IMG/VR virus record: IMGVR_UViG_2541047775_000007
Origin: a virus
Lineage: Duplodnaviria; Heunggongvirae; Uroviricota; Caudoviricetes
Direction: 5' to 3' (one strand)
DNA length: 43,098 nucleotides
Part shown: one piece after another, positions 1 through 43,098 of the stretch
Numbering within the stretch: the stretch's first letter is position 1
Layout of the letters: each line of letters opens with the position of its first letter
The notes under the pieces: generated by a model
What the model was told of the DNA's origin: nothing
Database searches by the model: none
The model's input: the letters and a program-made list of their open reading frames with translations, nothing else
Position numbers and translations under genes: made by a program

Positions 1-1127
<1,127 letters not shown>

Positions 1128-1607
1128 TTAGCGTCATTCACTCTGGCAGGATGCCAGTCAAATGCTGATGATCATGCCGCCGATGTTTATCAAACCGATC
1201 AACTGAATACCAAACAAGAAACTAAAACCGTTAATATTATTTCCATTCTTCCCGCAAAAGTTGCCGTAGACAACTCCCAAAATAAACGAAACGCACAAGC
1301 CTTCGGCGCGCTTATTGGTGCAGTCGCTGGCGGTGTTATTGGCCACAACGTCGGGTCTGGCAGCAATTCCGGAACGACGGCAGGTGCAGTTGGCGGCGGA
1401 GCTGTTGGCGCGGCAGCGGGTTCTATGGTGAATGATAAAACCTTAGTGGAAGGTGTTTCTTTAACGTATAAGGAAGGCACCAAAGTGTATACCTCCACCC
1501 AGGTGGGTAAAGAGTGCCAGTTTACGACAGGTTTAGCCGTTGTTATTACCACGACGTATAACGAAACGCGTATTCAGCCAAATACGAAATGTCCTGAAAA
1601 GAGCTAA
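1128..1607 (+). pseudogene. SlyB-like glycine-zipper outer-membrane lipoprotein, 5' end separated by the IS5 insertion
   Basis: Frame is open from inside the IS5 end with no in-frame start; lipobox LAGC at 1143-1154; glycine-zipper GAVAGGVIGHNVG...GAVGGGAVGAAAG resembles SlyB/Pcp lipoproteins; native start and signal peptide must lie upstream of IS5. Confidence 0.5.
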
Positions 1608-1622
1608 TGATCAGGAGGAGTC

Positions 1623-2162
1623 ATGAAGAAAGTTTTTCTTTGCGCCATCTTAGCCTCCTTAAGCTATCCGGCTATCGCCTCATCATTGCAGGATCAACTC
1701 TCTGCTGTCGCAGAAGCGGAACAGCAAGGTAAAAATGAAGAGCAAAGGCAGCATGACGAATGGATCGCGGAGCGCAACAGGGAAATCCAGCAAGAGAAGC
1801 AACGTCGCGCAAACGCCCAGGCCGCCGCTAACAAAAGAGCGGCAACGGCAGCGGCAAATAAGAAAGCTCGTCAGGATAAACTGGATGCCGAAGCCACTGC
1901 GGACAAAAAACGCGATCAAAGTTATGAAGATGAGCTACGCAGCTTAGAGATTCAGAAACAAAAACTGGCGCTGGCGAAAGAAGAAGCCCGCGTTAAGCGC
2001 GAAAACGAATTTATCGATCAGGAACTGAAGCACAAAGCTGCGCAAACCGATGTGGTGCAATCTGAAGCTGACGCAAACAGGAATATGACTGAGGGCGGTC
2101 GCGATCTGATGAAAAGCGTGGGCAAAGCAGAAGAGAACAAATCGGACAGCTGGTTTAACTAA
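1623..2162 (+). CDS. hypothetical secreted protein (signal peptide plus charged coiled-coil, 179 aa)
   Basis: Strong RBS caggaggagtc before ATG; N-terminal MKKVFLCAILASLSYPAIA signal peptide; K/E/A/Q-rich heptad-like body; terminator follows. Confidence 0.75.
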   Translation: MKKVFLCAILASLSYPAIASSLQDQLSAVAEAEQQGKNEEQRQHDEWIAERNREIQQEKQRRANAQAAANKRAATAAANKKARQDKLDAEATADKKRDQSYEDELRSLEIQKQKLALAKEEARVKRENEFIDQELKHKAAQTDVVQSEADANRNMTEGGRDLMKSVGKAEENKSDSWFN

Positions 2163-2209
2163 GCGATGTCAGTAACTTCAAGCCTATGATTCGTGAGTAT
2201 AATAAATAT

Positions 2210-2233
2210 CCTCCGGCATAGCCGGAGGTTTTT
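2210..2233 (+). terminator. rho-independent terminator (cctccggc-ata-gccggagg plus T5)
   Basis: Perfect 8-bp GC-rich stem followed by TTTTT directly after the 1623..2162 gene. Confidence 0.65.
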
Positions 2234-2239
2234 CAAATG

Positions 2240-2950
2240 CGCCTATAAGGCTCTCTTACCAGCCGCGCCCTAACAGGCGCACACGATCTGACATTTGCAT
2301 CCAACTTCGTTACTTACGGCCCGTAAACGGGCTGCCCGGATAGGGAATCGATAACTGCTCTCCCATTTTATCCTCTTCAAGCTGGTGCTTTATGTAATCC
2401 TGTATCTTCGCCGTGTTCTTACCCACTGTATCGACGTAGTACCCTCTGCACCAGAACTCCCTGTTCCTGTATTTGAATTTCAAATCACCAAACTGCTCGT
2501 AAAGCATCAGACTGCTTTTCCCTTTCAGATATCCCATAAACCCGGATACGCTCATTTTAGGCGGGATCTCCACAAGCATATGGATATGATCTGCACAGCA
2601 TTCAGCTTCCAGAATCCGTACGCTTTTCCACTCACACAGCTTTCTCAAAATACTGCCTATTGCTCTACGCTTCTCTCTGTAGAACACCTGTCTTCGGTAT
2701 TTTGGCGCAAAAACTATGTGATATTTACAGTTCCATCGGGTGTGCGCTAAGCTCTTTTCGTTCCCCATTGGGACCCCCTTTTGATTTCTTGTTTGACACT
2801 TGCAGTTGCCAGACCGCAAGGTGTTTTAACAAATCAAAAGGGGTTTTAATAACTGGCTCAAAGCTGAAAGCTTTCCGGAACCCCCAGCCTAGCTGGGGGT
2901 TTTCTGTGCACAAAAAACCCTCTGTAGTAACAGAGGGTTTTGTTCATTCA
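2240..2950 (-). mobile_element. IS200-like insertion sequence (boundaries approximate)
   Basis: Y1/HUH transposase ORF plus two strong hairpins upstream of it (acccccagc/gctgggggt near 2886-2908 and aaaccctctg/cagagggttt near 2908-2938), typical of the IS200 left-end structured region; ends not mapped precisely. Confidence 0.6.
2310..2768 (-). CDS. tnpA: IS200/IS605 family Y1 transposase TnpA (about 152 aa)
   Basis: Translation MGNEKSLAHTRWNCKYHIVFAPKYRR...HIHMLVEIPP...YIKHQLEEDK is recognisable as IS200 TnpA; ORF-track start at 2819 is probably an upstream extension. Confidence 0.88.
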   Translation of the reverse strand: MGNEKSLAHTRWNCKYHIVFAPKYRRQVFYREKRRAIGSILRKLCEWKSVRILEAECCADHIHMLVEIPPKMSVSGFMGYLKGKSSLMLYEQFGDLKFKYRNREFWCRGYYVDTVGKNTAKIQDYIKHQLEEDKMGEQLSIPYPGSPFTGRK

Positions 2951-3090
2951 TAGTGCAGGGTCAAATCATTCCCACTCAATTATTTACGATAACCATAACC
3001 AATTGAGTGATAACATTTTTCCAAATCTCAATTTTTATCGTACCGTTTTATATACCGTCACCGGAAATCAGTACCATGAAAAATGCCATG

Positions 3091-3573
3091 CTATCTGGTC
3101 AGGGTGTCGTACTGTTTTTCACAGACTCTTCCGGCTTCGGCTGCCCGGTCAGCATACTCTGCCAGTTGTCTGTTTCTCTCGAGAGATTTACTGAGCACGT
3201 CGGCAAGCAAAACTCCGGTGTCTGCGGCTGACGTCCCAGCGCCGACAATGGCGTTATACTGCCTGAGCTGCTCACGGATGGCAACGAGCTGTTGCTGCAA
3301 CCGGCCAGCGCGAGCGGCAGCATCAAGAGCATCATTGCGCGCCTGGTCGATCCTCTGCTGCGCTTCACGTTCATTGATCGCTTTCTCCTGTTCGTAGTGC
3401 TGACGAATTCTCTCATCTTCGGTTTTGCGGTCTTCTTTCGCCTGCGCATACCCGGCGTCGTACTGACGACTGCCGTGTACACTCCAGGCAACAACTCCTG
3501 ATATGACCAGAACAGCAAGCACCGCCATGATAATCAACTGTTTCCGGTATGCTTTTACGAATGCCCAGATCAT
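3091..3573 (-). CDS. Rz-like i-spanin (160 aa)
   Basis: N-terminal TM helix, then charged coiled-coil; directly downstream of and overlapping the endolysin gene (ATGA overlap). Confidence 0.7.
3099..3335 (-). CDS. Rz1-like o-spanin lipoprotein embedded in the +1 frame of Rz
   Basis: Inside the 3099..3518 [16 protein letters not shown] gives a signal peptide with lipobox followed by a Pro-rich short mature peptide; fully embedded in Rz in a different frame. Confidence 0.5.
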   Translation of the reverse strand: MMLLMLPLALAGCSNSSLPSVSSSGSITPLSALGRQPQTPEFCLPTCSVNLSRETDNWQSMLTGQPKPEESVKNSTTP

Positions 3574-4199
3574 ACCGCCAGCACCTTACTGGCATTGATG
3601 TATCGCGCGCGCCGGTCGTCGATGCCGTTCCGGCCACCATTGATAATCAGAGTTACACGTGCAATATCGCCGGTATACTTCATGCATCCTTTGCTGGCAA
3701 AGAACCACGCCGCGCTACGAGCCGCGTATTCGTCCTGCGCCAGCAGTTCAGGACTCTCCAGCAGGTCAACCTTAAGACCGTTTCCACAGTCACGATAGTT
3801 ATTCAAACCGGTAACCTGGATAAGCCCGCGCCCACGGTAGTTCCAGCCATCACCAGGGGCATTGTTCCCCATGCGTTTGCTGTACACCAGATTGGCAATC
3901 GCTCTCTGGCGCTCAAGTGGCAATGGTGGTTCGCCTGCACGTCGCCCCAATGCGTTGGCCTGTCCCTGAGTGAGACGCCCAGCCCGAACAAAGTTAGCCA
4001 GTCCGCTGACGCTGTAGTTGAAATTCTCCTGCAACCGGGTGAAGCCTCCAGACTCATGCCCGACCTGAGCAATAAACATAGCCTGATCTTCTGGTTTGCT
4101 GATACCAAACTCTTTCATCGCAGAAGTTATATGCGAGAACCAGCGTGCGGCCAGTGCCTCGCTGATACCAGCAGCTCGCTGGAATTGTTTAATCTCCAT
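3570..4199 (-). CDS. endolysin, glycoside hydrolase family 19 (chitinase-like) type
   Basis: Motifs [20 protein letters not shown] are characteristic of GH19 phage endolysins; no N-terminal hydrophobic SAR segment. Confidence 0.88.
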
Positions 4200-4497
4200 G
4201 TTTAGACCTCGATACTTTGAAAATTTGAACGACGTTACCGCGCGTTTTAATAACCGCAGCTAGCATGACAGCGTTGATAATGACCTCAGATAAATCCACA
4301 GCCATTGGCGTACGTAACCAGATTGCATAGGCGACACGAACAGGAATACTGGCCGCAGCAACAATCAGGAAATAAGCAAGCCATCCTCCCCACCTTCGGT
4401 GTTGAGAGCCGTTACGCCGGAATGTGACAACGCGAATTGCTATGCCAGTGCAAATAACTGCATTGGTGATAAGCAAAAAAAACTCATGCGTTACCAT
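4189..4497 (-). CDS. holin-like membrane protein (3 predicted TM helices, charged C-terminus)
   Basis: Hydrophobic segments and C-terminal [19 protein letters not shown] tail; overlaps endolysin start. Confidence 0.5.
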
Positions 4498-4897
4498 CGT
4501 CTTTTCTCCCCGGAATTAACTCGCGTGGATTATCGGAACGGTGATAGAGCCATATACCAATACGCACAGCGACAATTGCTGACACGAATGCGCCTGCAGA
4601 GAAAACAATCCCTTTTTCAAAAGAGTCCTGCGTGATGGTAGGGATCAGGCTGGCTATGCCGATAAGAATTGATGCTGCTGGTTTGTAAAAGAGAAGGCCG
4701 CAAAGAAAGCTGAGCATCGACAGGAGCACCCGGCGACGGATGGGGTACTCTACTGCAGAGGTAACAAAAATTACCGCTCCAGCCAAAGCACCCAAAGCAA
4801 CCTCAGGAGGAACTCCTGCTATCACCGCCGCCAGAGAACTCATGCTAAGCCACTGATTTAAAGTTTCACTGGTTAGTTGAGCTGACATGTTTTCCAC
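4484..4897 (-). CDS. holin/antiholin-like membrane protein (3-4 TM helices)
   Basis: RBS ggtgga before ATG; multiple hydrophobic helices and charged C-terminal tail; sits upstream of the holin-like gene and endolysin. Confidence 0.5.
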   Translation of the reverse strand: MENMSAQLTSETLNQWLSMSSLAAVIAGVPPEVALGALAGAVIFVTSAVEYPIRRRVLLSMLSFLCGLLFYKPAASILIGIASLIPTITQDSFEKGIVFSAGAFVSAIVAVRIGIWLYHRSDNPRELIPGRKDDGNA

Positions 4898-5090
4898 CGT
4901 TTATATGCATAACAACCTCCTGAACAGTAAAGCATTACGCATAATAAACCATTTATGGTTTTTTGTTACTTTAACATCGTCAATTCCCTGTTTTTCATGC
5001 CGAGAATAAAGCTCACCTTTTACATGACTCTGAAGAAACAAACAGTGAAGAGCAGGTTGAATACCGCACCATTTAATGGCGCGGTAGCAG

Positions 5091-5387
5091 TCAAATAGAG
5101 AAATAAACACAAAAACAAAAAACAACAGGAACAGCAAAATCCAACAGACTTCCCACATCCCACACGCGTGGATCAAAACCTCCCCACCACGGCATGTTGA
5201 TACGTTTCCCTTTCCCAAACTTTTCTATCCAGCGATATTCTGCCTGGGTGTGTTCACGCGCAATGAAGAACGTACAACCGGCTATCGCACCGTAAGCCCA
5301 GTTTCCGGTAAAAATACCAACCAGTACCTGAGCCACAAAAGCGCAAAGCGAGTGAAGAAATGGAGTGACATCAATGCTCTTAATCAT
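5091..5387 (-). CDS. small membrane protein (98 aa), translationally coupled to the tailspike gene
   Basis: Start codon overlaps tailspike stop (ATGA); 2-3 hydrophobic segments. Confidence 0.5.
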   Translation of the reverse strand: MIKSIDVTPFLHSLCAFVAQVLVGIFTGNWAYGAIAGCTFFIAREHTQAEYRWIEKFGKGKRINMPWWGGFDPRVWDVGSLLDFAVPVVFCFCVYFSI

Positions 5388-7573
5388 GAAACTTCCCCAT
5401 TGGTTGAAAATATGGCTCCTCCAACGCCAAGTGTATTTCGTGTTGTGCTCAACCTCAGAGGGCTGGAGTCAGAATTAGAATATCCTGTAGCAGAAATAAA
5501 AGATCCTCCACTAATAGTCAACTGCGGAACATCGGCTATATCTGAATAAGTTCTGTCAGCAACAGTATTATTTATAGCCACATATGATCCAAAAAAACTT
5601 CTTATTGTTTGGTTTTTAACTTTACTTCCTTCAATGGTTATCCTACTACCACAGTCGGCAATAAATCCTGAATCTGCATCCAGCGTTGCATTCATAAAAG
5701 AAGCTTCAGATCTCTCTACATCAATCCATCTAATATCTTTTGTGGGATTTGCACCAAATACATGACAAATATTAGAGTTAAACCTTACACCATCTTGGAG
5801 GTGCATTAATTTTTTTATATCTGTACCCCATAGCCTTGGAAAATTAACAGATGCTCCTGCATGGCAATCAAATCCCAGCTCAGCCCCTGAGATATCTACA
5901 GCCTTTCCTGAAATAACAGCACCAGTGTCTGCATTAACGGCTGTTCCACAATTGCGCATATCATTACCAGCAACATCAACGCAACCCGCACCATCAATAC
6001 GCACACCAAGTGCACATCCATAAAAACCTTTTTCAATATTTGGTTCAAGGACTTTACCACTTGTTTCTGCATCACTTTCTTCAACGTCATGTCGTCTTGC
6101 ATCAACATATGCTGTATGAATGCAGGTTAATCCACGATATGAGCAATGTATAGTTTTATGGTCGCGTATATTAACATTTGAACCATCTCTTACATTCCAT
6201 CCTATATAACAATAGCTTGCACTTGACCCCTGAAAATCTGCTTTAACATTATAAATACAATTAACTGACGCAACCGTACTCTCTGTGCACCGTTCAAACT
6301 TGCTTACAGGCATTGATGCCTTGACATTATTTACCAGTTGCAGGGAAGAGTATCTGCTATAAGAAAAATCACATACGTAATACCCTTCTGGCATATATGC
6401 AGCAACACTTTCCTCATCAGGAGCACATCCGGTATGATATGCACTAATTTTTGCACCAAAACTACCATGAATTCCAACGTAGAACTTTCGAGCACCTGAA
6501 TACGGATAGAAATTAAGTTCAGCTTTTTGAGTTACAATAAATGCACAAACATCGCTATCATCTCTATTTTCTTCGATCTGAATAGCAAATACAGGACTTT
6601 TTGCTGCATCGCAAATGTAAAATAAATACTTGTATTCGTAATACGTTCTAACGATTTTAGTAAACAAACGAGTGTCAGAGAAAACCACTGAGTCTTCTGA
6701 TGTTATTTTAATCCAAGACAAATCAACACCTGAACTGAATTCAATTTGATAGTTGATAATATGCCCGGTCTTAATTCTTATTTCGCAGAAAGCATTACCA
6801 CCATCCCACATAGGTCTCATTGACTGGGCTGCAATGATTGCATCTTTGAGTGTAGGGTAATCACCCCATTCGCCAACAGTAATAACAAAAGTATAATATG
6901 AGTTAAAAACAGCGGCATTTTTGCCTTTGGATATCAACTCCTTAATCATAAAAATATTATCTTCGTAATCACAAGGAGAAATTATATCCCTCATTTTGCT
7001 TTGAAATGTTCGTTGTCTTGCCCCGCTTCCTGACGGTATAAACCAACCAAAACCACCAACAACCCCGGCGATTGCAGCATCGACATAATTACGCATTGAG
7101 CGATTATTTACAGCATCCTGCTCAAGTGATGGATCTGCAAGGTTAGAAATTCTGTTTTGCTTTGCATCGTAATATTTTGCAAGCAGAGAGGGCTTCATCA
7201 ATGCACGTCTGAACCACCCAAAACATTGCTGGATCAGCATCGTCAGGTAGTCAAAGGCATCTTCATGCACTTCGGGGAAAAATTTTCCCTGATTGCGAAG
7301 GTCTGTCTCCTGCACTACATCAAGCACACGATCTATCGTAATTCGCCATCCAGTAGCAAGCGGAGACGGAAGAACCACAGAACCGCCACTATAAGTGCCC
7401 GCCCCAGTTACCGTATAACCGGTATCCAGGACCAATTCTGTTACGTTCCCGTTCAGGTCAGACACCTGAACAACCAGGTCTGATTTTCTGAAAATTCGAA
7501 AAGTATACGGAAACGATGTCGTAACGCCGTTACCGGTGTATTCGTTGTGGTCAACTTCGGTTGAGACCGTCAT
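5384..7573 (-). CDS. tailspike / tail fibre with conserved N-terminal virion-attachment domain and probable beta-helix receptor-binding/depolymerase body (729 aa)
   Basis: N-terminus MTVSTEVDHNEYTGNGVTTSFPYTFRIFRKSDLVV matches the conserved podovirus tail-fibre/tailspike N-domain motif; AT-rich body with many Cys and Asn/Gly repeats; RBS ggag before ATG. Confidence 0.8.
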   Translation of the reverse strand: MTVSTEVDHNEYTGNGVTTSFPYTFRIFRKSDLVVQVSDLNGNVTELVLDTGYTVTGAGTYSGGSVVLPSPLATGWRITIDRVLDVVQETDLRNQGKFFPEVHEDAFDYLTMLIQQCFGWFRRALMKPSLLAKYYDAKQNRISNLADPSLEQDAVNNRSMRNYVDAAIAGVVGGFGWFIPSGSGARQRTFQSKMRDIISPCDYEDNIFMIKELISKGKNAAVFNSYYTFVITVGEWGDYPTLKDAIIAAQSMRPMWDGGNAFCEIRIKTGHIINYQIEFSSGVDLSWIKITSEDSVVFSDTRLFTKIVRTYYEYKYLFYICDAAKSPVFAIQIEENRDDSDVCAFIVTQKAELNFYPYSGARKFYVGIHGSFGAKISAYHTGCAPDEESVAAYMPEGYYVCDFSYSRYSSLQLVNNVKASMPVSKFERCTESTVASVNCIYNVKADFQGSSASYCYIGWNVRDGSNVNIRDHKTIHCSYRGLTCIHTAYVDARRHDVEESDAETSGKVLEPNIEKGFYGCALGVRIDGAGCVDVAGNDMRNCGTAVNADTGAVISGKAVDISGAELGFDCHAGASVNFPRLWGTDIKKLMHLQDGVRFNSNICHVFGANPTKDIRWIDVERSEASFMNATLDADSGFIADCGSRITIEGSKVKNQTIRSFFGSYVAINNTVADRTYSDIADVPQLTISGGSFISATGYSNSDSSPLRLSTTRNTLGVGGAIFSTNGEVS

Positions 7574-7677
7574 GTTAAATCTCCAGATAGTCGCAGCACC
7601 CGTTGCGCCGCATATCTGGTTATTCTATTACCTGAAAAACCACATATGGATAAAAAGGCTGTAAATACGAATAGATA

Positions 7678-7692
7678 TTACCTTTCAGGTAA
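7678..7692. promoter_or_regulatory. operator-like palindrome TTACCTTTCAGGTAA (motif A)
   Basis: Perfect 5-bp inverted repeat with 5-bp spacer; one member of a family of at least 13 near-identical sites. Confidence 0.6.
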
Positions 7693-7729
7693 TTTGCAAA
7701 ACGTGCTGGATAGCAAACAAATTATTTGC

Positions 7730-7749
7730 TACTGTATAAATATACAGTT
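7730..7749. promoter_or_regulatory. LexA (SOS) box TACTGTATAAATATACAGTT
   Basis: CTGT-N8-ACAG core at 7732-7747 with AT-rich spacer, 18/20 match to the E. coli LexA consensus; 20 bp upstream of the start codon at 7769. Confidence 0.75.
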
Positions 7750-7768
7750 ATTGCATGGAGAAGATAAG

Positions 7769-8026
7769 ATGCAGCGGTATCACTATCCACTGGAAGACGG
7801 ATTTACCGAAAGGATTCACACGCCGGGAGGCGTCAGGTCACTGGTGGAGGGATCGCACTTGATGAAATTACTCCGGGATCTCGATAAGGATGGATTTAAT
7901 GTCGATGGCCCACTTGCCGAACTGACTGCACTGATTAACTACGTTACCAGCTCACAGATGTCTATGCGGGATCTGCAAACACATCTCGACTATTGTGCCG
8001 AACAATTACGAAAACAAACCCGGTAA
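7769..8026 (+). CDS. small antirepressor-like protein (85 aa), paralog of the C-terminal domain of the 9177..9833 antirepressor
   Basis: RBS ggag 8 nt before ATG; sequence aligns with the Ant C-terminus (shared GV..L.E.S.LM.LL..L..DG..V.G..AELT....Y......RD.QTH..Y); LexA box immediately upstream. Confidence 0.65.
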   Translation: MQRYHYPLEDGFTERIHTPGGVRSLVEGSHLMKLLRDLDKDGFNVDGPLAELTALINYVTSSQMSMRDLQTHLDYCAEQLRKQTR

Positions 8027-8030
8027 ATTT

Positions 8031-8052
8031 AAAGGCCGCAAGAGCGGCCTAT
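8031..8052. terminator. bidirectional intrinsic terminator (aggccgc-aaga-gcggcct) between convergent genes
   Basis: 7-bp GC stem flanked by T/A-rich runs on both sides; nearly identical hairpin recurs at 11282-11299. Confidence 0.55.
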
Positions 8053-8777
8053 CGTTTCGCTTTGTGCTCGTCCCAGCACGTTTTGCACCATGCCATTAAG
8101 CCATCCGCATTTTGATTATTAGGGTAAAAGCTTGTTCGTTTTCTGCGGACATTACAAATTGGGCACCACTTCATATGGCGTGTATTCTTTGGGCCATCGA
8201 GACACCTTGCACACCACTTAGTCAATCCATCTGGATTTTTTGACGATTTCCTGAATTTTTCATATGGTAGGTTTATTCTGCATCGCAAGCACTGCTTGCT
8301 ACCACTTGAAACTCTGTTAGCTGATTCTTCTTTTGGCGGCGATACAGAAGGTATTCTTGCTGGCTCTGATACTGCCTGAGGTGCTTTTTTAGATGACTGA
8401 GACGATATGTCATCACCAGGGAATCTTCCATGATATGCCGGACGCATTGACACTCCAGGTGGAAGCTCAGCTGTAAACGGCTTTGGCTGAATCAGTTGCC
8501 TCTCTTTTGCTAACTCCTGCTGTTTATAATATGTCTGGATTACCGCACTATCATAAGCAGGAGGTGCGGAAATATTAGGCGCATTACCTCCAGTTTTTTG
8601 AAACTGAGTAGAGGTGTGTTCTATCACCTGTGTACGATTAATCGTTATCTCCCCATCTTCGGTCTTTATCGTTTTGTTATGATTAACGACCGTACGATCA
8701 GAGATCTTAGTCTTGTTCTGGTTGATAACGTAAATAATCACCGCAACCACACCAACAACTATCCAGAAAACTTCCAT
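8049..8777 (-). CDS. membrane-anchored protein with C-terminal tandem CxxC zinc-ribbon-like motifs (242 aa)
   Basis: RBS gaggaaaag before ATG; N-terminal TM helix; long low-complexity linker; C-terminus CLRC...NPDGLTKWCARC...WCPIC...NADGLMAWCKTC (duplicated DGL..WC..C unit). Confidence 0.7.
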   Translation of the reverse strand: MEVFWIVVGVVAVIIYVINQNKTKISDRTVVNHNKTIKTEDGEITINRTQVIEHTSTQFQKTGGNAPNISAPPAYDSAVIQTYYKQQELAKERQLIQPKPFTAELPPGVSMRPAYHGRFPGDDISSQSSKKAPQAVSEPARIPSVSPPKEESANRVSSGSKQCLRCRINLPYEKFRKSSKNPDGLTKWCARCLDGPKNTRHMKWCPICNVRRKRTSFYPNNQNADGLMAWCKTCWDEHKAKR

Positions 8778-8797
8778 TGCTTTTCCTCACAATAACA

Positions 8798-8812
8798 TTA
8801 CCTTAAAGGTAA
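8798..8812. promoter_or_regulatory. operator-like palindrome TTACCTTAAAGGTAA (motif A)
   Basis: Perfect palindrome 21 bp upstream of the minus-strand start at 8777. Confidence 0.6.
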
Positions 8813-8861
8813 TATCTTGCTTTCAGGTGATCAAGCGTTAAACGCAATCAACCAAATACGG

Positions 8862-8905
8862 TTGATTTTAATATTTCTTCGCGTTTATCATTACCTTTGC
8901 GGTAA
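8862..8905 (+). promoter_or_regulatory. candidate promoter (TTGATT -35) with overlapping operator TTACCTTTGCGGTAA (8891-8905)
   Basis: -35-like hexamer followed by a motif A palindrome; lies about 270 bp upstream of the antirepressor gene. Confidence 0.45.
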
Positions 8906-8942
8906 ATTTACATTGCACTCCTCTTGTGCCATAGTAATCGGG

Positions 8943-9018
8943 CACTGGCAAAATCCAGTGCCGGGATTGGTCTCCCGGATTACTAAGTGGCGCATACCAC
9001 GCCAGACGTGGTTTTTTT
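8943..9018 (+). promoter_or_regulatory. structured leader: three consecutive hairpins ending in an intrinsic terminator (ccacg-ccaga-cgtgg plus T7)
   Basis: Hairpins cactgg/ccagtg (8943-8960), ccggga/tcccgg (8961-8978), and terminator 8996-9018; no credible ORF. Confidence 0.45.
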
Positions 9019-9176
9019 ATGCGTATAGCACAGTCATGCCAGAATTATGGTGGGCTGAATGGGGGTCCGAAAGGACGCCGGTACCACTTAGGCCGGTAAG
9101 ACCAACTCCGTTCAGTTCACCACCATCTGATTGGTCTCAGCGGTGGTGATGTAATTCGCTAAGTGGAGACGCCATC

Positions 9177-9833
9177 ATGAACGCTCAACTCATCCCCGTA
9201 TTCAACGGCACTATATCTAACGAAACAGCCCTACTTTGTAATGCCCGCGATCTGCACACTTTTTTAGGTGTTAAAAAGGTGTTTGCAGCATGGATTACAA
9301 ATCGCATATCAGAATACGAATTCATTGAAAATCAAGACTATATTTTGCTTTCCAATTTGGGAAAGCAAACATCTGGTAGAGGCGGCCACAACCGCAAAGA
9401 GTACCACCTCACCCTTGATACAGCCAAAGAGCTGGCGATGGTCGAGCGTAACGAAAAAGGTCGCCAGGTGCGACGCTACTTCATTGAATGCGAGAAACGT
9501 TTAAGACAACAAGAAACAAAAGTGGAGAAGGTCTTGTCAGGCTTCATGCCCGCCATTATGGAGGCGATCAAGCTGGAAGACAAAAAAGAATACAGCGCCC
9601 CACTGAAGCCCGGCTACCGCAGCCTGATTCATTCTCCGTCTGGTGTTCTCGGACTGACGGAGAACTCACTGCTGATGAATCTGCTGAACCAGTTACAGGA
9701 AGACGGGCACGACGTATCGGGCGCGGCGGCGGAGCTGACCACCATGTTCTGCTACATCGTCGGTGTGAGCAAATGCCTGCGTGATATCCAGACGCACGCG
9801 GAGTACATCAACGACAAGGCAGGGTTCTTCTGA
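9177..9833 (+). CDS. phage antirepressor, AntA/AntB-type N-terminal domain plus C-terminal domain shared with the 7769..8026 protein (218 aa)
   Basis: N-terminus MNAQLIPVFNG...KVFAAWITNRISEYEFIENQDYIL...RYFIECEKRL resembles AntA/AntB antirepressor family; intrinsic terminator at 9843-9865 follows. Confidence 0.7.
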   Translation: MNAQLIPVFNGTISNETALLCNARDLHTFLGVKKVFAAWITNRISEYEFIENQDYILLSNLGKQTSGRGGHNRKEYHLTLDTAKELAMVERNEKGRQVRRYFIECEKRLRQQETKVEKVLSGFMPAIMEAIKLEDKKEYSAPLKPGYRSLIHSPSGVLGLTENSLLMNLLNQLQEDGHDVSGAAAELTTMFCYIVGVSKCLRDIQTHAEYINDKAGFF

Positions 9834-9906
9834 CAGAACGGCGGCACAGGGATGTGCCTTTAAATAATTCTGTACAGATTGCAGACCGGGGGTGAATAGC
9901 GTACTA

Positions 9907-9921
9907 TTACCTTAAAGGTAA
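9907..9921. promoter_or_regulatory. operator-like palindrome TTACCTTAAAGGTAA (motif A)
   Basis: Identical to the 8798 site; 27 bp upstream of the start at 9948. Confidence 0.6.
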
Positions 9922-9947
9922 ACCATGTGTTTACATGAGGAGGAGAT

Positions 9948-10157
9948 ATGGGATTTTGGTTCGCTCGTACAAAAACGAGGGATAATGCACCCAGCCCTCA
10001 GGCAAAAAATGCAGAAGTTCCGGCGTCAGCGCAGGTTAACAAGCGTGGTGGTGTGTATATCTCATCACAGCAAATTTCTGAGCTTCCTGAGGTTAAGGAG
10101 ATGCGTCGTCTCGCTGCTGCAATCGTTAAACAGGATCTTGCCACTGTAAGGAAATAG
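9948..10157 (+). CDS. small hydrophilic protein (69 aa), first gene of a two-gene cassette
   Basis: Very strong RBS gaggaggagat before ATG; stop overlaps start of downstream gene. Confidence 0.6.
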   Translation: MGFWFARTKTRDNAPSPQAKNAEVPASAQVNKRGGVYISSQQISELPEVKEMRRLAAAIVKQDLATVRK

Positions 10158-11023
10158 TGTTGTTAGCTCTTCTAATTATCCCCATTCTGGTTAGTGGTTA
10201 TATTATGATAACCGCTAACCAGTATCATTATTTCCGTTTATACCGACATGAAGGCCAGCTTCTTTATATGAAAGTAGCTGCATTAGGTACATATTGCCTT
10301 GTTGCTTCGGTAATAATTGCCGCATTTATAAAATATAAATATCCTGATTTTCACCTAGTTCACGATATGGTGGAAACTTTTAATGTAACGTCAAAACCAG
10401 AAACAGATAGAATTTACATGTGGCTGCTTCTTCTCTCAGCCACATCCATTTGCTTCTCTTTGTGTTATGTGTCTGTTGTGTGGGTGAAAGATTTTCTTCT
10501 TGGTTGTTTTTATAAACGTGATATTTACGAGCAAAAAACAGAGGCAATGAAGGCCAGAGTACTGCGAAAAACTTACTCGCAAGGTTCTTTAGACTTACTA
10601 TTGCTTGATGCTATTGAATCGGATCCTAAACGACCAATGCTGATTACTTTATCATCAAACAAAGTGTATGTTGGAATAATAAATGGTTCTGGTGAACCAA
10701 CGGAAAATCAGGGTCCGCATCAGCACATATCTTTTGTTCCTTTAATGTCAGGATACAGGAACAAAGACAACTTATCTGTCACATTCACTAATGCTTATCC
10801 AGGAGAAATACAGGTCAAGCGGACTGCAGCAATAAGAGGAATTAGCAGAAAGAAAGTGCCAGGACTTGAGATCATGGTGTCTATTGACGAAATAAGTTAT
10901 ATATCATGGTTTGATTTTGAAGTATATAAAGCAACAAATAACAAAGTAGAATCCAGGGGGCACGTTATTCGTGTTACCAAAAATGGAAGAAATATATATC
11001 AAAGAAATAGCAAAAAAGAATAG
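10157..11023 (+). CDS. AT-rich membrane protein (288 aa; about 3 N-terminal TM helices plus about 170-aa C-terminal domain), candidate superinfection-exclusion/defence protein
   Basis: GTG start with RBS aaggaaa, overlapping upstream stop; markedly lower GC than flanking phage genes; strong terminator downstream. Confidence 0.6.
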   Translation: MLLALLIIPILVSGYIMITANQYHYFRLYRHEGQLLYMKVAALGTYCLVASVIIAAFIKYKYPDFHLVHDMVETFNVTSKPETDRIYMWLLLLSATSICFSLCYVSVVWVKDFLLGCFYKRDIYEQKTEAMKARVLRKTYSQGSLDLLLLDAIESDPKRPMLITLSSNKVYVGIINGSGEPTENQGPHQHISFVPLMSGYRNKDNLSVTFTNAYPGEIQVKRTAAIRGISRKKVPGLEIMVSIDEISYISWFDFEVYKATNNKVESRGHVIRVTKNGRNIYQRNSKKE

Positions 11024-11043
11024 CCCGCGCTGCGGGCTTTTTT
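11023..11043 (+). terminator. rho-independent terminator (gcccgc-gct-gcgggc plus T6)
   Basis: GC stem followed by TTTTTT immediately after the 10157..11023 stop. Confidence 0.7.
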
Positions 11044-11115
11044 GTGGACGAAACAAAAGCCAGTGCTACACTCATTGACGCCACATTGAGGTGGCTTATA
11101 GATGGAAATTTCACA

Positions 11116-11277
11116 ATGAAAAAAGCATTTGCTGCACTGTTCGTTTTGTTGTCTCTGGTAGCTTCAACTCAGGCCTTTGCCGGTCGTTGTCAGCACGACA
11201 GCGATACTGCCGCTGACGGCTCCCGCTGCGGTGGGCGTTCTGCGGATTCCCGCCCGGGTGGCGGTGGCATTCGTTAA
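11116..11277 (+). CDS. small secreted Gly/Cys-containing peptide (53 aa precursor, about 31 aa mature)
   Basis: MKKAFAALFVLLSLVASTQAFA signal peptide, then GRCQHDSDTAADGSRCGGRSADSRPGGGGIR; candidate promoter TTGACG-N17-ATAGAT upstream; weak RBS. Confidence 0.45.
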   Translation: MKKAFAALFVLLSLVASTQAFAGRCQHDSDTAADGSRCGGRSADSRPGGGGIR

Positions 11278-11299
11278 AAACAAGGCCGCGAAAGCGGCC
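11274..11299 (-). terminator. intrinsic terminator (aggccgc-gaaa-gcggcct) ending the minus-strand late operon
   Basis: 7-bp GC stem; T-run on the minus strand; separates convergent transcription units. Confidence 0.6.
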
Positions 11300-11300
11300 T

Positions 11301-11312
11301 GTGACATGTCAC
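11301..11312. other. perfect 12-bp palindrome GTGACATGTCAC (motif C copy 1)
   Basis: Overlaps the stop codon of 11309..11605 and abuts the terminator; same palindrome at 31123-31134 and near-identical at 28858-28869. Confidence 0.6.
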
Positions 11313-11605
11313 GTCCCTTTTCTGAATGATAGCCATTCGAAAAATGATGACATTCCACCGCAGACAATAGCAAAGATGATCCCACCAAAGAAGAGAAGGC
11401 CAGCCTGCCACCACTCCCACCGCCATACATCCACAGCGCCAACCATACCAACAATCGCTCCAACAAATGGAATATAGCTCACGATGAAAGCAATGGGGGC
11501 TGCAATTATCCAGTGCAATCCCCACCATGATTCAAGCCCAGCCATAATTGCTGCCAACTGAAAAAGACCAACGACGATATAAACAATGAATCCTATAGCT
11601 TGCAT
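11309..11605 (-). CDS. small integral membrane protein (98 aa, about 3 TM helices, Trp-rich)
   Basis: RBS aggtga before ATG; highly hydrophobic; last gene of the late operon. Confidence 0.6.
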   Translation of the reverse strand: MQAIGFIVYIVVGLFQLAAIMAGLESWWGLHWIIAAPIAFIVSYIPFVGAIVGMVGAVDVWRWEWWQAGLLFFGGIIFAIVCGGMSSFFEWLSFRKGT

Positions 11606-11617
11606 GTAGTCACCTAT

Positions 11618-11791
11618 TTACCCAGTAAAAATAAGAGGCCTCCCCTCAATAAGGCTTGCAACAAGAACTACTCCCTGCACAACAAAGATGAACCAGCAAA
11701 TAGCTTGAGTCTGAGGGTTAAGAAAATATTTGTAGCGGTCAATAAATAACAATACACCAGAAATTATCACACTCAAAATAATTAAAAACAC
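11618..11791 (-). CDS. candidate small membrane protein (about 57 aa), below the ORF-track size cut-off
   Basis: GTG start 4 nt after RBS aaggaag, directly after the stop of 11801..14275; two hydrophobic segments. Confidence 0.35.
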   Translation of the reverse strand: MFLIILSVIISGVLLFIDRYKYFLNPQTQAICWFIFVVQGVVLVASLIEGRPLIFTG

Positions 11792-11800
11792 AACACTTCC

Positions 11801-14275
11801 TTATTGCGGAGTGACATCCTGAGGTCGCCACCAGTATGTCTGGTTAAACTCTTTCTTCGAACGTTGCTCCATTTTACGCAAATAGCCTGGTGAAAAATAC
11901 TCCTGCATCTGGTTAAAGATCATGTGATCGAGAGCCGCCTTCAAGTACCAGAGATTCGCACCAGGCATCAAACCTTTCCCCAGCTTCACCAGATCACCAC
12001 CAGTCTGCTCACTCTTCCCTTCCACAGCATTTAACGGTATGCCCTGAGCAATCTTCACTACGTCATCAACTAGACCAGCTACCGGGCCAAGCATCGACGC
12101 CAGCGCGCCGCTTCCGTACCTAGTGTGATCTGACAATAAAAAGTCACCGTAAAGGCCAAGACCACCACCTTTCAGTAGAGCACCAAGCCAGAATTTTGCG
12201 GCATCTTCTCCTGTCATCTCTCGAGGATTACGACCAGACGCAAGGTCGTTAAGTTGTTGCGACAAAGCGCCAAGAATGGTCGTACTGGCAATAAACGTCG
12301 CAATATATGCCGCACGCCCACCAGCAGACGGCATACCCATAGCGCGTGACCAGTGACGCATAACAACCGAGATAGGGAACGATTTAAACAGGAAAACACT
12401 TCTCGTTAATTCACCTTTCCATGTTCCACGCTGAATACCAGAACCGGTTATCAGTTGCTCACGTGCTCCCGGTGTAATAACAGCCATATCAACTTCTTCA
12501 GTTACGGCACCGAGCAGTTTACGCATTGCCTCAAATTTCACGCGTTCAGGCTCACCAAGATGTTTAACTGCTGAATCAGGGATACGCATAATGCTTTCCG
12601 GTGTCAGCATCGTATTATTACCGTTCCCCCAGTCCTCCTGTTGCGCCAACTTCCATACGCTCCAGTCTGTGTCAGTAATCCCTTTGCTTTTCAGGATACG
12701 AAAATCAGAGTCATCGAGGCGACGAAGGTCTGGTGTCCGTGACACTACTTCTCCCAGGCTTCCCATCATGGTTACGCCATAGGCGCGCTTGTGCGCATCT
12801 GACCATGCTGTAAGCCCACTGGCACGCATTACCGCCGTTGCAGCCCAACGAGACACAGACGGCCCCATATTATCCATCGCCCAGCGGTTAACGCTGCCAA
12901 GTAGAGATTCCATCGCCAGACCAGCGCGGCGCGCCCGCGCAAGTTCTGTACGGTTCGTTGGGTCCATAGCTTCAAGCTGGTTGCGGAATAACTGGTTCAT
13001 TGGAAGGTTGGTAACCTTCGCAGACAGATACATGGTTCCAAGATCAGAGAACGATGACAGCAACGCGGATCCGAGTCTGCTGGCAACCAGCCAGTTGCGG
13101 ATATTGTCAGACCATCGCGCGATGTGCGGATTCGCTACAGGCTGTGTCTTTCCGGAAATAAAGTTGTACAGATTCTCTGTGTTGTTCGCCAGCCGCTCGA
13201 CTTTACCGGTTTTACTCGGGTTAGCTGTTGCCGTTTCTGCCTTCACCTGATCAAGAAGAGAGCGGAAAACATGATCGGGGTTTGGACCATATGTTTCCAC
13301 CAGTGCAATATCTTTACTGATACCTTCCAGGTGACCGACCATGATTTCCCATAGAGAGCGATCGCCATAAAGTTGCTGATATTGCAGATAGGAATCTGCA
13401 TCTTTGAAATGTATCTGTCGTGATGCATTACCACGGTTAGCACGTGCGCCGGAAATTCGCATTCCGGTATCAGTAAGCTTATTCAGCCCACCAGTAGCGA
13501 TCGTGTTATAAGCCTCTCCAAGAAATGCAGACAACTCGGCATCGTTCATCAGTTGTCCATCGGCTCGGGTATAATATTTGCGATCCAGCTTACCTATAAC
13601 ATCGCTAACCCATTTATCTTTTGATACCGCCCCAACCTTTTCCATAGAATGATGTTGAGGGATCCCCCAGTTTTCGAGATAGCCAATGTCCCCACCAGCA
13701 TCATTAAACCGGCGGCGCAGTAGCTCTGTCACTTCTCTCCACGCCTTAGCACCTTTTCTTGCTTTAGCATTGCCAGTATTTTGCCCCAGCATTTCATATA
13801 CCAGGTCACGTACGCCCGCTTCATCTTCAAACAGACCAAAAAAGCGAGGATCAACTGCTTCGAATGCCTCCTGCAATTGACTCAATGCATAATCACGGGT
13901 GGCTTTTGTTCTGGATTCAACAGAGAGGAAATTCGATTTACCGTCTGCATTAAAAGCAATAGTACGGTTAAGAGCGCCAAGTTTCCCATCAGCCCCTTGA
14001 TAGCTATTGATAAATTTATCCAATCTCTGACGTGCGGCTATAGTGAGGGCCACACGACGTTTCTTTAATGCCGCTTCTCGCTGTAATTCTTCAGATGCCA
14101 ATTGTGCTGCACGATACAGCCGCTCTGATTCGGAAAGTTGTCGCCACGACATCGGGTCATCACGAGCAATGGAGCGCATATTTCGATAAATGCGGTCTTC
14201 AATGTTCTGTATTTCTCGCGCCGTTAACGTGCGCTGCGCCGCCTGCTGGACCGCTTGTATACATTCCTGTCTCAT
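11801..14275 (-). CDS. large internal virion / ejection protein (824 aa)
   Basis: Position at the end of a T7-like structural gene order; size and composition fit internal core proteins. Confidence 0.55.
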   Translation of the reverse strand: MRQECIQAVQQAAQRTLTAREIQNIEDRIYRNMRSIARDDPMSWRQLSESERLYRAAQLASEELQREAALKKRRVALTIAARQRLDKFINSYQGADGKLGALNRTIAFNADGKSNFLSVESRTKATRDYALSQLQEAFEAVDPRFFGLFEDEAGVRDLVYEMLGQNTGNAKARKGAKAWREVTELLRRRFNDAGGDIGYLENWGIPQHHSMEKVGAVSKDKWVSDVIGKLDRKYYTRADGQLMNDAELSAFLGEAYNTIATGGLNKLTDTGMRISGARANRGNASRQIHFKDADSYLQYQQLYGDRSLWEIMVGHLEGISKDIALVETYGPNPDHVFRSLLDQVKAETATANPSKTGKVERLANNTENLYNFISGKTQPVANPHIARWSDNIRNWLVASRLGSALLSSFSDLGTMYLSAKVTNLPMNQLFRNQLEAMDPTNRTELARARRAGLAMESLLGSVNRWAMDNMGPSVSRWAATAVMRASGLTAWSDAHKRAYGVTMMGSLGEVVSRTPDLRRLDDSDFRILKSKGITDTDWSVWKLAQQEDWGNGNNTMLTPESIMRIPDSAVKHLGEPERVKFEAMRKLLGAVTEEVDMAVITPGAREQLITGSGIQRGTWKGELTRSVFLFKSFPISVVMRHWSRAMGMPSAGGRAAYIATFIASTTILGALSQQLNDLASGRNPREMTGEDAAKFWLGALLKGGGLGLYGDFLLSDHTRYGSGALASMLGPVAGLVDDVVKIAQGIPLNAVEGKSEQTGGDLVKLGKGLMPGANLWYLKAALDHMIFNQMQEYFSPGYLRKMEQRSKKEFNQTYWWRPQDVTPQ

Positions 14276-14280
14276 TTAAT

Positions 14281-16083
14281 TTAACCTCTCAAGAAACACG
14301 CCACAGCAACATCAAACAGGCTGGAATCCTGTATTGCCTGCTCACTTTCCCTGTTCGCTTCATCCAGTACTTCACGCGCACTGCGCGATTGTGGATTACC
14401 ATCATCATCCAGCACGGTGATTATCATGTCAGGTGATTCAAGCAGCGAGTCTTCAGCTATACGCAGATCAATATCTCCTGCCGGATCTGCCATCATTTTT
14501 TGTTCTGTCTGTTGCAATATCTTACCGGGCTCAAAAGGAGCTACTTCTTCTGGCGTCCTGACCTCTGCTGTTTTATAGAATGAAACAGCCTGAGCATTAA
14601 GTTCACTTTCTGCCTGCTGTCGTCGTGCCAGTTCTGCTCGAGCTTCAAAAAACTGACCTCCAGGCTCGTGCGGCGCCAACGCGTTACGAGAAAATTCCAG
14701 GCGTTCTTGTGCCTGCCGGATTCGTTGGTCAATATCGCGAAGTCTGGCCTGTTTATCTGATCGAGCACGAGATAAAGCCTTACCGCTACCGGTTGGCTCT
14801 TCTGCAAGAATTTGTGCGCGCTGTTCAGTGAGATTTTCAATAATTCGTTGGCTATTAGCGATTTCAGACTGGTAAACCTTTCTATCGCCACGCGACAAAA
14901 GCTGCGCGGCCTGTTCTTCAAGCAACCGATTTTCTATAGCGCGCGCCGTTACTCCATCATCTACAGATGACAGAGCCTCATTAACTGCCTGAGACAGCAG
15001 ACTCTTGCGACCAGGAATTTCACTGAAAGATGCAGACTCAACAATGCTGGCAACGTCTACAGGTCTCCCCTGGCTAACATCAGACATGGCTTTTCGCAGA
15101 GCCTGAATGTGCGAATTACGCGAAAGCACGTTGATCGGAACGCCGGGAGCAATATCAATTTCAGCATGATGAGCGGCATTCGCCGCCAGTGCAGCATCAA
15201 TATCAACTGGTGAAAAATTTGGTGCGCTTGTAGACTCGCCGCGAGAGTTAATAAATCTGCCGACACCACCAAACGCCACCCCAAGAACAGCATCAATAGC
15301 AATTGCCTGTCGATCCAACACATCATACTGGTTAGCCATTTCGCTATAGCCACCATCACGAAGCGTTTTTGCAGTAAGCCCACGCTGTGCCATACCGAAC
15401 GCAATATTTGTACCTGCGGCATAGGCAATATCTGGCGTTGCACGTACTGCTGTTGCTGCGGCGCGTCGCACTGAACTCTCACCCGTCCGCGCAAGCTGAG
15501 CCGCCACACCTTCCGCCAGCGCACCACCAGCACGTAACCCGAGGCTCATAGGGATCAGTGTTCCGGCACCAGCAGTAATACCCTGCACTAATCCCGCTTC
15601 CTGCGCCGTCCTGAAATCAACACCCTGTGCTGTCAGCCGTTCAAACTCAGAAAAACCCTGTAGCGAAGTTACCGCCGCAGCACCTCCGACCGGACCACCG
15701 AGCGTTGTACCGATAACAGCCTGCCCGCCCATATCGAACAACCCATAAAGAACCTGCCCGGCGGTTCCGGTTGTCGCGGCATCAGGCGTCAGCCGCTTAA
15801 CCTGCTGCTCTGCTAGTTTTCTCTGCTCGGCAATGTATGAAACTGAAGTGTCATTGAGCGAGGTGTTTTCGTTAACAAACTGAGCAATCGGGGATACGAT
15901 TTTATCCATCCCTGCCCAGAGCAACTGATCTGGCTTTGCCACCAGCCCGGAGTACAAACCAGACAATGCCGCTCCTACAGCATTGTCGAAAAAACCAACA
16001 TCGCTGTTAAAGCCAGCTGGATTTGATGCTGCTTCGTCAAGCTGCTGATTCTGGTTTACTGGATTAAGGCCAAAGTAACTCAT
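14281..16083 (-). CDS. internal virion / ejection protein (600 aa), Gly/Ala-rich
   Basis: Within the run of internal-core genes; start overlaps upstream stop. Confidence 0.5.
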   Translation of the reverse strand: MSYFGLNPVNQNQQLDEAASNPAGFNSDVGFFDNAVGAALSGLYSGLVAKPDQLLWAGMDKIVSPIAQFVNENTSLNDTSVSYIAEQRKLAEQQVKRLTPDAATTGTAGQVLYGLFDMGGQAVIGTTLGGPVGGAAAVTSLQGFSEFERLTAQGVDFRTAQEAGLVQGITAGAGTLIPMSLGLRAGGALAEGVAAQLARTGESSVRRAAATAVRATPDIAYAAGTNIAFGMAQRGLTAKTLRDGGYSEMANQYDVLDRQAIAIDAVLGVAFGGVGRFINSRGESTSAPNFSPVDIDAALAANAAHHAEIDIAPGVPINVLSRNSHIQALRKAMSDVSQGRPVDVASIVESASFSEIPGRKSLLSQAVNEALSSVDDGVTARAIENRLLEEQAAQLLSRGDRKVYQSEIANSQRIIENLTEQRAQILAEEPTGSGKALSRARSDKQARLRDIDQRIRQAQERLEFSRNALAPHEPGGQFFEARAELARRQQAESELNAQAVSFYKTAEVRTPEEVAPFEPGKILQQTEQKMMADPAGDIDLRIAEDSLLESPDMIITVLDDDGNPQSRSAREVLDEANRESEQAIQDSSLFDVAVACFLRG

Positions 16084-18593
16084 TGCGGAATATCTCCGGA
16101 GAATCTCTGACGCTTCTGTGTCAGATCAAGAACAACGGGAGAACCATCATCTTTTAGCAGATAACCAGTACCAAGTTTCACCAGGTACTGACTATCGCCG
16201 TAACTTTGCAAACCATACTGACCATGCGGTGTTTTTATCCCTGTGCCAACAACTTGTTCATTCCAAGCCTGATTAACCTGCTTATCGAATTGCTCTGCAG
16301 ACATTCCCCACGGCAAAAGAACATTCCCCATTCCGTTATAGTCATGCACGCCACCTGTAGCTACGTTAACAGCCTGTTTCCAGATATCATTGTCAATTTC
16401 GCCTGATACCACGCCTTTTTTCGCCATCACACCAGCGTAATAGTCCTTTGCGATCTCGTATGCCATTGATGCCCCCTGAGCATCACCAGCAAATGCATCC
16501 TTCACCATGTCAGAAAACTCAAGGCGGAGATCAGCATCTTTAGGCATCGGAATACCTTTCGCGTCATCAGTACCTTTACGAGCCGCCGCGCCAGCAAGAA
16601 TTGTCTGCGCAGCGGTTTCAGGAGACACGGAAACATCCGGATTAAACCAGTTTTTTTCTGCCAAAATACCACCTGGCTTATCCATCAGTATCCCGGCAAC
16701 GGCAGCAGATGGAGCGTTGGCACTGATCTGCTGTAGTGCTGACATATACACCTGCCCACCACCAGTGCTCTGCCTGATGGTATCGAGATATGCTGCCTGT
16801 TGGGAAACGGGCGCATCACGAAAGAAAACACCGATCTGATTGGCCTCGTCTTTGGAAAAGAACGTCAGTGGAGTGCCATATGACTTAGCAAGGTCACTGA
16901 CCTGAGCAGCACGCAAGGCAACGCTCTGTCCAAAGTTATCCTTATTGCTCATGTCGATAGGCTTTGCCTGTCCGGCGGCAAGAGAGAACTGTACAGGATC
17001 AGCCTGTCGCTGCTTTATCACCTGACTTGCAGCCGAAACAACGTTGTCATAAAGAGCGGCTCGTGCCGCATAACCCTCCCCTGTCTCACCAGTATCCGGG
17101 CGTAATTGCTCAACATATGCTGTAATGCTGCTTGTCGGCATGTTGCGGAAAGAGCCTATATACTGTCCGGCGATTTGCGTATTTCTGAACTCGGTATATC
17201 GCAGGTTTCCTTCTCTTACTCCATAAGCTGCAATAAAATCAGCCTCACCAGGTGGGTTAGGAAATTCAACGCCACGCATATACGCAGCTGTCGCATCGCG
17301 AACCTGGCTGTCAATCATCGTTTTATATTCAGCCTGCTGCTGCCGACGCAGTTGATCCGCCTGTCGCATAAAACTTGCCTGCGCCTCAGGAGATGCCGCA
17401 TCGAATGCTGCATTACCGGTATAGCGTTTGGTGTTGGTTGGAATTGTTGATAAACCAAGTGCTGCACTGACACCAGCAGTTAACTGCTGATCACTGTATG
17501 GCTGGCTACCGTTCTCATGATGGATAATGGCTGCACAAAGCGCCTTCAGGGTATCAGGATTAGATGCATCGAGAGGCTCATCAGCAGAAACGCCAAGTTG
17601 TTCGCACACTGCTTTGATATACGACATAGTGTCATTTTTATCAGTAGGCGGTGCCCAGCGATTAATTATCTCGCTGACGGTATCAATACCCTGCCTCTGA
17701 TACGACATCAGGTTCCGCCCTAATGCACGAATCCCGTGTTCAGGTGTTTCGAATTTAGCAAATCGACCATCATCACCGGTCTGGCCTACCCACGGATTAG
17801 TTTTGCTGTATTCGAGATTTCCTGGGTTATTGTTGCGTATGCCACGGGCACGCTCGGAAGAGTCACTATCTGCTACAGCACGGCGAGCTCCAGCAGCAGT
17901 ATCACTTAACTCGCCATTACTTTGGATGAATGCGGTCGCATTGTTTGCCGACCACTGGGACAATGCAGCATCAGCAACCTTCTCTTTAAACTCGATTTTC
18001 TTGGCCTGGATTTGCTCGTCACTCCAGCCATGTGCAATGCCGTAATCCTCAATTTGCTGGAAAGTTTGCTTATTAGCCAATACGTATGCGGCGTTGTCGC
18101 CATACAATGCTGCGGCATTTTTACCATTGTTCAGCAGCGTAGCCTGAAACTGGCCTTCTTCGTAGGCATTTATTTGCCCTATCTCGTGCCGCCCTGCCTG
18201 CGTAGTGAACTGAATGCGCTGCTGCTGCGCCTGCTGCATGAAAGCATTACGAGCCTGTTCATCCGGCAGCGACATAGCCAGTTGTTCGACCTGAGCATCA
18301 AACTGCTGCGTATACTCCTGACCTTTTCCAATAGCATTTTTCCCTTTCAGGTTAAGCAATCCTGTTTCAGGATTATTCAGCAGATCACTGCTTATCTGAC
18401 TGAGGTTAAGAGATGCCTCCTGAGCCAGAGCGATATTGGCACGCTGTTTTGCCTGACCAAAAACATCAATTGCCTCTGTCCCTGCCCGAACAAAAGCATC
18501 ACCAATACCTGGCTGAGAAAACGTCTGCAAGCCTGCTGACTGAACTCCACGGCTCTGAACCTGACGGCCGGATACTGTTGGTACGACTGGCAT
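16080..18593 (-). CDS. large internal virion protein (about 838 aa) with conserved RNNNPGN-containing central domain
   Basis: Preferred start ATG at 18593 (RBS ggagga, overlaps upstream stop); ORF-track extension to 18668 overlaps the preceding gene. Confidence 0.55.
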   Translation of the reverse strand: MPVVPTVSGRQVQSRGVQSAGLQTFSQPGIGDAFVRAGTEAIDVFGQAKQRANIALAQEASLNLSQISSDLLNNPETGLLNLKGKNAIGKGQEYTQQFDAQVEQLAMSLPDEQARNAFMQQAQQQRIQFTTQAGRHEIGQINAYEEGQFQATLLNNGKNAAALYGDNAAYVLANKQTFQQIEDYGIAHGWSDEQIQAKKIEFKEKVADAALSQWSANNATAFIQSNGELSDTAAGARRAVADSDSSERARGIRNNNPGNLEYSKTNPWVGQTGDDGRFAKFETPEHGIRALGRNLMSYQRQGIDTVSEIINRWAPPTDKNDTMSYIKAVCEQLGVSADEPLDASNPDTLKALCAAIIHHENGSQPYSDQQLTAGVSAALGLSTIPTNTKRYTGNAAFDAASPEAQASFMRQADQLRRQQQAEYKTMIDSQVRDATAAYMRGVEFPNPPGEADFIAAYGVREGNLRYTEFRNTQIAGQYIGSFRNMPTSSITAYVEQLRPDTGETGEGYAARAALYDNVVSAASQVIKQRQADPVQFSLAAGQAKPIDMSNKDNFGQSVALRAAQVSDLAKSYGTPLTFFSKDEANQIGVFFRDAPVSQQAAYLDTIRQSTGGGQVYMSALQQISANAPSAAVAGILMDKPGGILAEKNWFNPDVSVSPETAAQTILAGAAARKGTDDAKGIPMPKDADLRLEFSDMVKDAFAGDAQGASMAYEIAKDYYAGVMAKKGVVSGEIDNDIWKQAVNVATGGVHDYNGMGNVLLPWGMSAEQFDKQVNQAWNEQVVGTGIKTPHGQYGLQSYGDSQYLVKLGTGYLLKDDGSPVVLDLTQKRQRFSGDIPQ

Positions 18594-19138
18594 TATAATC
18601 CTCCGGGTAATCTGGTTCCTGCTGCTGCCCCGATTGGCGCAGGGGTGCTTTGAGTAAACGGACTCCACGTCCCACCAAACATCTGGTACGCACCGTATGC
18701 CTTCAGAGGCGCAGTGAGCAATGTTGTTGCTGCTCCCACATTCCCCTGTTTACGGGCTGAACTGGCTTCTGCTTTATAGTTGGCAGCCTGAACCTGATAA
18801 CCGTAAGCCTCGCGTTGCGCGTTATTCACCGTCGTCAGAGAATCAAGAGCGCCAAACTGGGCAGTGTCGCCAAATATATCCAGCGCGTTACCTGTAGATA
18901 AATCAGCGCCGGTAGCCCCCATTGTCGCCGCCTGTGTACCAAGCCGCTGTCGGGTCTCTCTGCGTCGTTGCTCAGCTTCAGCGTTACCTCTGTTTATTGC
19001 ATCATTTGCCTGAGCTGTGGCTATATCTGCGTTCGCTTCTGCAACCTTCGAGGCATACTTTCCCTGTTGGTACTGGGTGTATGCCTGAATGCCACTCATG
19101 GCGAGCATTGCGCCACCAGCAATAACCGGATCGCACAT
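18593..19138 (-). CDS. internal virion protein (181 aa), T7 gp14-like position
   Basis: Gene order; Ala/Gly/Gln-rich. Confidence 0.45.
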   Translation of the reverse strand: MCDPVIAGGAMLAMSGIQAYTQYQQGKYASKVAEANADIATAQANDAINRGNAEAEQRRRETRQRLGTQAATMGATGADLSTGNALDIFGDTAQFGALDSLTTVNNAQREAYGYQVQAANYKAEASSARKQGNVGAATTLLTAPLKAYGAYQMFGGTWSPFTQSTPAPIGAAAGTRLPGGL

Positions 19139-19602
19139 TATTTTCTCTCCATGTGAAATCTGTGGAAATTAAGACCAAGAGCACCATAAGGCGCGGCTTC
19201 TTCAAGCCTGAACCCAAGCCAGTGCAGCCATGCTTTGGCAACATGGTTTCGCTCGTCGACGTAGTTTTCCAGGCGCGGATAAACTGCCAGCATCTGCTGC
19301 AATACAGGGCGGCAGTGGCGCAGAAATGTCTTCTGATATTTTTCAATACGGCTGGTTCCTACCAGCCAGGGCGTACCATTGCCACCGATCATTGACGCCG
19401 GAGATACACCAAACATGGTTACCAGTTCTCCGTTCGCGAACCCTGACCAGGCCATAGTCGCAGTGCGAAGACCAACGCGCAGCGCATCTTCGGTAGTCAT
19501 CAGCGATACCGCATACAGTTCGTCAATATCAGCCTGACGAACATCCGGCAAAATCATCTGAAGATGCTCTTCGGTAGCGGGAATAATTTGAACATCGATC
19601 AT
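19138..19602 (-). CDS. virion protein (154 aa), T7 gp13-like position
   Basis: Gene order; overlapping start/stop with neighbours. Confidence 0.45.
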   Translation of the reverse strand: MIDVQIIPATEEHLQMILPDVRQADIDELYAVSLMTTEDALRVGLRTATMAWSGFANGELVTMFGVSPASMIGGNGTPWLVGTSRIEKYQKTFLRHCRPVLQQMLAVYPRLENYVDERNHVAKAWLHWLGFRLEEAAPYGALGLNFHRFHMERK

Positions 19603-22073
19603 CAGAATCCCCCAACAGTAAGGCGAGGAATAACGGCAAGAACAGACAGCGGCAACGGGTCAAGCTGACGGATTTTTACACGCCCGTTTTTGCCCCAGTT
19701 ACTGTCCAGTTTCACTTCTACTTTTCCGGTAGCATCATCAACAGGATCATCGTAGAACTCGAATTCACGCTGTGGATATTCGTACCATTTACCGCCGGGC
19801 GTAGTCGCCCAGATGCCGCGACTGGCATTCACAACCAGAGTAACGGACGGGATCACCTGTTTTTTGTCCAGCAGCGTTTCCTGTCCGTTAATGTTGATAT
19901 CCAGTGTTTCGAATTCAGCAGTTATTGGCAGGCCGATGTGCACAACAGCCCCCGGTGATTCCAGCGTGACGGCACCTCCGGAAACCACTTTTTGTGGTTC
20001 CACGTTCGCATCAGAGAGGATGTTTACGGTCTGGCCTTCAAGATGAGACAAGCCGCCAAATGTCCGGCGCGCCATCTGCCAGTTCGTGGTGGCCACATTC
20101 CTGAGGGATGGCGGGACGTTCCTGTTAGCACGAACCACTACTGCGGTATTGCTGGTTACAGAAATAATGTCGCAACGTAATTCTTTTGACACTTCATCGC
20201 CAGTATCAGGATCAGCTCCGGTATAAGGGAACTGTAGTTGCGCACCAACATCACTACTGGTGAAGTACGCACCACCAGAAACACTGATTGTATATTCCGC
20301 GTGGTAATCCCATTCACCAGAACCACCAGTGATGGTCATCGTTCTGTCAGACGTATTTCTTCCATCATAGCTAAGGCCAGAATCAACAAAGAAAGCATCT
20401 TCATCGCTGGTAAATAAACGGCTGGACAGTCGCTCTATGTATCTCACTGTTTGCCCGTTAACGGTTCGGTTAACGACGAAATACACCGCATCTTCATTGC
20501 CTTCGCTGATACTGCATGTGCTTTCATATTTTCCGGTACTGGATTGTGGTGCCCATGCAAAAACCTGCTGATCACGCAAATAGGTCATCACCAGTAATTT
20601 ACCGTCATCACGAATGCAGAAGGCGCTGGAGTAAGGGACAATAGAGAAGCACCAGTCAACAATGCTGTGCTTCTGAAAAAGATGATTGGCAAGGATGGTC
20701 AGGTCGTTCCCCTGATAGCCGTCAACATCGAATGAGTAGGCCAGATCACGGACAACACTGCCTTTCTCCTGGACGAACAGAGCAATATTCGCCACGGCAA
20801 TTGGTGGGACGTTGCTTGAGCCATTTGATCCCTGAGAGCTGAATGCAAATGATGATGGGGTTAACACTTTGTTCTGGTCGCCGGTGATGACGTACTCACC
20901 TCCGGAAGTCAGCGCCACCAGCGAACCAACATCAATCAGGTGGCGGATCTCATTAACCTGACGCCCGGCATAGGTGTAGATAATTCTGTCGTCATCCTGC
21001 GTAGGATTGCTTTTGCCAAAATCCTTATAATCCCCGGTACGGCTGGCCCAGATAGTCTGAGGGAACGCAGTCGATGCGGCGAAGTAAAGACGTTGTTGAT
21101 AATAAACAACAGTGCCAGGATAACCATTAACACTGTTCCAGGCATATTTAGCCCATTTATAGCTGGCATTATCCTCGCCAACGACCTGCGAAGGGATATA
21201 GGAAATCACCTCGGCAGTTGCAGTAGTGCCGTTTACAGCAGTGATACGGGCAATGCCAAACCCACTGTGCAGATACTCCCACTCAATGCCAGTATCATCA
21301 TCACCGGATCCGCCCCAGCCATCCCATGATGTGCCTTCTGTATGCGAAGGGCGCAAAGTGCCTGTTTTGCCTGCTGTAACGGCGCGATAGTAATTACTGT
21401 CTGCACGGCGAATATCGCCAATCGACGTACTCTTACTGGTTTCCCATACCGGCACTGAATCCACTGCAGGCTGTTCCAGATAGAACAATTTGCCTACCTG
21501 CTCCGCGCCAAAAATAGAGGCGCTTGCCGTTAACGTAATTGTCCCGGTGCTGGCGCTGGCATAAACCGTCACTGACTCGTCAATATTGATATCTTCAAAT
21601 GGCCCGTTCTTCGTTACCACATCAACCAGTTGCCAGTTGTCATGCGCGTAGCGGCGCAACTCTTTCGGCGGGTATGCCGGGTGAACCAGCGTAAGCACGT
21701 CGGCGCTTTGCGTGAATTTAATTCGGAACAGATCGGCTTCAGTATATGGCGTGGCAATTTCATAAATAACATTGCTGCTGTTCAGCACCAACGCACCATC
21801 TTTGATAACGCGCATGTACTGGTGCCCGAACTCCAGAGCATAGGTCTGAACCGTCGAGAACTGGAACGGGATCAGGCGGCATTTCCGATTTGGGTATTTG
21901 GCGGCACCGACAAAACGCGTACCAGGTCGATTCTCAACGCCGCCATACTGCCGCACGATAAAGTTATCGCACTTGCGCAATGCCACCTGGTACTTCGCCA
22001 TGTCGATACGTCCGTACAACGACGGTCCAATCTCACCACCGGCAAAGCTGGGCTGGATCCAACTGATAGCCAT
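19602..22073 (-). CDS. tail tube/nozzle protein (823 aa), T7 gp12-like position
   Basis: Size and position after a 201-aa gene fit the tubular protein A/B pair of podoviruses; no motif-level confirmation. Confidence 0.45.
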   Translation of the reverse strand: MAISWIQPSFAGGEIGPSLYGRIDMAKYQVALRKCDNFIVRQYGGVENRPGTRFVGAAKYPNRKCRLIPFQFSTVQTYALEFGHQYMRVIKDGALVLNSSNVIYEIATPYTEADLFRIKFTQSADVLTLVHPAYPPKELRRYAHDNWQLVDVVTKNGPFEDINIDESVTVYASASTGTITLTASASIFGAEQVGKLFYLEQPAVDSVPVWETSKSTSIGDIRRADSNYYRAVTAGKTGTLRPSHTEGTSWDGWGGSGDDDTGIEWEYLHSGFGIARITAVNGTTATAEVISYIPSQVVGEDNASYKWAKYAWNSVNGYPGTVVYYQQRLYFAASTAFPQTIWASRTGDYKDFGKSNPTQDDDRIIYTYAGRQVNEIRHLIDVGSLVALTSGGEYVITGDQNKVLTPSSFAFSSQGSNGSSNVPPIAVANIALFVQEKGSVVRDLAYSFDVDGYQGNDLTILANHLFQKHSIVDWCFSIVPYSSAFCIRDDGKLLVMTYLRDQQVFAWAPQSSTGKYESTCSISEGNEDAVYFVVNRTVNGQTVRYIERLSSRLFTSDEDAFFVDSGLSYDGRNTSDRTMTITGGSGEWDYHAEYTISVSGGAYFTSSDVGAQLQFPYTGADPDTGDEVSKELRCDIISVTSNTAVVVRANRNVPPSLRNVATTNWQMARRTFGGLSHLEGQTVNILSDANVEPQKVVSGGAVTLESPGAVVHIGLPITAEFETLDININGQETLLDKKQVIPSVTLVVNASRGIWATTPGGKWYEYPQREFEFYDDPVDDATGKVEVKLDSNWGKNGRVKIRQLDPLPLSVLAVIPRLTVGGF

Positions 22074-22678
22074 CAGGACAACCTCGCAATGGTAAACTCG
22101 TCAACCGGTGGCTGTGGTTCCTGTGATTCATTCTGGCTATGCGAGCCAGCACTAAGAATCACGCGATTGTACATATTGAGGGCAAACGTACCGAGGTCTG
22201 CATTCCCAGTCAGCGCCATGTTAATAGCTGCCGCAAGACGCCAGGCCAACGCCTCCATAAAAATGGCATCAAACATGTTCACATCTGAAACGCGAGAGAC
22301 ATACTTGAGCCATGCCTGCGGCTGGTCTGTGTAGATCAACTTTCCTGTTCCGTTGGTGTCTGCACCAACTTCGTACTGAATGCGCATTGCTGCTGTTGGA
22401 TTGCGTACACCAGGAAGCATAATTTCAGTAATGCGCAGACAATCGGACGGGTACTGATACGCATATTCCCAGTCAGGCGGTGGATTGCTCGTATTTGCAA
22501 GCGCCACGCGTTTGGTAGCAAAGTTCCAGTCAAAATCAGAAAGCACAGCATCACGGCAGGCCTCAAAGTGCAGCGAACATTCCCCCGCTTCCTTGCTGGC
22601 TTCCGTCAGGCTGTTAATGCTGCGGCTGTTGCCAATATTGGACAGCGCACGATTGCAGATCTCTACTACAGAGGCCAT
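22073..22678 (-). CDS. tail tubular protein A / adaptor-like (201 aa)
   Basis: Size and position; weak resemblance to T7 gp11. Confidence 0.4.
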   Translation of the reverse strand: MASVVEICNRALSNIGNSRSINSLTEASKEAGECSLHFEACRDAVLSDFDWNFATKRVALANTSNPPPDWEYAYQYPSDCLRITEIMLPGVRNPTAAMRIQYEVGADTNGTGKLIYTDQPQAWLKYVSRVSDVNMFDAIFMEALAWRLAAAINMALTGNADLGTFALNMYNRVILSAGSHSQNESQEPQPPVDEFTIARLS

Positions 22679-23007
22679 TACTCACCCCCATTGCCGTACA
22701 GGGTTTCAGCCGCTGATTTTTCTACATCACCGGAAACAGGAGCGATTGCCATATCAGTGATCTGCAGATCGGCGCTGCGATTAACACCATCGTCAGTTTC
22801 TCTGGCATACAGGCCTCGAATAACAGCCTTTGCAGTTATCATCACTTCTGTTCCGACGCCCTGAGGTTGCGCCTTCAGCTTATTCAATGTGTCGTTATTA
22901 AGAGTGATGCACAGCCCCCACGGGTATTCATCGCGAGTTCTGGTTTCTCCGCTCTCATCCTGGTAGCTGTCAGTGCCGGTTTTGAGGTTTACGAGTTCCA
23001 TATACAC
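22678..23007 (-). CDS. hypothetical virion protein (109 aa)
   Basis: ORF in late operon; hairpin terminator/attenuator upstream at about 23018-23040. Confidence 0.45.
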   Translation of the reverse strand: MYMELVNLKTGTDSYQDESGETRTRDEYPWGLCITLNNDTLNKLKAQPQGVGTEVMITAKAVIRGLYARETDDGVNRSADLQITDMAIAPVSGDVEKSAAETLYGNGGE

Positions 23008-23051
23008 TCCTGCAATAAAGGGGCCGAAGCCCCTTGTCTGATCCGCGAGGC

Positions 23052-23396
23052 TTACACGCCCAGTTCTTTACGCTTATCTGCGATCTTCTCGCGGAGCGTT
23101 TCAGCTTTGGCGTTATGGTGTGGCTTCTCGTTAAAGAGCAATTCGTACTCTTCACGGAGCTTATCCAGTTCACCATCATCTGACACATCGTTGATGATTT
23201 TGGTGCTGGTTGCTGCCATTGACACCTTTACTGCAACTTTTGCTTTTGCCTGTCTGGCTGCATCGTTAACAGGTTCCAGTGCGCTACCAGGCTCACCTTC
23301 GTATTCGATTTCTGCCCCCTCCGGCCACAGTGTGTTATGGATATGAGAGAGGCGCAGAACGCGGTATCTTGGTTTCTCACCTGACATCGATATCAC
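23052..23396 (-). CDS. hypothetical head protein (114 aa)
   Basis: ORF in late operon between capsid-associated genes. Confidence 0.45.
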   Translation of the reverse strand: MISMSGEKPRYRVLRLSHIHNTLWPEGAEIEYEGEPGSALEPVNDAARQAKAKVAVKVSMAATSTKIINDVSDDGELDKLREEYELLFNEKPHHNAKAETLREKIADKRKELGV

Positions 23397-23397
23397 C

Positions 23398-23835
23398 TTA
23401 ACCAGTTACTTTTGAGCGGATCGGGTACGGCGTATTGGCATCAACATCCAGACTGATACCCGCAGTGAATTTGCCGGCCGTTAGTGGGCCAGTTGCGACG
23501 GAGTAGTTAACACGCAGATATCGCTGAACACCGGCTGGCACCTTTGCAGAAACAACTCGCTTACCTGCTGTCAGGGTGGCCTTTGCCAACGCACCACTAT
23601 CATAAATAGTGGTCCAAGAGCTGTTATTCTCACTCGTCTGCAACTGGATGTTTACAGTTGCCTCACCACTTGCCGTGGCGGCTTCGTTAACCAGCCCCCA
23701 AAACTCAAGCGGGTAACCCACACCGATATCGCGACGGTTTCCATCAATTGGACCGAGATCGATTACGTCAGTAGAAGCCGCGGTATCAGTTACCGCCTGT
23801 GCTTCGGAGAACATCAACAGTTTGTCGGTGATCAT
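23398..23835 (-). CDS. putative capsid decoration/accessory protein (145 aa)
   Basis: Immediately downstream of the major capsid gene; RBS ggagaaag. Confidence 0.4.
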   Translation of the reverse strand: MITDKLLMFSEAQAVTDTAASTDVIDLGPIDGNRRDIGVGYPLEFWGLVNEAATASGEATVNIQLQTSENNSSWTTIYDSGALAKATLTAGKRVVSAKVPAGVQRYLRVNYSVATGPLTAGKFTAGISLDVDANTPYPIRSKVTG

Positions 23836-23886
23836 CTTCTTTCTCCATTAGTGGGTCTGTTACGACCCACAGGTTAATAACAGGCG

Positions 23887-24879
23887 TTACACCACGCGGG
23901 CTTCTGTTTCCAGAAGCGCATCAGTTTCACGGATTGGTACACCACGGAATGACGTCCACCACTCGCCTTCAGTCTCTTTTACGCTAATCGCCAGAGATGT
24001 TTTCTCCAGAGACTGCAGATCAAGAGCCTGGCCTACAGTGCGGTTCATGTAGAACACCGGGCGACCCATGCCACGGTTTGGAATGCGATGCAGTGCTTTA
24101 ACCATCAACTTCGCAATATTTGCGGCAGAGGAAGGTTCTGAAAGATTGCTGACATCGATGTTTGCAATGCGAACAACATAACGCCAGTCACGCAGAGCAA
24201 GTCCGTTATCCCATTTGTAATGGGTGCGATAGCCTTCGTACTTGCCGCCATTAGCATCTTCCAGTGTCACCTGGCCTTTATCTTCCATCTGGATGCCAGC
24301 CTTCTGCCCTTTCGGGAAGATGCCATGCACGGTGTTTTCGCCCCACACTACTAACCAGATTGAGGTGTTATCTGTACCCGTGCCACCAGCATCAATGATG
24401 TTCTGAGCATTACCCGCAGACAGGCTGGAATAGCGGGAGGACAGTCCCATAAACTGCTGAGGGTTAACGCTGGAATCACCATAAAACAGTGTCTGCGCCA
24501 TCTGCTGATTCATCGCTTCAATAAATGCGCGGTCTTCAGACAGGCGGAATTCGGCGGTATTACCGTTCAGATCAGCCAGTGACTTATCGACTTCAGCATA
24601 GGTTTCCAGCATTCCAACGGAATCGGTGACCTGCACTGTGGTTGATTTGCTTGGCTGTACGCCATAGTTCAGCAAACGCCAGGTGGCTGAAGGTAAACCA
24701 GAACGAATGGTGGTTCGGTGTCCGGTAGGAAGGTTCCCTTCGACAAAAGGCATATCCTGAAGGATCGGGTTAGTTTGACCGAGAAGCTCGATAATCTTAT
24801 CGACTTTCCCGTTTGGATCGACGCGCTTACCCCAGTCAGCCAGCGTTAGCGCAGTTAAGCCTTTAACAGCCATTGTCAT
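23887..24879 (-). CDS. major capsid protein (330 aa)
   Basis: Size and position after the scaffold gene; resembles about 330-aa podovirus (epsilon15-like) coat proteins. Confidence 0.7.
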   Translation of the reverse strand: MTMAVKGLTALTLADWGKRVDPNGKVDKIIELLGQTNPILQDMPFVEGNLPTGHRTTIRSGLPSATWRLLNYGVQPSKSTTVQVTDSVGMLETYAEVDKSLADLNGNTAEFRLSEDRAFIEAMNQQMAQTLFYGDSSVNPQQFMGLSSRYSSLSAGNAQNIIDAGGTGTDNTSIWLVVWGENTVHGIFPKGQKAGIQMEDKGQVTLEDANGGKYEGYRTHYKWDNGLALRDWRYVVRIANIDVSNLSEPSSAANIAKLMVKALHRIPNRGMGRPVFYMNRTVGQALDLQSLEKTSLAISVKETEGEWWTSFRGVPIRETDALLETEARVV

Positions 24880-24887
24880 TTCCTCTC

Positions 24888-25589
24888 TTATTTGCCATAG
24901 AGCACTTCGGCCGCACTACGCTGGCCTTCATTACCACCGGTGACCATGCCATCTTCAGACATCGCCTTTCCGATTTTCACGAACGTTTTGACCAGATCAG
25001 GGTGATTACCCAGTCCGGTGGTGTTCAGATATTCTTTGAGTTCAGGTGTCCCGAACTGGTCAAGCGCACGCTGTGCGGCGCTAAGGTTAGAAATCAACTT
25101 GTCGCCACCGATTTCTTTGTCAGCTTTTACATCCGCAGCCCACTGCTCGGTTGTTTTCTGCCAGGCTTCTGCCTGGCGCTGCTGAACACCTGCCAGAATC
25201 TTCGGATAAGCATCAACCAGCTTTTGCGCTTGCTCGTTGGTCAGGTTTAGTTCTCGCGCCACCGGCTCGAATTCCTTCAACGCTTCTGTATCCAGCTCTA
25301 CGCCTTCGGCAGCCTGAAACTCGTACTTCTCAGGCGCACCCTCTGGTTTATCGCCGCCCTTTTTTTCATCCTGCTTATCGTTTTCAGGCTTTTTGTCATC
25401 AGCAGGTTTATCGCCATCAGCAACAGGTTGTGGCTTATCACCTTCCGGTTGTGATGGATCACCAACTGGAGCAGGGTTATCACCTGCAGGCGCTGACGGT
25501 TCTGACGCAGCCGGAGCTGCTCCACCATCGACTGGTTGCTCATTGCAAAGACGGCGATACAGCAAACGCTCAAATAAATTCATGATCAC
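24888..25589 (-). CDS. scaffolding protein (acidic, low-complexity Pro/Asp/Lys-rich N-half)
   Basis: Position between portal and capsid; composition typical of scaffold proteins. Confidence 0.6.
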   Translation of the reverse strand: MIMNLFERLLYRRLCNEQPVDGGAAPAASEPSAPAGDNPAPVGDPSQPEGDKPQPVADGDKPADDKKPENDKQDEKKGGDKPEGAPEKYEFQAAEGVELDTEALKEFEPVARELNLTNEQAQKLVDAYPKILAGVQQRQAEAWQKTTEQWAADVKADKEIGGDKLISNLSAAQRALDQFGTPELKEYLNTTGLGNHPDLVKTFVKIGKAMSEDGMVTGGNEGQRSAAEVLYGK

Positions 25590-25882
25590 TCCTGTTCACT
25601 GGCCTCTTTGGCCATCTTCAAATACTGTTCAGGGCAATGCGCCATAACGCGCTGAAACAGTTCCAGCGCCAGATTGCGTTGCCCCTCATTAAATGCCATT
25701 GCCATAGAGTCCATCGGTGAGATAGCGGAAAACACACGGCCTTTCTCCAGCACCGACCAGACAACGCGACGCCCCTGTTCACTGCTCATGACAAAGCGAA
25801 TGTCATCAATTTCACGCTGTGCCATGTCACATTGCTTACGGGCGTTTTCTTCTTTCAGTTGATCATCTTCGTAATCTGTCAT
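25586..25882 (-). CDS. hypothetical head-assembly protein (98 aa)
   Basis: ORF overlapping portal stop and scaffold start. Confidence 0.45.
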   Translation of the reverse strand: MTDYEDDQLKEENARKQCDMAQREIDDIRFVMSSEQGRRVVWSVLEKGRVFSAISPMDSMAMAFNEGQRNLALELFQRVMAHCPEQYLKMAKEASEQE

Positions 25883-27558
25883 TGTGATTGCCCACCCTGA
25901 CCACTAACTGCATTCGCCATAGCTGACAAAACACTCGGATCCGAAGTTTTAGCTTCGCTTAGCGTCTTGGCACCCTGTGCCGCCGCCATCCCCATCGCCA
26001 TCATTTGTTGCTGCTGTTGTTGCTGTGCCCGTTGCTGGCGAGCCTGCTCAACCTGTTCCTGCGGAACAATGACGGTTGGAGACACTCCAGACATATCAGC
26101 GAATGCATCGATCGCCTGATCAACGTTGAGTTTGTCGAGAGCTTCTGGTTTCGCTTGCGCAAGTTGACCAATGAAGTTAACCGTGGATGCCAGACTGGAC
26201 AGGCCGATAGACTTCTGCGCCTGAGCCATGACGGAAATGTATTCGACCTTCAGGGGCATGCCTTCCATCGCGTCAGGCGGTGGCGGCAACATGTTTTTAC
26301 GCACCATCATCGAGAAAGCGCGGTCAATGAGAGGATTAAGACATTCGTCGTTCAGACGCTCCAGAACCGGCCCCAACATCAGAAGTTTTTCTTCTTTCAT
26401 TTCGATCACCGCTTCAACAGGCATCGAGCGGGTATTGATGTTCTGCAACATCATGAACAGATCGACAAAGTAGGCGCTGTTAATGATTTGACGAGTGTCC
26501 TGAATGTCTGCCACCAAATCTGCTGTACTGGGGTTAACCAGATAAGCAGGCCTGAAGCCATCCTGACCAGTAATCTGATCGATATACGTGATGTCGCCAG
26601 GAAGAAGGGAGGCGCGCTGATTCTTGAGGGAAGTCGGAGCAACCATCGGAGGATTGGTGGCTTTATCAATCAACTGCGACTTGCGCTTCTGGAGAAGCTG
26701 CAATGCCTTAACAGGTCCAAGCGCCAGCATACCCGGGCATGATGATCCATAAACATCTTCGCCGTTAACTTCCCAGCGCGGAGCCATAATTGGAAACTCA
26801 TCGAATCCGGACTCACGCAACAACTTGTCGTTATCGCCACCAACCTCGTAATAAACCGATTTGAATGGCTTGTTCTTGCTATCCAGCTTCGATGTATCGC
26901 GGTCAATGTTCGGGTAAACCGAATGCATCACTTCAATCCACTTCTCGTAGGTGCCGCTTTCCCACATGCTTTTTACGGATTCGCTGACGTTATTTAGTCC
27001 GAATTCCTGAACAAGCTGACGAACAGTCATAGAGAACTTGCGAAAACAGGTGTCCACACTGCCACGAGGTGAGTTAGCCAGGTAGTAACTTCCTATCGGG
27101 AATGGCATTGTACGAATGATGTCCTCGTCATCCTCCAGCACCGCCATTGCACCGGTGCTGTATGTGCCGAGGCTTCCGTATAACTGCGGCAGCGACTGAT
27201 AGAGATTCGACTTATTGAACATATCGTTCATGCGGTTCTGCACTGCCTCAAGCCACAACTTAACAGGGCCATAATCCATCATTTCAGGATCTGGCGTAGC
27301 CAGGCGAAACCACGGACGCGCGGGGCTTGTGATGCCCGACATCATGCCGCTGGCGAGAGTGCGCGCCGCCATAGTCCCAGTCGAATCAATAATGCGTGTA
27401 TTGCGTCGATCGTTACGGTTGACCTCAGAAGTCAGAAAGCGGGAACCACGCGGGTTGATGTAATCACTCAACTCGCGCCAGTGCGGCTCGAACGACTGAC
27501 GCTCGCTTTCAAGTTGTGCGAACTGTTTGTTCAATCGCTCTTTAGTTGTTTCCGCCAT
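25879..27558 (-). CDS. portal protein (559 aa)
   Basis: Size, position after the terminase genes, Gln/Ala-rich C-terminus typical of podovirus portals; RBS ggag. Confidence 0.8.
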   Translation of the reverse strand: MAETTKERLNKQFAQLESERQSFEPHWRELSDYINPRGSRFLTSEVNRNDRRNTRIIDSTGTMAARTLASGMMSGITSPARPWFRLATPDPEMMDYGPVKLWLEAVQNRMNDMFNKSNLYQSLPQLYGSLGTYSTGAMAVLEDDEDIIRTMPFPIGSYYLANSPRGSVDTCFRKFSMTVRQLVQEFGLNNVSESVKSMWESGTYEKWIEVMHSVYPNIDRDTSKLDSKNKPFKSVYYEVGGDNDKLLRESGFDEFPIMAPRWEVNGEDVYGSSCPGMLALGPVKALQLLQKRKSQLIDKATNPPMVAPTSLKNQRASLLPGDITYIDQITGQDGFRPAYLVNPSTADLVADIQDTRQIINSAYFVDLFMMLQNINTRSMPVEAVIEMKEEKLLMLGPVLERLNDECLNPLIDRAFSMMVRKNMLPPPPDAMEGMPLKVEYISVMAQAQKSIGLSSLASTVNFIGQLAQAKPEALDKLNVDQAIDAFADMSGVSPTVIVPQEQVEQARQQRAQQQQQQQMMAMGMAAAQGAKTLSEAKTSDPSVLSAMANAVSGQGGQSQ

Positions 27559-27572
27559 TTCAATGACTCCGG

Positions 27573-27779
27573 TTACTGACCAAGCAGCGTTTTACCGCTG
27601 GTATTAGCGGTTGATGTGTCGCCCTGAGAACCGGTAAGCAGCGTAGAACTACGACCAGCAGCAACGCGACGGCGACGAGTTTCTTCGTCGCGGGCATCAA
27701 CAACGGCGGCATCCTGCTCCTGTGGTGCTGCCTGAACTTCTGGTGTTGCAGGCACTGATGGTGAGCTACCCATGCACAT
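27573..27779 (-). CDS. small hydrophilic protein (68 aa) upstream of portal
   Basis: RBS context ggagtcattgatATG is nearly identical to the portal RBS context ggagtcattgaaATG. Confidence 0.45.
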   Translation of the reverse strand: MCMGSSPSVPATPEVQAAPQEQDAAVVDARDEETRRRRVAAGRSSTLLTGSQGDTSTANTSGKTLLGQ

Positions 27780-27847
27780 ATCAATGACTCCGTACGCAAT
27801 TAAATTATTACCAATTTAACCACATATGATTTATTTATCGTAGATAG

Positions 27848-27884
27848 TTGACATTTAACGCACAAATTATTACCTTTAAGGTAA
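27848..27884 (+). promoter_or_regulatory. promoter-like TTGACA (27848-27853) with operator TTACCTTTAAGGTAA (27870-27884)
   Basis: Consensus -35 hexamer followed by a motif A palindrome, pointing toward the tRNA island. Confidence 0.5.
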
Positions 27885-28206
27885 CCAAAGAGTTCATTCC
27901 GGTTACTAACCTGACTGGCTTGTCGTTAAATTGAACAGGTGGAGTGAGCTTTTATTTTGAGCAGTACGGCGTATGGCACATGCGCCGATAGCGGTCTGGA
28001 TACGTTTAAGGGGCACCCTCCCTTGCTCGGGCAAACGAACCAGGTAGCCGGAATGTGCAAGTCGAGCGGTTTTATTCCGCGCACGGGGATTCACCATCCC
28101 GGCGATTCGGTGTGACGCCTCGGAAGAGACGAGGGTACAACGATGAGAGCATTTATGGAGCCGCGACAAAGTGTGGCGCCTTAACAGGCTAAGTGCTCTC
28201 AGCGTT

Positions 28207-28283
28207 GTGGCATTAGCTCAGTTGGACAGAGCAACCGCCTTCTAAGCGGTTGGTCGCAGGTTCGAATCCTGCATGCCACGCCA
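28207..28283 (+). tRNA. tRNA-Arg (anticodon TCT), phage-encoded
   Basis: Manual cloverleaf: acceptor gtggcat/atgccac, D-arm gctc...gagc, anticodon stem accgc/gcggt with loop CTTCTAA, T-arm gcagg-ttcgaat-cctgc, discriminator G plus encoded CCA. Confidence 0.85.
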
Positions 28284-28326
28284 GAATCACGCCTAAGGAC
28301 CGTGATGCCAGAAGTTCCAGGGGCTT

Positions 28327-28369
28327 GGCGGTGATGGTTTCCCTTGAATGACTATCACCGCCCTTTTTA
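28327..28369 (+). terminator. intrinsic terminator after the tRNA (ggcggtgat...atcaccgcc plus T5)
   Basis: 9-bp stem with large loop followed by CTTTTT. Confidence 0.55.
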
Positions 28370-28446
28370 CAGCAGGACGCCATTGCGATGACTTCATGCT
28401 GTAAACCAGTACAGCCACGGAAGGCATAACTCATTGCTTCCAGTTC

Positions 28447-28470
28447 GCCCGGTTCGCCGGGCATTTTTTT
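28447..28470 (+). terminator. hairpin plus T7 immediately upstream of the 28482 RBS (attenuator-like)
   Basis: gcccgg-ttcg-ccgggc followed by TTTTTTT, 11 bp before aaggtgag RBS. Confidence 0.5.
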
Positions 28471-28481
28471 AAGGTGAGATT

Positions 28482-28853
28482 ATGAACGACCAGCAAATCG
28501 AAAAAGAAATCGTTGAGAAAGGCAAAACTGCTCCGCGCGTTACGCCAGACCATATCGAAAGCATTATTGCTCAGGAGGCATATTTCACAGCAGAGGATGG
28601 TGCCTTTGGCAAAGCCATAAAAGCGAAACATACTGGCGGAGAGGTAAACTACCAGCCGCACGAATCACTTTCTCTGCTGACGTTCTGCGTCCTGGTGCTG
28701 CGCAACGGCTTCACCGTCACCGGAGAGAGCGCCTGTGCAAGCCCGGAAAACTTTGATGCAGAAATTGGTCGGAAGATTGCCCGGCAGAATGCTGTAAACA
28801 AAATCTGGATGCTTGAAGGTTACTTGCTGAAGCAGAAGTTAAGCGAGCAATAA
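28482..28853 (+). CDS. conserved phage protein, possibly Gp49-like family (123 aa)
   Basis: RBS aaggtgag; motif LRNGFTVTGESACASPENFDAEIGRKIARQNA recalled as the N4 gp49 / Sf6 gp66-like family (from memory, not verified). Confidence 0.5.
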   Translation: MNDQQIEKEIVEKGKTAPRVTPDHIESIIAQEAYFTAEDGAFGKAIKAKHTGGEVNYQPHESLSLLTFCVLVLRNGFTVTGESACASPENFDAEIGRKIARQNAVNKIWMLEGYLLKQKLSEQ

Positions 28854-28857
28854 CACC

Positions 28858-28869
28858 GTGACATGTCAT
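28858..28869. other. palindrome GTGACATGTCAT (motif C copy 2)
   Basis: Sits between the stop of 28482..28853 and the terminator at 28874-28901. Confidence 0.55.
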
Positions 28870-28873
28870 AAAC

Positions 28874-28901
28874 AGCCAGCCTATGAGCTGGCTTTGTTTT
28901 A
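28874..28901 (+). terminator. rho-independent terminator (agccagc-ctatg-gctggct plus TTGTTTT)
   Basis: 7-bp stem and T-run; convergent with terL. Confidence 0.7.
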
Positions 28902-28943
28902 TCCTCACCAGAGGATATCAATGACATTATCCCCACCAGCGGA

Positions 28944-30419
28944 TTAAGCATAGGGATCGTAATCTGTAATGGCCTTGCCTTGCTGGTTCTGCTGCCCGGG
29001 AAGTCGCAGGCGCTTTGACACCGGGAAAGCAAACGTCAGCAGTAGCGCATCGCCTTTACCAGGAGAACGCCCAAGACGCTCTTTGATATCTTCCTTCGGT
29101 TCGATAACGATTTTACCGTCCACACGAACTTTGTACTCTGCCGCCGACAGGTCGTCTGCAGTTTCCTGGTCATCCAGCATGCCGCCCAGCCTCAGCCATG
29201 TCTTACATGAGTTGAACATCTCCCCACGCTTGTTAAGCATCTGCGGGTCAGTGGACGCACCGCCGAACGGAACAAGTTGCCATGTACGCCCCCAGCCATC
29301 ACCGATTGACTTCAAACCGGTTCCGTAACCGAAGTCGATGAACACCGCGTCAGCCTGATACTGGTCTTCAAAGTCAGCGATACGCTTCGCCATTATCAGA
29401 TCGTCAGTGGTCTTGTTGCCAGTCCACAGCACCTTACTGTGCAGCCCCTGCCGCAGGTATATCACAGCGTCATCAACTCCGGAGTATGCCGGGTCAACGC
29501 CGATTATCACCGGAGCATGTGCAACCTGCGCAGCGGTTACCACCCGTTTCATTGCCTCATCAGTAAGACCGGTAGGGATAAACTGCAATTCAGATGCATC
29601 AGGGAATATGCCGCGCACACGGATTTTAACGAAGTCGCTGTCTTCCCCGTAGTCATCAACCCATTTCTGCAACTGCTGTTTGTTAGTGCCTTCCACCGTC
29701 CGGCTGTCAATCTGCGCAGTTTTCCAGCGGTGTTTGTATTTGCGGAAACATTCGCGAAAACGCCCGGTGTTACGTGTAGGGTTTCCGAACGCCACCCAGA
29801 TAATCTCAGTGTCTTCGTCCGTTAGCGCACCCTCGGCAACTTCCCACACCAGATCCGCAATGTTCGACGCTTCATCGAATACCACGATGATGCGTTTGCG
29901 CTCGTTGTGTAGTCCGGCGAATGCCTCAGTGTTGTGCTCAGACCAGGGGATTGCGTCAGCTCGCCACCGTTTGTCGTGCCCAGGATCATTGCTGTACATC
30001 GCGGTAGCGGTACAGGTAAACCAGTCTTTCGTGATAGCAAGGTTCGACCACTTGATAATTTCCGGCCAGGTCTTCGTTCGTAGCTGGTTGTCGGTGTTGG
30101 CGGTCACCACGACCTTACAATCCTCGCAAGTGGACATGCCCCAGTTGATCAGCATTGAGATGAATGCGGATTTACCAATACCGTGACCAGAAGCGCGTGC
30201 CAGCATAAGCGGCTGATAGCGCGTCTCTGGATTCTGCAGGTGATCACGTATCTCTCTGAACGCATCGGCCTGCCACTGACGTGGACCGGTGGCATGTGCC
30301 AGTTCAGTACCCTCTTCCCCCCACGGGAACGCATAGAGGGCATAGCCAAGCGGATCGTGAGTGAACCCTGCAATATCCTCGATTAACTGCTCTTCAGGAG
30401 ATAACGCTGTATCTGTCAC
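28944..30419 (-). CDS. terminase large subunit (491 aa)
   Basis: Walker A-like GHGIGKS, acidic nuclease-domain residues, position after terS. Confidence 0.85.
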   Translation of the reverse strand: MTDTALSPEEQLIEDIAGFTHDPLGYALYAFPWGEEGTELAHATGPRQWQADAFREIRDHLQNPETRYQPLMLARASGHGIGKSAFISMLINWGMSTCEDCKVVVTANTDNQLRTKTWPEIIKWSNLAITKDWFTCTATAMYSNDPGHDKRWRADAIPWSEHNTEAFAGLHNERKRIIVVFDEASNIADLVWEVAEGALTDEDTEIIWVAFGNPTRNTGRFRECFRKYKHRWKTAQIDSRTVEGTNKQQLQKWVDDYGEDSDFVKIRVRGIFPDASELQFIPTGLTDEAMKRVVTAAQVAHAPVIIGVDPAYSGVDDAVIYLRQGLHSKVLWTGNKTTDDLIMAKRIADFEDQYQADAVFIDFGYGTGLKSIGDGWGRTWQLVPFGGASTDPQMLNKRGEMFNSCKTWLRLGGMLDDQETADDLSAAEYKVRVDGKIVIEPKEDIKERLGRSPGKGDALLLTFAFPVSKRLRLPGQQNQQGKAITDYDPYA

Positions 30420-31012
30420 TGATTGCCATCCTGACGTTCTTTCAGTCTCTTCCTGGCTGCCGCTATGCGATCAGCAATTGTCACATTCACATTAACATCC
30501 AGGCGTTCTTTGAACGCGTTGACGTCGACGTGCTTACCAATCAGTTCGAGGTTCTTCACCTTGTCAGGCCATTTAATTTTTTTGAGGATTGTCTCTATCG
30601 AATCCTCGTCCATGTTCATGATGGTAGATGACAGATCAAAGCCACTAAGCGTAGTGCGCCAGATTTTCGGCCACTCGCGGATTGGCTTAAGGCTTCCATC
30701 GTCGTTGAGGATATCAATCACGTCCATCTGGTCGATCTCCACCAGGCGCATGAGAACGTAATCAGCACTGACGCGCATTCGTTTGTTGCGCTCCTCCATC
30801 AACTCGGCAATCCGTTTTTGAATGCGTTCATCGCGCATCATGACACTGGCTTTAACTGCCGCTGTATTTGGGGAGAATCCTGCGTTAATCGCAGCCTGAC
30901 TCTGGTTTTCAGGCGTTTTGATGTATGACTGGCAATAAGCCTCCTGCATTGCTGTGAGCGGCTTAAATTGCGTTGATTTGCGTTTATAGGTTTTAGGTTC
31001 AGCAGGCATCAT
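30416..31012 (-). CDS. terminase small subunit (about 198 aa; ORF-track start at 31090 probably over-extended)
   Basis: Overlaps terL start; basic N-terminus MMPAEPKTYKRK; motifs recalled from small terminase families. Confidence 0.6.
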   Translation of the reverse strand: MMPAEPKTYKRKSTQFKPLTAMQEAYCQSYIKTPENQSQAAINAGFSPNTAAVKASVMMRDERIQKRIAELMEERNKRMRVSADYVLMRLVEIDQMDVIDILNDDGSLKPIREWPKIWRTTLSGFDLSSTIMNMDEDSIETILKKIKWPDKVKNLELIGKHVDVNAFKERLDVNVNVTIADRIAAARKRLKERQDGNQ

Positions 31013-31054
31013 AACCACCCTGGTAATTGTTACCGTCGTGGTAATAGTAACATG

Positions 31055-31081
31055 CAAAATAAAGCCGCCATAGTTGGCGGC
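31055..31081 (-). terminator. intrinsic terminator (gccgcc-atagtt-ggcggc, T-run on minus strand) upstream of the terminase/late operon
   Basis: 6-bp GC stem followed on the minus strand by ctttatttt; lies between the zinc-finger gene and terS. Confidence 0.5.
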
Positions 31082-31122
31082 AGTATTCAAAACCCATCAA
31101 ATTCATCATGCATAATCTACTC

Positions 31123-31134
31123 GTGACATGTCAC
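31123..31134. other. perfect palindrome GTGACATGTCAC (motif C copy 3)
   Basis: Overlaps the stop codon of 31131..31469, 38 bp upstream of the terminator. Confidence 0.6.
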
Positions 31135-31469
31135 ACTATTAATTTCGTTTCATGCCAGCCTTTAGTCACCCAGCATTGCGAGTCACCATTGCACGGGCAT
31201 GAATTAACTGGAACTCTCTCGCCGCACTTACCGCAACGTTTTCTGCTGATCGATTTTATACGCCCGCGCACGCGTGCATCATCCTGGCGGATCAGTAACG
31301 CTATATACTCACCAAATTCGTAAGGCGCACGCCCGGGGCGACGCGTGGCACAGTTACGCTCCAGCATTTCAATTTCCTGAGCATCAAGCACAATCTCCAG
31401 CTTACGTACACCGGATGCAGCTTGTCTGGCTCTCTGAGCGGCTTTGCGCTCTGCTGCTGATTTAGCCAT
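31131..31469 (-). CDS. zinc-finger protein (112 aa), candidate late-gene regulator/antiterminator
   Basis: C-terminal CGKCG...CPC...C cluster; basic N-terminus; last early gene before the terminator and terS. Confidence 0.45.
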   Translation of the reverse strand: MAKSAAERKAAQRARQAASGVRKLEIVLDAQEIEMLERNCATRRPGRAPYEFGEYIALLIRQDDARVRGRIKSISRKRCGKCGERVPVNSCPCNGDSQCWVTKGWHETKLIV

Positions 31470-31833
31470 TCTGATTTTCCTGCATCATGAGAAAGACAAT
31501 CATGGCGGCGCGGAGTGGGTTGTTGTCTATGGTAATAAATTTACAAAATCTATCCGCCTCCCACCAATATTCATTCTTCATTCCAGGATTATTTCTTTCG
31601 TATGCACATATGCTGATCTGATGTTTTGCGATTACAGGCCATGCAGCTCTCGGATCATTGCAGTAGTCAGGTAAAGGGTTTAATGGCTCAAAAGTTGTAT
31701 CAGTATTTCCGTAATACCATTTGTTGGTGTTATTCCCTGATGTTTCCGGTTTACACGCCCAAAGGCCTTTAAAAATTATGTCTCCTACCATTCTGTTAAT
31801 TTCAAAATCACTTAACTGTGAATAGTCCATCAT
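31462..31833 (-). CDS. NinX-like (DUF2591-type) phage protein
   Basis: Sequence pattern recalled from lambdoid nin-region proteins. Confidence 0.45.
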   Translation of the reverse strand: MMDYSQLSDFEINRMVGDIIFKGLWACKPETSGNNTNKWYYGNTDTTFEPLNPLPDYCNDPRAAWPVIAKHQISICAYERNNPGMKNEYWWEADRFCKFITIDNNPLRAAMIVFLMMQENQNG

Positions 31834-32462
31834 TTCACCTCCTGCGGCGGTTCTGGTAGAGGCATCCAGTGGGTTACGTCATCCAAGATATATCCTGATA
31901 AATACGTGAAAGCTCTATATTTTTTGTAATCAATTGGATTTACAACCCAGTTCCAATATGCGGCCACGATTTCACCTTGACTAAATGCCAGTAACATTTT
32001 GGTGTCTTCCGGCATTCGCTCACTACAGCTTATCCAACCATCCGGAGTTACCGGAGAGTTGCCCGATAGCTTGTTCAACTTGTAATTCTGGCTTACAGGT
32101 TGGCTACCATGAAGCATGGCAGCACGGCAGGCATTCCAGCCTCTCACCTCTGCAATAGCGGCAACAGCATCGACCGCGTACATTTTAAGAGGGTTGGGCA
32201 TTGGTTTTTCTTCAGGTACTACTGGCATTGGAGGGGCGGCGTATACTTCAATAATCCCATTATCAATAGGCCATTCTCCATCCTTGAGGTAGTCACTTGT
32301 GCCGTCAACTTGCTGTTCTGCAATGTGGAATGCACCTATTGGTTTTGCTTCCAGCGATGCCAGAGCAATTCGTGCCAGTTCCATTTGTTCACCACGGGTA
32401 AGCCCGTTTTCAAGCGGATTTTTAATGAACAATTCAATACGTTCTTTGGTAATAGTGGTCAT
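31830..32462 (-). CDS. DUF551-domain phage protein (210 aa)
   Basis: C-terminal WISCSERMPE...THWMPLPEPP pattern typical of DUF551. Confidence 0.5.
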   Translation of the reverse strand: MTTITKERIELFIKNPLENGLTRGEQMELARIALASLEAKPIGAFHIAEQQVDGTSDYLKDGEWPIDNGIIEVYAAPPMPVVPEEKPMPNPLKMYAVDAVAAIAEVRGWNACRAAMLHGSQPVSQNYKLNKLSGNSPVTPDGWISCSERMPEDTKMLLAFSQGEIVAAYWNWVVNPIDYKKYRAFTYLSGYILDDVTHWMPLPEPPQEVK

Positions 32463-32472
32463 GTGTTACTCC

Positions 32473-32736
32473 TTAACCCGCAGTGCTTTCAACTGATGAG
32501 GGGAATAAAATCTTTTCATCAAATCCGGCATTCATATCATGGACAGCAACACACCAATCCATCGACGAACGATTATCAAGAGCCTCCATGATTTCATCCA
32601 TGCGGCGCAGGTCATACAGGTAAATGCTTTTATCGCCAATGGTGTAAAAACCAATTTTTTTCGGTGATGGGCAGCGATCAAGAACGTCCTGTAATTCGTT
32701 CAACCATGCCCGTTCTTTTTTTGTTAAAGTTGCCAT
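32473..32736 (-). CDS. hypothetical protein (about 88 aa)
   Basis: Start chosen at ATG 32736 with strong RBS aaggagag and ATGA-type coupling to upstream stop. Confidence 0.45.
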   Translation of the reverse strand: MATLTKKERAWLNELQDVLDRCPSPKKIGFYTIGDKSIYLYDLRRMDEIMEALDNRSSMDWCVAVHDMNAGFDEKILFPSSVESTAG

Positions 32737-32737
32737 A

Positions 32738-33424
32738 TCACTCTCCTTTGATGCGAATGCCAGCGGCACGGGAATCATTCCATCGCTTTACTTCTTCACG
32801 AATTACGTCAATGCATTCTTTCGAATCCATTAGGTAATCTTCATCAAAAAGCCTTTCCTGTTCGTTTTCTATCGCAACAATGATTGCTTCAACTAACTTT
32901 TGTGCCTGAGAACCACTTTCTAACTCTGCAATGCGCTTCTCTGCGGCTTCCAGCTTCTCGCGCATATCGTCAACGTACTCGACCAGAGATCCGCCAGCAG
33001 GAATTTCGCACTCCTCGACCAGTTGGAAGTAGATATCAGCTGCGGCCCGTGTGTTGCTATGCCTAGCGTCGCCCATCTCACCTTCACGAAGAGCATCGCG
33101 TTCGGCGGTAAGATTGGCTATTTTGCTGTCTTTGCCTTCCAGCTCAACGCGAAGCCTCCCTACCGTTAGCGCAATATCCTCGTTCTCCTGGTCGCGGCGT
33201 TTTATGTATTGCTGGTTTCTTTCCCGTTCATCCAGCAGTGCCAGCACGGTTTCTGGTCCGGCCAGAAATTTGAAGGCGTTGAGCGCATCAATATCCACAC
33301 CGTAATCTTTAAGTTCCTGTTCGCTTATCAGATCATCATCAACTGGCAACATTAACAGGCGTTCCATTGCCGGAATTGCACGTTCTGCCGCCTCACGCAG
33401 TGCCTGATAGTTAATTTTGGTCAT
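32738..33424 (-). CDS. Ea22-like coiled-coil protein (228 aa)
   Basis: Charged coiled-coil composition and position in the nin-like region. Confidence 0.4.
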   Translation of the reverse strand: MTKINYQALREAAERAIPAMERLLMLPVDDDLISEQELKDYGVDIDALNAFKFLAGPETVLALLDERERNQQYIKRRDQENEDIALTVGRLRVELEGKDSKIANLTAERDALREGEMGDARHSNTRAAADIYFQLVEECEIPAGGSLVEYVDDMREKLEAAEKRIAELESGSQAQKLVEAIIVAIENEQERLFDEDYLMDSKECIDVIREEVKRWNDSRAAGIRIKGE

Positions 33425-33425
33425 A

Positions 33426-33725
33426 TCACATCACCCTGAAGCCGTTGCATTTACGTAAAAAATCGCAGATATAGCCCTTCATTTTTTCGTGCCAATCTCG
33501 ATCATTCCCATTGCACCAACCATCAGGTGGAGTCCAGTTTTCTATCAGAGCAGCCATTTTCTTTGCTTTCGCCGGAGTAGCTGTTGCGGTATCGCAGTAA
33601 TGACGAGTGTCAACCAACGTATCCATACCATCGATATCAAGTACGCAAAACCATGTGTGATTCGGCATTTCAACAGATGGTATTTGTTGCCCGCGTCGAC
33701 GTTTATCAATAAGACATACAGTCAC
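33426..33725 (-). CDS. hypothetical protein (99 aa)
   Basis: ORF with start/stop overlaps to neighbours. Confidence 0.4.
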   Translation of the reverse strand: MTVCLIDKRRRGQQIPSVEMPNHTWFCVLDIDGMDTLVDTRHYCDTATATPAKAKKMAALIENWTPPDGWCNGNDRDWHEKMKGYICDFLRKCNGFRVM

Positions 33726-34339
33726 TGGTTGCCTCCTTTGCGAAGCTGGGCAGCAAAGTCAACTAACCACTCAGTCATTTCAACCTTCCCTACCAGGTCT
33801 GAACCAGGGTGCATACAGCAATCACTCTGCGCCGCTTTGAAATCCTTATACTCATATTCTTGGGCCACCAGATTTTTTGCAGCTTCTATAGCAGCATCCA
33901 CCCCCTGCGCCCGCACTTCAGCCAGGCATTTGCGAAACTCGGAAACGTACTGTTCGACGCTCATTCCCCAGCTAAGTGGACATTCATTGAATGTTTCGCC
34001 TTCGTGCTCTTCATCAGGTAGCTCTTTGGTAAAGAACTCACGTTCAATGGCGTGGAGTGTGTCAGCAAAACGACGTAAGTTACTCAAACCTGTCGTAATG
34101 GAGAATTCAGGAGCATCACATCCGACGCCCATCTGCTGATAAACGGCGGTTTTGAAGGCCTTAAGCCCCGCATTCTCCGCCGCAAGCGCATTAGCACGCA
34201 CCAGTTGCACTTCCAGTTGCGTTGCCAAATCGCTGATCAGCTTTGCCACACTGCGCATATCAACGGCACCACATTCTGCTTTCAGTTCCGAAGCCATCTC
34301 ATGCCCGGCGGCAACTAACCCTTTGATATTACTTTCCAT
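33722..34339 (-). CDS. Ea22-like protein (205 aa)
   Basis: Coiled-coil N-terminus, acidic segment; overlaps downstream start. Confidence 0.4.
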   Translation of the reverse strand: MESNIKGLVAAGHEMASELKAECGAVDMRSVAKLISDLATQLEVQLVRANALAAENAGLKAFKTAVYQQMGVGCDAPEFSITTGLSNLRRFADTLHAIEREFFTKELPDEEHEGETFNECPLSWGMSVEQYVSEFRKCLAEVRAQGVDAAIEAAKNLVAQEYEYKDFKAAQSDCCMHPGSDLVGKVEMTEWLVDFAAQLRKGGNQ

Positions 34340-34400
34340 CTTTACCCTCGCTTATCCACATAACTTATTGATTACATTGATAACTAAAAAGATCGTCGAT

Positions 34401-34745
34401 TCAGAACTCTTCGATGTTCCAGCCACCACCTGCTTTCTTTGGTTTAACCGTTACCCCGATGATTCGGAACGGATACTGATCTGCGGCGACTTTGGTTTTC
34501 ACCCTGGCGTCGTCGGTCCAGAAACCTTTCACTTCGTGCAGTTCCATCTCGCCGGTGGCGAGCATCACAGCAAAATCGGGCGTATAGAACGTGTTGTCAG
34601 CTAACCGCAACTTGATACCCTCAAATCGATACCAGACGATTTCCCCTGCACGTTTACGCTGCTCAAGGTGCTGGCAATACGCAGATTCTGTTTTGTTCAT
34701 CTGGCCTGTTTTGAGTCGACCAAGAGCCTGTATCTGTTTTCTCAT
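34401..34745 (-). CDS. DUF1064-like phage protein (114 aa)
   Basis: Pattern recalled from lambdoid early-region proteins; operator palindrome overlaps its RBS. Confidence 0.45.
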   Translation of the reverse strand: MRKQIQALGRLKTGQMNKTESAYCQHLEQRKRAGEIVWYRFEGIKLRLADNTFYTPDFAVMLATGEMELHEVKGFWTDDARVKTKVAADQYPFRIIGVTVKPKKAGGGWNIEEF

Positions 34746-34748
34746 GAT

Positions 34749-34825
34749 TTACCTCTAAGGTAATTAAAAACCACATAAGACACGAAATCAATAGAGTTTA
34801 GAATATTTTGTTACCCAACAGGTAA
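34749..34825. promoter_or_regulatory. two operator palindromes TTACCTCTAAGGTAA (34749-34763) and TTACCCAACAGGTAA (34811-34825)
   Basis: Motif A sites in the intergenic region between the P-like gene and the DUF1064 gene; first site overlaps the RBS. Confidence 0.55.
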
Positions 34826-34862
34826 TTGTCGAGGCGTAAAAAAATGCGCTATCGCGCTGGTA

Positions 34863-35663
34863 TTACTTGATAAATCCTGCCGCCTTTCCCCGCCTGTATT
34901 CCTCCATCAGCCACTGCGCCGGTGTTATTCCCCCAAGGGTGGCGGCGTTAGGCATGCACCCGAAACTTCTCCCTGGTGGATGGTAAACGTCTCTCCCTGT
35001 GCCCGGAGGTGTACTCATGGGCTCTGGCTTTGCCTGTATGCTGATCACCGGATCGGGTATCTGCTGTCCGGAAGCCACCTTTTTCGCCCAATCATCGAGC
35101 AGCCTGCGCGCGTGTTTCTCAACCTCAATCTCGCTAAGCTGGCGCTGATACATTGCACGGCGGGTATCACATACGACCCAGTACATAACCGGATGTCGCC
35201 ACGGGAATCTTTCGGGACCACCAGGATATAAACTTTTTTCCTTGCTGTACCGGTGAAACTCCGCCATCACATCGTCAATGGTGACGCCAAGAACCATCTT
35301 GCTGTCTTTACACCACTTGATGAATTGCCCTGGCGACGGCCAGAACGGAGACTCACTGGCGCGGGCGTGGCGCATACCAGCAGAAACCTGTTCACGGGTT
35401 CGGATCCCCCCTTCGGCAAACGCAGCAATCCACTGCTGTTTTGCAGCAACTTCCTGCTCTGGCGTCTTCAGGTTGGTTACCACTGCCGCCGGAAACAGTT
35501 GTTTCAGCTGTTTGAAAAGGGCATCAACAAGCCTCTCTGCTGACATGTTCACCACATTGTCATTGTTGACGTACTGATGCTCATAACCTGACATGCGAGA
35601 AAGGGCTTCTCCGTCACGGTTTTGTATCGCGGTAAAAACGTTGTTCACAAGAAATCCTCCCAT
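34863..35663 (-). CDS. replication protein P-like (helicase loader), 266 aa
   Basis: Motif SPFWPSPGQFIKWC matches lambda P RPFLPSPGQFVAWC; position after the O-like gene. Confidence 0.75.
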   Translation of the reverse strand: MGGFLVNNVFTAIQNRDGEALSRMSGYEHQYVNNDNVVNMSAERLVDALFKQLKQLFPAAVVTNLKTPEQEVAAKQQWIAAFAEGGIRTREQVSAGMRHARASESPFWPSPGQFIKWCKDSKMVLGVTIDDVMAEFHRYSKEKSLYPGGPERFPWRHPVMYWVVCDTRRAMYQRQLSEIEVEKHARRLLDDWAKKVASGQQIPDPVISIQAKPEPMSTPPGTGRDVYHPPGRSFGCMPNAATLGGITPAQWLMEEYRRGKAAGFIK

Positions 35664-36460
35664 GCTTCAGGGCTGTTCCAGTGCGGAACGTTGTTATCAG
35701 GTAATGTTGATTGCTTCTGTCTGCTAATCTGCAGCCGCCTTGCCAGCTTCTGCTCCCACTGTGCCTGATGGTATGCCTTACCCTCAGCCATCCAGTAAAT
35801 TCTGAACTCTGCAAGTTCCTGTGCCGTTGGCAGACTGTCCAGGTAGATCCCCTGCAATGAGCTTTTCCGAAGAAAGTCATCTGATGGCTGCCATTGTTCA
35901 TGCATGACAAATTTGCCTAATTGCCCTGGCCCACCAGGAGGAACAAAGTTATTCATCACGGCGTTGTTTGCGTTGGGGTCATGATGCACAGAATCCCCGT
36001 TTTTTGTCCTGCTCTCCCTCTCTTGGTTAAATGACTGGTTATATGACTGGTTCTGGATCCCGTTTTTGGGATCATTCAACATCCCGTTTTTGGGATCATT
36101 CAACATCCCGTTTTTGGGTATATTCCCGCTTTCGGTAACATTACCGTTTTCGGGTTCATTACCCCCTTCCCGGTTGCCTTTAATGTTCCCTTTTTTGGTT
36201 ATATTAAGAGAGAAAACCCGTACTCTTTTCGTCGCCCCCTTTCTCTCTCCGGTATCTGAAATAAGCCCCATTTTCATGAGCGATATAAGCCCGGCCTGCA
36301 CGGTTTTTTTATTCAGGCAAGTGTCTTTAACGAGGCGTTCTATGCTGGGGTAGCAGAGGTTATATTCATCGGCTCTGTCAGCCATCGAGAGCAGTATGAG
36401 CTTTAATGATGAGCTACCTGGATCTGTCTCCCAGGCCCAATCTGTTGCATGTCTGCTCAT
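35645..36460 (-). CDS. replication initiator, lambda O-like (271 aa)
   Basis: N-terminal winged-helix region resembling the lambda O DNA-binding domain; repetitive central linker encoded by iterons; followed by the P-like gene. Confidence 0.65.
   Translation of the reverse strand: MSRHATDWAWETDPGSSSLKLILLSMADRADEYNLCYPSIERLVKDTCLNKKTVQAGLISLMKMGLISDTGERKGATKRVRVFSLNITKKGNIKGNREGGNEPENGNVTESGNIPKNGMLNDPKNGMLNDPKNGIQNQSYNQSFNQERESRTKNGDSVHHDPNANNAVMNNFVPPGGPGQLGKFVMHEQWQPSDDFLRKSSLQGIYLDSLPTAQELAEFRIYWMAEGKAYHQAQWEQKLARRLQISRQKQSTLPDNNVPHWNSPEAWEDFL
36057..36200. repeat. iteron array (candidate ori) inside the O-like gene: 24-bp unit atcccgtttttgggatcattcaac x2 exact, then degenerate copies
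   Basis: Exact tandem units at 36057-36080 and 36081-36104; further ccgttttcgg-like copies to about 36200. Confidence 0.65.
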
Positions 36461-36475
36461 GATTAATCTCCGCTA

Positions 36476-36676
36476 TCAGCCTGAGTGTTGTGGGGAGGAA
36501 TTAATCATGATCTGCTTAATCTCTGCCCTGATGCGACGGTTTGATTCCATGGTGCACTCAACACAGTGTCCGTTGTAAACCCAGCGTTCACTGTCATGTC
36601 CGTGCTTACATGTTTTTCCGGTGTAGTAGCGTTTAAGTCCGCGCTTTGCGGCATCAATACGTGTAATGATTTCCAT
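36476..36676 (-). CDS. small zinc-ribbon protein (66 aa)
   Basis: CKHGH...CVEC motif; ATG start preferred over the TTG-initiated 87-aa extension. Confidence 0.45.
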   Translation of the reverse strand: MEIITRIDAAKRGLKRYYTGKTCKHGHDSERWVYNGHCVECTMESNRRIRAEIKQIMINSSPQHSG

Positions 36677-36756
36677 GGTAAGCCCTGTTATTGGTATTGG
36701 GATTACGGTTATTTTGTGCTGACACAAAAAAAAGATCAACCATATTTGGTTTTTTA

Positions 36757-36771
36757 TTACCTTTGAGGTAC
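36757..36771. promoter_or_regulatory. operator-like site TTACCTTTGAGGTAC (motif A, one mismatch)
   Basis: Palindrome next to the motif B palindrome aaccatatttggtt (36738-36751). Confidence 0.5.
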
Positions 36772-36777
36772 GAATAG

Positions 36778-36805
36778 ATATGAAAAGACCGCCGGATGGC
36801 GGTCT
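36778..36805 (-). terminator. hairpin (agaccgcc-ggat-ggcggtct) downstream of the Cro-like gene, tR1-like position
   Basis: 8-bp GC stem; weak T-tract on the minus strand. Confidence 0.4.
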
Positions 36806-36826
36806 ACAGAGGGTTGTGGCTGGATA

Positions 36827-37057
36827 TCATGAGTAGAAGAAGTATGCCAGTTCTGCTTTTGAGCGCAGCCATTGTCTTGATTTACAGGCTTTAAAAAGCC
36901 CATTCATCAATACCTTACCTGGCATTTTGCGCTTACCTGTTAAGTGAGTCTGGATATAGTGACTCGTCGTTCCGGCTTCCTGTGCGAAGGCTTCACGCTC
37001 ATCCGGAGTAAGTGCAAGCCAGTGCTTTTTGAAATCGAAATGTCCGTTATCGCTCAT
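36827..37057 (-). CDS. Cro/YdaS-like small DNA-binding regulator (76 aa)
   Basis: Divergent from the repressor across an operator cluster; size and HTH-like segment. Confidence 0.55.
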   Translation of the reverse strand: MSDNGHFDFKKHWLALTPDEREAFAQEAGTTSHYIQTHLTGKRKMPGKVLMNGLFKACKSRQWLRSKAELAYFFYS

Positions 37058-37093
37058 AGCTATTGCCTGATATTTATTTCAGATAATAAATAT

Positions 37094-37156
37094 TCACCTA
37101 TAAGGTAACAAAAATCAAGGATAGTTACCCATGAGGTGCATTTACCTGTTGGGTAA
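37094..37156. promoter_or_regulatory. immunity-region operator cluster: TCACCTATAAGGTAA (37094-37108), TTACCCATGAGGTGC (37125-37139), TTACCTGTTGGGTAA (37142-37156)
   Basis: Three motif A sites between divergent Cro-like and repressor genes (OR1-3-like arrangement). Confidence 0.65.
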
Positions 37157-37211
37157 TATTGCTTTAAATTGAATCATCTTCTGATTCAGATATGAGGCGA
37201 TTTTCCAGAAA

Positions 37212-37796
37212 ATGAAAAGTATCCAGGACGTCCGCAGGCAAAATCTCAACGACTTGATCGACCGTGAATTCAATGGTGTTCAGACGCGGATGGCTGAAAA
37301 ACTTGGAACTCAGGCAAATCTGGTAAACCGCTGGGCTCTTGGCAAGAAGGTTATCGGCGACCAGGTTGCGCGAAAAATTGAAGCTGCCGCCAATAAACCC
37401 CGTAACTGGCTTGATATCGATCGCTCGCTTTCTCAGGAAGGTTTTCAGCCTGTCGGACCAAGCGACATTGGTCAACTGGCGGCTCACAACCTGAAACGCT
37501 GGATGAGCGAAAGCCGCGACCTTTCAACGCAGGGAAAACTTCACCGCGCATCCGGCGTCGCCCAGGTAACAATCAGTCGCCTGTTAAACAATGAGGTCAG
37601 CGTTTCCATTTCCACCCTGGAGAATGTTGCATCCGCATTCGGGCGTCACGGCTATGAATTACTGATTCACCCGCACGACCCTGCGACCATCAACTATGAC
37701 CGCTCGCGCTACGCATTGTTACCCGAAACCGAGAAAGCAAAGATCGAAAGTTACATTGAATTTGTCATCAACCAGAACGAAAAAAACAAACAATAA
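37212..37796 (+). CDS. phage repressor with two tandem HTH (XRE-type) domains and no recognisable LexA-like autocleavage domain (194 aa)
   Basis: Two segments matching the Q..LA...G.....VSR HTH pattern; no S24 peptidase motif seen by eye; divergent from Cro-like gene. Confidence 0.65.
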   Translation: MKSIQDVRRQNLNDLIDREFNGVQTRMAEKLGTQANLVNRWALGKKVIGDQVARKIEAAANKPRNWLDIDRSLSQEGFQPVGPSDIGQLAAHNLKRWMSESRDLSTQGKLHRASGVAQVTISRLLNNEVSVSISTLENVASAFGRHGYELLIHPHDPATINYDRSRYALLPETEKAKIESYIEFVINQNEKNKQ

Positions 37797-37816
37797 AATC
37801 ATACTCTTCAGTAAGT

Positions 37817-37841
37817 AAGCCGCCTTCTGGCGGCTTTTTTA
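37817..37841 (+). terminator. rho-independent terminator (aagccgcc-ttct-ggcggctt plus T6) after the repressor gene
   Basis: 8-bp GC stem and TTTTTT. Confidence 0.75.
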
Positions 37842-37853
37842 TTGCCTATTTGA

Positions 37854-37930
37854 TTACCTAACGGGTAATTTTTTTAACTCATATCTATTGACATCAAACC
37901 AGATACGCATAATTATTACCTCAACGGTAA
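37854..37930 (+). promoter_or_regulatory. PL-like promoter region: operator TTACCTAACGGGTAA (37854-37868), TTGACA (37888-37893), operator TTACCTCAACGGTAA (37916-37930)
   Basis: Consensus -35 flanked by two motif A palindromes upstream of the plus-strand early operon. Confidence 0.55.
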
Positions 37931-37949
37931 CAGACCGAGGTAACAAGTT

Positions 37950-38102
37950 ATGCAGTGGAAAATCATCAACGGTTGGTACTGCGTTACTGCATGCGGATTC
38001 ATGAGCTGGAAGTTCCGCACCTTACAGGAAGGCATTAAGTGGGCTTTCGTCAGCAAAGAAGCTCGCGATGTGGCCAACGATAACGAGATATGGGAGGGCT
38101 GA
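37950..38102 (+). CDS. small protein (50 aa), first gene of the plus-strand early operon
   Basis: RBS gaggt; below ORF-track size cut-off. Confidence 0.35.
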   Translation: MQWKIINGWYCVTACGFMSWKFRTLQEGIKWAFVSKEARDVANDNEIWEG

Positions 38103-38104
38103 TA

Positions 38105-38404
38105 ATGAACGTTAATCAGCAGAAAAATCTTCAAAAAATCATGCTGGCATTCGACAAGGACTACCGCCTGTCAGAACAGCTATATGACCGACAAGTTGAA
38201 CTGATTGAGAGTATCCGGCTTCATCAACTGGCATCAACTTTCGACGTTGTAACAGTTAAAGGCGTTCGCCAGGAAGTACTGGAGGCCGCTAAAGACAGTC
38301 CAGAGTTCGAAGAACTGATGGATTCCTACCGGCGCGAGGCAATGGCAATTATCGCCCGCTGGGATCTGGCTGATCAGCTTGATGGGCAGAGGGACGCGGC
38401 ATGA
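38105..38404 (+). CDS. hypothetical protein (99 aa)
   Basis: RBS ggaggg before ATG at 38105. Confidence 0.5.
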   Translation: MNVNQQKNLQKIMLAFDKDYRLSEQLYDRQVELIESIRLHQLASTFDVVTVKGVRQEVLEAAKDSPEFEELMDSYRREAMAIIARWDLADQLDGQRDAA

Positions 38405-38607
38405 AACCAACACTCCTCTCATTGCTGCGAGGTGGAAAACACAGCATCCGAGATATGGCAAAGATTCTTGGTATCTCAAGATCGAAGGTTTCTTGGTTCA
38501 TCGCTGAGCTTGAACGTCGCAAATGGGTAGAGGTAACCAGGAGCGCAATATATTTCCACGATGGAACCAGATCCAACAAGCAGAACGAATACAAGGTTAA
38601 GTTATGA
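38401..38607 (+). CDS. small winged-helix/HTH DNA-binding protein (68 aa)
   Basis: Segment SIRDMAKILGISRSKVSWFIAELERR resembles a winged HTH. Confidence 0.5.
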   Translation: MKPTLLSLLRGGKHSIRDMAKILGISRSKVSWFIAELERRKWVEVTRSAIYFHDGTRSNKQNEYKVKL

Positions 38608-39425
38608 ATACTGGCATCTATTTCGACATCAGCAATGAGGACTACCACGCCGGTGACGGCGTGAGTAAGTCGCAACTAGACATGGTTGCCAAGAATCCGG
38701 CGCTTCTTAAATGGGTTCAGGCAGCACCAGAAGACGAAGAGAAAAAGTCTGCACTGGATATGGGAACCGCATTGCACTGTCTGCTTCTGGAGCCTGGAGA
38801 GTTCGACAAACGCTTCATTGTTTCACCGAAATTCGATCGTCGGACAAAACAAGGTAAAGCTGACGAAGAAGCATTTCTTCGTGATGTGGCGGATATGGGT
38901 ATTACGGTACTTGATGTCGAGCAGTGGCGAAAACTGGAGCTGATGCGTGATAGCGCAATGGCTCACCCGGCTGCACGCTGGATGCTGGAAGCACCTGGTT
39001 ACTGCGAAGCATCAATGTACTGGAACGATGAAGAGACTGGTGAGTTGTGCCGCATTCGTCCAGACAAATGGCTGAACGAGCACAACGTGATCGTCGACGT
39101 GAAAAAGGTTGCAGATATGGATCGTTTTGCACGCCACATCGAGGAATTCCGCTACCACGTGCAGGACGCAATGTACCGCGAAGGAGCAATGAGGGTTACT
39201 GGTCAGTCGCATGGTTTTTTCTTTCTTGCCGTGAGCGAAAGCATTGATTGTGGTCGGTATCCGGTACGCGTGTTCGAGCTGGATGCGCCGGATGTCGATG
39301 CCGGGCACGCTCTGTTCCGCCGGGATCTGAATACCTATCACGAATGCCGCATCAACGATGAATGGGGCGGAGTGGAAATTATTAAACGCCCTGACTGGGC
39401 ACGTAAACAGGATATGTACGTATGA
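38604..39425 (+). CDS. PD-(D/E)xK exonuclease (RecE C-terminal-domain / exonuclease VIII-like), 273 aa
   Basis: Recognised family pattern; partnered with the downstream Bet-like annealing protein. Confidence 0.6.
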   Translation: MNTGIYFDISNEDYHAGDGVSKSQLDMVAKNPALLKWVQAAPEDEEKKSALDMGTALHCLLLEPGEFDKRFIVSPKFDRRTKQGKADEEAFLRDVADMGITVLDVEQWRKLELMRDSAMAHPAARWMLEAPGYCEASMYWNDEETGELCRIRPDKWLNEHNVIVDVKKVADMDRFARHIEEFRYHVQDAMYREGAMRVTGQSHGFFFLAVSESIDCGRYPVRVFELDAPDVDAGHALFRRDLNTYHECRINDEWGGVEIIKRPDWARKQDMYV

Positions 39426-40303
39426 GCAATGATATCGCAATCACATCACAACCAGGCGCAACTGTAGGCACTGCTGCGGCAATCTTCAGCCCCGAGGGCA
39501 TGAATCAACTGGTGCGTTTCGCGGAGTTGATGTCACAAAGCAAAGCGACTGTACCGAGACATCTTGAAGGCAAACCTGCCGATTGCCTGGCGGTGACCAT
39601 GCAGGCGGCACAGTGGGGAATGAACCCTTTCGCCGTGGCGCAGAAAACGCATGTGGTAAACGGAACGTTAGGCTACGAAGCACAGTTGGTAAACGCGGTC
39701 GTATCCTCTTCCAGCCTGCTGGCGACACGCCTGAATTATCGCTGGAGCGGTGACTGGTCGAATGTTAACGGCAAAACAGATAAATCACCGAATCTGACGG
39801 TAACTGTGTCAGCAGTTCTTAAAGGAGAAGCAGAACCCCGTGAGCTTACCATCAGTATGGCGCAAGCCGGAGTGCGTAACTCTCCATTGTGGGAACAGGA
39901 TCCGCGCCAGCAGCTTGCCTATCTTTGCACGAAACGATGGGCTCGCCTGCACGCTCCTGATGTACTTCTCGGTGTTTACACCCCTGACGAATTACAGGAA
40001 ACGGCACCGCGCGTTGAGCGAGACATTACTCCGCAAACGACTACTGCTGCGGGAATGAACAGTCTGATCAACGCTAAACCAGTGAAAAAGCCTGATGAGC
40101 AAACGCGTAAAGCGGATAGCCGTGATCCAGAAGAAATGCTGATGGCCTTTACCAGCGCAGCGATGAATTACAGCACTGTCTCCGAACTGGATAAGGCTTA
40201 CAAATACATTGCACAAAAACTTTCAGATGATGACGAACTGCTGGCAAAAGCCACCGACGTTTACAGCGTTCGTCGGGAAGAATTAAACGAAACATCTATG
40301 TAA
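39422..40303 (+). CDS. single-strand annealing recombinase, Bet/RecT-like (293 aa)
   Basis: Segment ...APRVERDITPQ... resembles lambda Bet ...ERQPERDITPV...; gene order exonuclease then annealase. Confidence 0.55.
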   Translation: MSNDIAITSQPGATVGTAAAIFSPEGMNQLVRFAELMSQSKATVPRHLEGKPADCLAVTMQAAQWGMNPFAVAQKTHVVNGTLGYEAQLVNAVVSSSSLLATRLNYRWSGDWSNVNGKTDKSPNLTVTVSAVLKGEAEPRELTISMAQAGVRNSPLWEQDPRQQLAYLCTKRWARLHAPDVLLGVYTPDELQETAPRVERDITPQTTTAAGMNSLINAKPVKKPDEQTRKADSRDPEEMLMAFTSAAMNYSTVSELDKAYKYIAQKLSDDDELLAKATDVYSVRREELNETSM

Positions 40304-40352
40304 CCACCACCGCGGCGCCACGCGCGCCGCACTGCAACCAAGAGAGGTATTT

Positions 40353-40601
40353 ATGAAAGGTGCATTAGGTAAGAAGGAACTCCTGGCGGTGGTGCCACTG
40401 TCATGGAGCACTATCGACCGTATGGAGCGCGCAGGGGAATTTCCTAAACGCTGGTATATCACTGACAAACGCTGCGCATGGAACCGTGACGAAGTTGAGC
40501 GTTGGCTTGATGAACGTCAGGCAGCAAGCCCGGCAGAGTTCCAGGGTAAAAAGCCTCCTGTTCAGCAACGTGTATATCGTCCTGTGAGCAACGCTGCATG
40601 A
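40353..40601 (+). CDS. AlpA-family excisionase/regulator-like protein (82 aa)
   Basis: Pattern LSWSTIDRMERAGEFPKRWYIT...WNRDEVERWL typical of AlpA-type HTH proteins. Confidence 0.6.
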   Translation: MKGALGKKELLAVVPLSWSTIDRMERAGEFPKRWYITDKRCAWNRDEVERWLDERQAASPAEFQGKKPPVQQRVYRPVSNAA

Positions 40602-40743
40602 GTGCGCTGCTAAGGCACTGGAGCAAATGGTCAGGATGGTACTTATTCCTGGCCTCTGTTTCAGCATGGCTTTATCTGCTGGCATTAATTTTCAGAGAGG
40701 GTTGGATTAAGTGAGAAAGTTAAGCCGACTTGAAAAATATCAC

Positions 40744-41010
40744 ATGAACAAGGTTTCAATGCGCCGTCCTTCAAAGGTTATCGCCGTTACTCCTGCGGCG
40801 ATAGAGTTCGAAAAACGCGCGATTGAAAGAGAGAAAAAAGGGCAGTTCCGCATTGCCGCCCACCTTTGGCTTCAGTGTATGGATGTTGCTTCTGGTGATG
40901 TTGAGCGTGCAAGGATCGCGGTTCGCAGGGACCAATGTATCACAAAAGGTAACGGCCTTCGCCGTGGCGACTATAGCGGCATAGGATGTTGCGGGGTGGT
41001 TTATGACTAA
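40744..41010 (+). CDS. hypothetical protein (about 88 aa; start uncertain, GTG at 40711 also possible)
   Basis: ORF overlapping methyltransferase start. Confidence 0.4.
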   Translation: MNKVSMRRPSKVIAVTPAAIEFEKRAIEREKKGQFRIAAHLWLQCMDVASGDVERARIAVRRDQCITKGNGLRRGDYSGIGCCGVVYD

Positions 41011-41653
41011 GAAATACACGCTAATCTATGCAGATCCACCATGGGTATACCGGGACAAAGCCGCAGATGGTAATCGCGGTGCCGGTTTTAAATATCCAGT
41101 TATGAGTGTGCTGGATATCTGCCGCCTTCCTGTGTGGGATTTGACCGCTGAAAACTGTCTGTTGGCCATGTGGTGGGTGCCAACACAACCACTCGAAGCA
41201 CTAAAAGTTGTTGAAGCCTGGGGATTTCGTCTGATGACCATGAAGGGCTTCACGTGGATAAAATGTGGTAGTCGACAACCAGATAAACTGGTTATGGGTA
41301 TGGGACACATGACTCGCGCCAATAGTGAAGATTGCCTGTTTGCAGTAAAGGGAAAACTACCTACGCGCATTAATGCAGGGATCGTTCAGTCATTTACCGC
41401 ACCGCGGCTTGAGCATTCAAGAAAACCAGATATTGTTCGTGAAAAACTTGTGCAATTGTTAGGCGATGTTTCTCGCATTGAACTATTCGCCCGCCAGACG
41501 TCTCATGGCTTCGATGTTTGGGGTAATCAGTGCGAAGACCCGGCAGTGCAACTACACCCTGGATACGCGTTGGATATTGCCGGATTAACAAATGCATTCA
41601 GCAATGCTCCGCTGTCACCAACAGACAACCAGGGGCGGGAGCGTGCAGCATGA
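41003..41653 (+). CDS. MT-A70 family DNA N6-adenine methyltransferase (216 aa), orphan
   Basis: Catalytic signature IYADPPW near N-terminus; no adjacent restriction endonuclease. Confidence 0.8.
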   Translation: MTKKYTLIYADPPWVYRDKAADGNRGAGFKYPVMSVLDICRLPVWDLTAENCLLAMWWVPTQPLEALKVVEAWGFRLMTMKGFTWIKCGSRQPDKLVMGMGHMTRANSEDCLFAVKGKLPTRINAGIVQSFTAPRLEHSRKPDIVREKLVQLLGDVSRIELFARQTSHGFDVWGNQCEDPAVQLHPGYALDIAGLTNAFSNAPLSPTDNQGRERAA

Positions 41654-41844
41654 ACAGGGCATCACCAGCAGATTTAAGGAAATGCCTTGAAACTGCAAAC
41701 ATGCTTGCACACAGCGGGATCAGGTTTGTTCCAATTCCCGCTGTCACTGATGCTGAATTTGCAACGCTGTCAGCAATATTCGCAGACAAAATTGAATCAC
41801 TGGCAGCAGAAGCCGAGATGGAAGAAAATCAGCAGAACTATTAA
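41650..41844 (+). CDS. small hypothetical protein (64 aa)
   Basis: ATG at 41650 overlapping methyltransferase stop. Confidence 0.4.
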   Translation: MNRASPADLRKCLETANMLAHSGIRFVPIPAVTDAEFATLSAIFADKIESLAAEAEMEENQQNY

Positions 41845-41850
41845 ACGTTA

Positions 41851-43098
41851 TTATCCCGCCATCCACTTCTCAAACTTCGACGGGGAGAACGGAATCAGAT
41901 CCGTATGCTCCCCGTCAATCCAGGAATCAATCATATCGGCCCACTGCTGCAACATGTAGGCGCGCTGTCTGGCGTATTCCGCTTTGTTATATACGGCGCG
42001 CACACCTTTCTGCTCATGTGCCAGAGCCTTTTCAATCCAGTCTGAAGGATAACCAGCCTCATGCAACAACGTACTTGCTGTACGGCGCATATCGTGTACG
42101 GTGAAGCCCTGAATATGCTCACCATCTTCATTTATTATTTTCACCGTTCTGTCGATCAGAGAGTTCAGCGCGGCATTAGATAATGGCTTCCGGAAATTGT
42201 AACGACCAGGAACCAGATATTCACTTCCACCAGCGCACATCTGCAACCCGACCAATATATCCTGAGCCTGTTTAGGCAGGTAAATAACGTGCGCCCGGCT
42301 TCCCTTCATGCGGTCTGAAGGAATTGTCCATGTCCATTTTTTAAAATCTATTTCATCCCACGTTGCGTTGGTGAATTCGCCTTTACGAACCATAGTGATA
42401 AGCACCAGCTTTAAAGCCATTTTCATAGTGCCCATAGCACCAATGGCATCCAGCGTGCGGAAGAACAGGCCAATTTCTTCTGGTGTCAGTGTTCGCTCTC
42501 GTGGTTTAAATATGGCGATAGACGAAGGTTTAATGTCAGCCGCAGGATTAAACAAACCATGACCACGGTCATTGGCGTGACGGTATACGCTGCTGATGAT
42601 CTCCCTGGCCTGTACTGCTGTTGCCCGACCACCGCGTTCGACAATCCGGTCACACAAATCACGAACCATCGATGTGGTAATTTCAGCCATCATTTTGTTG
42701 CCAAGAACCGGAAGTATGTCACGGTCGATCACCGCCTGCTTCATTGCGCGGGTACTGTCAGCCAGGATGACGTGTTTCATATAACTGTCGGTATGTACCG
42801 CAAACGTCTCAGCACCACGAATCTTTTTGATACCGTCACGTTTAGCCGCAGCCGGTGACTGGCCTGCTTTAAGCAGCTTCTTTGCAGCAATCAGTTCTTC
42901 CCGCGCTTCTGCCAGGCTGATACCGTCACGCCCATACTGCCCGATTACCAGTGTTTCGCGGCGACCGTTGATACGGTAGTCATAGCGAAACGAGACCGTG
43001 CCTGACGTAAGCACAGCTACATACAGCCCGTCACGATCGGAGACCTTGTACAGTTTGTCCTGCGGCTTGAGGTTTTTTAATTTTGTATCGGTAAGCAC
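41851..43098 (-). CDS. int: tyrosine integrase, P4-type (N-terminus at or 1-2 codons beyond window end)
   Basis: N-terminal LTDTKLKNLKP...LYVAV arm-binding pattern and C-terminal catalytic region with R...H..R...Y spacing typical of P4-like integrases. Confidence 0.85.
   Translation of the reverse strand: MLTDTKLKNLKPQDKLYKVSDRDGLYVAVLTSGTVSFRYDYRINGRRETLVIGQYGRDGISLAEAREELIAAKKLLKAGQSPAAAKRDGIKKIRGAETFAVHTDSYMKHVILADSTRAMKQAVIDRDILPVLGNKMMAEITTSMVRDLCDRIVERGGRATAVQAREIISSVYRHANDRGHGLFNPAADIKPSSIAIFKPRERTLTPEEIGLFFRTLDAIGAMGTMKMALKLVLITMVRKGEFTNATWDEIDFKKWTWTIPSDRMKGSRAHVIYLPKQAQDILVGLQMCAGGSEYLVPGRYNFRKPLSNAALNSLIDRTVKIINEDGEHIQGFTVHDMRRTASTLLHEAGYPSDWIEKALAHEQKGVRAVYNKAEYARQRAYMLQQWADMIDSWIDGEHTDLIPFSPSKFEKWMAG

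Follow-up and report, generated by a model that had tools for sequence, protein, structure and literature searches.

The leader of the antirepressor gene ant in the phage analyzed here is very probably an RNA immunity module that controls Ant, of the immI type known from P1/P7 c4 and here in its widespread IsrK-C4 form. The window, by which we mean the whole stretch of 43,098 nucleotides under analysis, belongs to an epsilon15/phiV10-like (Uetakevirus) phage of E. coli. Its closest relative in our phage collection is phiv142-3, with 99% identity over positions 8885-9200, and a tailspike-like gene encoded on the minus strand (5384-7573) lies upstream of the leader. When the whole window was scanned with Rfam at the curated thresholds, we obtained four matches, two of which fall inside the leader. 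These two, isrK and C4, stand in tandem on the + strand, both 5' of the AntA-family gene at 9177-9833.

The IsrK-C4 switch is already known: it is covered by two curated Rfam families and has been described in P1/P7, P4, N15, Gifsy-1, and APSE. Barquist et al. 2013 (PMC3632133) named the arrangement the 'IsrK-C4 immunity system' and related it to seqA/CI of P4 as well as to systems of similar structure in P1, P7, and N15. As the mechanism is inherited from P1, P4, N15, and Gifsy-1, its recognition in this phage resolves no open question. It does give a probable function to an unannotated leader of 235 nt and adds the epsilon15/phiV10-like phages to those that have a secondary RNA immunity system in the style of P1. 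The leader has matches of at least 80% identity in 465 of 5,426 complete E. coli genomes, with only 'antirepressor' annotated beneath them. This annotation can be corrected, as several records carry spurious coding sequences over the RNAs. The sequences of the a and b boxes described below could also be used to predict anti-immunity cross-reactivity among prophages. The practical value of both uses is modest.

The IsrK domain, the C4 element, and ant

The regulated gene (9177-9833, + strand) encodes an antirepressor of 218 aa. Its product matches Pfam AntA (PF08346, E = 6e-26), in agreement with the AntA type proposed in the initial annotation, and PHROG 377, 'anti-repressor Ant' (E = 2e-66). 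The gene is preceded by a GGAG of its own, at a distance of 8 nt from the ATG.

The IsrK / c4-a1b1 domain occupies 8942-9019 on the + strand. The Rfam model isrK (RF01394) matches there at 8942-9018 (+) over its entire length (model positions 1-77 of 77), with 67.7 bits for a gathering cut-off of 50 bits. The domain is made of hairpin 1 (8942-8961), hairpin 2 (8962-8977), and a terminator hairpin (8996-9012) followed by a U7 tract (9013-9019). Three consecutive hairpins ending in a stem and a T7 tract had been described at this place in the initial annotation, and this is precisely the consensus structure of isrK, in which the third hairpin is an intrinsic terminator. The terminator scan detects an intrinsic terminator at 8996-9012 with its U tract, and compensatory changes occur in hairpin 1. 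The two 5' hairpins and the Rho-independent terminator are accompanied by a predicted promoter of their own. Rfam match and covariation together establish the predicted structure of the IsrK-like RNA. Another Rfam family, c4-a1b1 (RF03163), gives 39.9 bits at 8929-8981, below its cut-off of 46.7 bits, and overlaps the isrK match. For comparison, the a1/b1 region of P1, which also has a terminator-like hairpin, reaches 51 bits on the c4-a1b1 model and only a weak 35 bits on isrK. The overlapping matches and the P1 scores indicate that RF03163 and RF01394 describe one element.

The homologue of the C4 antisense RNA lies at 9043-9127 (+ strand), where Rfam C4 (RF01695) matches in full (model positions 1-87 of 87) with 61.2 bits. 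The gathering cut-off of this family is 45 bits, and the c4 RNA of P1 scores 68.8 bits on the same model. A long closing stem of 17 bp (9048-9064 with 9106-9122) surrounds hairpin 1 (9065-9076) and hairpin 2 (9077-9097), and compensatory changes are found in both the stem and hairpin 1. This closing stem is tRNA-like and ends in ...CACCA. The fold of 9043-9127 has an energy of -41.2 kcal/mol (z = -5.5), far better than expected by chance. RNAalifold identified 13 doubly changed pairs and recovered IsrK hairpins 1 and 2, the C4 closing stem, and C4 hairpin 1.

The initial annotation had proposed c4-like control in ant's own leader. This idea is borne out by the C4 and isrK matches above their cut-offs, by a spacing of the boxes like that of P1, and by the covariation of the boxes. 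The annotation had, however, taken the upstream terminated RNA for c4 and treated the actual homologue as downstream leader segments, the stable structure at 9043-9127 having gone unrecognized. The c4 homologue is the element at 9043-9127, and the terminated three-hairpin RNA is its IsrK / c4-a1b1 partner. No match to Rfam sar, nor to any other additional Rfam family, was found in the region at E-values up to 1, and no minus-strand promoter was detected in 9100-9250, where an antisense RNA of the P22 sar type was sought.

Complementary boxes and their covariation

Six short boxes on the + strand connect the two RNAs to each other and to ant; we labeled them in their 5'-to-3' order on the mRNA, as in the P1 GenBank record. 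In the IsrK domain, box a1 (UUGGUCU, 8967-8973) is in the loop of hairpin 2, and box b1 (CUAAGUGG, 8983-8990) is on the single strand between hairpin 2 and the terminator. In C4, box b' (CCACUUAG, 9084-9091), of which b1 is the exact complement, lies in the loop of hairpin 2, and box a' (AGACCAA, 9099-9105) lies in the single-stranded bulge. Downstream, box a2 (UUGGUCU, 9131-9137) begins 3 nt past the end of C4, the position that it has in P1. Box b2 (CUAAGUGG, 9159-9166) extends into GGAG (9165-9168), the Shine-Dalgarno sequence of ant, and ends 10 nt before the ATG. The pairing of a' with a2 covers 7 bp and that of b' with b2 covers 8 bp. As in the P1 type, C4 thus has complementary boxes at the next ribosome-binding site and a second target pair, a1/b1, upstream of itself.

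In terms of DNA, GATTGGTCTC occurs twice and CTAAGTGG / CCACTTAG three times, all within 200 nt. The 8-mer CTAAGTGG has five copies in the window when both strands are counted, against 0.86 expected, and three of these are within 184 nt. The complementary 8-mers and the repeat pointed out in the initial annotation do exist, although three of its four motif coordinates were off by 4-19 nt. CTAAGTGG is at 8983-8990 instead of 8979-8986, and CCACTTAG at 9084-9091 instead of 9093-9100. The first copy of GATTGGTCTC was correctly placed at 8965-8974, and the second is at 9129-9138, not at 9148-9157. One more copy of CTAAGTGG, which lies on the Shine-Dalgarno sequence of ant at 9159-9166, had been missed, and it is the functionally decisive target.

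To compare the module across phages, we used 15 loci from annotated phages (Uetakevirus, lambdoid Stx phages, Klebsiella, Yersinia, Hafnia, and APSE). C4 is present in all 15, and isrK is above threshold in 14, where it lies 22-25 nt upstream of C4 and before an antirepressor-type gene. A pattern scan of viral contigs gave 120 further loci. There were 102 unique modules, of which 82 could be parsed. Among these 82 we distinguished 24 b' loops and 6 a' types, which occur in 29 combinations. A second scan of viral contigs with a looser C4 pattern returned mostly chance matches, and left 13 usable modules, a few of them doubtful, after a structural filter.

The boxes covary among these phages, and self is clearly separated from non-self. 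An exact complement of at least 7 nt to the module's own b' is found upstream in 62% of the types and downstream in 86%, against 0.7% and 1.2%, respectively, for non-self combinations. When G-U pairs are allowed, the b':b1 duplex averages -11.1 kcal/mol for self and -4.4 kcal/mol for non-self over the 24 types, and the b':b2 duplex -12.1 and -5.9 kcal/mol. The self target is the best of the 24 for 19 of the 24 b types. As for the a boxes, in an alignment of 24 modules both the a1:a' and the a':a2 pairings are complete (168 of 168 cells each), with compensatory changes in 4 of 7 pairs in each case, and none of 500 shuffles reached the score of either. The same structures slid by 1-3 columns are only 16-50% paired. 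In the loci whose downstream start codon can be assigned clearly, b2 includes or directly adjoins the Shine-Dalgarno sequence, at a distance of 7-11 nt from the ATG. At the level of sequence, the complementarity, geometry, and covariation of a'/b' with a2/b2 are therefore well established.

Besides the window, only phiv142-3 and one further locus have its combination of b CUAAGUGG and a UUGGUCU. Elsewhere, b type CUAAGUGG is found with a = UUGGCGU, and a type UUGGUCU with other b types. Since b and a types come in differing combinations, the two boxes reassort. The b box of phiV10 is CUAAAAGG.

Promoter, operator, and predicted regulation

The promoter scan places a sigma-70 promoter of the module at 8907-8935 on the + strand, with the -35 hexamer TTTACA (8907-8912), a 17-nt spacer, and an extended -10, TGcCATAGT (-10 at 8930-8935). 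A sigma-70-like pair ends 5-7 nt 5' of isrK in most related loci, and the promoter-like pair is kept even in lambdoid loci with unrelated upstream sequence. Transcription would start near 8942, hence the leader would measure around 235 nt and the terminated RNA around 77 nt. The values of about 270 bp and about 100 nt in the initial annotation implied a less well supported promoter, TTGATT (8862) with TATCAT (8891); the comparison with related loci favors the TTTACA/TGcCATAGT pair over it.

An operator-like palindrome, TTACCTTTGCGGTAA, spans 8891-8905 and adjoins the -35 hexamer. Its pattern, TTACC-N5-GGTAA, has 14 copies in the window (11 of them exact), against 0.69 expected, and the half-sites are conserved around a variable center in related Uetakevirus loci. 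Among the copies are pairs flanking a repressor candidate at 37212-37796, a protein of 194 aa with two helix-turn-helix domains, in which no peptidase domain was detected. The recurrence of the operator, including around the repressor candidate, suggests that the ant module is also under the main repressor, which would act at the putative operator 8891-8905. Direct SOS control of the isrK promoter was considered and ruled out, as there is no LexA box there. Elsewhere in the window, a near-consensus LexA box (7730-7749) stands in front of an ORF of 85 aa, whose product has 43% identity to the C-terminal domain of Ant.

The regulation that we propose would proceed as follows. Transcription from the promoter at 8907-8935, with the phage repressor operator adjoining its -35, would begin near 8942, and most transcripts would end at the intrinsic terminator (9012-9019), giving a 77-nt IsrK-like RNA with a1 exposed in the loop of a hairpin and b1 single-stranded. 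Read-through transcripts would contain C4, which would be excised, its 5' end being generated by RNase P if processing follows that of P1. We found no separate C4 promoter between 9019 and 9043 in the promoter scan, so that C4 would be made only via read-through of the 7-U terminator, a point that counts against the model. By analogy with P1 (Citron and Schuster 1990, as cited in PMC7313666 and PMC8201110), boxes a' and b' of C4 would pair with a2 and b2. With b2 reaching into the Shine-Dalgarno sequence of ant, 10 nt ahead of the AUG, this would block translation of ant, in the lysogen as well as on an incoming homoimmune phage. The a1 and b1 boxes of IsrK would be rivals of a2 and b2 for the loops of C4, so that the short IsrK RNA, when in excess, would titrate C4 or refold the leader, and ant translation would be switched on, a release step modeled on Gifsy-1. 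The processing of C4, the C4:IsrK stoichiometry, and the effect on translation are all predicted here. On this reading, it is the a and b box sequences that determine immunity specificity.

The closest parallel is the immI region of P1/P7, laid out as Oc4, the P1c4/P2c4 promoters, a1 b1, c4 RNA, a2 b2, icd, and ant1/ant2. The P1 record gives the order Oc4 operator, promoter, a1, b1, c4, a2, b2, start codon, and the RNA elements of the window come in the same order. The spacing is also the same, with a1 and b1 7 nt apart, a terminator-like hairpin, a2 3 nt after c4, b2 22 nt beyond a2, and in P1 the icd ATG 10 nt after b2. In both phages an operator overlaps the promoter, the repressor concerned has many dispersed operators, and the product is an antirepressor; the P1 c4 promoter is under C1 as the ant module of the window would be under its main repressor. 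The boxes themselves differ, those of P1 being a UUGACAG and b GUUAGUG. The repressors and operators are unrelated (C1 versus a binder of TTACC-N5-GGTAA), and an epsilon15-like podovirus is compared with a P1-like plasmid prophage. A further difference is that the ribosome-binding site masked in P1 is that of icd, whose translation is needed for ant, whereas in the window it would be ant's own.

The second parallel is Salmonella Gifsy-1 (IsrK, STnc1160/orf45, anrP), where an isrK element with its promoter and intrinsic terminator is followed, on transcripts that read through, by a C4-like element and an antirepressor. Providing IsrK in trans increases translation of anrP by a factor of more than 100, and the leader has an A and a B conformer (Hershko-Shalev et al. 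2016, PMC4825925). Folding the full leader of the window likewise gives two conformers within 3 kcal/mol of each other, one at -101.6 kcal/mol, with a1b1 paired in cis to a'b', and one at -98.7 kcal/mol, with C4 folded. Pairing between the middle part of IsrK and the C4 region, in near-isoenergetic conformers, is thus common to both. In the APSE phages of Hamiltonella (GenBank LR794147), isrK and C4 are already annotated upstream of a BRO-N gene. The tandem is identical, with complementary boxes 5' of the adjacent antirepressor-like gene; the boxes (a GUUUGAGAC, b CUAACAAGG) and the family of the downstream gene, BRO-N, differ from ours. In the APSE annotation a' denotes the hairpin loop and b' the bulge, opposite to the order of the P1 record.

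Alternative readings and locus-specific pairings

According to PMC3632133, seqA and CI RNA of P4, and CB RNA of N15, are structural homologues of IsrK (seqA) and C4 (CI). As predicted for the window, a processed leader RNA pairs there both upstream and downstream of itself. In these phages the output is premature transcription termination, which controls the replication genes of P4 and, through CB RNA, the anti-immunity operon of N15. Transposed to the window, C4 on nascent a1/b1 would force termination at the IsrK terminator and shut down both C4 and ant, with blocking of the ribosome-binding site being secondary. Premature termination has been reported as the mode of action of P4 CI RNA (PMC4825925, PMC3632133), and constrained folding of the window is consistent with it: the equilibrium probability of the IsrK terminator hairpin is 0.03 with b1 free and 0.97 with b1 blocked, the low value being caused by an alternative helix (UGGCG/CGCCA plus GAUUAC/GUGGUU). 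The difference amounts to only 2.6 kcal/mol, however, and comes from equilibrium folding alone. The anti-terminator is also not conserved, since the probability with b1 free averages 0.82 over 28 box types and only around 5 of these types switch. Moreover, no terminator-like site was found on the + strand from 9019 to ant, the stretch where a P4-like site of the seqC type would act; the lack of a terminator after C4 argues against a purely P4-like output. With b2 placed precisely on the Shine-Dalgarno sequence in nearly all loci, and in the window as well, we regard control primarily by termination as possible but rather unlikely. A reading without any trans-acting RNA, in which the boxes serve alternative folds of a single transcript, would fit the lowest-energy fold of the whole leader, where a1/b1 pair with a'/b' in cis. 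It is quite improbable, as homologous elements are trans-acting both in Gifsy-1 (PMC4825925) and in P1/P7, whose heteroimmunity is determined by c4. Furthermore, the C4 fold, long closing stem included, is conserved, and the P1 member of the family is annotated as a discrete c4 RNA of 77 nt. The 24 b types and 6 a types, reassorted among modules, are what selection for specificity in trans would produce.

Two other readings invoke translation of the leader. In Gifsy-1, orf45 starts at the ATGGTGGG of C4, its stop overlaps the start of anrP, to which it is coupled, and the b2 box is at this orf45 end / anrP start (PMC4825925). A small ORF overlapping C4 could likewise be the real target in our phage, with ant translated only by coupling. 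The ATGGTGGG is conserved, the same frame is visible in L014, and the window has an alternative ORF of 37 codons at 9036-9149. Yet the frame opened by ATGGTGGG in the window (ATG GTG GGC TGA) closes after 3 codons. Across the 82 modules its length varies from 3 to more than 60 codons and its end point is not conserved. The ORF at 9036 ends 28 nt before the ant ATG, with no Shine-Dalgarno-like sequence seen upstream of it, and ant is preceded by its own GGAG. No icd-like ORF exists between 9128 and 9176 either. We thus consider such a coupled target very improbable: with neither an icd nor an orf45 equivalent, ant's own Shine-Dalgarno sequence is the target, and given that the upstream ORF of P1/Gifsy-1 is absent, the exact read-out may differ from theirs. 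The stretch could finally be protein-coding, as it has an open frame of 110 codons (8817-9149), called 'hypothetical protein' or 'Ash family protein' in some relatives, and several GenBank records annotate coding sequences over the homologous stretch. This frame has a TTG start inside the promoter region and spans the intrinsic terminator. The changes in sequence are RNA-compensatory instead of codon-like, and two Rfam structure models match at full length, so we give this reading hardly any credence. The coding interpretation, whether of 8817-9149 or of an orf45 equivalent, was rejected, given the early closure of the frame and its variable length.

The preferred reading, in which C4 masks the ant ribosome-binding site and IsrK relieves it, leaves room for locus-specific additions. 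A general C4-dependent terminator switch was tried and set aside: it holds in the window and fails for the family of 28 box types, which leaves it as a possibility for particular loci. The IsrK domain of the window and of a few other box types might still be a C4-sensing attenuator, in which free b1 and its flanks would sequester the 5' strand of the terminator and C4 bound to b1 would restore it. If so, transcriptional feedback would be added to the block of the ribosome-binding site.

The same proposal includes a switch of partners by a conserved box, GGUGGUGA (9142-9149, + strand), which is complementary to the 3' strand of C4 (9117-9124). The two could form an alternative hairpin, with a2 as part of its loop, that is incompatible with the C4 closing stem; this pairing is present in the folded leader structure. 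The motif GGTGGTG is found at most 40 nt downstream in 68 of the 82 modules. P1 and phiP27-type loci have matching changes on both sides of the pairing; in P1, CCUGCCACC faces GGUAGCAGG, and three positions differ from the window in a compensatory manner. RNAalifold also pairs the GGUGGUGA box with CAYYAU at the start codon, with only one-sided changes in support. The box could alternate between the ant start codon and the C4 3' strand, the second pairing presenting a2 in the loop of a hairpin, and this would couple C4 folding or processing to ant translation. The proposal of an attenuator together with a GGUGGUGA switch is doubtful; as far as we found, both are outside the published P1/Gifsy-1 models.

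A helix bracketing the terminator, formed by 8990-8995 with 9020-9025, shows individual compensatory variants among loci. In an out-of-register alignment it is 61% paired, with slid versions being equally good, and a per-locus comparison of duplexes gives a modest separation (-6.3 versus -4.2 kcal/mol).

Possible alternative pairings around IsrK, C4 and the ant start

On the 3' side of a2, one of the two boxes with which C4 would pair ahead of the antirepressor gene ant, lies a conserved box, GGUGGUGA (9142-9149), whose complement is found in the C4 closing stem, on its 3' strand (9117-9124). The resulting hairpin, which is outside the Rfam models, would hold a2 (9131-9137) in its loop and is mutually exclusive with the C4 fold. 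In P1 and in phiP27-type loci, the two sides of this pairing change in step.

GCGCAU (8990-8995) and AUGCGU (9020-9025) lie on either side of the IsrK terminator with its U tract and can pair solely in read-through RNA. Variants at individual loci elsewhere maintain this pair, as GCACAU/AUGUGU, GCGAUA/UAUCGU or GCGACAAU/AUUGUCGU. For the IsrK domain of the window (8978-9013), the fold of lowest energy is an alternative structure that uses bases adjacent to the b1 box, rather than the terminator; when b1 is blocked, the predicted probability of the terminator rises from 0.03 to 0.97. Across the family, this b1-dependent terminator switch is not conserved.

Otherwise unrelated ant genes have in common the motif CAYYATG at the start-codon context. 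RNAalifold pairs this motif (9173-9178) with the GUGGUG box at 9143-9148, leaving b2 and the Shine-Dalgarno sequence in the enclosed loop. The changes supporting this pairing are one-sided only (G-U to G-C).

Box combinations and annotation of the module

Among the loci L001-L135, whose modules are homologous to positions 8942-9180 of the window, 24 types of b' loop and 6 types of a' occur in 29 combinations, and the a/b pair of the window is rare. In these loci, a boxes and b boxes reassort independently of one another. Their combinations could provide a barcode for specificity classes of anti-immunity.

In several GenBank phage records, the stretch of the isrK-C4 RNAs is annotated as coding ("Ash family protein", "hypothetical protein") or carries a feature for protein similarity (L008, 988-1671; L013, 1131-1790; L009, 1339-1626; L003, 2599-2666). 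The covariation at the RNA level makes it probable that these features are annotated in error.

Putative dispersed operators, the probable repressor and a second antirepressor candidate

The window contains 14 copies of the palindrome TTACC-N5-GGTAA, 11 of them exact, when 0.69 would be expected. They are chiefly in intergenic or promoter DNA (7678-7692, 8798-8812, 8891-8905, 9907-9921, 27870-27884, 31012-31044, 34749-34825, 36757-36771, 37094-37156 and 37854-37930), and paired sites flank both a strong promoter (around 37889-37914) and a repressor-like gene. This set looks like the dispersed operators of the phage's main repressor, the counterpart in P1 being the C1 operators. The main repressor itself is probably the 194-aa protein encoded between the operator pairs (37212-37796, +), which has two helix-turn-helix regions and in which no S24 peptidase domain was detected. 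Since this candidate lacks a self-cleavage domain, induction would require an antirepressor.

A near-consensus LexA box, TACTGTATAAATATACAGTT (7730-7749), accompanied by a repressor operator, is found just upstream of an 85-aa ORF (7769-8026, +; PHROG 450, epsilon15 gp19-like). The C-terminal domain of Ant has 43% identity with this ORF (E 1e-20), and the related locus L001 has a matching arrangement at 3680-3975. The ORF is a candidate SOS-induced small antirepressor, distinct from the C4-controlled Ant.

Between this small gene and the isrK promoter is inserted a 242-aa gene (8049-8777, -; PHROG 6762) with its own operator (8798-8812). The C-terminus of its product is rich in Cys and bears a weak likeness to endonuclease VII and Lar-like proteins. 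In phiv142-3, the closest relative in the phage collection, this gene is missing; TL-2011b has a homologous stretch.

The phage also carries a tRNA-Arg (anticodon UCU; 28207-28283, +), around 330 nt downstream of the operator-like site at 27870. Upstream of the lysis genes, there is a very strong, full-length match to the Hfq-binding RNA STnc490 of Rfam (2778-2901, -), scoring 146 bits for a cut-off of 56.

Follow-up and report, generated by a model that had tools for sequence, protein, structure and literature searches.

A mobile two-gene cassette in an operator-controlled slot of a Uetakevirus-like prophage: a candidate phage-exclusion or abortive-infection module

The DNA analysed here (the window, 43,098 nucleotides, one strand read 5' to 3') belongs to a Uetakevirus-like prophage of the phiV10/epsilon15 type. 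Within it, a small and a large open reading frame overlap by a single nucleotide and lie between a putative promoter with an operator and an intrinsic terminator. The features of the locus are:

9879-9907, plus strand: putative sigma-70 promoter of the slot, recognised by eye, part of the phage backbone
9907-9921, either strand: putative operator, the perfect palindrome TTACCTTaAAGGTAA, overlapping the -10 element and the start site
9937-9945, plus strand: Shine-Dalgarno sequence GAGGAGGAG of the small ORF, read from the sequence
9948-10157, plus strand: small ORF, 69 residues, ATG start, confirmed from the sequence
10150-10235, plus strand: mRNA structure across the start of the large gene, from folding and covariation
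10157-11023, plus strand: large ORF, 288 residues, GTG start, inner-membrane protein by sequence, hydropathy and AlphaFold
10157-10492, plus strand: membrane part of the large protein (residues 1-112), from hydropathy peaks, charge counts, entropy, AlphaFold helices and alignments
10586-10921, plus strand: Sm/LSm/Hfq-like beta-barrel domain (residues 144-255)
10922-11020, plus strand: variable C-terminal tail rich in Lys and Arg (residues 256-288)
11022-11044, plus strand: bidirectional intrinsic terminator (AGCCCGCGCTGCGGGCT followed by TTTTTT), part of the phage backbone and common to other cargos

The original prediction had described a 69-residue ORF with a strong ribosome-binding site that ends where a 288-residue GTG ORF begins, and both statements were confirmed: the Shine-Dalgarno sequence stands directly ahead of the small ORF, and G10157 is common to the stop codon of the small ORF (TAG, 10155-10157) and the GTG start of the large ORF, giving TAGTG. 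A second ribosome-binding motif, AAGGA (10148-10152), lies ahead of that GTG. Because the most conserved segment in the family alignments, LLIPILVSGY, begins at residue 5 of the large protein, its start must be either GTG 10157 or TTG 10160. The large gene had also been described as AT-rich, and the GC calculation bears this out: its GC content is 36.2% against 48.8% for the window, within the lowest 0.4% of 867-nt windows, while the small ORF (48.1% GC) is backbone-like.

The putative promoter consists of a -35 element TTGCAG (9879-9884), a 17-nt spacer and a -10 element TACTAT (9902-9907); a strict sigma-70 scan did not detect it. Its -10 element and the operator are conserved in prophages that carry other cargo in the slot, and also in K_EC180 despite a differing upstream sequence. 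The slot promoter has the same register as the early-right promoter (TTGACA, 17 nt, AATTAT; 37889-37917), and the palindrome sits at -10/+1 exactly as it does at the early-right promoter and the antirepressor operon. With up to three mismatches allowed, the palindrome motif was found at 16 sites in the window versus 1.3 expected, and none of 100 shuffled sequences reached 16. The further sites flank the immunity genes, the isrK-C4-ant (antirepressor) operon and other promoters, and the slot itself lies within a block of operator-controlled accessory genes. Since the palindrome recurs in this way, in the immunity region and the antirepressor operon included, the cassette is probably under the control of the prophage's master repressor. 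The operator position at -10/+1 further argues that the cassette is repressed in the stable lysogen, unlike the constitutive classical superinfection-exclusion genes.

The terminator has a GC-rich stem of 7 bp (11022-11038) directly followed by TTTTTT. Comparison with prophages holding other cargo placed the cassette junctions at about 9925 and about 11016, so that the Shine-Dalgarno sequence of the small ORF is the first cassette-specific sequence past the left junction. By this comparison, the promoter, the palindrome and the terminator are elements of the phage backbone and lie outside the acquired cassette. The operator-bearing promoter and the terminator that had been predicted to bracket the pair are thus present, but they are no property of the pair, as other cargos share them. 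In related E. coli prophages, at least six other cargos were seen between the very same promoter, operator and terminator, which agrees with the predicted lateral acquisition; about 440 other E. coli genomes have the slot with other cargo, and the pair itself occurs in 28 of the roughly 470 slot-carrying E. coli genomes (28 of 5,426 E. coli genomes overall). YafO-toxin pairs occupy the same slot in other strains, for example in phage TL-2011b. None of the other slot cargos matched PADLOC, which gives no ground for naming the slot a known defence hotspot. Judged from its distribution, the pair is a mobile two-gene module that can be exchanged for other cargo between a constant promoter, operator and terminator.

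The operator invites the explanation that the pair serves the lytic programme of the phage (host takeover, membrane remodelling or lysis timing) and is turned on together with the early genes once the repressor is gone. The register shared with the early-right promoter and the antirepressor operon would fit such a role, as would the location of the slot in the operator-controlled accessory block. However, the cargo is dispensable and swapped, most slot-carrying E. coli genomes having something other than the pair, and the same pair is found in unrelated phage types, on plasmids and at non-phage chromosomal sites. We consider a lytic-programme role very unlikely.

The small protein starts with an aromatic and basic stretch (MGFWFAR) and has a disordered N-terminal part; AlphaFold predicts a beta-hairpin around the invariant G34 followed by a helix (residues 47-68), with pLDDT of 83-92 across the helix and below 50 at residues 1-25. 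Neither a signal peptide nor a transmembrane segment was found, and the protein is cytoplasmic. By eye, the hairpin and helix resemble half an AbrB fold. An AbrB/MazE-like antitoxin had been considered on account of the motif RGGxYIxSxEI and was rejected, as Pfam gave it no support in 23 members.

The junction of the two genes is buried in a stable mRNA structure. In its outer stem, the Shine-Dalgarno motif and the GTG of the large gene (10150-10159) pair with 10226-10235, and a 15-bp hairpin (10187-10222) lies inside. The fold of 10125-10235 has a predicted energy of -34.2 kcal/mol (z = -5.1; none of 200 shuffled sequences was equally stable). Enterobacterales homologues preserve the inner hairpin and show compensatory pairs in it, with 73% of the cells paired versus 24-54% in slid controls.

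The two genes also stay together far beyond this prophage. In each of the 54 loci with upstream sequence, the HMM of the small protein had a match immediately ahead of the large gene. At loci from Brachymonas, Bowmanella, Acidobacteria and metagenomes, an ORF of 63-132 residues ends within about 45 nt of the large-gene start, and at eight further loci an ORF of 58-82 residues ends between -4 and +35 nt from that start, four of the eight being recognised by an independent HMM. Across phyla, the large gene thus has a homologous small partner ahead of it in essentially all the loci examined, and no locus among them had the large gene alone. As in type II toxin-antitoxin pairs, the genes are adjacent, co-directional and tightly coupled with the small gene first, the spacing over all loci being -4 to +43 nt. 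Decay is asymmetric: in three Arsenophonus genomes the small ORF is open while the large gene is riddled with stops and frameshifts, and two E. coli genomes retain the small ORF beside a different membrane protein, DUF2335. On these comparisons, the pairing is real and ancient.

Such an arrangement could also serve addiction or stabilisation in the manner of a toxin-antitoxin system, with no direct part in defence against phages: cells that lost the element or the labile small antidote would be killed or arrested by the membrane protein, to the benefit of the prophages, plasmids and islands stabilised in this way. The antidote-first order, the coupling and the decay asymmetry agree with this, as do the presence of the pair on conjugative IncC plasmids and integrative elements and the YafO pairs in the same slot of other strains. 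The small protein, however, has no DNA-binding domain of the kind typical of type II antitoxins: none of the HTH, RHH, AbrB/SpoVT or Phd type was found, and 23 diverse small partners gave single chance hits only (Pfam, E up to 0.1). The homologues in the P2 defence hotspot near bSEFIR (below) also speak against pure addiction. We regard this explanation as unlikely, and it overlaps with our preferred reading, a two-gene phage-exclusion or abortive-infection module, because many toxin-antitoxin modules are themselves defence systems.

For the large protein, hydrophobic peaks at about residues 1-19, 36-58 and 86-112 and the AlphaFold helices concur on three transmembrane segments, in line with the three or so N-terminal helices first predicted. 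TM1 (residues 1-19, including LLIPILVSGY) is highly conserved and is followed by a conserved basic loop 1 (20-35), TM2 (36-58), a variable loop 2 (59-85) and TM3 (86-112); the predicted topology is N-out and C-in. Remote-homology and structure prediction had been proposed as a check. PDB sequence and profile searches gave nothing below E = 0.4 for the large protein and no profile match for the small one, and the AlphaFold model of the large protein (moderate confidence, pLDDT 73) predicted in the soluble domain a helix followed by a five-stranded bent beta-barrel, the arrangement of the Sm fold. The barrel domain carries a basic insert (216-238) and the family-invariant residues K169, Y171, S198, G199, R201 and Y214. 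It is followed by the Lys-rich tail already noted in the original prediction, which has nine Lys or Arg in its 33 residues, the highest entropy of any region and a low pLDDT. Most of the variation falls on the tail, the juxtamembrane segment, TM3 and the periplasmic loop, whereas the Sm core, like TM1 and loop 1, is conserved. By the predicted topology, the Sm/LSm-like barrel with its basic extensions most likely faces the cytoplasm. Pfam LSM/Hfq models (Sm1/Sm2 motifs) gave no match to the large protein at E up to 1, and a Foldseek search against the predicted viral structures of BFVD gave nothing below E = 1e-3.

It had been stated that no family was recognised. This stands for Pfam, NCBIfam and PADLOC, which matched neither protein (Pfam and PADLOC at E up to 1), but not for PHROGs, which holds both, the small protein as phrog_5739 and the large one as phrog_3630, each a family of unknown function. 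The large-protein family counts 2,339 clusters at 50% identity and is phylogenetically broad, from Proteobacteria to Acidobacteria. Among 52 diverse relatives of the large protein, Pfam gave scattered chance matches only and PADLOC-DB v2.0.0 (including the Abi, Rst and PD- systems) a lone chance-level AbiEii match (E = 0.009); pair homologues from phages and plasmids had no PADLOC match. DUF6338 (PF19865, gathering threshold 26.5 bits) matched neither window protein at E up to 1 and none of the 52 relatives at E up to 0.01; the distant relative P0208 matched it with 28.7 bits over residues 2-157, the transmembrane region, and another relative matched weakly. The link of the large protein to DUF6338 would therefore be distant, at the superfamily level at most. 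In the literature, the RefSeq accession was not found in any paper and DUF6338 appeared in a single proteomics paper; the accessions were absent from the DefensePredictor supplements, the newer DefenseFinder and DefensePredictor lists being covered in part.

A large and broad family of this kind could also be a housekeeping or stress membrane complex, either an MscS-like channel with an Sm ring or a tethered binder of RNA or a ligand, that hitch-hikes on mobile elements. MscS has three transmembrane helices followed by an Sm-like barrel, a layout which the large protein recalls, and the distant kinship to the widespread and uncharacterised DUF6338 points the same way, as do several members located among envelope and housekeeping genes. 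The large protein, however, showed neither a Pfam MS_channel match nor the MscS succession of a pore-lining TM3, a beta domain and an alpha-beta domain, and the patchy occurrence of the pair in E. coli, its low GC content and its hotspot locations weigh against a housekeeping role. We find this explanation improbable.

In P2-like phages, the pair lies between gpA and the portal gene or the genome end, at the P2 gpA-gpQ locus, a documented old/tin defence hotspot that houses exclusion genes too (bioRxiv 10.1101/2021.01.21.427644). In Salmonella phage SEN5 it is gp46-gp47. In Klebsiella phage ST15-OXA48phi14.1 it is gp13-gp14, followed by one ORF of 69 residues (gp15) and then a bSEFIR gene (PADLOC E = 7e-103). 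This downstream TIR gene in a Klebsiella P2-like phage had suggested the Rst_2TM_1TM_TIR system. We rejected this, since the TIR protein proved to be bSEFIR and no Rst model matched the pair. Elsewhere, the pair is found at integrase-att junctions in Citrobacter and Pectobacterium prophages and Cronobacter phage phiES15, next to a RecD/Nhi-like helicase on IncC plasmids, and in chromosomal islands with HigB, Phd, ImmA/IrrE, integrases and methyltransferases. The Citrobacter prophage has a SieB gene elsewhere, so the pair and SieB are distinct. The original prediction had held that orthologues conserved in non-lysogenic contexts with a known function would count against it. About half of the distant relatives do lie among housekeeping genes (T2SS/HD-GYP, LPS core, pilMNOP/SecDF, lgt-thyA), which goes part of the way towards that condition, although no known function is attached to them.

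While homologues occupy the P2 gpA-gpQ hotspot, the pair in the window lies elsewhere, between the tailspike and antirepressor genes and the ejection-protein genes. We take this position to be the equivalent of the immI region, the home of P22 sieA. It is compatible with superinfection exclusion at DNA entry of the SieA/Imm/Sp kind, in which the incoming genome or the ejection proteins are blocked or trapped and the cell is not killed; this task would fall to the variable periplasmic loop and, beneath the membrane, a basic Sm-like ring, with the small protein as an assembly or regulatory partner. The inner-membrane location of the large protein, the concentration of variability among close relatives in the periplasmic loop and TM3, and the exclusion genes in the P2 hotspot all agree with this, as does the early-lytic expression implied by the operator. 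T4 imm and sp act through early-lytic expression. Nevertheless, the large protein has no likeness to SieB (Pfam PF14163) or any other exclusion family in Pfam or PADLOC; the strict pairing, the coupling and the decay of the large gene first point to a dangerous effector rather than a passive block; and relatives occur in bacteria and contexts without a prophage. Exclusion at DNA entry without killing is therefore a rather unlikely account of the pair.

Our preferred reading, to which we give a probability of about 40%, is that the pair is an uncatalogued two-gene phage-exclusion or abortive-infection module of toxin-antidote-like design, with a membrane effector and a small antidote or regulator; the exclusion or abortive-infection interpretation proposed at the outset is thus partly supported. 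The pairing asymmetry and the loss of the large gene first are as expected of an effector and its antidote, and the P2 hotspot, integrase-att, helicase and toxin-antitoxin-island contexts are typical of defence or toxin-antitoxin cargo. The pairing across phyla, the coupling of the two genes, the YafO pairs in the same slot, the pattern of variation in the large protein and its likeness in layout to membrane-anchored Abi proteins (below) also speak for it. Against this reading, the housekeeping neighbourhoods of about half of the distant relatives also fit a physiological membrane function, the sequence of the small protein reveals no recognisable antitoxin DNA-binding domain, neither the pair nor the 52 relatives matched PADLOC, and the other slot cargos are not known defence genes. 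The operator suggests, in addition, that the cassette is off in the stable lysogen; prophage defence genes do not usually behave in this way.

If the exclusion or abortive-infection reading is correct, the large protein, with its three helices in the inner membrane, would be the effector; it would probably oligomerise via the Sm-like domain and compromise the membrane, or the phage genome as it enters or replicates. The small protein would restrain or regulate the effector. The mRNA structure of the start region and the stop/start overlap would make synthesis of the large protein depend on translation of the small ORF, and the phage repressor, acting at the operator, would limit production of the module to derepression or the early stage of infection, so that it is not constitutive. 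A bolder possibility, which we consider doubtful, is a widespread immune system in which a membrane-anchored Sm/LSm-like ring senses phage nucleic acid or the loss of a labile small partner at the inner membrane and then collapses the membrane; in this prophage, its tie to the phage repressor would hold it back until a breach of immunity. If true, prokaryotic immunity would have its first Sm-fold effector.

Should the pair prove to be a defence or toxin-antidote system, it would add to the catalogue a large family (more than 2,300 clusters) found on phages, plasmids and islands, and an unreported effector design, namely three transmembrane helices and an Sm-like barrel under a tiny hairpin-helix protein. 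For the DUF6338-related proteins, which are uncharacterised, the pair also suggests a function that can be tested. The slot, for its part, is a compact promoter-operator-terminator expression site in which Uetakevirus-like prophages swap at least seven cargos, all under a repressor with scattered operators, and it provides a clean system for the timing of prophage accessory-gene expression and for cargo exchange.

Among known systems, phage-encoded inner-membrane proteins in accessory regions include P22 SieA, lambda and P22 SieB and T4 Imm and Sp. These are single genes, while the cassette has two genes and a promoter with a phage repressor operator; compared through Pfam and PADLOC models only (SieB included), the exclusion families gave no match at E up to 1. 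The DUF6338 membrane proteins are comparable to the large protein in overall size; the match of the distant relative spans the N-terminal part only, and DUF6338 itself has no known function. Unlike the small barrels of Sm/LSm/Hfq and WYL proteins, the barrel here is fused to three transmembrane helices and has a basic insert and a tail. With type II toxin-antitoxin pairs such as the YafO-family pair of TL-2011b, the cassette shares a small upstream gene coupled to a larger one, the same promoter and terminator, and a downstream gene that decays first; it differs in that the downstream product is a membrane protein rather than a cytoplasmic enzyme and the upstream one has no HTH, RHH or AbrB domain. 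AbiP and AbiC of Lactococcus and PdpSau of S. aureus prophages show no sequence or HMM similarity to the large protein. AbiP binds RNA and single-stranded DNA, and PdpSau responds to infection by depolarising the membrane (PMC10127798, PMC13064643). These proteins act alone and have one or two transmembrane helices and an OB-type barrel, while the large protein has three helices, an Sm/LSm-type barrel and an obligatory partner. Like the large protein, they are prophage- or plasmid-borne and join an N-terminal membrane anchor to a basic cytoplasmic small beta-barrel of the nucleic-acid-binding type.

The window is an E. coli prophage of the Uetakevirus-like type (phiV10/epsilon15). Its cassette region has the tailspike/antirepressor genes on one side and the ejection-protein genes on the other. 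The region contains the two ORFs of the original prediction, the first ending where the second begins, and a terminator that ends the unit:

9948-10157 (+), small ORF, 69 aa, preceded by GAGGAGGAG
10157-11023 (+), large ORF, 288 aa, GTG start
11022-11044, terminator, GC-rich hairpin with a T-run

The last base of the small-ORF TAG stop is the first base of the large-ORF GTG, and AAGGA is positioned 4 nt 5' of that GTG. Because LLIPILVSGY, the most conserved segment of the family, starts at residue 5 and distant homologues have an ATG at the equivalent position, the N-terminus of the large protein is well defined. The large gene is AT-rich as predicted, with a GC content of 36.2% (within the lowest 0.4% of equal-length windows) vs 48.8% for the window; the small ORF has 48.1%.

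We determined the borders of the slot, the promoter-operator-terminator site that holds the pair, from alignments with phages TL-2011b, phiv142-3 and several E. coli prophages. Near-identity on the left covers the antirepressor end, a small hairpin, the -35/-10 region and a palindrome, to about 9924, and on the right restarts at about 11017, taking in the final codon and stop of the large ORF. Comparison of the slot-variant loci (L001, L002, L003, L065, L066 and L067) showed that the slot (~9925-11016) carries at least seven cargos across E. coli prophages, including the present pair and the following:

59-aa ORF with a YafO-family toxin, in two size variants
two tiny ORFs
210-aa hypothetical protein
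DUF4760 protein
DUF2335 membrane protein

The alternative cargos had no match in PADLOC. Of 5,426 complete E. coli genomes, 472 have the slot flanks, 28 the large gene and 30 the small ORF. The putative promoter, operator and terminator said to bracket the pair are present, but they are the phage's own and common to prophages with other cargo; the alignments indicate that the bracket is a phage property and the pair its swappable cargo. In E. coli FDAARGOS_1257 and others (matches H41/H77), a small ORF of 100% identity to that of the window adjoins a large gene of only ~89%, which would imply either recombination with breakpoints where the two genes meet or a faster-evolving large gene. Just 3' of the slot, every slot variant keeps a 53-aa ORF (11116-11277, +) whose product has a signal peptide (MKKAFAALFVLLSLVASTQAFA) and a match to PHROG 14503 ('membrane associated protein', moron category).

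In the window, 16 sites match the palindrome TTACCTTNAAGGTAA with up to 3 mismatches (1.3 expected), nearly always at a promoter -10/+1. The 15-bp sites and their settings, with the RNAs of the antirepressor operon, are:

7678, 8798, 8891, 9907, 27870, 34749, 34811, 36757, 37094, 37142, 37854, 37916, palindrome sites
two sites between the divergent genes for a 76-aa Cro-like protein and a double-HTH protein of 194 aa
sites flanking the early-right promoter on both sides
a site 5' of the leftward early genes
a site 5' of the antirepressor operon
sites 5' of several accessory genes, including the promoter ahead of tRNA-Arg
8942-9018 (+), isrK (Rfam)
9043-9127 (+), C4 antisense RNA (Rfam)
9177-9833, ant, AntA-type antirepressor gene

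In the cassette (TTGCAG-17-TACTAT), early-right (TTGACA-17-AATTAT) and antirepressor-operon (TTGATT-18-TATCAT) promoters, the final T of the -10 hexamer is also the first base of the operator. This distribution is reminiscent of the scattered-operator regulon of P1 C1, and a candidate for binding the operator is the double-HTH protein of 194 aa (37212-37796). The isrK and C4 RNAs sit between the operator-bearing promoter and ant, which is the P1/P7-type immI arrangement, here inside a Uetakevirus-like prophage. The antirepressor must stay silent in a lysogen. The simplest reading is that one repressor would serve both promoters, leaving the cassette, from its putative promoter, off in stable lysogeny and released on induction or early infection. 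Such timing would also suit a lytic-cycle function for the phage itself, a very unlikely reading for cargo that is exchanged within one slot. Elsewhere in the prophage, the structural-gene block contains tRNA-Arg (TCT) (28207-28283, +) on its opposite strand, behind an operator-bearing TTGACA promoter (~27850-27884), and the Hfq-binding sRNA STnc490 (146 bits; 2778-2901, -) adjoins the lysis genes at the left edge.

In the AlphaFold model of the large protein (pLDDT 73, from a 22-sequence alignment), residues 2-20, 34-61 and 81-117 form long helices and residues 22-30 and 67-75 shorter loop helices, and two short helices (127-139 and 145-154) precede a beta-barrel. The long helices agree with three hydropathy peaks, in line with the three or so N-terminal TM helices expected. 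Net charges of +1 in loop 1, -1 in loop 2 and +4 after TM3 favour an N-out/C-in topology, under which barrel, basic insert and Lys/Arg tail would share the cytoplasm with the signal-less small protein. Across 52 diverse relatives, the invariant (K169, Y171, S198, G199, R201, Y214) and nearly invariant (G173, P181, E183, P195, Y200, F252) residues all fall within the barrel. Conservation is also seen in TM1 and loop 1, and close relatives differ mainly in the periplasmic loop, TM3, juxtamembrane segment, insert and tail.

A word-indexed search found only 28 relatives of the large protein, in Enterobacterales. A profile run in full against 1.84 billion cluster representatives returned 2,339 at E ≤1e-3 and 903 at E ≤1e-10, most of them 250-300 aa and matched end to end. 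As the original prediction had it, no family was recognised: neither the window protein nor the 52 relatives matched Pfam, NCBIfam or PADLOC. One distant member passes the DUF6338 threshold across the membrane part; DUF6338 is uncharacterised, and the single paper found to name it reports only small proteins encoded next to one such gene in Pseudomonas stutzeri. The family of the large protein is real, large and mobile, and undescribed in the resources searched.

Close homologues of the small protein are confined to Escherichia and its neighbours, and it matched no known family (Pfam on diverse partners; PDB profile). ORFs 5' of distant large genes share a core of a hydrophobic strand, an invariant-Gly turn, a second strand and a helix (VxVxxRGGxYIPSxEIxxLPEVKxMQxxAxxIV in Enterobacterales), and many partners have an aromatic/basic start (MGFWFAR, MFRRAF, SFFRRVF). 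In the AlphaFold model, the N-terminal 25 residues are disordered, and a short hairpin precedes a helix at 47-68 that is predicted with confidence. A small-partner HMM matched directly 5' of the large gene in 54 loci; in 8 further loci (P2-like phages, phiES15, an IncC plasmid and four metagenome contigs), an ORF of 58-82 aa ends -4 to +35 nt from the large-gene start, and an HMM built without these loci recognised 4 of the 8. No large gene among the loci examined lacked a small partner.

In three Arsenophonus endosymbiont genomes (L017, L019, L021) the large gene has 2-12 stops and/or frameshifts, and the small-ORF core is still open. Two E. coli genomes (4/4, Ecol_542) keep the small ORF with a DUF2335 membrane-protein gene replacing the large gene of the Sm-barrel protein (in 4/4, L003 4109-5056, with R33C and 97% DNA identity), either a recombination remnant or a small protein serving another membrane partner. 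RNA 10125-10235 folds to -34.2 kcal/mol (z = -5.1), with the SD and GTG of the large gene paired with 10226-10235 in the outer stem and a 15-bp hairpin (10187-10222) inside codons 11-22. Homologues from Enterobacterales and Morganellaceae keep the hairpin (73% of cells paired vs 24-54% in slid controls), with repeated compensatory changes at two pairs (UA 11, CG 7, AU 2; CG 7, UG 7, UA 6); a caveat is that these are related sequences whose encoded peptide is itself conserved. The fold suggests structure-enforced translational coupling, in which large-gene initiation would depend on ribosomes completing the small ORF. Together with the Arsenophonus decay, the DUF2335 swap and the missing lone large gene, it may point to the large protein as the dangerous one of the two. 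A pure addiction module would share this asymmetry and is quite unlikely; a non-lethal block of DNA entry would suit an inner-membrane protein, is at odds with a dangerous partner, and is unlikely.

The pair occurs in the P2 gpA-gpQ locus, a defence hotspot (bioRxiv 10.1101/2021.01.21.427644), of Klebsiella phage ST15-OXA48phi14.1, where one 69-aa ORF and then a bSEFIR gene (E = 7e-103) follow, and at the genome end of Salmonella phage SEN5 (P2 gpA-gpQ-type context). It also lies at the integrase-att junction of Citrobacter and Pectobacterium prophages and Cronobacter phage phiES15, in a Providencia Uetakevirus-like prophage, and beside a RecD/Nhi-like helicase on IncC conjugative plasmids. 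Islands with the pair also carry integrase, transposase, Phd, HigB, Prim-Pol, ImmA/IrrE or orphan methyltransferase genes. A housekeeping membrane complex would fit Bowmanella, where the pair is among T2SS/HD-GYP genes, and metagenome contigs with LPS-core, pilMNOP-SecDF or lgt-thyA neighbours; beside the mobile contexts it is hardly probable. These mixed contexts are in keeping with a mobile module that is small and self-contained, and are no proof of a defence role. Distant copies on two metagenome contigs lie in islands inserted near the replication origin, one between gyrB and recF/dnaN and one beside rpmH-rnpA-yidC, which may be coincidence or a preferred region.

Taken together, the observation behind the original prediction is confirmed, and its interpretation as a laterally acquired exclusion or abortive-infection module is partly supported and refined: the swappable mobile cargo stands, and the anti-phage role is what we infer. 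We tentatively propose, as the best supported of the readings and at a probability of about 0.4, that the pair is an uncatalogued two-gene phage-exclusion/abortive-infection module of toxin-antidote design. AbiP/AbiC and PdpSau join a membrane anchor to a nucleic-acid-binding barrel in the cytoplasm, and on infection PdpSau depolarises the membrane (PMC10127798, PMC13064643). They are the closest functional analogues of the pair, which is not a member of those families.

Follow-up and report, generated by a model that had tools for sequence, protein, structure and literature searches.

The 53-codon open reading frame (ORF) at 11116..11277 on the + strand of the window (the whole 43,098-nucleotide stretch of DNA analysed here, IMG/VR record IMGVR_UViG_2541047775_000007) is shown, by the pattern of variation at its codon positions, to be a genuine gene with strong purifying selection on the mature peptide. 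The product would be a Sec-exported, processed and disulfide-stapled periplasmic peptide of 31 residues. With confidence that is evenly divided, we read the locus as a self-contained moron of an epsilon15/phiV10-like prophage, from which a lysogen would express this free periplasmic peptide, built from a minimal Cys-loop module.

The ORF itself has been annotated before; the new elements are its assignment to a large, uncurated family that spans phyla and the finding that different prophages have captured it repeatedly. The RefSeq entry is WP_000708858.1, a ‘hypothetical protein’, and the proteins in TL-2011b, phiv142-3 (where the copy is Orf11) and RefSeq are 100% identical. The name ‘transmembrane anchored protein’ is used in TL-2011b and in some Klebsiella phages, and PHROG 14503 (‘membrane associated protein’, moron category) matches with E 2.3e-40 over 1-53/53. 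These entries describe the same protein, with matches over the full length at 100% identity in several phages and in about 420 complete E. coli genomes, and the membrane names were taken from its hydrophobic N-terminus only. The gene is present in about 422 of 5426 complete E. coli genomes (~8%, or about one in twelve) and in many prophages of other Proteobacteria. A literature search found no paper in which the motif, the accession or the name of the protein is mentioned. A single functional study concerns a phage that carries the gene, phiv142-3; it examined orf6 and orf10, not orf11, and orf11 is not among the serum-induced genes listed there (PMC7724020).

Coding Status and the Predicted Product

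The ORF lies where the first-pass annotation had placed it, with ATG at 11116-11118 and the stop codon TAA, read from the sequence, at 11275..11277 (+ strand). Its 53-aa translation, MKKAFAALFVLLSLVASTQAFAGRCQHDSDTAADGSRCGGRSADSRPGGGGIR, divides into MKKAFAALFVLLSLVASTQAFA and GRCQHDSDTAADGSRCGGRSADSRPGGGGIR. Length alone gives no support for coding, as 225 ORFs of 53 aa or more occur in the six frames of the window, and an antisense ORF of 100 aa overlaps the peptide ORF. Both observations would fit an ORF that arose by chance in terminator or spacer DNA conserved for other reasons. Codon-position entropy speaks against that reading. In the 25 core codons, the entropy at positions 1/2/3 was 0.31/0.22/1.26 for 14 Enterobacterales loci and 0.76/0.54/1.68 for 58 loci from several phyla. 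Third-position variation is thus dominant in this frame across genera and phyla, and this excess points to purifying selection in the frame of the peptide. It follows arithmetically from the coordinates that the variable positions of the peptide ORF are the first codon positions of the antisense ORF; therefore, the antisense ORF is not the selected frame and is an artefact of Gly/Ala/Arg-rich coding. Moreover, the stop position and the signal-peptide features are kept among relatives. Taken together, these results leave the chance ORF practically no probability, and the case raised with the first description of the locus, that of terminator DNA conserved without the ORF, is ruled out by the codon-position entropy as far as sequence analysis goes.

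Two further ORFs at this locus were rejected. One is a GTG-extended version of 77 aa (PHROG 3117), the start of which falls inside the upstream terminator and the extension of which is not conserved. The other is a mini-ORF of 5 codons (ATGGAAATTTCACAATGA, 11103-11120), which lies upstream behind GAGGTGG and overlaps the start codon; its ATG is not conserved in other genera.

The signal peptide is predicted for residues 1-22 (MKKAFAALFVLLSLVASTQAFA, 11116..11181, + strand), with a signal peptidase I (SPase I) cut after Ala22. The N-terminus shows the n/h/c layout MKK / AFAALFVLLSLVA / STQAFA, with G directly after the cut, a hydrophobic core of 13 residues and Ala at both −3 and −1. Hence, the basic n-region, the h-region of 7-15 residues and the small residues at −3 and −1 that define Sec/SPase I substrates are all found in the precursor. 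In a set of 153 non-identical small members of the family, Ala occupies −1 in 130, one of A/S/V/T/G occupies −3 in 145 and Gly occupies +1 in 142; the leader is most often 22 residues long. This layout and the family-wide −3/−1 rule agree with the earlier prediction of a classical signal peptide, and the two Cys that had been pointed out are conserved as well, since 152 of the 153 members have exactly two Cys after the predicted cut.

The mature peptide of 31 residues is GRCQHDSDTAADGSRCGGRSADSRPGGGGIR (11182..11274, + strand). Its composition is G8 R5 D4 S4 A3 C2, with a mass of about 3060 Da (computed, 3058.36 Da) and a pI of 8.1. The codons of Cys25 and Cys38 are at 11188-11190 and 11227-11229, respectively. 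The core C-x4-D-x-A-x-D-G-S-R-C-G-G-R-S-A-x-S-R-P-G-G is nearly invariant while the signal peptide drifts; in the alignment of 57 homologues, near-invariance covers residues 23-49, namely G23, C25, H27, D30, A32 and D34-G49. We infer from these patterns that SPase I would cleave after Ala22 and that Cys25 and Cys38 would form a disulfide. The lipobox [LVI][ASTVI][GAS]C with Cys at +1 was not found in the peptide, which reads ...AFAGRC... at this point; the first mature Cys comes three residues past the AXA site and is preceded by Arg (Asn in most relatives). The AlphaFold2 model of the peptide has a pLDDT of 77.8, i.e., moderate confidence only, and matches no solved fold.

Flanking Signals and Prophage Setting

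Upstream of the gene, a GC-rich hairpin with a T-run on the + strand (11022..11038, from the terminator scan) terminates the variable cargo gene at 10157..11023; its fold was calculated as −14.4 kcal/mol (z −2.9). A second hairpin, GGCCGC-GAAA-GCGGCC, is situated between the convergent units at 11283..11300 (− strand). Because its T-run is on the − strand only, this hairpin serves primarily to terminate the convergent late operon (98-aa gene, 11309..11605), and the same hairpin is annotated as a terminator on the late-operon strand in phiV10. Read on the + strand, it amounts to no more than a hairpin lacking a T-tract. The first-pass annotation had described the gene as flanked by two terminators: the upstream one stands, with its T-run on the + strand, whereas the downstream one is oriented for the other strand.

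Upstream of the peptide ORF, no promoter reached the threshold of the consensus scan (9 of 12). A putative sigma-70 promoter at 11045..11072 (+ strand), which matches at 8 of 12 positions and is therefore below that threshold, would consist of a weak −35 element TGGACG (11045-11050), a 16-nt spacer and a TG-extended −10 element TACACT (11067-11072). The T, A and T of this TAnnnT box are invariant in 13/13 aligned multi-genus sequences. A TTGACG...TATAGA match found by eye was discarded, as it is not conserved and the TAnnnT box is better supported. At the predicted 5′ end of the transcript, the 5′-UTR contains the stem-loop GCCAC-ATTGAG-GTGGC (11080..11095, + strand; −8.4 kcal/mol, z −2.8), for which the RNAalifold consensus of 13 sequences, including Pseudomonas, gave 4 pairs, each with compensatory double changes. 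A weak Shine-Dalgarno GGA (11104..11106, + strand) is placed 9 nt 5′ of the ATG, and a GGA/AGG/GAG element was observed at the same distance from the start in the aligned homologues. These elements suggest a weak promoter of the gene's own, with a transcript that would start at a protective 5′ hairpin. An Rfam search of 10500-12000 returned sub-threshold noise only.

The window is an epsilon15/phiV10-like (Uetakevirus) prophage with its tailspike gene at 5384..7573 (− strand). An accessory block on the + strand comprises Bro/AntA-type genes and a low-GC cargo gene of 288 aa, and the peptide gene is its last + strand gene; the position at an island edge claimed earlier is thus confirmed as the 3′ edge of the opposite-strand accessory block of the prophage. 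The late operon is convergent on the − strand and encodes proteins of 98 aa and 57 aa, then virion proteins of 824, 600 and 862 aa. The last of these (16080..18668) matches injection-transglycosylase PHROGs (phrog_7182, E 1e-22). The GC content, at about 37% in the cargo gene, rises to 53-57% across the peptide gene, and similarity to other E. coli prophages starts at ~11013, at the upstream terminator (matches begin at ~11000-11022). The 25-residue core ranks with the most conserved features in this accessory region.

Across 80 E. coli viral contigs, tailspike / Bro-Ant / peptide / virion protein always follow in this order; the genes next to the peptide differ. The same slot is occupied in prophages of E. 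coli, Kluyvera, Klebsiella, Rahnella, Pantoea and Buttiauxella. The homologue of the 824-aa virion protein is only about 25-27% identical in Pantoea and Buttiauxella. A homologue of the tailspike N-domain was also found near the peptide gene in a Devosia metagenome-assembled genome (MAG). In the case of phiV10, the same backbone is found without the peptide gene, and the end of the Bro/Ant gene is joined to the last ~21 nt of the ORF and the hairpin. By the sequence of this junction, the ~21-nt remnant is a deletion scar. As phiV10 is an isolated phage with a complete genome record, its lack of the gene indicates that the gene appears dispensable for phage growth. The presence or absence among close relatives, marked by the 3′ scar in phiV10, together with the occurrence in several unrelated prophage slots, upholds the earlier reading of the gene as a moron, and the gene is mobile between prophage moron slots.

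These other slots are diverse. Pseudomonas prophages have the gene, again with this 5′ hairpin, between the last large virion protein and the tail/tailspike genes, in the same orientation as these. By eye, two or three T-run hairpins can be made out downstream, but the terminator scan called none. The gene is beside lysis/structural genes in a Microvirga prophage and beside an Ant-type gene in a Methylobacterium prophage, and in other Enterobacterales prophages it follows an Rz-like spanin or a Q-like antiterminator, or is located near the tail fibre or tape measure. In a metagenomic phage, it begins 29 nt past a CI-like repressor gene (HTH_3 + Peptidase_S24, divergent from the Cro gene). This copy has an AAGGA ribosome site and no hairpin between repressor and peptide, and the T-run hairpin after it was read as a terminator. 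The upstream sequence in a Tolumonas MAG is the same as that of this copy. The rexAB genes of lambda are the textbook case of lysogen-expressed genes behind a repressor. Because a relative is placed directly behind a CI-like repressor gene, the peptide gene is likely expressed in the lysogen.

A search for a conserved partner gene, by all-against-all comparison of the neighbours in 57 loci, returned prophage backbone genes and antisense-ORF artefacts only. The downstream membrane proteins of 98 aa and 57 aa were rejected as partners, being absent from many loci that keep the peptide. A PADLOC scan gave no hit for the peptide or its neighbours.

A Widespread Extracytoplasmic Module

Searching with the single sequence retrieved 57 homologues, from Escherichia, Shigella, Klebsiella, Citrobacter, Cronobacter, Salmonella, Pectobacterium and Dickeya. 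When one genome was scanned for each species, 57 loci were likewise obtained, which extend beyond Enterobacterales to Mesorhizobium, Rhizobium, Agrobacterium, Bradyrhizobium, Methylobacterium and Devosia, and further to Nostocales cyanobacteria, Vibrio, Bacteriovorax and a myxobacterial MAG. All the loci encode [signal]-G-x-C-x4-[DNQ]-x-A-x-D-G-S-R-C-G-x-R-[AS]-[AS]-x-x-R-P-G-G, with 1-4 residues between it and the stop. The profile search retrieved 367 clusters from the 50%-identity library and 2021 clusters from the 90%-identity library. Among these family clusters no Pfam domain was found, and the sole names were ‘hypothetical’ or ‘transmembrane anchored protein’. Scans of the peptide itself gave noise: with Pfam, there was no hit at E ≤ 1 to Excalibur or MgrB, and MarB at 0.16 fell on the signal peptide region, as did HxsA3 at 0.07 with NCBIfam. 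The PDB sequence search with the profile gave none, even at E 10.

The motif also occurs as a module in longer proteins, where it is found at the extreme C-terminus after a Gly-rich linker, behind the signal peptide before other domains, or in tandem. The cluster names of ten longer relatives are all ‘hypothetical’. In cyanobacterial relatives, the motif follows a lipoprotein-like signal and a Gly/Ser linker, and some have a lipobox further upstream. Some longer relatives show a signal-peptide-like or lipoprotein-like N-terminus, then a hydrophobic segment and then the motif, an arrangement which, taken at face value, would place the motif in the cytoplasm. Of 24 proteins scanned for fusions, three contain SH3_3, two contain PG_binding_1 and one has a weak Excalibur match (E 0.13), while YHYH-like motifs were noticed in two longer relatives. 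A match to Pfam DUF6719 was rejected, as it concerned one distant relative (P0128) of the 24 at E 0.034, with a score of 14.5 bits where the cut-off is 27.

A four-Cys variant makes up a domain of ~63 residues, helix - YSGNCPCPYNxAxNGSRCGxRSAYSRPGGxxPxCY - helix, represented by 2262 clusters and mostly found as a secreted protein of 90-110 aa or as a fusion with SH3_3 or PG_binding_1. The alignment of the phage peptides with this domain by hhalign has a probability of 98.9% and E 2e-17 over 35 columns. The two have a homologous core with the first and third Cys in common, and both are extracytoplasmic; the phage peptide differs in that it is without both flanking helices and the second Cys pair. 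For the 4-Cys domain, no Pfam or NCBIfam model and no known fold were found, and the pLDDT of its AlphaFold2 model is 71.5. By these comparisons, the phage peptide is predicted to be the minimal core of an extracytoplasmic module that has not been curated and that in some proteins is joined to cell-wall-binding domains.

Homologues are also present at plainly chromosomal loci, i.e., bacA..ffh, greA..carB, leuA..csp and leuS..BON/lpoA. Their occurrence at housekeeping loci shows that the module has a cellular role unrelated to phages, so that an exclusion function is not implied by the family. The derivation of the prophage gene from a widespread cellular module is well supported.

Proposed Mechanism and Alternative Functions

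In the proposed mechanism, the gene's own weak sigma-70 promoter (−10 TACACT, 11067-11072) would drive a short mRNA beginning with the stem-loop. Sec would export the precursor of 53 residues, and signal peptidase I would cut it after Ala22. The product of about 3.06 kDa would then be oxidised, so that Cys25-Cys38 staples a loop of 12 residues, followed by the invariant CGGRSA..RPGG tail. The resulting free periplasmic peptide would be active in the lysogen.

What it would act on is a matter for a tentative guess, namely that the peptide binds a conserved cell-wall-associated target and so protects the lysogen. The guess is based on the SH3_3/PG_binding_1 fusions, the cross-phylum conservation of the core, which argues for a universal target, and the injected 862-aa transglycosylase-like protein. 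A possible route would be to hinder the penetration of peptidoglycan by incoming phages, whose virions carry such an injected protein. A protein to compare is T4 Spackle, a periplasmic exclusion protein of a lytic phage, which inhibits the incoming gp5 lysozyme. Spackle is likewise a small Sec-exported phage protein acting in the periplasm, and this phage group has an injected transglycosylase-like protein. Nevertheless, the two share no homology, Spackle is about three times larger, and exclusion by the peptide is a guess. A wider proposal, which is doubtful, is that temperate phages with several kinds of architecture have repeatedly captured an undescribed Cys-loop module that spans phyla, as a gene to be expressed in the lysogen, and that the peptide is its smallest free-standing form. 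It would thereby define a new class of ~3 kDa periplasmic effectors, the target of which would be universally conserved and associated with the cell wall. If true, such an effector could block the breaching of peptidoglycan by incoming virions or other hydrolases. Should the peptide turn out to exclude phages or to protect the envelope, the lysogenic-conversion functions would gain an effector of very small size; otherwise, it would be one more conserved moron. A disulfide-stapled peptide of 3 kDa is chemically synthesisable and unusually tractable, and its target could be found by pull-down. Finding this target would also provide an annotation for several thousand ‘hypothetical’ proteins, among them those in which the 4-Cys domain is joined to peptidoglycan-binding modules.

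Of the functions offered by the first-pass annotation (immunity factor, bacteriocin-like peptide or periplasmic modulator), the periplasmic modulator is plausible, and the same holds for an exclusion factor; several other roles have to be weighed with these. The N-terminal segment might stay uncleaved and tether a Cys-containing tail that regulates an inner-membrane sensor or transporter, as suggested by the database name ‘transmembrane anchored protein’ and by the layout of MgrB, an uncleaved membrane protein of 47 aa that regulates PhoQ. The peptide resembles MgrB in size, in its hydrophobic N-terminal segment and in its two periplasmic Cys. However, it has a conserved cleavage site and shows no sequence similarity to MgrB, which the Pfam scan did not match either. 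Its hydrophobic core is only about 13 residues, and the Ala-x-Ala-Gly site is kept in 85-95% of the 153 members despite the drift of the N-terminus; for these two reasons the name ‘transmembrane anchored protein’ is probably wrong. The motif is, moreover, a C-terminal or internal module of soluble or lipoprotein-tethered relatives, and an anchored protein is accordingly unlikely. A small periplasmic peptide that binds Ca2+ or another metal, with the loop D-x-A-x-D-G-S-R-C-G working like that of Excalibur in buffering or sensing divalent cations, is likewise improbable. The Excalibur domain (PF05901; consensus loop D-x-D-x-D-G-x-x-C-E) is also extracytoplasmic and Cys-bounded with an acidic D-x-x-x-D-G-x-x-C loop, so that the D, D/N, G and C of the peptide are in register with it. 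One relative (P0182) has an Excalibur-like stretch together with the motif, and the His motifs of the two YHYH-containing relatives may be added in favour. Yet the central ligand position is Ala in the much shorter loop of the peptide, there is no Excalibur HMM match on the peptide (the sole one, at 0.13, is elsewhere in one relative), and the acidic positions are not invariant, with substitutions in some subfamilies (…QTDSRGRLC…, …DRDSAGRRC…). Conservation of the His of CQH is confined to Enterobacterales.

Considerably less probable than either of these is a bacteriocin-like toxin or RiPP precursor, released to kill or signal other cells, which was among the options first put forward. The peptide is small, Gly-rich and Cys-containing, and a very weak NCBIfam match to a His-Xaa-Ser repeat protein was obtained (E 0.07, 12.9 bits against a cut-off of 65). 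On the other hand, its leader is a Sec signal, not a double-glycine leader, and Sec export ends in the periplasm. No recurrent exporter, immunity or maturation gene was found beside the peptide in 57 loci, it is a single-gene unit in every context seen, and the same motif is a domain within larger envelope proteins. With the homologues at housekeeping loci, these findings disfavour the option. Equally remote is a role outside the lysogen, in the lytic cycle of the phage itself, where the peptide might assist lysis or virion assembly. It could explain why the Pseudomonas copy is co-directional with virion and tailspike genes and why the gene comes after the Rz spanin in one Enterobacter prophage. 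Against it, both in the window and in its relatives the gene is on the strand opposite the late operon. It possesses a TAnnnT box of its own, and even co-directional copies have hairpins with T-runs behind them that were read as terminators; another phage carries it in operon-partner position behind the CI-like repressor, and the isolated phage phiV10 is without it.

The reading as a lysogen-expressed moron finds its parallel in the classical prophage morons, lambda bor and lom and the HK97-type morons. These are likewise single genes between conserved phage genes, present or absent, with their own promoter and terminator, which are putative here. By analogy with bor and lom, the product would be envelope-targeted and presumably expressed in the lysogen. 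Neither the lipoprotein Bor nor Lom, which is an outer-membrane barrel, is related to the peptide in sequence, and the product here is predicted to be a soluble peptide of 31 residues.

A four-cysteine secreted domain and other relatives of the peptide

The peptide has relatives in a larger secreted domain that contains four cysteines in about 63 residues and is represented by proteins P0287-P0405 (alignment A10), all of which lie outside the window. The domain is organized as helix, YSGNCPCPYNxAxNGSRCGxRSAYSRPGGxxPxCY, helix, and covers 2262 clusters. No model for it was found in Pfam or NCBIfam, and none of the solved folds matched it. The window peptide and this domain are homologous. Some proteins join the four-Cys domain to SH3_3, PG_binding_1 or Excalibur-like segments.

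Some longer relatives carry the motif, the conserved two-Cys core of the window peptide, at the C-terminus. In a recurring architecture, the protein begins with a signal-peptide-like or lipoprotein-like N-terminus, continues with a short domain and a hydrophobic segment, and ends in the motif behind a Gly-rich linker. This architecture, with the hydrophobic segment preceding the motif, is seen in proteins P0072, P0078, P0101, P0109, P0119, P0124 and others. The membrane topology of such relatives could place the motif on the cytoplasmic side.

In a metagenomic phage (L157, 3337-4200) and in a Tolumonas MAG (L014), a peptide homologue is found downstream of a CI-like repressor. The two genes are separated by a hairpin-free gap of 29 nt, a sequence read as a terminator follows the peptide homologue, and a P22_Cro gene is divergent from the pair. 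The homologue and the repressor appear to form one operon in both genomes.

Upstream signals and overlapping reading frames

At 11067-11095 of the window, upstream of the peptide gene, a TAnnnT box is invariant across 13 sequences from different genera. It is followed by a 5-bp hairpin in the 5′-UTR, with compensatory changes in all four consensus pairs; Pseudomonas prophages have this hairpin too. A mini-ORF of five codons, MEISQ (11103-11120), is preceded by GAGGTGG, and its TGA overlaps the start codon of the peptide gene as ATGA. Conservation of this mini-ORF was not found in other genera, and therefore it is probably a chance feature. On the minus strand, an ORF of 100 aa (11164-11466) overlaps the peptide gene, and comparable antisense ORFs recur at homologous loci. 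These antisense ORFs are not under codon-like selection; they are a side effect of coding on the other strand that is rich in Gly, Ala and Arg.

The accessory block and the loss of the peptide gene in phiV10

Phage phiV10 (L153) does not have the peptide gene. Comparison of its positions 3380-3570 with 11255-11313 of the window revealed a remnant, the final ~21 nt of the peptide ORF and the hairpin, abutting the end of the phage's own Bro/Ant gene. The phiV10 junction is a deletion scar.

In the window, a low-GC (~37%) cargo gene occupies 10157-11023 on the plus strand. Its product of 288 aa, assigned to PHROG 3630 of unknown function, has hydrophobic N-terminal segments and no match in Pfam or PADLOC. 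Only a few relatives have the gene, and the cargo at the same site differs in other genomes, a YafO-family toxin being one example. Inside the block, on the opposite (minus) strand, an ORF of 242 aa (8049-8777, PHROG 6762) gives weak matches to endonuclease VII/Lar-like and Stc1-type Cys motifs.

Other prophage features

In an 862-aa virion protein (16080-18668, minus strand), residues ~270-418 give matches to PHROGs annotated as 'tail injection transglycosylase' and as endolysin; the protein is probably ejected and cell-wall-degrading. The left end of the window holds a transposase-like ORF (1-981, plus strand) and the right end an integrase (41851-43098, minus strand). A tRNA-Arg gene with anticodon TCT lies inside the prophage (28207-28283, plus strand).

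Follow-up and report, generated by a model that had tools for sequence, protein, structure and literature searches.

The window, a stretch of 43,098 nucleotides, is an epsilon15/phiV10-like (Uetakevirus) prophage. A pattern search of the whole window located the palindrome GTGACATGTCAC as exact copies at 31123-31134 (copy a) and 11301-11312 (copy c), and as GTGACATGTCAT, with one mismatch, at 28858-28869 (copy b); these are the positions at which a sequence-only reading had placed three copies. A fourth copy that had been missed there, GTGCCATGTCAC at 25819-25830, also carries one mismatch, lies within a coding region and is not kept in relatives. The motif has the form GTGAC-NN-GTCAC, i.e., 12 bp with a 2-bp spacer. 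Its recurrence is far above chance: four matches with at most one mismatch were observed vs 0.16 expected from dinucleotide shuffles, and four were reached in none of 100 shuffles. The three sites a, b and c lie at the 3' ends of three consecutive units.

Copy a overlaps the TGA stop codon of ORF 31131..31469 (minus strand), the last gene of the early rightward operon; the small-terminase gene lies beyond the terminator that follows. Copy c overlaps the TGA of the last gene of the structural operon, a 98-aa ORF on the minus strand (11309..11605; phrog_3075, function unassigned), where this operon meets the convergent antirepressor operon. Both stop-codon overlaps had been described correctly. 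Copy b lies between the stop codon of a moron gene on the plus strand (28482..28853; PF13876, N4 gp49 / Sf6 gp66 family), 4 nt after that stop, and the terminator of the moron; at this junction the plus-strand moron meets the 3' end of the large-terminase gene, which stops at 28944 on the minus strand. An intrinsic terminator (a G+C-rich hairpin, then a T-tract, on the transcribed strand) accompanies each of the three copies, and all fold as predicted. The one at the end of the structural operon (11283..11300, minus strand; hairpin 11300->11283) abuts copy c, that of the moron (28874..28893, plus strand) follows copy b, and the one downstream of copy a (31064..31081, minus strand; hairpin 31081->31064) precedes the small-terminase gene. 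In the direction of the transcript that ends there, palindrome and hairpin are separated by 0 nt at copy c, 4 nt at copy b and 41 nt at copy a; the description of the palindrome as standing immediately before a terminator is accurate for the first two, but loose for the third.

Past the copy-a terminator, two Rep-operator-like sites (31029-31045 and 31011-31027) are followed by the probable small-terminase start. Each late unit after a palindrome site begins with its own Rep-operator-bearing start. The palindrome itself is not the annotated Rep operator, as the epsilon15 Rep dyad is ATTACC-N5-GGTAAT, a different sequence; Rep-type operator sites occur at 11 places in the window, separate from the palindrome. 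The Rfam matches in the window are tRNA-Arg, isrK, C4 antisense RNA and STnc490 only, none of them at the palindromes.

The search of related phages for the palindrome at junctions, which the sequence-only reading had suggested, found the same three sites in six whole genomes (phiV10, phiv142-3, epsilon15, SPN1S, Tyrion and the window); all three are also present in a Klebsiella prophage. Copy a is kept in 78 of 80 close IMG/VR loci and has an orthologue in phiv142-3, epsilon15, Tyrion, SPN1S and the Klebsiella prophage. The phiV10 record begins inside copy a. At the copy b junction, phiV10, epsilon15, SPN1S and Tyrion have the exact palindrome; phiv142-3 and the Klebsiella prophage have GTGACACGTCAC. 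Copy c is exact in phiV10, phiv142-3, epsilon15, SPN1S, Tyrion and the Klebsiella prophage, despite a differing upstream small gene: the position of ORF 11309..11605 is taken by other small genes in relatives. The moron gene 28482..28853 is missing or replaced in relatives, and the palindrome there persists. Between relatives, flank identity is about 76-81%, the hairpins differ in sequence and neighbouring genes are swapped. In the Klebsiella relative the T-tract of the hairpin is oriented the opposite way; in Tyrion the palindrome is exact and the hairpin has decayed. A duplicated palindrome-plus-hairpin module was rejected, as the three hairpins differ from one another and change across phages with the 12-mer constant. 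The idea of a pac signal or a physical end of the genome was set aside: the start of the phiV10 record in copy a simply follows the stop of the last gene, and the sites of N15 and ZF40 lie far from terminase genes. The sites coincide with positions where variable genes get exchanged.

ORF 31131..31469, whose stop codon copy a overlaps, encodes a candidate regulator of 112 aa (phrog_536) from the epsilon15 gp49 / N15 gp46 family. The product is modelled as a ribbon-helix-helix domain with a Cys-rich (zinc-knuckle-like) C-terminal module; the conserved Cys residues of the family are C40, C79, C82 and C99. The protein model ends in the Cys-rich knuckle and a short helix (100-108), with no coiled-coil tail, and its top structural match is MatP-matS, a resemblance at fold level only. 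The homologues found are all from phages of Enterobacterales, Vibrio and Aeromonas (hosts are Salmonella, Klebsiella, Yersinia, Pectobacterium, Vibrio and Aeromonas); they occur in only 154 of 50,697 phage records. The gene together with the site is present in 637 of 5,426 complete E. coli genomes, with 'hypothetical protein' as the only annotation there. To our knowledge no member of the epsilon15 gp49 / N15 gp46 family has been characterised. The literature searched contains no description of this protein-palindrome system, and a search for the 12-mer gave no matches; the ZX5 paper covers repressor, antirepressor and integrase only.

Unrelated phage types that encode a homologue contain GTGAC-NN-GTCAC two to four times per genome vs about 0.04 expected, usually overlapping the stop codon of the homologue or following it. 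The Pectobacterium myovirus ZF40 has three exact copies, one of them 3 nt past the homologue stop, and N15 has three copies of GTGACTGGTCAC, one overlapping the stop of gp46. Motif and homologue also occur together in a P2-like Yersinia phage, Vibrio K233 and Aeromonas phages. In ten homologue-bearing genomes a spacer of 2 bp gave 22 matches vs about 0.04 expected per genome, spacers of 0, 1, 4, 5 and 6 bp none, and a spacer of 3 bp one; lambda has no match with spacer 2. A diverse IMG/VR set was obtained by a scan led by the N15 sequence, an earlier scan having given near-identical loci only. At least one exact GTGAC-NN-GTCAC was found within 10 kb in 68 of its 70 homologue lineages, and in about 45 of these the motif overlaps the homologue stop codon; some homologue-bearing loci have no site at the gene end. 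Searched the other way round, 32 of 120 partial stretches with the 14-mer TGTGACATGTCACA encode a homologue, vs only 154 of 50,697 among phage records. The central dinucleotide is mostly uniform per genome and clade-dependent, with no orientation kept, which fits a phage-specific symmetric DNA binder.

A recombination linker or scar at module boundaries, as the sequence-only reading had also offered, or a chance recurrence, in either case with no binding function, would be in keeping with the different genes that flank copies b and c in different relatives. A 12-mer is, however, too short for guiding homologous recombination, and this one stays exact while its flanks diverge. Its exact conservation in genomes of about 76% identity and its tie to one protein family disfavour a scar. 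Unrelated phage types carry the motif only where the protein family is present, and enrichment is limited to one spacer; we regard this explanation as extremely improbable.

It is very unlikely that the motif acts at the RNA level, with GUGACAUGUCAC in the 3' untranslated region modulating the folding of the terminator hairpin or serving as a processing or stability signal. In several diverged genomes a terminator hairpin does begin only 0-4 nt past copies b and c, and a mini-hairpin of 4-5 bp is predicted. This mini-hairpin is marginal, with unremarkable z-scores, and no Rfam match falls at the sites. In Aeromonas phages one half-site is altered with the phage clade, which breaks the RNA pairing with no compensation. 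Variation falls in the 'loop', the arms conserve sequence rather than pairing, and the orientation of the asymmetric centre is not kept relative to transcription. Terminators are, moreover, distant from many sites. An RNA processing site, one of the options raised originally, is disfavoured by the uncompensated half-site change and by the centre orientation.

The surroundings of the motif vary widely. In about 70 homologue lineages the motif remains joined to the 3' end of the regulator gene, and the element behind it may be a terminator, a LexA box or the next gene's ribosome-binding site. In other lineages, sites directly precede ribosome-binding sites or fall in a cII-like gene or in N15 repA; in Aeromonas phages they occur upstream of the homologue's own gene, and in N15 and ZF40 far from the terminase genes. 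A terminator lies within 45 nt at only 23 of 128 non-identical sites, yet this is about 6-fold above random positions, with the enrichment mostly at 0-7 nt. The palindrome-terminator module seen by the sequence-only reading is thus upheld as an enriched adjacency, but not as a conserved unit, with Tyrion and the Klebsiella prophage as exceptions. As judged by sequence comparison, the invariant partner of the palindrome is the regulator gene, and terminators are only frequent neighbours.

Co-occurrence and covariation link protein and site, and the palindrome is most likely the DNA operator of the 112-aa phage regulator encoded beside copy a; of the options proposed earlier, the protein-binding site is the one well supported by the comparative evidence, with the product of 31131..31469 as the candidate binder. 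The two GTGAC half-sites, spaced exactly 2 bp apart, would be recognised by a symmetric dimer or by two dimers. One operator is built into the end of the regulator gene, at its stop codon, and therefore gene and site would be inherited together. The other two operators, in this phage genus, would stand where the ends of the terminase unit and of the structural operon face oppositely oriented genes. The protein would be made from the early rightward operon, accumulate and occupy the three junctions, i.e., early operon/terminase genes, terminase genes/moron and structural operon/antirepressor operon. When bound it could be a boundary element, a roadblock alongside the adjacent intrinsic terminators that limits read-through between neighbouring or convergent transcription units. 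We infer that there is probably such a boundary or roadblock effect at transcription-unit junctions. The position of the sites at unit 3' ends, the Rep-operator starts of the late units and the enriched terminator adjacency argue for it; against it, copies a and c already stand before a good terminator, where a roadblock would seem to add little. The very different contexts in other lineages mean that the regulatory outcome may differ there, or be something else. On these comparisons the reading as a whole, a cognate operator of the predicted ribbon-helix-helix protein 31131..31469 acting as a junction boundary or roadblock, is considered moderately probable.

The arrangement at copy a also recalls antitermination by lambda Q. 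A protein bound to the palindrome could engage polymerase paused at the terminator, or at a promoter with GTGACA as -35 element, and render it resistant to termination; early transcription would then read into the late genes. The regulator gene closes the early operon immediately ahead of the terminase genes, and site and terminator follow in the layout of lambda Q/qut/tR'; the annotation of these phages contains no Q homologue. GTGACA agrees with the -35 consensus in 5 of 6 positions, and plausible -10 hexamers lie 17-18 bp past copy a in the window, epsilon15, SPN1S and Tyrion. The distance from site to termination point, about 32-38 bp at copies b and c, resembles the geometry between a Q binding element and the paused polymerase. 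The promoter-like match from the palindrome (9/12, 31134->31105) is, however, not above chance, and a sigma-70 promoter in the palindrome was rejected as not general; neither copies b and c nor most other lineages show the arrangement. The regulator has no sequence similarity to Q families (no match to Q proteins in Pfam, NCBIfam or PDB), and ZF40 and N15 have a Q-like antiterminator alongside the homologue. The copy b terminator serves the reverse-strand moron, where read-through would yield RNA antisense to the terminase genes, and the late units start under their own Rep control. Antitermination of this kind is therefore judged rather unlikely. The likeness to lambda consists in a regulator last in the early operon, followed by a presumed DNA site, a terminator and the late genes, and in the joint travel of gene and site in mosaic genomes; the differences are the lack of Q homology, no demonstrated promoter over the site, two further sites at late-unit ends and the coexistence of homologues with Q-like proteins in ZF40 and N15.

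The half-sites of the palindrome are identical to those of matS, the consensus of which is GTGAC-RNY-GTCAC, 13 bp (PMC3603311, PMC6907758); the phage sites have a 2-bp spacer instead, with spacer 3 once in ten genomes. True matS motifs were reported absent from 500 prophages (PMC3603311). A phage-encoded DNA-organising system like MatP/matS, in which phage DNA is folded, paired or protected by a protein that bridges or marks dispersed sites and has no primary role in transcription, would suit the small number of dispersed sites (only two to four per genome, one beside the gene, as in ParB/parS-type systems). It would also suit the confinement of homologues to phages of Enterobacterales, Vibrio and Aeromonas, which are taxa with MatP. 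MatP has a C-terminal coiled coil for tetramerisation and site bridging; this tail is missing from the phage protein. By hhalign the family profile gave a probability of 0.1% against E. coli MatP, over 11 aligned columns, and many sites directly adjoin a ribosome-binding site, promoter or terminator, as would suit a transcription factor; a primarily organising role is regarded as distinctly unlikely. A literature search found no MatP-like or matS-like phage systems. Shared with MatP/matS are the GTGAC/GTCAC half-sites, a ribbon-helix-helix binder (putative in the phage), few dispersed sites and a host range of MatP-bearing taxa. The phage system differs in its spacer (2 bp not 3; 12 vs 13 bp), in the lack of detectable sequence homology and of a four-helix bundle or coiled coil, and in sites on phage DNA at gene boundaries, prophages being reported to avoid true matS.

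The same half-sites and host range would also suit occupation by a host factor, e.g., MatP tolerating a 12-bp near-matS, with only an indirect link to the phage protein. This is highly improbable: the spacer is strictly 2 bp, unlike that of the 13-bp matS, which was reported to be missing from 500 prophages (PMC3603311), in about 45 lineages the motif overlaps the phage gene at its stop codon, and the central dinucleotide, like the one half-site in Aeromonas phages, tracks the phage clade and not the host. Fairly unlikely, on the sequence evidence, is an undescribed widespread module of a small ribbon-helix-helix/zinc protein with a 'matS minus one base' operator, which might either link a DNA-bound factor to intrinsic terminators and so set the boundaries of transcription units on demand, or serve as a phage-private MatP-like bridging or marking system, possibly interfering with host MatP or MukBEF. 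The host handling concerned would be that of the prophage or of the replicating genome.

With the operator reading, an orphan family paired with a precise 12-bp operator would become a testable handle on gene control in epsilon15/phiV10-like prophages, for which no annotated late-gene regulator was found, and the conserved 'punctuation' at junctions of accessory-gene exchange would be accounted for. The half-site identity with matS raises the question of cross-talk with, or avoidance of, the chromosome-organising system of the host.

Among known systems, the closest in kind are ribbon-helix-helix regulators with palindromic operators, i.e., CopG/RepB, Arc, Mnt, MetJ and ParD/MazE-type antitoxins. 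Compared with these, the phage protein adds a conserved Cys-rich C-terminal module; its putative operator lies mostly over the regulator's own stop codon, not the promoter, with extra sites at operon ends or junctions. The 'stoperators' of mycobacteriophage L5 are repressor sites that stop elongation; they are asymmetric and oriented, number about 30 per genome and are bound by the immunity repressor. Both systems have short (here, putative) protein-binding sites in the intergenic gaps of operons, thought to block elongating polymerase rather than initiation, whereas the sites described here are symmetric and three in number, and their proposed binder comes from a lytic operon.

The 12-bp palindrome GTGACATGTCAC is present in exact form at 11301-11312 (copy c) and 31123-31134 (copy a) and, with one mismatch, as GTGACATGTCAT at 28858-28869 (copy b). 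With a further one-mismatch match, GTGCCATGTCAC at 25819-25830, the window holds four matches at one mismatch or less, where shuffles predict 0.16 and no shuffle out of 100 gave as many; the recurrence noticed in the sequence-only reading is confirmed. The fourth match lies within gene 25586..25882 (-); at the same place phiV10 has one mismatch, phiv142-3 has two, and epsilon15 has no copy. Coding and unconserved, it was left out of the element, and probably arose by chance or is decaying. The TGA codons of ORFs 11309..11605 (-) and 31131..31469 (-) fall within copies c and a, respectively, as had been proposed, and ORF 28482..28853 (+) stops 4 nt ahead of copy b. Terminator-like hairpins with T-tracts, all folding as expected, were located at 11300->11283 (-), 28874-28893 (+) and 31081->31064 (-). 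Along the terminated transcript the gap from palindrome to hairpin is 0 nt at 11301, 4 nt at 28858 and 41 nt at 31123, so that a position immediately before the terminator holds for the first two copies and only loosely for the third. Between copy a and its terminator lies a mini-ORF of 8 codons (31085-31111, -; ATG CAT GAT GAA TTT GAT GGG TTT TGA), kept in phiV10-type relatives and missing in epsilon15-type phages.

The window holds a podovirus prophage of the epsilon15/phiV10 type (genus Uetakevirus), 98% identical to phiv142-3, ZX5 and phiV10 in the structural region and about 77% identical to epsilon15. The right end carries the integrase and the left end IS elements. An IS5-family DDE transposase gene occupies the left edge (1-981), and an IS200 copy (Y1 transposase 2310-2819, STnc490 sRNA 2778-2901) separates it from the lysis genes. 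Three units are read on the minus strand. The first comprises cro-like, replication and accessory genes, the last being ORF 31131..31469, followed by copy a and a terminator; the second comprises the small and large terminase genes, followed by a hairpin, copy b and a plus-strand accessory gene (moron) with a tRNA-Arg; the third begins with the portal gene, takes in the structural genes and closes with a 98-aa ORF, followed by copy c and a terminator, beyond which lies the convergent antirepressor operon on the plus strand. The tRNA-Arg(tct) at 28207-28283 (+; ARAGORN, Rfam) has the orientation of the moron; in the same alignment, the tRNA-Arg annotated in the phiv142-3 record falls on the other strand. 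Rfam places isrK and P1-type C4 antisense RNA at 8942-9018 and 9043-9127 (+), directly upstream of an AntA-family antirepressor gene (9177-9833), which suggests that the operon may be under antisense-RNA control, as in immunity region I of P1/P7/N15. The dyad ATTACC-N5-GGTAAT, annotated 'repressor' (Rep) in epsilon15, is a motif distinct from the palindrome and was counted at 11 places in the window (listed positions: 7677, 8797, 8890, 9906, 27869, 31011, 31029, 34748, 34810, 37141, 37853, 37915), in the immunity region and where the terminase, portal, antirepressor and tail-fibre units begin. Since Rep sites stand at unit starts, the palindromes fall at the 3' end of each of three successive units. 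Each late unit after a palindrome has its own repressor-controlled start, implying that the repressor may directly control every late unit. The longest small-terminase ORF, from TTG 31090 (-), would take in the hairpin of the terminator together with the two Rep-type operators (31009-31090); as relatives' annotated small terminases have 197-198 aa, the true start is probably an ATG near 31009.

A search of related prophages at the same module junctions found the palindrome at all three orthologous sites in six whole genomes (phiV10, phiv142-3, epsilon15, SPN1S, Tyrion and the window), exact except for the one-base variant of copy b in phiv142-3 and the window; in phiV10, copy a straddles the record ends. 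A Klebsiella prophage also has all three, b being the one-base variant. The surroundings are fluid: flanks have diverged, hairpin sequences vary with compensatory changes, and small neighbouring genes are swapped, the moron at b being missing from phiv142-3 and three different ORFs standing ahead of c. Tyrion has an additional gene between b and the terminase gene, with a degenerate hairpin and an exact palindrome, while the Klebsiella hairpin at c has its T-tract towards the antirepressor operon, which leaves the palindrome on the 'wrong' side. What is selected is therefore the 12-mer at the junction, and the palindrome-terminator module does not survive as a unit. In a Klebsiella prophage (L005, 20420-20470) and an IMG/VR relative (L170), a consensus LexA box, TACTGT-N8-ACAGTA, comes after the regulator-gene palindrome; in the former the next gene is annotated UmuD-like, and this SOS-controlled insert sits between the regulator and terminase genes.

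The ORF whose stop codon overlaps copy a encodes a 112-aa protein of phrog_536 ('transcriptional regulator'), epsilon15 gp49, with no sequence match in Pfam, NCBIfam or PDB. Homologues were found by tblastn in 154 of 50,697 phage records, across unrelated backbones; the family forms 242 clusters at 50% identity among 1.84 billion representatives, with C40, R43, P49, Y50, E54, C79, C82, G95, C99 and T102 invariant. Among 5,426 complete E. coli genomes, 637 carry gene and site together, under the label 'hypothetical protein'.

The motif GTGAC-NN-GTCAC was found in every homologue-bearing backbone examined. Pectobacterium myovirus ZF40 has three exact copies of TGTGACATGTCACA, one 3 nt past the homologue stop and two flanking the immunity region; N15 has three of GTGACTGGTCAC, overlapping the gp46 stop, within repA, and upstream of the antirepressor locus. 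Two copies precede an accessory gene in a P2-like Yersinia phage, one exact and the other with one mismatch, 33 bp from each other. Of three copies in Vibrio K233, two lie exactly 19 nt ahead of start codons, one of them that of the small terminase; two Aeromonas phages each have three copies of a variant, GTGACCGGACAC, 13-16 nt ahead of start codons, including that of the homologue itself. In many lineages a small conserved hairpin, (A)CCTG-TTGCAG-CAGG(T), follows the motif by 8-12 nt and precedes a GGAG RBS-like element and the next gene start (L090, L204, L228, L233, L236, L239, L243, L247, L270, L283 and others); at L204 and L090 the latter starts with MQNDIISDADIEKITGYKIPSKQC and is presumably DUF4224-like.

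Ten homologue-bearing genomes contain 22 exact GTGAC-N2-GTCAC sites, against 0.03-0.05 expected per genome; in these genomes the half-sites occur at no spacer of 0, 1, 4, 5 or 6, and once at 3. Lambda, which is without the family, has no N2 site; it has GTGAC-N1-GTCAC at 9747 and 19010, in genes G and lom. The palindrome lies at the gene stop in 78 of 80 close IMG/VR loci. In a diverse IMG/VR set, chosen deliberately at 35-47% identity to N15 gp46, one or more exact sites lie within 10 kb in 68 of 70 distinct lineages; in about 45 a site overlaps the homologue stop codon, and in others it falls within about 30 nt. Conversely, of 120 IMG/VR stretches with the 14-mer TGTGACATGTCACA, 32 include a homologue gene in the part of the genome that they cover, and further ones come from homologue-bearing phage types. 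The central dinucleotide is mostly uniform within a genome and differs by clade (TG/CA in N15, AA/TT in its relative L215, mostly AT in enterics, CG in Aeromonas; mixed AC and GC in Vibrio K233), and asymmetric centres vary in orientation between orthologous sites. This is the pattern predicted for a phage-specific, two-fold symmetric DNA-binding protein, and it counts against a host factor and against the RNA element that had also been considered. The palindrome is best filed as the putative operator of an uncharacterised ribbon-helix-helix regulator family. Protein binding, as first suggested, is favoured by co-occurrence and by the symmetric, clade-specific centres; the first interpretation is partly right, in that the site goes with the regulator gene and not with terminators.

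Terminator-like structures lie within 45 nt of 23 of 128 non-identical sites (16 of them within 7 nt), compared with 3.1% of random positions; the association is real, yet mainly a feature of Uetakevirus junctions b and c. Past the regulator-gene site the sequence varies: some lineages have a terminator 10-41 nt further on, some a LexA box and a umuD-like gene, and in others the ribosome-binding site of the next gene follows directly. Elsewhere, sites directly precede small-terminase genes in three backbones, flank the immunity region in ZF40-like phages and, in Aeromonas phages, lie in the leader of the gene for the homologue. What they share is a place at the border of a gene or operon, inside transcribed regions, which favours a roadblock or boundary function: the regulator, produced from the early operon, would take up unit junctions and so reduce read-through between adjacent or convergent units. 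The main alternative, Q-like antitermination by the regulator at the palindrome, is attractive at copy a, but fits poorly with copy b and with phages that also carry a Q-like protein.

No description of the element was found in the literature available, either by the 12-mer or as a MatP-like/matS-like phage system. As a putative operator it is unusual in being fused to a stop codon, in lying next to terminators at junctions and in having matS-like half-sites. The chromosomal MatP site matS, GTGAC-RNY-GTCAC, is longer by one base pair, and one 13-bp GTGACACCGTCAC in Vibrio phage K233 (L008, 19491) matches its consensus; matS motifs were reported missing from 500 enterobacterial prophages (PMC3603311). 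The family profile does not align to E. coli MatP (hhalign probability 0.1%), and the structural model of the regulator has no coiled coil. MatP/matS is therefore the closest analogue and not the family itself, and the match could reflect a common recognition mode of the ribbon or a purposely non-cross-reacting copy of the host site.

Follow-up and report, generated by a model that had tools for sequence, protein, structure and literature searches.

Two predicted small membrane-protein genes in a probable exchangeable slot behind the ejection-protein operon of an epsilon15/phiV10-like prophage

Small membrane proteins at comparable positions in other phages

Phage P22 carries sieA between its last ejection gene and the tailspike gene, and the product is a three-helix inner-membrane protein; escape mutations map to the ejection proteins gp16 and gp20, and SieA, found in some relatives only, exists as several sequence types that differ greatly (PMC10883804). 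In HK97 a gene inside a late operon encodes gp15, a small exclusion protein of the inner membrane, which blocks genome entry and has bacterial homologues outside prophages (PMC3594210). The two genes described here, p57 and p98, belong to an epsilon15/phiV10-like (Uetakevirus) prophage of E. coli and were analyzed within a window of 43,098 nt, the whole stretch of DNA under study. Both lie between the gene for a gp17-like internal virion protein (11801..14275) and the antirepressor/tailspike region (5384..9833).

By prediction p98 resembles P22 SieA in being a small inner-membrane protein with three transmembrane helices, and the loci correspond in position, sieA, in a temperate short-tailed phage, likewise being flanked by the last ejection gene and the antirepressor/tailspike region. 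However, SieA has 162-164 aa and a cytoplasmic FxRYPxEAxxFNK motif that is absent from both p98 and p57, and an hhalign comparison of the p98 alignment A3 with SieA returned a probability of 0.2% over 8 aligned columns, that is, no sequence relationship. Furthermore, a dedicated promoter drives sieA, which is convergent; p57 and p98, by contrast, point the same way as the late operon and are packed tightly behind gp17. With no homology, no motif and no promoter of their own found, the pair was rejected as a member of the SieA family. SieA excludes superinfecting phage; for p57 and p98 exclusion is a proposal by likeness. HK97 gp15, the first described moron and a YebO-like protein, is also a small inner-membrane protein encoded in a late structural operon, but its expression from the prophage is under a promoter and terminator of its own, and for p57 and p98 no promoter was found. 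Neither T4 Imm (Pfam Imm_superinfect) nor YebO gave a profile match for p57 or p98 (Pfam at E up to 1; nothing in PADLOC).

Positional counterparts are epsilon15 gp18 and phiV10 p21, which share slot, strand and terminator type with p57 and follow a common design of 46-64 aa, with a short N-terminus, a helix, a short basic loop and a second helix. They stand alone, without a p98-like partner, and we detected no sequence similarity to p57 (z of 0.7-0.9). Another small two-helix membrane protein, epsilon15 gp22, comes from a serotype-converting phage of the same genus and, like Iap of Pseudomonas phage D3, is a small hydrophobic inhibitor of the host O-antigen polymerase. Unlike p57 it is encoded at another locus, beside the phage wzy gene. 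Comparison of p57 with gp22 yielded no hhalign alignment and a shuffle z of 1.15, and no wzy-like gene lies beside p57; we therefore rejected p57 as an O-polymerase inhibitor of the gp22/Iap type. p98 matches PHROG 3075 from end to end, and nothing sets it apart from that family.

Layout of the operon end and evidence for two genes

The ejection-protein operon has as its last large gene the 824-aa ORF at 11801..14275 on the minus strand, whose TAA stop occupies 11803-11801. Its product matched phrog_684 ('virion structural protein') at E=0, is 99% identical to phiV10 p20 and has hydrophobic C-terminal segments; epsilon15 gp17 is the assigned homologue of T7 internal virion protein D (PMC4819975). 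Directly behind this ORF, and on the same strand, we located the ribosome-binding site and GTG start reported in the preliminary description. The Shine-Dalgarno sequence AAGGAAG (11796..11802) overlaps the gp17 stop and ends 4 bases before the GTG (11791-11789) of p57, a 57-codon ORF at 11618..11791 that closes with a TAA at 11620-11618. p98 (11309..11605, minus strand) begins with an ATG at 11605 and ends with a TGA at 11311-11309; its Shine-Dalgarno sequence, AGGTGA (11610..11615), falls within the 12-nt spacer that separates it from p57, and the gap from the gp17 stop to the p57 start is 9-10 nt. The p98 stop is overlapped by a perfect 12-bp palindrome, GTGACATGTCAC (11301..11312), next to which a terminator scan placed a bidirectional intrinsic terminator at 11283..11300 (AGGCCGC-GAAA-GCGGCCT), a G+C-rich hairpin of 7 bp with a T run behind it. 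A terminator is annotated at this very place in both phiV10 and epsilon15. Here it ends the minus-strand late operon and, on the plus strand, a convergent 53-aa gene. The earlier reading that two small membrane-protein genes close the ejection operon is thus borne out, p57 and p98 sitting just ahead of the terminator.

With gaps of only 9-10 and 12 nt and a negative promoter search, p57 and p98 are probably co-transcribed with the late operon. A scan for sigma-70-like promoters on the minus strand from 11800 to 12600, covering 800 nt upstream of p57, returned none, although weak or non-consensus sites may escape such a scan; by eye, a lone TAAAAT is present at 11877-11872 with no -35 element. 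Synonymous conservation in sliding windows across gp17 rises slightly at the 3′ end, with no clear extra conservation. Given the negative promoter scan, and the dense packing of both genes behind gp17 in its own orientation, expression of p57 and p98 in the lysogen is not supported.

Conservation in relatives, which had been proposed as a check on the small ORF, speaks clearly for p57. It is intact at equal length in 26 of 30 distinct nucleotide versions; the exceptions are one version with an additional codon, one with an altered C-terminal end, one fragmented record and one diverged homologue (L082), the last of which is not readable in register among the 30. The start codon is GTG in 20 versions and TTG in 9. 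Frame and length are kept in five genera (Escherichia, Citrobacter, Salmonella, Enterobacter and Klebsiella), the family comprises 23 clusters in Enterobacteriaceae, all of 52-58 aa, and dN/dS is 0.18-0.26 at a dS of 0.6-0.8. In comparison with Klebsiella phage BUCT711, 18 of 35 differences fall at third codon positions; there the Shine-Dalgarno sequence is kept with other bases (AAGGGGGA), the start is TTG, and the spacer between p57 and p98 is conserved. In phiv142-3 this spacer has a 1-nt insertion, and both ORFs are intact. The L082 protein is 36% identical to p57 and has the same topology (z=10.5). In agreement with the two hydrophobic helices noted before, p57 has two hydrophobic stretches, and AlphaFold2 modeled it as a helical hairpin (residues 2-23 and 26-49, pLDDT 74). 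Its G+C content is 36.2%, against 49-51% in the ejection genes gp15 to gp17. Profile searches returned nothing for p57: there were no Pfam matches at E up to 1 and nothing significant in NCBIfam or PADLOC. The description of p57 as unannotated holds for phiv142-3, BUCT711, YDC107_2 and the RefSeq record NZ_CP033884, but not everywhere, as NCBI records it as 'hypothetical protein' from some genomes.

It is highly improbable that p57 is not a gene and that the 174-nt stretch is a spacer or regulatory region ahead of p98: its start is not ATG, it is shorter than the usual annotation cut-offs, most records leave it unannotated and there is a weak hairpin of terminator type close to its 3′ end, but in BUCT711 that hairpin is not kept, an Rfam search at a relaxed threshold yielded chance-level matches only, and the frame and length kept across genera at a dN/dS of about 0.2, the translation signals that survive base changes and the homologue of like topology all argue for translation. 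An inverted-repeat scan found nothing besides the terminator and the palindrome.

Selection on p98 is far stronger. Its dN/dS is 0.02-0.05, and 45 of 52 differences from the BUCT711 version are at third codon positions. p57 and p98 are both genuine coding genes under purifying selection. The preliminary description of p98 as a Trp-rich three-helix protein proved accurate: 8 of its 98 residues are Trp (8%), there are three hydrophobic stretches, and the AlphaFold2 model (pLDDT 90.4) has helices at residues 2-28, 32-42/46-59 and 65-97. By sequence and model, then, p57 and p98 are both predicted membrane proteins. p98 aligned with phrog_3075 at E=1.6e-54, residues 1-98 on profile positions 1-98 of 98, and PHROGs class this family as of 'unknown function'; searches of Pfam, NCBIfam and PADLOC gave nothing significant, and a fold search with the model in PDB and BFVD gave nothing at E below 1. 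The wider family forms 748 clusters at 50% identity, in which the residues corresponding to Q16, A19, P46, G49, G53, A57, W61, W63 and F72 are near-invariant. It is widespread in bacteria, with many homologues outside phages, some of which carry an added DUF805 or RDD membrane domain; among 118 distant members scanned with Pfam, fusions were sporadic only (DUF805, RDD, MORN and zinc-ribbon) and are uninformative. Among 50,697 records of isolated phages the family occurs in 6-7, and tblastn with distant members recovered the same 6-7 only. Our literature search found no paper mentioning p57 or p98, and the ZX5 paper is silent on the slot.

An exchangeable slot behind gp17

We surveyed what follows gp17 in 80 viral contigs with 97% identity or more in the gp17 C-terminus. 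The p57 and p98 pair is present in 36 contigs, a 46-aa hairpin protein in 28, a split hairpin with a 126-aa lipoprotein in 8 and the lipoprotein alone in 1; the allele was not resolved in the remaining 7. On the left, all cassette alleles share a TAAGGA core and part ways directly after it. On the right, the palindrome is identical in four of the four aligned cassette alleles, and the terminator is kept in all. As judged from these alignments, the slot extends from the gp17 stop with its overlapping ribosome-binding site to the conserved palindrome and terminator. p57 and p98 are absent from phiV10, ZX5, PAS61, SPN1S and epsilon15; among the phages without the pair are isolated ones whose gp17 is 95-100% identical, and gp17 shows no diversification alongside the cassette alleles. 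These observations make it very probable that p57 and p98 are genuine accessory genes for membrane proteins and that the slot they occupy is open to exchange.

The partners are not fixed. Upstream of p98 we also found a 103-aa two-helix protein, signal-peptide proteins of 102/123 aa and of 175 aa, and a YecR-like lipoprotein, while L016 and L017 have, in the place of p98, a 92-aa protein with a highly charged C-terminal tail. All slot products seen are envelope-targeted, by membrane helices, signal peptides or lipoprotein signals. Among the hairpins found after gp17, only the L082/ZX5 type is related to p57, and alleles without any hairpin exist (L186 and Cronobacter). p98 also directly follows gp17 homologues of only 23-26% identity in Cronobacter, in Kosakonia and in a Salmonella prophage with T7-like gene order; in Cronobacter and Kosakonia it begins 1 nt past the gp17-like stop. 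In Cronobacter the p98 homologue is 61% identical and gp17 23%, and elsewhere p98 at 94% identity adjoins gp17 homologues only 23% identical. In related prophages across many Enterobacterales, p98 has long been the closing gene here. It turns up, too, where no gp17 is close by, adjoining an integrase.

Prophages of the epsilon15/phiV10 type are found in about 9% of complete E. coli genomes, the slot in 467 of them, and the full stretch with p57 and p98 in 205 of 5,426; routine annotation nevertheless misses p57, with its 57 codons and its GTG or TTG start. The sharply bounded variable slot could be used to find more accessory genes in Uetakevirus.

The moron concept of Juhala and Hendrix can be compared with these data point by point. 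As to presence or absence at one site among close relatives, there are four alleles with sharp junctions. In base composition, p57 (36.2% G+C) stands apart from its flanks (49.5-51%), and p98 (46.5%) differs slightly from gp15 to gp17 (49.5-51%). As to a promoter and terminator of its own, the terminator doubles as that of the late operon, and no promoter was found. What the slot holds is ordinary accessory-gene biology.

Possible functions of p57 and p98

The preliminary description had offered two roles for small membrane proteins at this site, components of the ejection channel or exclusion proteins. We tentatively favor the second, as a possible superinfection exclusion in the inner membrane at the step of DNA entry; it is plausible because in P22 sieA separates the last ejection gene from the tailspike gene, and HK97 gp15 is encoded inside a late operon. 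The model would run as follows. p57 and p98, two independently translated small inner-membrane proteins, very probably make up one of the alleles of an accessory cassette that is exchanged at the 3′ end of the gp15-gp17 ejection-protein operon in Uetakevirus prophages. They would presumably insert into the producing cell's own inner membrane and there interfere with the formation or the use of the incoming phage's trans-envelope DNA conduit, in a mode like that of P22 SieA, HK97 gp15 or T4 Imm, without belonging to those families. Besides the lack of sequence likeness to SieA and the negative promoter scan, several findings speak against this proposal: p98 is conserved far better than gp17, unlike what co-evolution with ejection proteins would lead one to expect; members of the family are rare among isolated phages and common in bacteria; and gp17 does not diversify with the cassette alleles. 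A broader version, which we consider doubtful, is that the slot is a dedicated hot-swap site where epsilon15/phiV10-like prophages trade small envelope proteins that control DNA entry, p98 being the first recognized gatekeeper of an unnamed three-helix family and p57-type hairpins, lipoproteins or secreted proteins its variable partners. If p57 and p98 do block DNA entry, a widespread unnamed family of membrane proteins would gain a function, and a second exclusion system against the ejection conduit of short-tailed phages would stand beside P22 SieA.

The strength of conservation in p98 points to a host target that is itself conserved, or to a general role in the membrane, and it fits the reading in which the pair are lysogenic-conversion (moron) proteins that alter the host envelope for stress, serum or toxin tolerance and not for exclusion. 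Such roles are noted for morons (PMC3594210), there is a likeness to lambda Bor and Lom or to small E. coli envelope stress proteins, all slot products found are envelope-targeted, the G+C content of p57 is unlike that of its neighbors, and p98 has many non-phage bacterial homologues and fusions to general membrane domains. We nonetheless think this rather unlikely, as no promoter was found for expression from a repressed prophage, no phenotype is linked to p57 or p98, and the persistent position behind ejection genes in distant phages would be coincidence. Were the two genes ordinary envelope morons, the result would amount to an annotation correction.

Late-gene co-transcription, the simplest reading of the layout, would suit membrane proteins that modulate lysis or the infected-cell membrane in a holin-, antiholin- or pinholin-like manner. 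p98 is like a class I holin in size and in having three helices, its predicted orientation by the positive-inside rule is N-out, C-in, and the 92-aa protein that replaces it has a holin-like, highly charged C-terminal tail. The C-terminal tail of p98 itself is short and weakly charged, with R95 and K96 the only charged residues, and its best Pfam match at E up to 1, Phage_holin_5_2 (E=0.027), is not significant at 15.2 bits against a gathering score of 29.2. A full lysis cassette (Phage_holin_8, Phage_holin_3_7 and endolysin, 3570..4897) lies about 6.4 kb away, and lipoproteins and secreted proteins also occupy the slot. Such a role is accordingly unlikely, and with no significant holin profile and this distance from the lysis cassette, p98 was rejected as a holin family member.

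The tight coupling to gp17, extending to the 1-nt spacing in Cronobacter and Kosakonia, the recurrence of the association with very divergent gp17 homologues and the hydrophobic C-terminal segments of gp17 might instead point to proteins that aid their own gp17, as a membrane-side chaperone, as self-protection during assembly or as helpers in conduit formation. This is improbable: isolated phages with 95-100% identical gp17 do without both proteins, p98 also occurs far from any gp17, and near-identical p98 proteins are paired with gp17 homologues of 23% identity, so that p98 and gp17 do not co-evolve.

Virion-borne components of the ejection channel, the other role offered at the outset, are very improbable: the genes do end the internal-virion-protein operon, and a small two-helix protein follows gp17 in epsilon15 (gp18), in phiV10 (p21) and here, but p57 has no detectable homology to either (z no higher than 1), some alleles have no hairpin at all, and the pair, in place of being conserved with the whole module in every member, is replaced by unrelated proteins behind an unchanged gp17 (97-100% identical) and is absent from phiV10, ZX5, PAS61 and SPN1S. 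Because p57 and p98 are almost entirely hydrophobic, they would be expected to enter the membrane during their synthesis and not to be packed into a capsid, which is free of lipid.

Two genes between the ejection gene and the terminator

The region analyzed matches Escherichia phages phiv142-3 and HEMP4 at 99.5-99.7% identity; in its flanks it matches phiV10 and further members of the genus Uetakevirus, which comprises epsilon15-like phages that are temperate and short-tailed. All elements of the p57/p98 finding lie on the minus strand. Upstream is an 824-aa gp17-type virion protein (gp17; 11801..14275, minus strand) that matches phrog_684 (E=0) and is 99% identical to phiV10 p20. Given these matches and the published homology assignment of epsilon15 gp17 to T7 internal virion protein D (PMC4819975), "ejection-protein operon", as the preliminary description called it, is a fair label. 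The TAA stop of gp17 overlaps the Shine-Dalgarno sequence AAGGAAG (the junction reads TAAGGAAGTGTTGTG), and 9 nt beyond the stop a GTG at 11791 opens the 57-codon ORF of p57, which ends at 11618. After a 12-nt spacer containing AGGTGA, the 98-codon ORF of p98 runs from an ATG at 11605 to a TGA at 11311-11309; a terminator scan placed a G+C-rich hairpin with a T run directly thereafter (11300..11283). p57 has a GC content of 36%, compared with 49-51% for the ejection genes, and its two hydrophobic stretches are predicted to form a helical hairpin (pLDDT 74). p98 contains 8 Trp among its 98 residues and three hydrophobic stretches, modelled with high confidence (pLDDT 90.4) as helices 2-28, 32-42/46-59 and 65-97 with a kink at Pro46. 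Sequence, hydrophobicity and models thus bear out every detail of the earlier claim that two small membrane-protein ORFs follow gp17, the first with its own RBS and a GTG start. The 3′ end of p57 itself contains a hairpin with a T run (11632..11648, minus strand) that weakly resembles a terminator; it is not conserved in Klebsiella phage BUCT711 and is therefore probably due to chance.

Both p57 and p98 are genes. BUCT711 carries both ORFs, with nucleotide identities of 80% for p57, 82% for p98 and 74% for gp17, and the differences fall at third codon positions in 45 of 52 cases in p98 and 18 of 35 in p57. Its p57 starts with TTG, behind an RBS (AAGGGGGA) that differs yet stays purine-rich. 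Among the fetched loci, dN/dS was 0.18-0.26 for p57 (dS 0.6-0.8) and 0.02-0.05 for p98. Protein searches with p57 returned 23 clusters, all of 52-58 aa, from Escherichia, Citrobacter, Salmonella, Enterobacter and Klebsiella. Conservation of the small ORF in relatives, which had been proposed as a check, was found: the frame is kept in these five genera, and 26 of 30 distinct nucleotide versions have exactly the same length. The other four are one with an additional codon, one with an altered C-terminal end, one from a fragmented record and one diverged homologue (locus L082) unreadable in register. Both ORFs survive a 1-nt insertion that the spacer carries in phiv142-3 and in some viral contigs, and no Rfam family matched the p57/p98 region. 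Together, these data firmly support a 57-codon gene that had been overlooked, and it is exceedingly improbable that p57 is not a gene. p57 is indeed unannotated in phiv142-3, BUCT711, YDC107_2 and one RefSeq E. coli chromosome, but NCBI holds it as a "hypothetical protein" from some genomes; both proteins are already in databases under that designation. The p98 gene of phiv142-3 (GenBank Orf12, 6060..6416 of the fetched locus) is annotated as 118 aa, because the spacer insertion makes a start available upstream in a different frame; the form that is conserved has 98 aa. Of 5,426 complete E. coli genomes, 205 carry the whole p57+p98 stretch and 467 have at least a partial match to the region, typically through the conserved flanks.

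An exchangeable slot behind gp17

That temperate phages often end their late operons with small hydrophobic accessory proteins is familiar; what is added here is the definition of a variable slot with sharp boundaries. Taking 80 viral contigs in which the gp17 C-terminus shares at least 97% identity with that of the window, we measured the interval from the gp17 stop to the conserved terminator. p57 and p98 fill the slot in 36 loci (501-502 bp), and 28 loci hold a single 46-aa two-helix protein of the phiV10 p21 type (about 170 bp). Eight are of the ZX5 type (609 bp), with a hydrophobic small ORF split over two frames followed by a 126-aa lipoprotein, and one carries the lipoprotein with no other ORF (401 bp); seven could not be classed. 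On the left, ...CCGCAATAAGGA is common to all alleles and divergence begins right after it; on the right, every allele has the perfect palindrome GTGACATGTCAC and then GGCCGC-N4-GCGGCC. In epsilon15 this position holds a 64-aa two-helix protein, gp18, and then a terminator. The slot hairpins have a common design of a short N-terminus, a helix, a short basic loop and a second helix. p57 is related to the hairpin of the L082/ZX5 type (Smith-Waterman z=10.5 against shuffles), and the same comparison detected no relationship to phiV10 p21, epsilon15 gp18 or epsilon15 gp22. All slot products seen are envelope-targeted. It is well supported that p57 and p98 together are an accessory module of inner-membrane proteins that can be exchanged.

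The 12-bp palindrome (11301..11312) overlaps the p98 stop and is identical, ahead of the terminator hairpin, in every allele examined; it might serve for protein binding or recombination, or just be part of the terminator region. In the ZX5-type allele (L012, 561..763; L107 and seven other IMG/VR loci), the p57-like gene is split over two frames around an A-rich run, and L082 carries an intact 54-aa version; the split, common to all nine loci, marks either a pseudogene or a frameshift site.

The p98 family and its contexts

p98 matches PHROG 3075 (category "unknown function") end to end, and searching 1.84 billion representative proteins with a profile returned 748 clusters at E <=1e-3 and 325 at <=1e-10, placing it in a large family without name or function. 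Pfam, NCBIfam and PADLOC contain no model of the family, and PDB and BFVD yielded no structural neighbours. Members are mostly about 100 aa, with a few fusions of a single copy to DUF805, RDD, MORN or zinc-ribbon domains, and Q16, A19, P46, G49, G53, A57, W61, W63 and F72 are near-invariant. The family is mostly prophage and bacterial, with 6-7 records among 50,697 genomes of isolated phages. A metagenomic protein of 427 aa (P0068) has four tandem p98-like three-helix units.

Loci fetched via p98 relatives revealed further slot variants. Upstream of p98 we found a 103-aa two-helix protein, signal-peptide proteins of 102/123 or 175 aa, a YecR-like lipoprotein or a diverged 54-aa hairpin; downstream of p57, Enterobacter and Salmonella can have an unrelated 92-aa two-helix protein instead. 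p98 homologues (58-66% identity) also lie directly behind gp17 homologues whose identity, where measured, is 23-26%. Cronobacter and Kosakonia, both with a 1-nt gap, show this arrangement, and so does a Salmonella prophage whose gene order is T7-like. In one metagenomic prophage p98 stands alone beside an integrase, with its own upstream region. In Yersinia kristensenii (L189, 4539..5297) an opposite-strand 145-aa gene separates the large ejection gene from the p98 homologue and so rules out, for this lineage, simple translational coupling of the homologue to the late operon. In Microvirga and another alphaproteobacterium (L103, 5308..5646; L105, 5304..5594), a small membrane protein with an "FPYGYY..LRIV" motif directly follows the p98 homologue and may be its conserved partner outside enteric phages.

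Candidate roles and convergent neighbours

The preliminary description had offered ejection-channel components and injection-blocking exclusion proteins as possible roles. The first finds little support: the isolated phages phiV10, ZX5, PAS61 and SPN1S lack p57 and p98 although their gp17 is 95-100% identical, p98 at 94% identity is paired with a gp17 only 23% identical, and some slot alleles have no hairpin. From the strong hydrophobicity of both proteins we infer insertion into the producer's membrane rather than packaging. Together, these observations give good support to the view that p57 and p98 are not core parts of the ejection machine; that they are virion components is very unlikely, and a role as helper or protector of gp17 is only slightly less so.

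Of the roles considered, we tentatively rank exclusion during DNA entry as the likeliest, by analogy to the closest functional precedents of the pair, P22 SieA and HK97 gp15. The sieA gene lies between the tailspike gene and the last ejection gene, and its product, an inner-membrane protein with three helices, stops DNA injection. Escape mutations map to the ejection proteins gp16 and gp20, and only some relatives have SieA, whose sequences fall into three very different types (PMC10883804). In HK97, a gene inside a late operon encodes gp15, a small exclusion protein of the inner membrane whose homologues also occur in bacteria outside prophages (PMC3594210). p98 has no homology to SieA, however, and sieA is convergent with its own promoter, whereas p57 and p98 start only 9 and 12 nt after the stops that precede them. 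No sigma-70-like promoter was found in the 800 nt upstream of p57, nor clear extra conservation of synonymous sites at the 3′ end of gp17, so late expression in the lytic cycle is the default expectation. The much slower evolution of p98 relative to gp17 suggests that it has a conserved host target or a general role in the membrane, and not that it co-evolves with the ejection proteins. Somewhat less probable than exclusion is that the pair is an envelope moron with no exclusion role. That they are late-expressed modulators of the membrane or of lysis is more doubtful still, as a complete lysis cassette is already present at 3570..4897 and the holin match was non-significant.

Beyond that cassette, the window begins with a DDE transposase (DDE_Tnp_1 and DUF772; 1..981, plus strand), adjacent to a DUF5384 protein (1623..2162), so that an insertion sequence abuts the lysis end of the prophage. 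Two plus-strand genes lie nearer to p98. One (10157..11023, 36% GC) has its own terminator (11022-11038), converges on the late operon and is closer to P22 sieA in orientation and position than p57 or p98; its 288-aa product has N-terminal hydrophobic helices and a soluble C-terminal part, and matches phrog_3630 ("unknown function") and nothing in Pfam, NCBIfam or PADLOC. The other (11116..11277) shares a bidirectional terminator with p98 and encodes a protein of 53 aa whose N-terminus resembles a signal peptide (phrog_14503, "membrane associated protein", moron category). This protein is also found in TL-2011b, BUCT711 and E. coli chromosomes, where its neighbours differ; a YafO toxin and a DUF2335 protein are examples.

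Follow-up and report, generated by a model that had tools for sequence, protein, structure and literature searches.

A conserved pseudoknotted RNA in the tRNA-Arg(UCU) island of an epsilon15-like prophage and in early operons of other temperate phages

Organization of the tRNA-Arg(UCU) island

The window, i.e., the whole 43,098-nucleotide stretch of the IMG/VR record IMGVR_UViG_2541047775_000007, is a prophage of the epsilon15/phiV10-like type (Uetakevirus). On its plus strand lies an island that has the large terminase gene on one side and a gp3-like ORF with the portal gene on the other, and that is antisense to these three genes. It contains, in order, an operator-overlapped promoter, a non-coding RNA of approximately 330 nt, tRNA-Arg(UCU), two terminators, and a Phage_gp49_66 ORF. 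A sequence-only reading of this DNA had described a tRNA-Arg(UCU) island lying between terminase and portal and opposite to the late operon; this is borne out by gene coordinates and strands, and nearly all features it named were found where it had placed them. The word "inserted", which it used for the island, is misleading: the Uetakeviruses examined regularly carry such an island, with cargo that varies. The features of the locus are as follows:

25879-27558, minus strand: portal gene, flanking the island together with the gp3-like ORF
27573-27779, minus strand: gp3-like ORF, on the same flank as portal
27848-27885, plus strand: early promoter and repressor operator (sequence; epsilon15 operator consensus)
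27848-27853, plus strand: promoter -35 box TTGACA, with a 17-nt spacer to the -10 box
27871-27876, plus strand: promoter -10 box TACCTT, overlapped by the operator
27869-27885, plus strand: predicted operator ATTACCTTTAAGGTAAC, fitting ATTACC-N5-GGTAAT
27880-27963, plus strand: Uetakevirus-specific 5' part of the leader (BLAST)
27964-28140, plus strand: structured RNA core (alignment, pair covariation, covariance model, 144.9 bits)
27967-27987, plus strand: core hairpin P1, whose lower stem covaries
27991-27999 with 28040-28048, plus strand: core helix P2, enclosing a variable insert
28043-28061, plus strand: near-invariant core stretch GGUAGCCGGAAUGUGCAAG
about 28062-28084, plus strand: core helix P3, variable
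28086-28089 with 28097-28100, plus strand: core helix P4
28092-28095 with 28109-28112, plus strand: core pseudoknot
28118-28122 with 28130-28134, plus strand: core helix P5
28140-28206, plus strand: 3' extension hairpin AACGAUGAGAGCA ... UGCUCUCAGCGUU (MFE and centroid folds), abutting the 5' end of the tRNA
28207-28283, plus strand: tRNA-Arg, anticodon UCU, with encoded CCA (ARAGORN; Rfam RF00005)
28286-28306, plus strand: post-tRNA hairpin AUCACG...CGUGAU, kept in 27/27 aligned Uetakevirus variants
28327-28368, plus strand: predicted intrinsic terminator T1 (long GC-rich hairpin 28327-28362, U-tract to 28368)
28399-28414, no strand assigned: LexA-like palindrome CTGTAAACCAGTACAG, rejected as an SOS box
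28447-28470, plus strand: predicted intrinsic terminator T2, GCCCGG-UUCG-CCGGGC plus U7 (terminator scan), 11 nt upstream of the RBS
28482-28853, plus strand: cargo ORF, 123 aa, Phage_gp49_66 (Pfam PF13876; phrog_322)
28874-28901, plus strand: terminator-scan match, annotated as a terminator in phiV10
28944-30419, minus strand: large terminase gene, the other flank of the island

The operator consensus was taken from the repressor sites annotated in epsilon15. The window contains 12 sites with no more than one mismatch to it versus 0.04 expected, and by both the match and this over-representation, 27869-27885 is a predicted Uetakevirus repressor operator. An operator-controlled promoter with a consensus -35 box had been suggested here, and TTGACA and the overlapping phage-repressor operator are both present. 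The promoter is not listed by a simple promoter scan because its -10 box matches only 3/6 positions.

The tRNA-Arg(UCU) is called both by ARAGORN (anticodon tct at position 35) and by Rfam (RF00005, 73.3 bits at a gathering score of 29). It differs from E. coli argU in the stems of the acceptor and the anticodon. The 49 ORFs of the window use AGA and AGG at 8.65 and 5.05 per 1000 codons, respectively, and E. coli genes use them at about 2 and about 1. The proposal that the tRNA supplies AGA/AGG decoding is plausible in view of this high usage; the genes rich in these codons are the tailspike, early and accessory genes, and the head genes are not enriched.

The two successive terminators, the second of them just before the RBS, were found and proved to be conserved. 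Both are kept, with compensatory stem changes, across the E. coli, Salmonella, and Klebsiella relatives, and their GC-rich hairpins, U-tracts, and compensated stems are those expected of intrinsic terminators. T1 has a predicted energy of about -22 kcal/mol (calculated by our own script), and its compensatory stem variants are GGCGGUGAUGG, GGCGGUGGCAG, and GGCGGUACCAG, the last of which matches the lambdoid T1 stem by eye. Visual comparison thus places the T1 of some Uetakeviruses close to that of lambdoid phages. T2 has a CGG/CCG to CAC/GUG change in Salmonella relatives and is annotated as a rho-independent terminator in epsilon15. To judge from these alignments, the terminator-before-RBS layout is a conserved module common to Uetakevirus islands and lambdoid PL leaders. 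A permissive terminator script scored 102/114 sense versus 97/114 antisense contexts and did not separate the strands, so no enrichment is claimed, and the arguments below draw on T1 and T2 alone, each of which is conserved in its own right.

The 123-aa ORF, described previously as a conserved phage ORF, matches PF13876 with 121.5 bits (cut-off 27, E = 2e-35). In relatives, the cargo slot carries other genes, e.g., one for a Tad2-like domain protein in a Klebsiella phage. The LexA-like core proposed between the terminators is present as a motif, and CTGT-N8-ACAG occurs three times in the window versus 0.55 expected; the 3' half of the box at 28399-28414 is lost in the Salmonella and Klebsiella relatives and in epsilon15, and it was therefore rejected as an SOS/LexA site.

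Structure and conservation of the leader RNA

The leader consists of parts with different histories. Its 5' part is kept among Uetakeviruses only; in BLAST, query positions 40-122 had matches in Tyrion, PAT1, and epsilon15. Next to it is a core of roughly 175 nt with five helices, one of which is a pseudoknot, and about 60 near-invariant nucleotides; the single-stranded stretches of the core are long and near-invariant as well. In a MAFFT alignment of 27 representatives, 93.7% of the cells of the core pairs are paired, and 11 pairs (69 cells) show double changes. Slid controls gave 26-46% paired cells, and the covariation score was reached by 0/500 shuffles. A second, independently ascertained set gave 95.6% paired cells and ten pairs with double changes. 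The pseudoknot pairs show C-G to A-U swaps. The z-score of the single-sequence fold of the leader is only -2.4, and it is the comparative evidence that indicates a selected, conserved structured RNA, far beyond chance hairpins. RNAalifold additionally proposed a long-range pairing of GCACAU (27976-27981) with AUGUGC (28053-28058); since both strands are invariant, covariation neither supports nor excludes it.

The leader is non-coding: the length differences between relatives in the variable P3 are not multiples of three, and the short ORFs in the leader are not conserved among relatives. The earlier description of about 300 nt of non-coding, hairpin-rich leader is confirmed, and compensatory changes maintain the structure of its core in three groups of temperate enterobacterial phages that are unrelated to one another.

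A search of 27700-28950 with Rfam 15 (4227 models) at gathering thresholds recovered the tRNA alone; at E <= 10, there were only weak chance matches, none of them over 27964-28140 on the plus strand. The lambdoid copy of the core likewise matched no Rfam family. The core is unannotated, and no earlier description of it was found in the literature on put-like RNAs, prophage sRNAs, the P1 ban operon, and structured-RNA surveys. The tRNA-Arg was already known from the annotation of RefSeq relatives; what is new is the leader core as a conserved structured RNA family.

The 3' extension hairpin is shared with lambdoid leaders, where it has a variable insert; as phiNP has this hairpin but not the core, the hairpin is a module in its own right. 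The AUCACG...CGUGAU hairpin is also found in the phiNP leader. A boxA-like reading of UGCUCUCAGCG at 28194-28204 was set aside: it matches only six of the eight boxA positions and is paired within the 3' hairpin.

Distribution of the core and its relation to put-like RNA

The core is present in 1840 of the 5426 complete E. coli genomes (34%), in chromosomes and P1-like plasmids. Three contexts can be distinguished: Uetakevirus islands, lambdoid PL leaders, and the region between tRNA-Ile and ban in P1/P7. Lambdoid carriers include cdtI, mEp460, and Stx2c phages, in which the core directly follows PL, 20-45 nt past its start; in cdtI, TTGACA of PL is at locus positions 2921-2926, and the core begins from about 3000. 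In P1, the core is located 15 nt after tRNA-Ile, far from the promoter and immediately ahead of the last two genes of the ban operon, and no clear terminator was seen between the core and ban. The core is always on the sense strand of repressor-controlled early operons (Uetakevirus, lambdoid PL, and the C1-controlled P1 ban operon). A promoter-like site no more than 450 nt upstream was found for 81/127 contexts on the sense strand versus 25/127 on the antisense strand, and the start-to-core distances group at 20-45 and about 80 nt. In all three lineages, the core lies in the first-transcribed region, beside variable cargo slots.

Between P1-like, lambdoid, and Uetakevirus genomes, the core is about 80% identical and has sharp boundaries. 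More than half of the core loci have no adjacent tRNA; neither ARAGORN nor Rfam found one after the lambdoid copy, and an obligate link between the core and tRNAs is ruled out by the fact that most lambdoid copies lack a neighboring tRNA. Taken together, these comparisons indicate that the leader core belongs to a structured RNA family that is widespread, has been shuffled horizontally, and is not tied to tRNAs. The P1 ban operon and the lambdoid leaders also share a dicF-like region and a "mid" module. There is one core copy per phage; the covariance model found no second copy in the window or in the PR operon, and locus L031 has a degenerate tandem copy. In epsilon15, the tRNA, T1, and most of the core are lost, while T2 and the ORF are kept.

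The lambdoid leaders show what may occupy the same slot. SfV agrees with cdtI in cI, PL, and T1, but the RNA that follows PL is another one: SfV has a put-like RNA there and no core. Beyond T1, the same operon in SfV ends in xis and int. Put RNAs share a CARGGAUGA-type motif; the SfV and phiNP leaders have the put motifs, whereas the core does not. In cdtI-type phages, the PL leader contains no put-like element, and the stretch from PL to the first early-left gene is free of ORFs, which means that there is no N gene in the canonical place. When leaders were drawn by the sequence downstream of T1, independently of both RNAs, 34 had the put-like RNA only, 22 the core only, none had both, and 13 had neither (Fisher p = 3e-9, a statistic that ignores the shared ancestry of the leaders). 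Among contexts ascertained by the put-like RNA, 1/88 had the core. The two RNAs are not strictly redundant, since they occur in tandem at ten loci, and passage of T1 does not strictly need either, since the T1 leaders L298, L302, L286, and L296 have neither. No homology of the core with putL/putR was found: a BLAST comparison of the leader with the immunity region of HK022 yielded chance 8-10-mers only, and the core covariance model had no match in HK022.

Possible functions and comparison with known phage RNAs

The core probably acts on the transcription of repressor-controlled early operons. We tentatively propose that it is a cis-acting antitermination RNA which modifies RNA polymerase. The island would then be an immediate-early, repressor-controlled transcription unit of the epsilon15-like prophage. 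Upon derepression or infection, host RNA polymerase would start near 27880, as placed from the promoter position, and transcribe the pseudoknotted core, the hairpin, and tRNA-Arg(UCU), the latter being freed by RNase P and 3' processing. The folded core would act in cis on its own polymerase, as the unrelated HK022 put RNAs do, and make elongation termination-resistant, so that T1 and T2, along with any Rho-dependent stop in the roughly 600 nt of untranslated RNA, would be passed and the cargo ORF reached. With the lambdoid core, transcription would run past the homologous T1 and enter the early-left operon, and the P1/P7 core would carry the ban-operon transcript over the untranslated tRNA-Ile region into ban.

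Several observations support this reading: conserved strong terminators lie between the core and the first ORF in Uetakevirus and lambdoid genomes; the core is paired with compensatory changes in two differently ascertained sets; it always has the sense orientation in early operons under repressor control; the cdtI-type early-left region has neither N in the canonical place nor a put-like element; and the core and the put-like RNA are alternatives in T1-sharing leaders. It is weakened by the tandem loci, by the T1-only leaders, and by the placement in P1 without a clear terminator; by epsilon15, which keeps T2 and the ORF after losing most of the core; and by the single copy, with none in the PR operon and no similarity to put.

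The observations that weaken antitermination in part suit another reading, which we consider rather unlikely: that the core is a stable, processed, trans-acting non-coding RNA, co-transcribed with tRNAs or small RNAs and serving early in infection as a sponge, decoy, or inhibitor of a conserved host or defence macromolecule. RNase P, RNase E, and 3' trimming would excise it where a tRNA flanks it, or the RNA would end at T1. The tandem arrangement with put-like RNA and the lack of an obvious downstream terminator in P1 agree with this, as does the shuffling of the core as a self-contained unit among three phage types. Where tRNAs abut, they would set its ends, as after tRNA-Ile in P1 and at the hairpin before tRNA-Arg here. 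The further RNA modules shared by the P1 ban operon and the lambdoid leaders, the long near-invariant single-stranded segments, which suggest recognition of a conserved partner, and the adjoining cargo, which can be an anti-defence gene such as that of the Tad2-like domain protein, also fit. However, a trans-acting RNA accounts neither for the way in which the core and put-like RNA exclude each other from the same slot nor for the strong promoter-proximal bias, and no accumulating RNA of this kind is reported in the literature searched.

With some reserve, the core may be seen as a hitherto undescribed class of phage RNA that reprograms host polymerase without a protein factor and that module exchange has spread among lambdoid, P1-like, and epsilon15-like phages. 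An RNA that neutralises a conserved host factor at the very onset of infection would be equally new.

The position of the core at or near the transcript 5' end in two contexts could also mean that it is a processing or stability platform, which shields the early transcript at its 5' end or directs where RNase P/E cut, with efficient maturation of the adjacent tRNA and the downstream mRNA as the result. In P1, it follows the 3' end of a tRNA, where the ban mRNA would otherwise begin with a monophosphate, and in the window, the hairpin abuts the RNase P site. We regard this as improbable: at more than half of the loci, no tRNA adjoins the core, and a simple hairpin would suffice for protection, whereas the near-invariant nucleotides and the pseudoknot argue for a more specific role. 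The size, pseudoknot, and invariant core are typical of aptamers and ribozymes, and small ribozymes, e.g., theta/HDV-like ones, occur next to phage tRNAs. That the core gates the early transcript by sensing a ligand, or cuts it as a self-cleaving ribozyme, is, however, still less probable, as no Rfam riboswitch or ribozyme model matches at E <= 10, and there is apparently no classical expression platform: the core and T1 do not overlap, and the hairpin and the whole tRNA separate them. Finally, the sequence-only reading taken at face value, i.e., an ordinary tRNA moron with an incidental hairpin-rich spacer and a LexA-regulated downstream gene, is very improbable: its tRNA, promoter, terminators, and ORF are real and AGA/AGG use is high, but the conservation data contradict it, given the compensatory changes in the leader across three phage lineages, the copies of the core without any tRNA, and the non-conserved LexA core.

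Regarding known systems, the tRNA of the window has no unusual trait of its own: like phage-borne argU-like tRNA-Arg(UCU) genes, it is standard and high-scoring, and its phage is rich in AGA/AGG. Stable RNAs C and D of the virulent phage T4 are structured, co-transcribed with a tRNA cluster, and presumably freed by tRNA-processing enzymes; the core resembles them by description, but it comes from temperate phages and is often without tRNAs. GOLLD, ROOL, and theta (HDV-like) RNAs are structured phage or prophage RNAs often located beside tRNA genes. In contrast to them, the core has no Rfam match; it is much smaller than GOLLD and ROOL, and no HDV-like architecture was recognised in it. Like C4 of P1/P7 and CI of P4, the core would be an RNA matured from the leader of an early or immunity transcript in a temperate phage. 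P1 has both C4 and the core, and an Rfam search placed a C4 RNA at 9043-9127 of the window; the two are different families, and C4 acts by antisense pairing. Whatever the mechanism, the core ranks among the commonest unannotated structured RNAs in E. coli.

The closest parallel is HK022 put, which suppresses termination independently of protein factors via the beta-prime zinc-binding domain of RNA polymerase; to our knowledge, RNA-only processive antitermination comes from essentially this one family. Like put, the core is a promoter-proximal sense leader RNA in repressor-controlled early operons of N-less lambdoid phages, upstream of terminators, and by the layouts of cdtI and mEp460, the promoter distances, and the predicted terminators, its location is of the put type. 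It shares the post-PL slot with the put-like RNA of SfV and phiNP, and the two are largely mutually exclusive. RNA-mediated antitermination has been suggested for N-less lambdoid phages with this early-left operon (PMC12315714). In size and architecture, the core, with its five helices including a pseudoknot, differs from the HK022 put RNA, which is about 70 nt in length and has two stem-loops (PMC9378689). It also differs in that it is found once per phage, with none in the PR operon, while HK022 has putL and putR, one for each early operon, and in that it occurs in P1-like and epsilon15-like phages too, sometimes in tandem with a put-like RNA. If the proposed antitermination is true, it would explain early-left expression in many N-less lambdoid prophages, including Stx2c- and cdt-converting phages, and the core would be a second, unrelated antitermination RNA alongside put, which would show that RNA has more than one means of capturing polymerase.

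The tRNA island and other regulatory elements

By sequence similarity, the window is a Uetakevirus prophage of the epsilon15/phiV10 type: the 1.1-kb region around the tRNA shares 96% identity with Escherichia phage phiV10 and 98–99% with many E. coli prophages. The large terminase gene flanks the island on one side and the gp3-like ORF with the portal gene on the other, all on the strand opposite to the island:

25879–27558, minus strand, portal
27573–27779, minus strand, small gp3-like ORF
27848–27853 and 27871–27876, island promoter, −35 TTGACA and −10 TACCTT, 17 nt apart
27964–28140, plus strand, structured RNA (the core)
28207–28283, tRNA-Arg(UCU)
28327–28368, terminator T1, about −22 kcal/mol
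28447–28470, terminator T2, from a terminator scan
28944–30419, minus strand, large terminase

The phages phiV10, SPN9TCW, epsilon15, Tyrion, PAT1, and one Klebsiella relative have a corresponding island; its cargo differs among these phages, and the tRNA is found in some and absent from others. There is nothing unusual about the tRNA island as such, which has already been annotated in relatives.

Most components named by the sequence-only reading were recovered. The tRNA is solid (ARAGORN; Rfam), the two successive terminators persist, their stems preserved by compensatory changes, in relatives from E. coli, Salmonella, and Klebsiella, and the conserved phage ORF is Phage_gp49_66, in whose slot relatives carry other genes, including one for a Tad2-like domain protein. 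The LexA-like palindrome proposed at 28399–28414 was rejected, since epsilon15 and the relatives from Salmonella and Klebsiella have lost its 3′ half. As for the proposed operator control, all seven annotated “repressor” sites of epsilon15 read ATTACC-N5-GGTAAT, and ATTACCTTTAAGGTAAC (27869–27885), which overlaps the island promoter, fits this consensus. Allowing up to one mismatch, the window contains 12 such sites (0.04 expected), clustered at the immunity and antirepressor regions, which argues that the promoter is very probably controlled by the prophage repressor and fires early. AGA and AGG occur at 8.65 and 5.05 per 1000 codons (49 window ORFs), concentrated in the tailspike, early, and accessory genes, and the suggested rare-codon role of the tRNA seems reasonable. 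A 729-aa ORF (5384–7573, minus strand) without a Pfam match, whose size and position suggest the tailspike, has 15 AGA codons and 5 AGG; neither codon occurs in the head genes.

Elsewhere in the window, a phage-repressor operator (7677–7693) and a textbook SOS/LexA box, TACTGTATAAATATACAGTT (7730–7749), stand just upstream of the RBS/ATG of a small ORF (7770–8026) that has no Pfam match. We take this arrangement to resemble the LexA-controlled antirepressor of the related phage SPC32H. Adjoining this candidate are:

8942–9018, isrK, Rfam match
9043–9127, C4 antisense RNA, Rfam match
9177–9833, AntA-domain ORF

The two RNAs are in tandem upstream of the ORF and repressor operators flank the region at 8797, 8890, and 9906; here a Uetakevirus carries an antirepressor module under RNA control, like immI of P1/P7. 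On the minus strand, 2778–2901 matches the Hfq-binding sRNA STnc490 over its full length (146 bits).

A conserved RNA in the leader

The core structure below is supported by 27 representatives (below ~93% identity) aligned with MAFFT:

27967–27987, P1, hairpin
27991–27999 with 28040–28048, P2, long-range, enclosing a variable insert
~28062–28084, P3, variable
28086–28089 with 28097–28100, P4, 7-nt loop
28092–28095 with 28109–28112, pseudoknot of loop CACC and downstream GGUG
28118–28122 with 28130–28134, P5, conserved GAAGAGA loop

In this alignment, 93.7% of cells pair, with both-side changes in 11 pairs (69 cells); its covariation score was reached by none of 500 shuffles, and sliding the partners by 1–3 columns lowers pairing to 26–46%. 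The independent genome set, whose alignment was fitted to the model, is 95.6% paired with both-side changes in 10 pairs. In the pseudoknot, C–G to A–U swaps occur in the lambdoid subgroup and one Kosakonia copy. P3 varies in length by steps that are not multiples of three, so this region is non-coding. Judged by these alignments, the leader belongs to a conserved RNA family.

With the leader as query, a distant BLAST search recovered the expected Uetakevirus relatives and also showed ~80–83% identity across 27966–28206 in quite different phages, namely the lambdoid phages cdtI, mEp460, 2H10, Ayreon, and Stx2c- and Stx2a-converting phages, as well as P1, P7, D6, SJ46, and RCS47. The exact mid-element 19-mer GGTAGCCGGAATGTGCAAG is found in more than 120 viral contigs (~100 distinct variants). 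It is almost invariant also in the set selected by the 5′-hairpin pattern, so its conservation is no artefact of 19-mer-based selection. In the species-representative genome set, this pattern found 23 loci, all in Enterobacterales except an Acidovorax match, which scores just 11 bits with the covariance model built from the core alignment (R1), and a metagenome contig labelled Bacillota with a full-length core copy. Of 5426 complete E. coli genomes, 1840 carry the core, at 1917 places on chromosomes and 554 on plasmids, with no annotation beneath it among the matches listed. No Rfam family matches it (E ≤ 10), and no description of the family turned up in Rfam 15 or the searchable literature.

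With the covariance model, each locus yields a single copy and HK022 yields none. Locus L031 has two tandem copies, 3994–4155 and 4801–4960 (minus strand), ~650 nt apart, the second degenerate (116.9 vs. 152.3 bits) with an altered 19-mer. In epsilon15 (L006:2793–2897), the core is reduced to the P1 hairpin and the beginning of P2, the rest being lost along with the tRNA and T1; the depositors annotate the remnant as an RNase III site.

Genomic contexts of the core

In Uetakeviruses, the operator promoter is followed by ~85 nt, the core, a hairpin, tRNA-Arg (or none), a conserved hairpin, T1, a spacer, T2, and variable cargo. The lambdoid order, as at the cdtI locus, is cI, a terminator, PL with operators, ~45 nt, the core, the same 3′ hairpin, a variable cassette in the tRNA position, T1, another hairpin, and the first early-left gene; by eye, the lambdoid T1 stem matches that of some Uetakeviruses. 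The cassettes (~110 nt; cdtI L004:3233–3350, SfV L159:2176–2300) differ in their interiors, and each is enclosed by GUGGU...ACCAC in the manner of an acceptor stem; neither ARAGORN nor Rfam calls a tRNA in them. Core-bearing lambdoid phages have no ORF between PL and the first early-left gene, and therefore no N gene there. In SfV, which has cI, PL, and T1 as in these relatives, the operon continues to xis and int. In P1/P7, the core begins 15 nt past tRNA-Ile and ~110 nt ahead of ban, in the C1-controlled ban operon.

More than half of all loci are without an adjacent tRNA; where one adjoins the core, it is always on the same strand. Of 127 contexts, 81 have a promoter-like site on the sense strand within 450 nt upstream, against 25 on the antisense strand, and start-to-core distances cluster at 20–45 and about 80 nt.

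Other modules can be noted. The 3′ hairpin module of SPN9TCW (L003:2800–2895) and phiNP (L160:1975–2105) contains an insert of two hairpins with T-loop-like 7-nt loops, UUCGAUU and UUCAAUU. A 79-nt stretch of P1 (69,644–69,722; L010:1622–1700), on the ban-operon strand beneath the annotated plp ORF, is 88% identical to a part of the phiNP PL leader (L160:1897–1975), which suggests another common non-coding module and makes the plp call doubtful.

Possible function and comparison with put RNAs

SfV and phiNP share cI-type repressors, PL, T1, and early-left genes with cdtI and lack the core. Directly 3′ of PL, both have an element alignable with putL and putR of HK022:

L159:1508–1592, SfV
L160:1622–1706, phiNP

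The motifs in common are GAAC(G/A)GGC, G(U/C)C(G/U/C)GGG(A/U/G)GC, and C(A/C/G)(A/G)GGAUGA, from which we infer a put-like RNA. Such leaders are abundant, with 88 further viral-contig contexts (L161 onward). When leaders were sampled by the sequence downstream of T1, independently of both elements, 34 of 69 distinct leaders had the put-like element only, 22 the core only, none both, and 13 neither (Fisher p = 3e-9, uncorrected for relatedness); among the put-like-selected contexts, the core occurs in 1 of 88 distinct ones. Two leaders upstream of T1 (L287, L295) represent a third type, with a long hairpin GAAGCGCACUC...GGAGUGCGCUUC directly after PL, whose 3′ arm is similar to the Uetakevirus-specific segment that immediately precedes the core.

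The best argument for a put-like role of the core is that the two elements hardly ever share this slot, which lies ahead of the same terminator and operon. The favoured, if tentative, reading is that the core acts in cis and would protect the polymerase from termination, both intrinsic and Rho-dependent, over RNA-rich early leaders that are long and untranslated; this would be useful in the Uetakevirus, lambdoid, and P1/P7 contexts alike; its expression, ends, and activity are predictions. Against this stand ten loci of the core-selected sets with put-like element and core in tandem, T1 leaders with neither, the P1 context, where no obvious terminator is there to overcome, and the core loss in epsilon15.

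The main rival, somewhat less probable, is a processed, stable, trans-acting RNA; it fits the modular shuffling of the core, its precise abutment to tRNAs, the P1 context, the tandem cases, and early operons as RNA-gene islands (dicF-like RNAs, tRNAs, and the further P1/phiNP module). A processing or stability role is less likely still, as is a new riboswitch or ribozyme. If the core is an antiterminator, it would be a new one, non-homologous to put; a trans action on a host factor would be a greater novelty.
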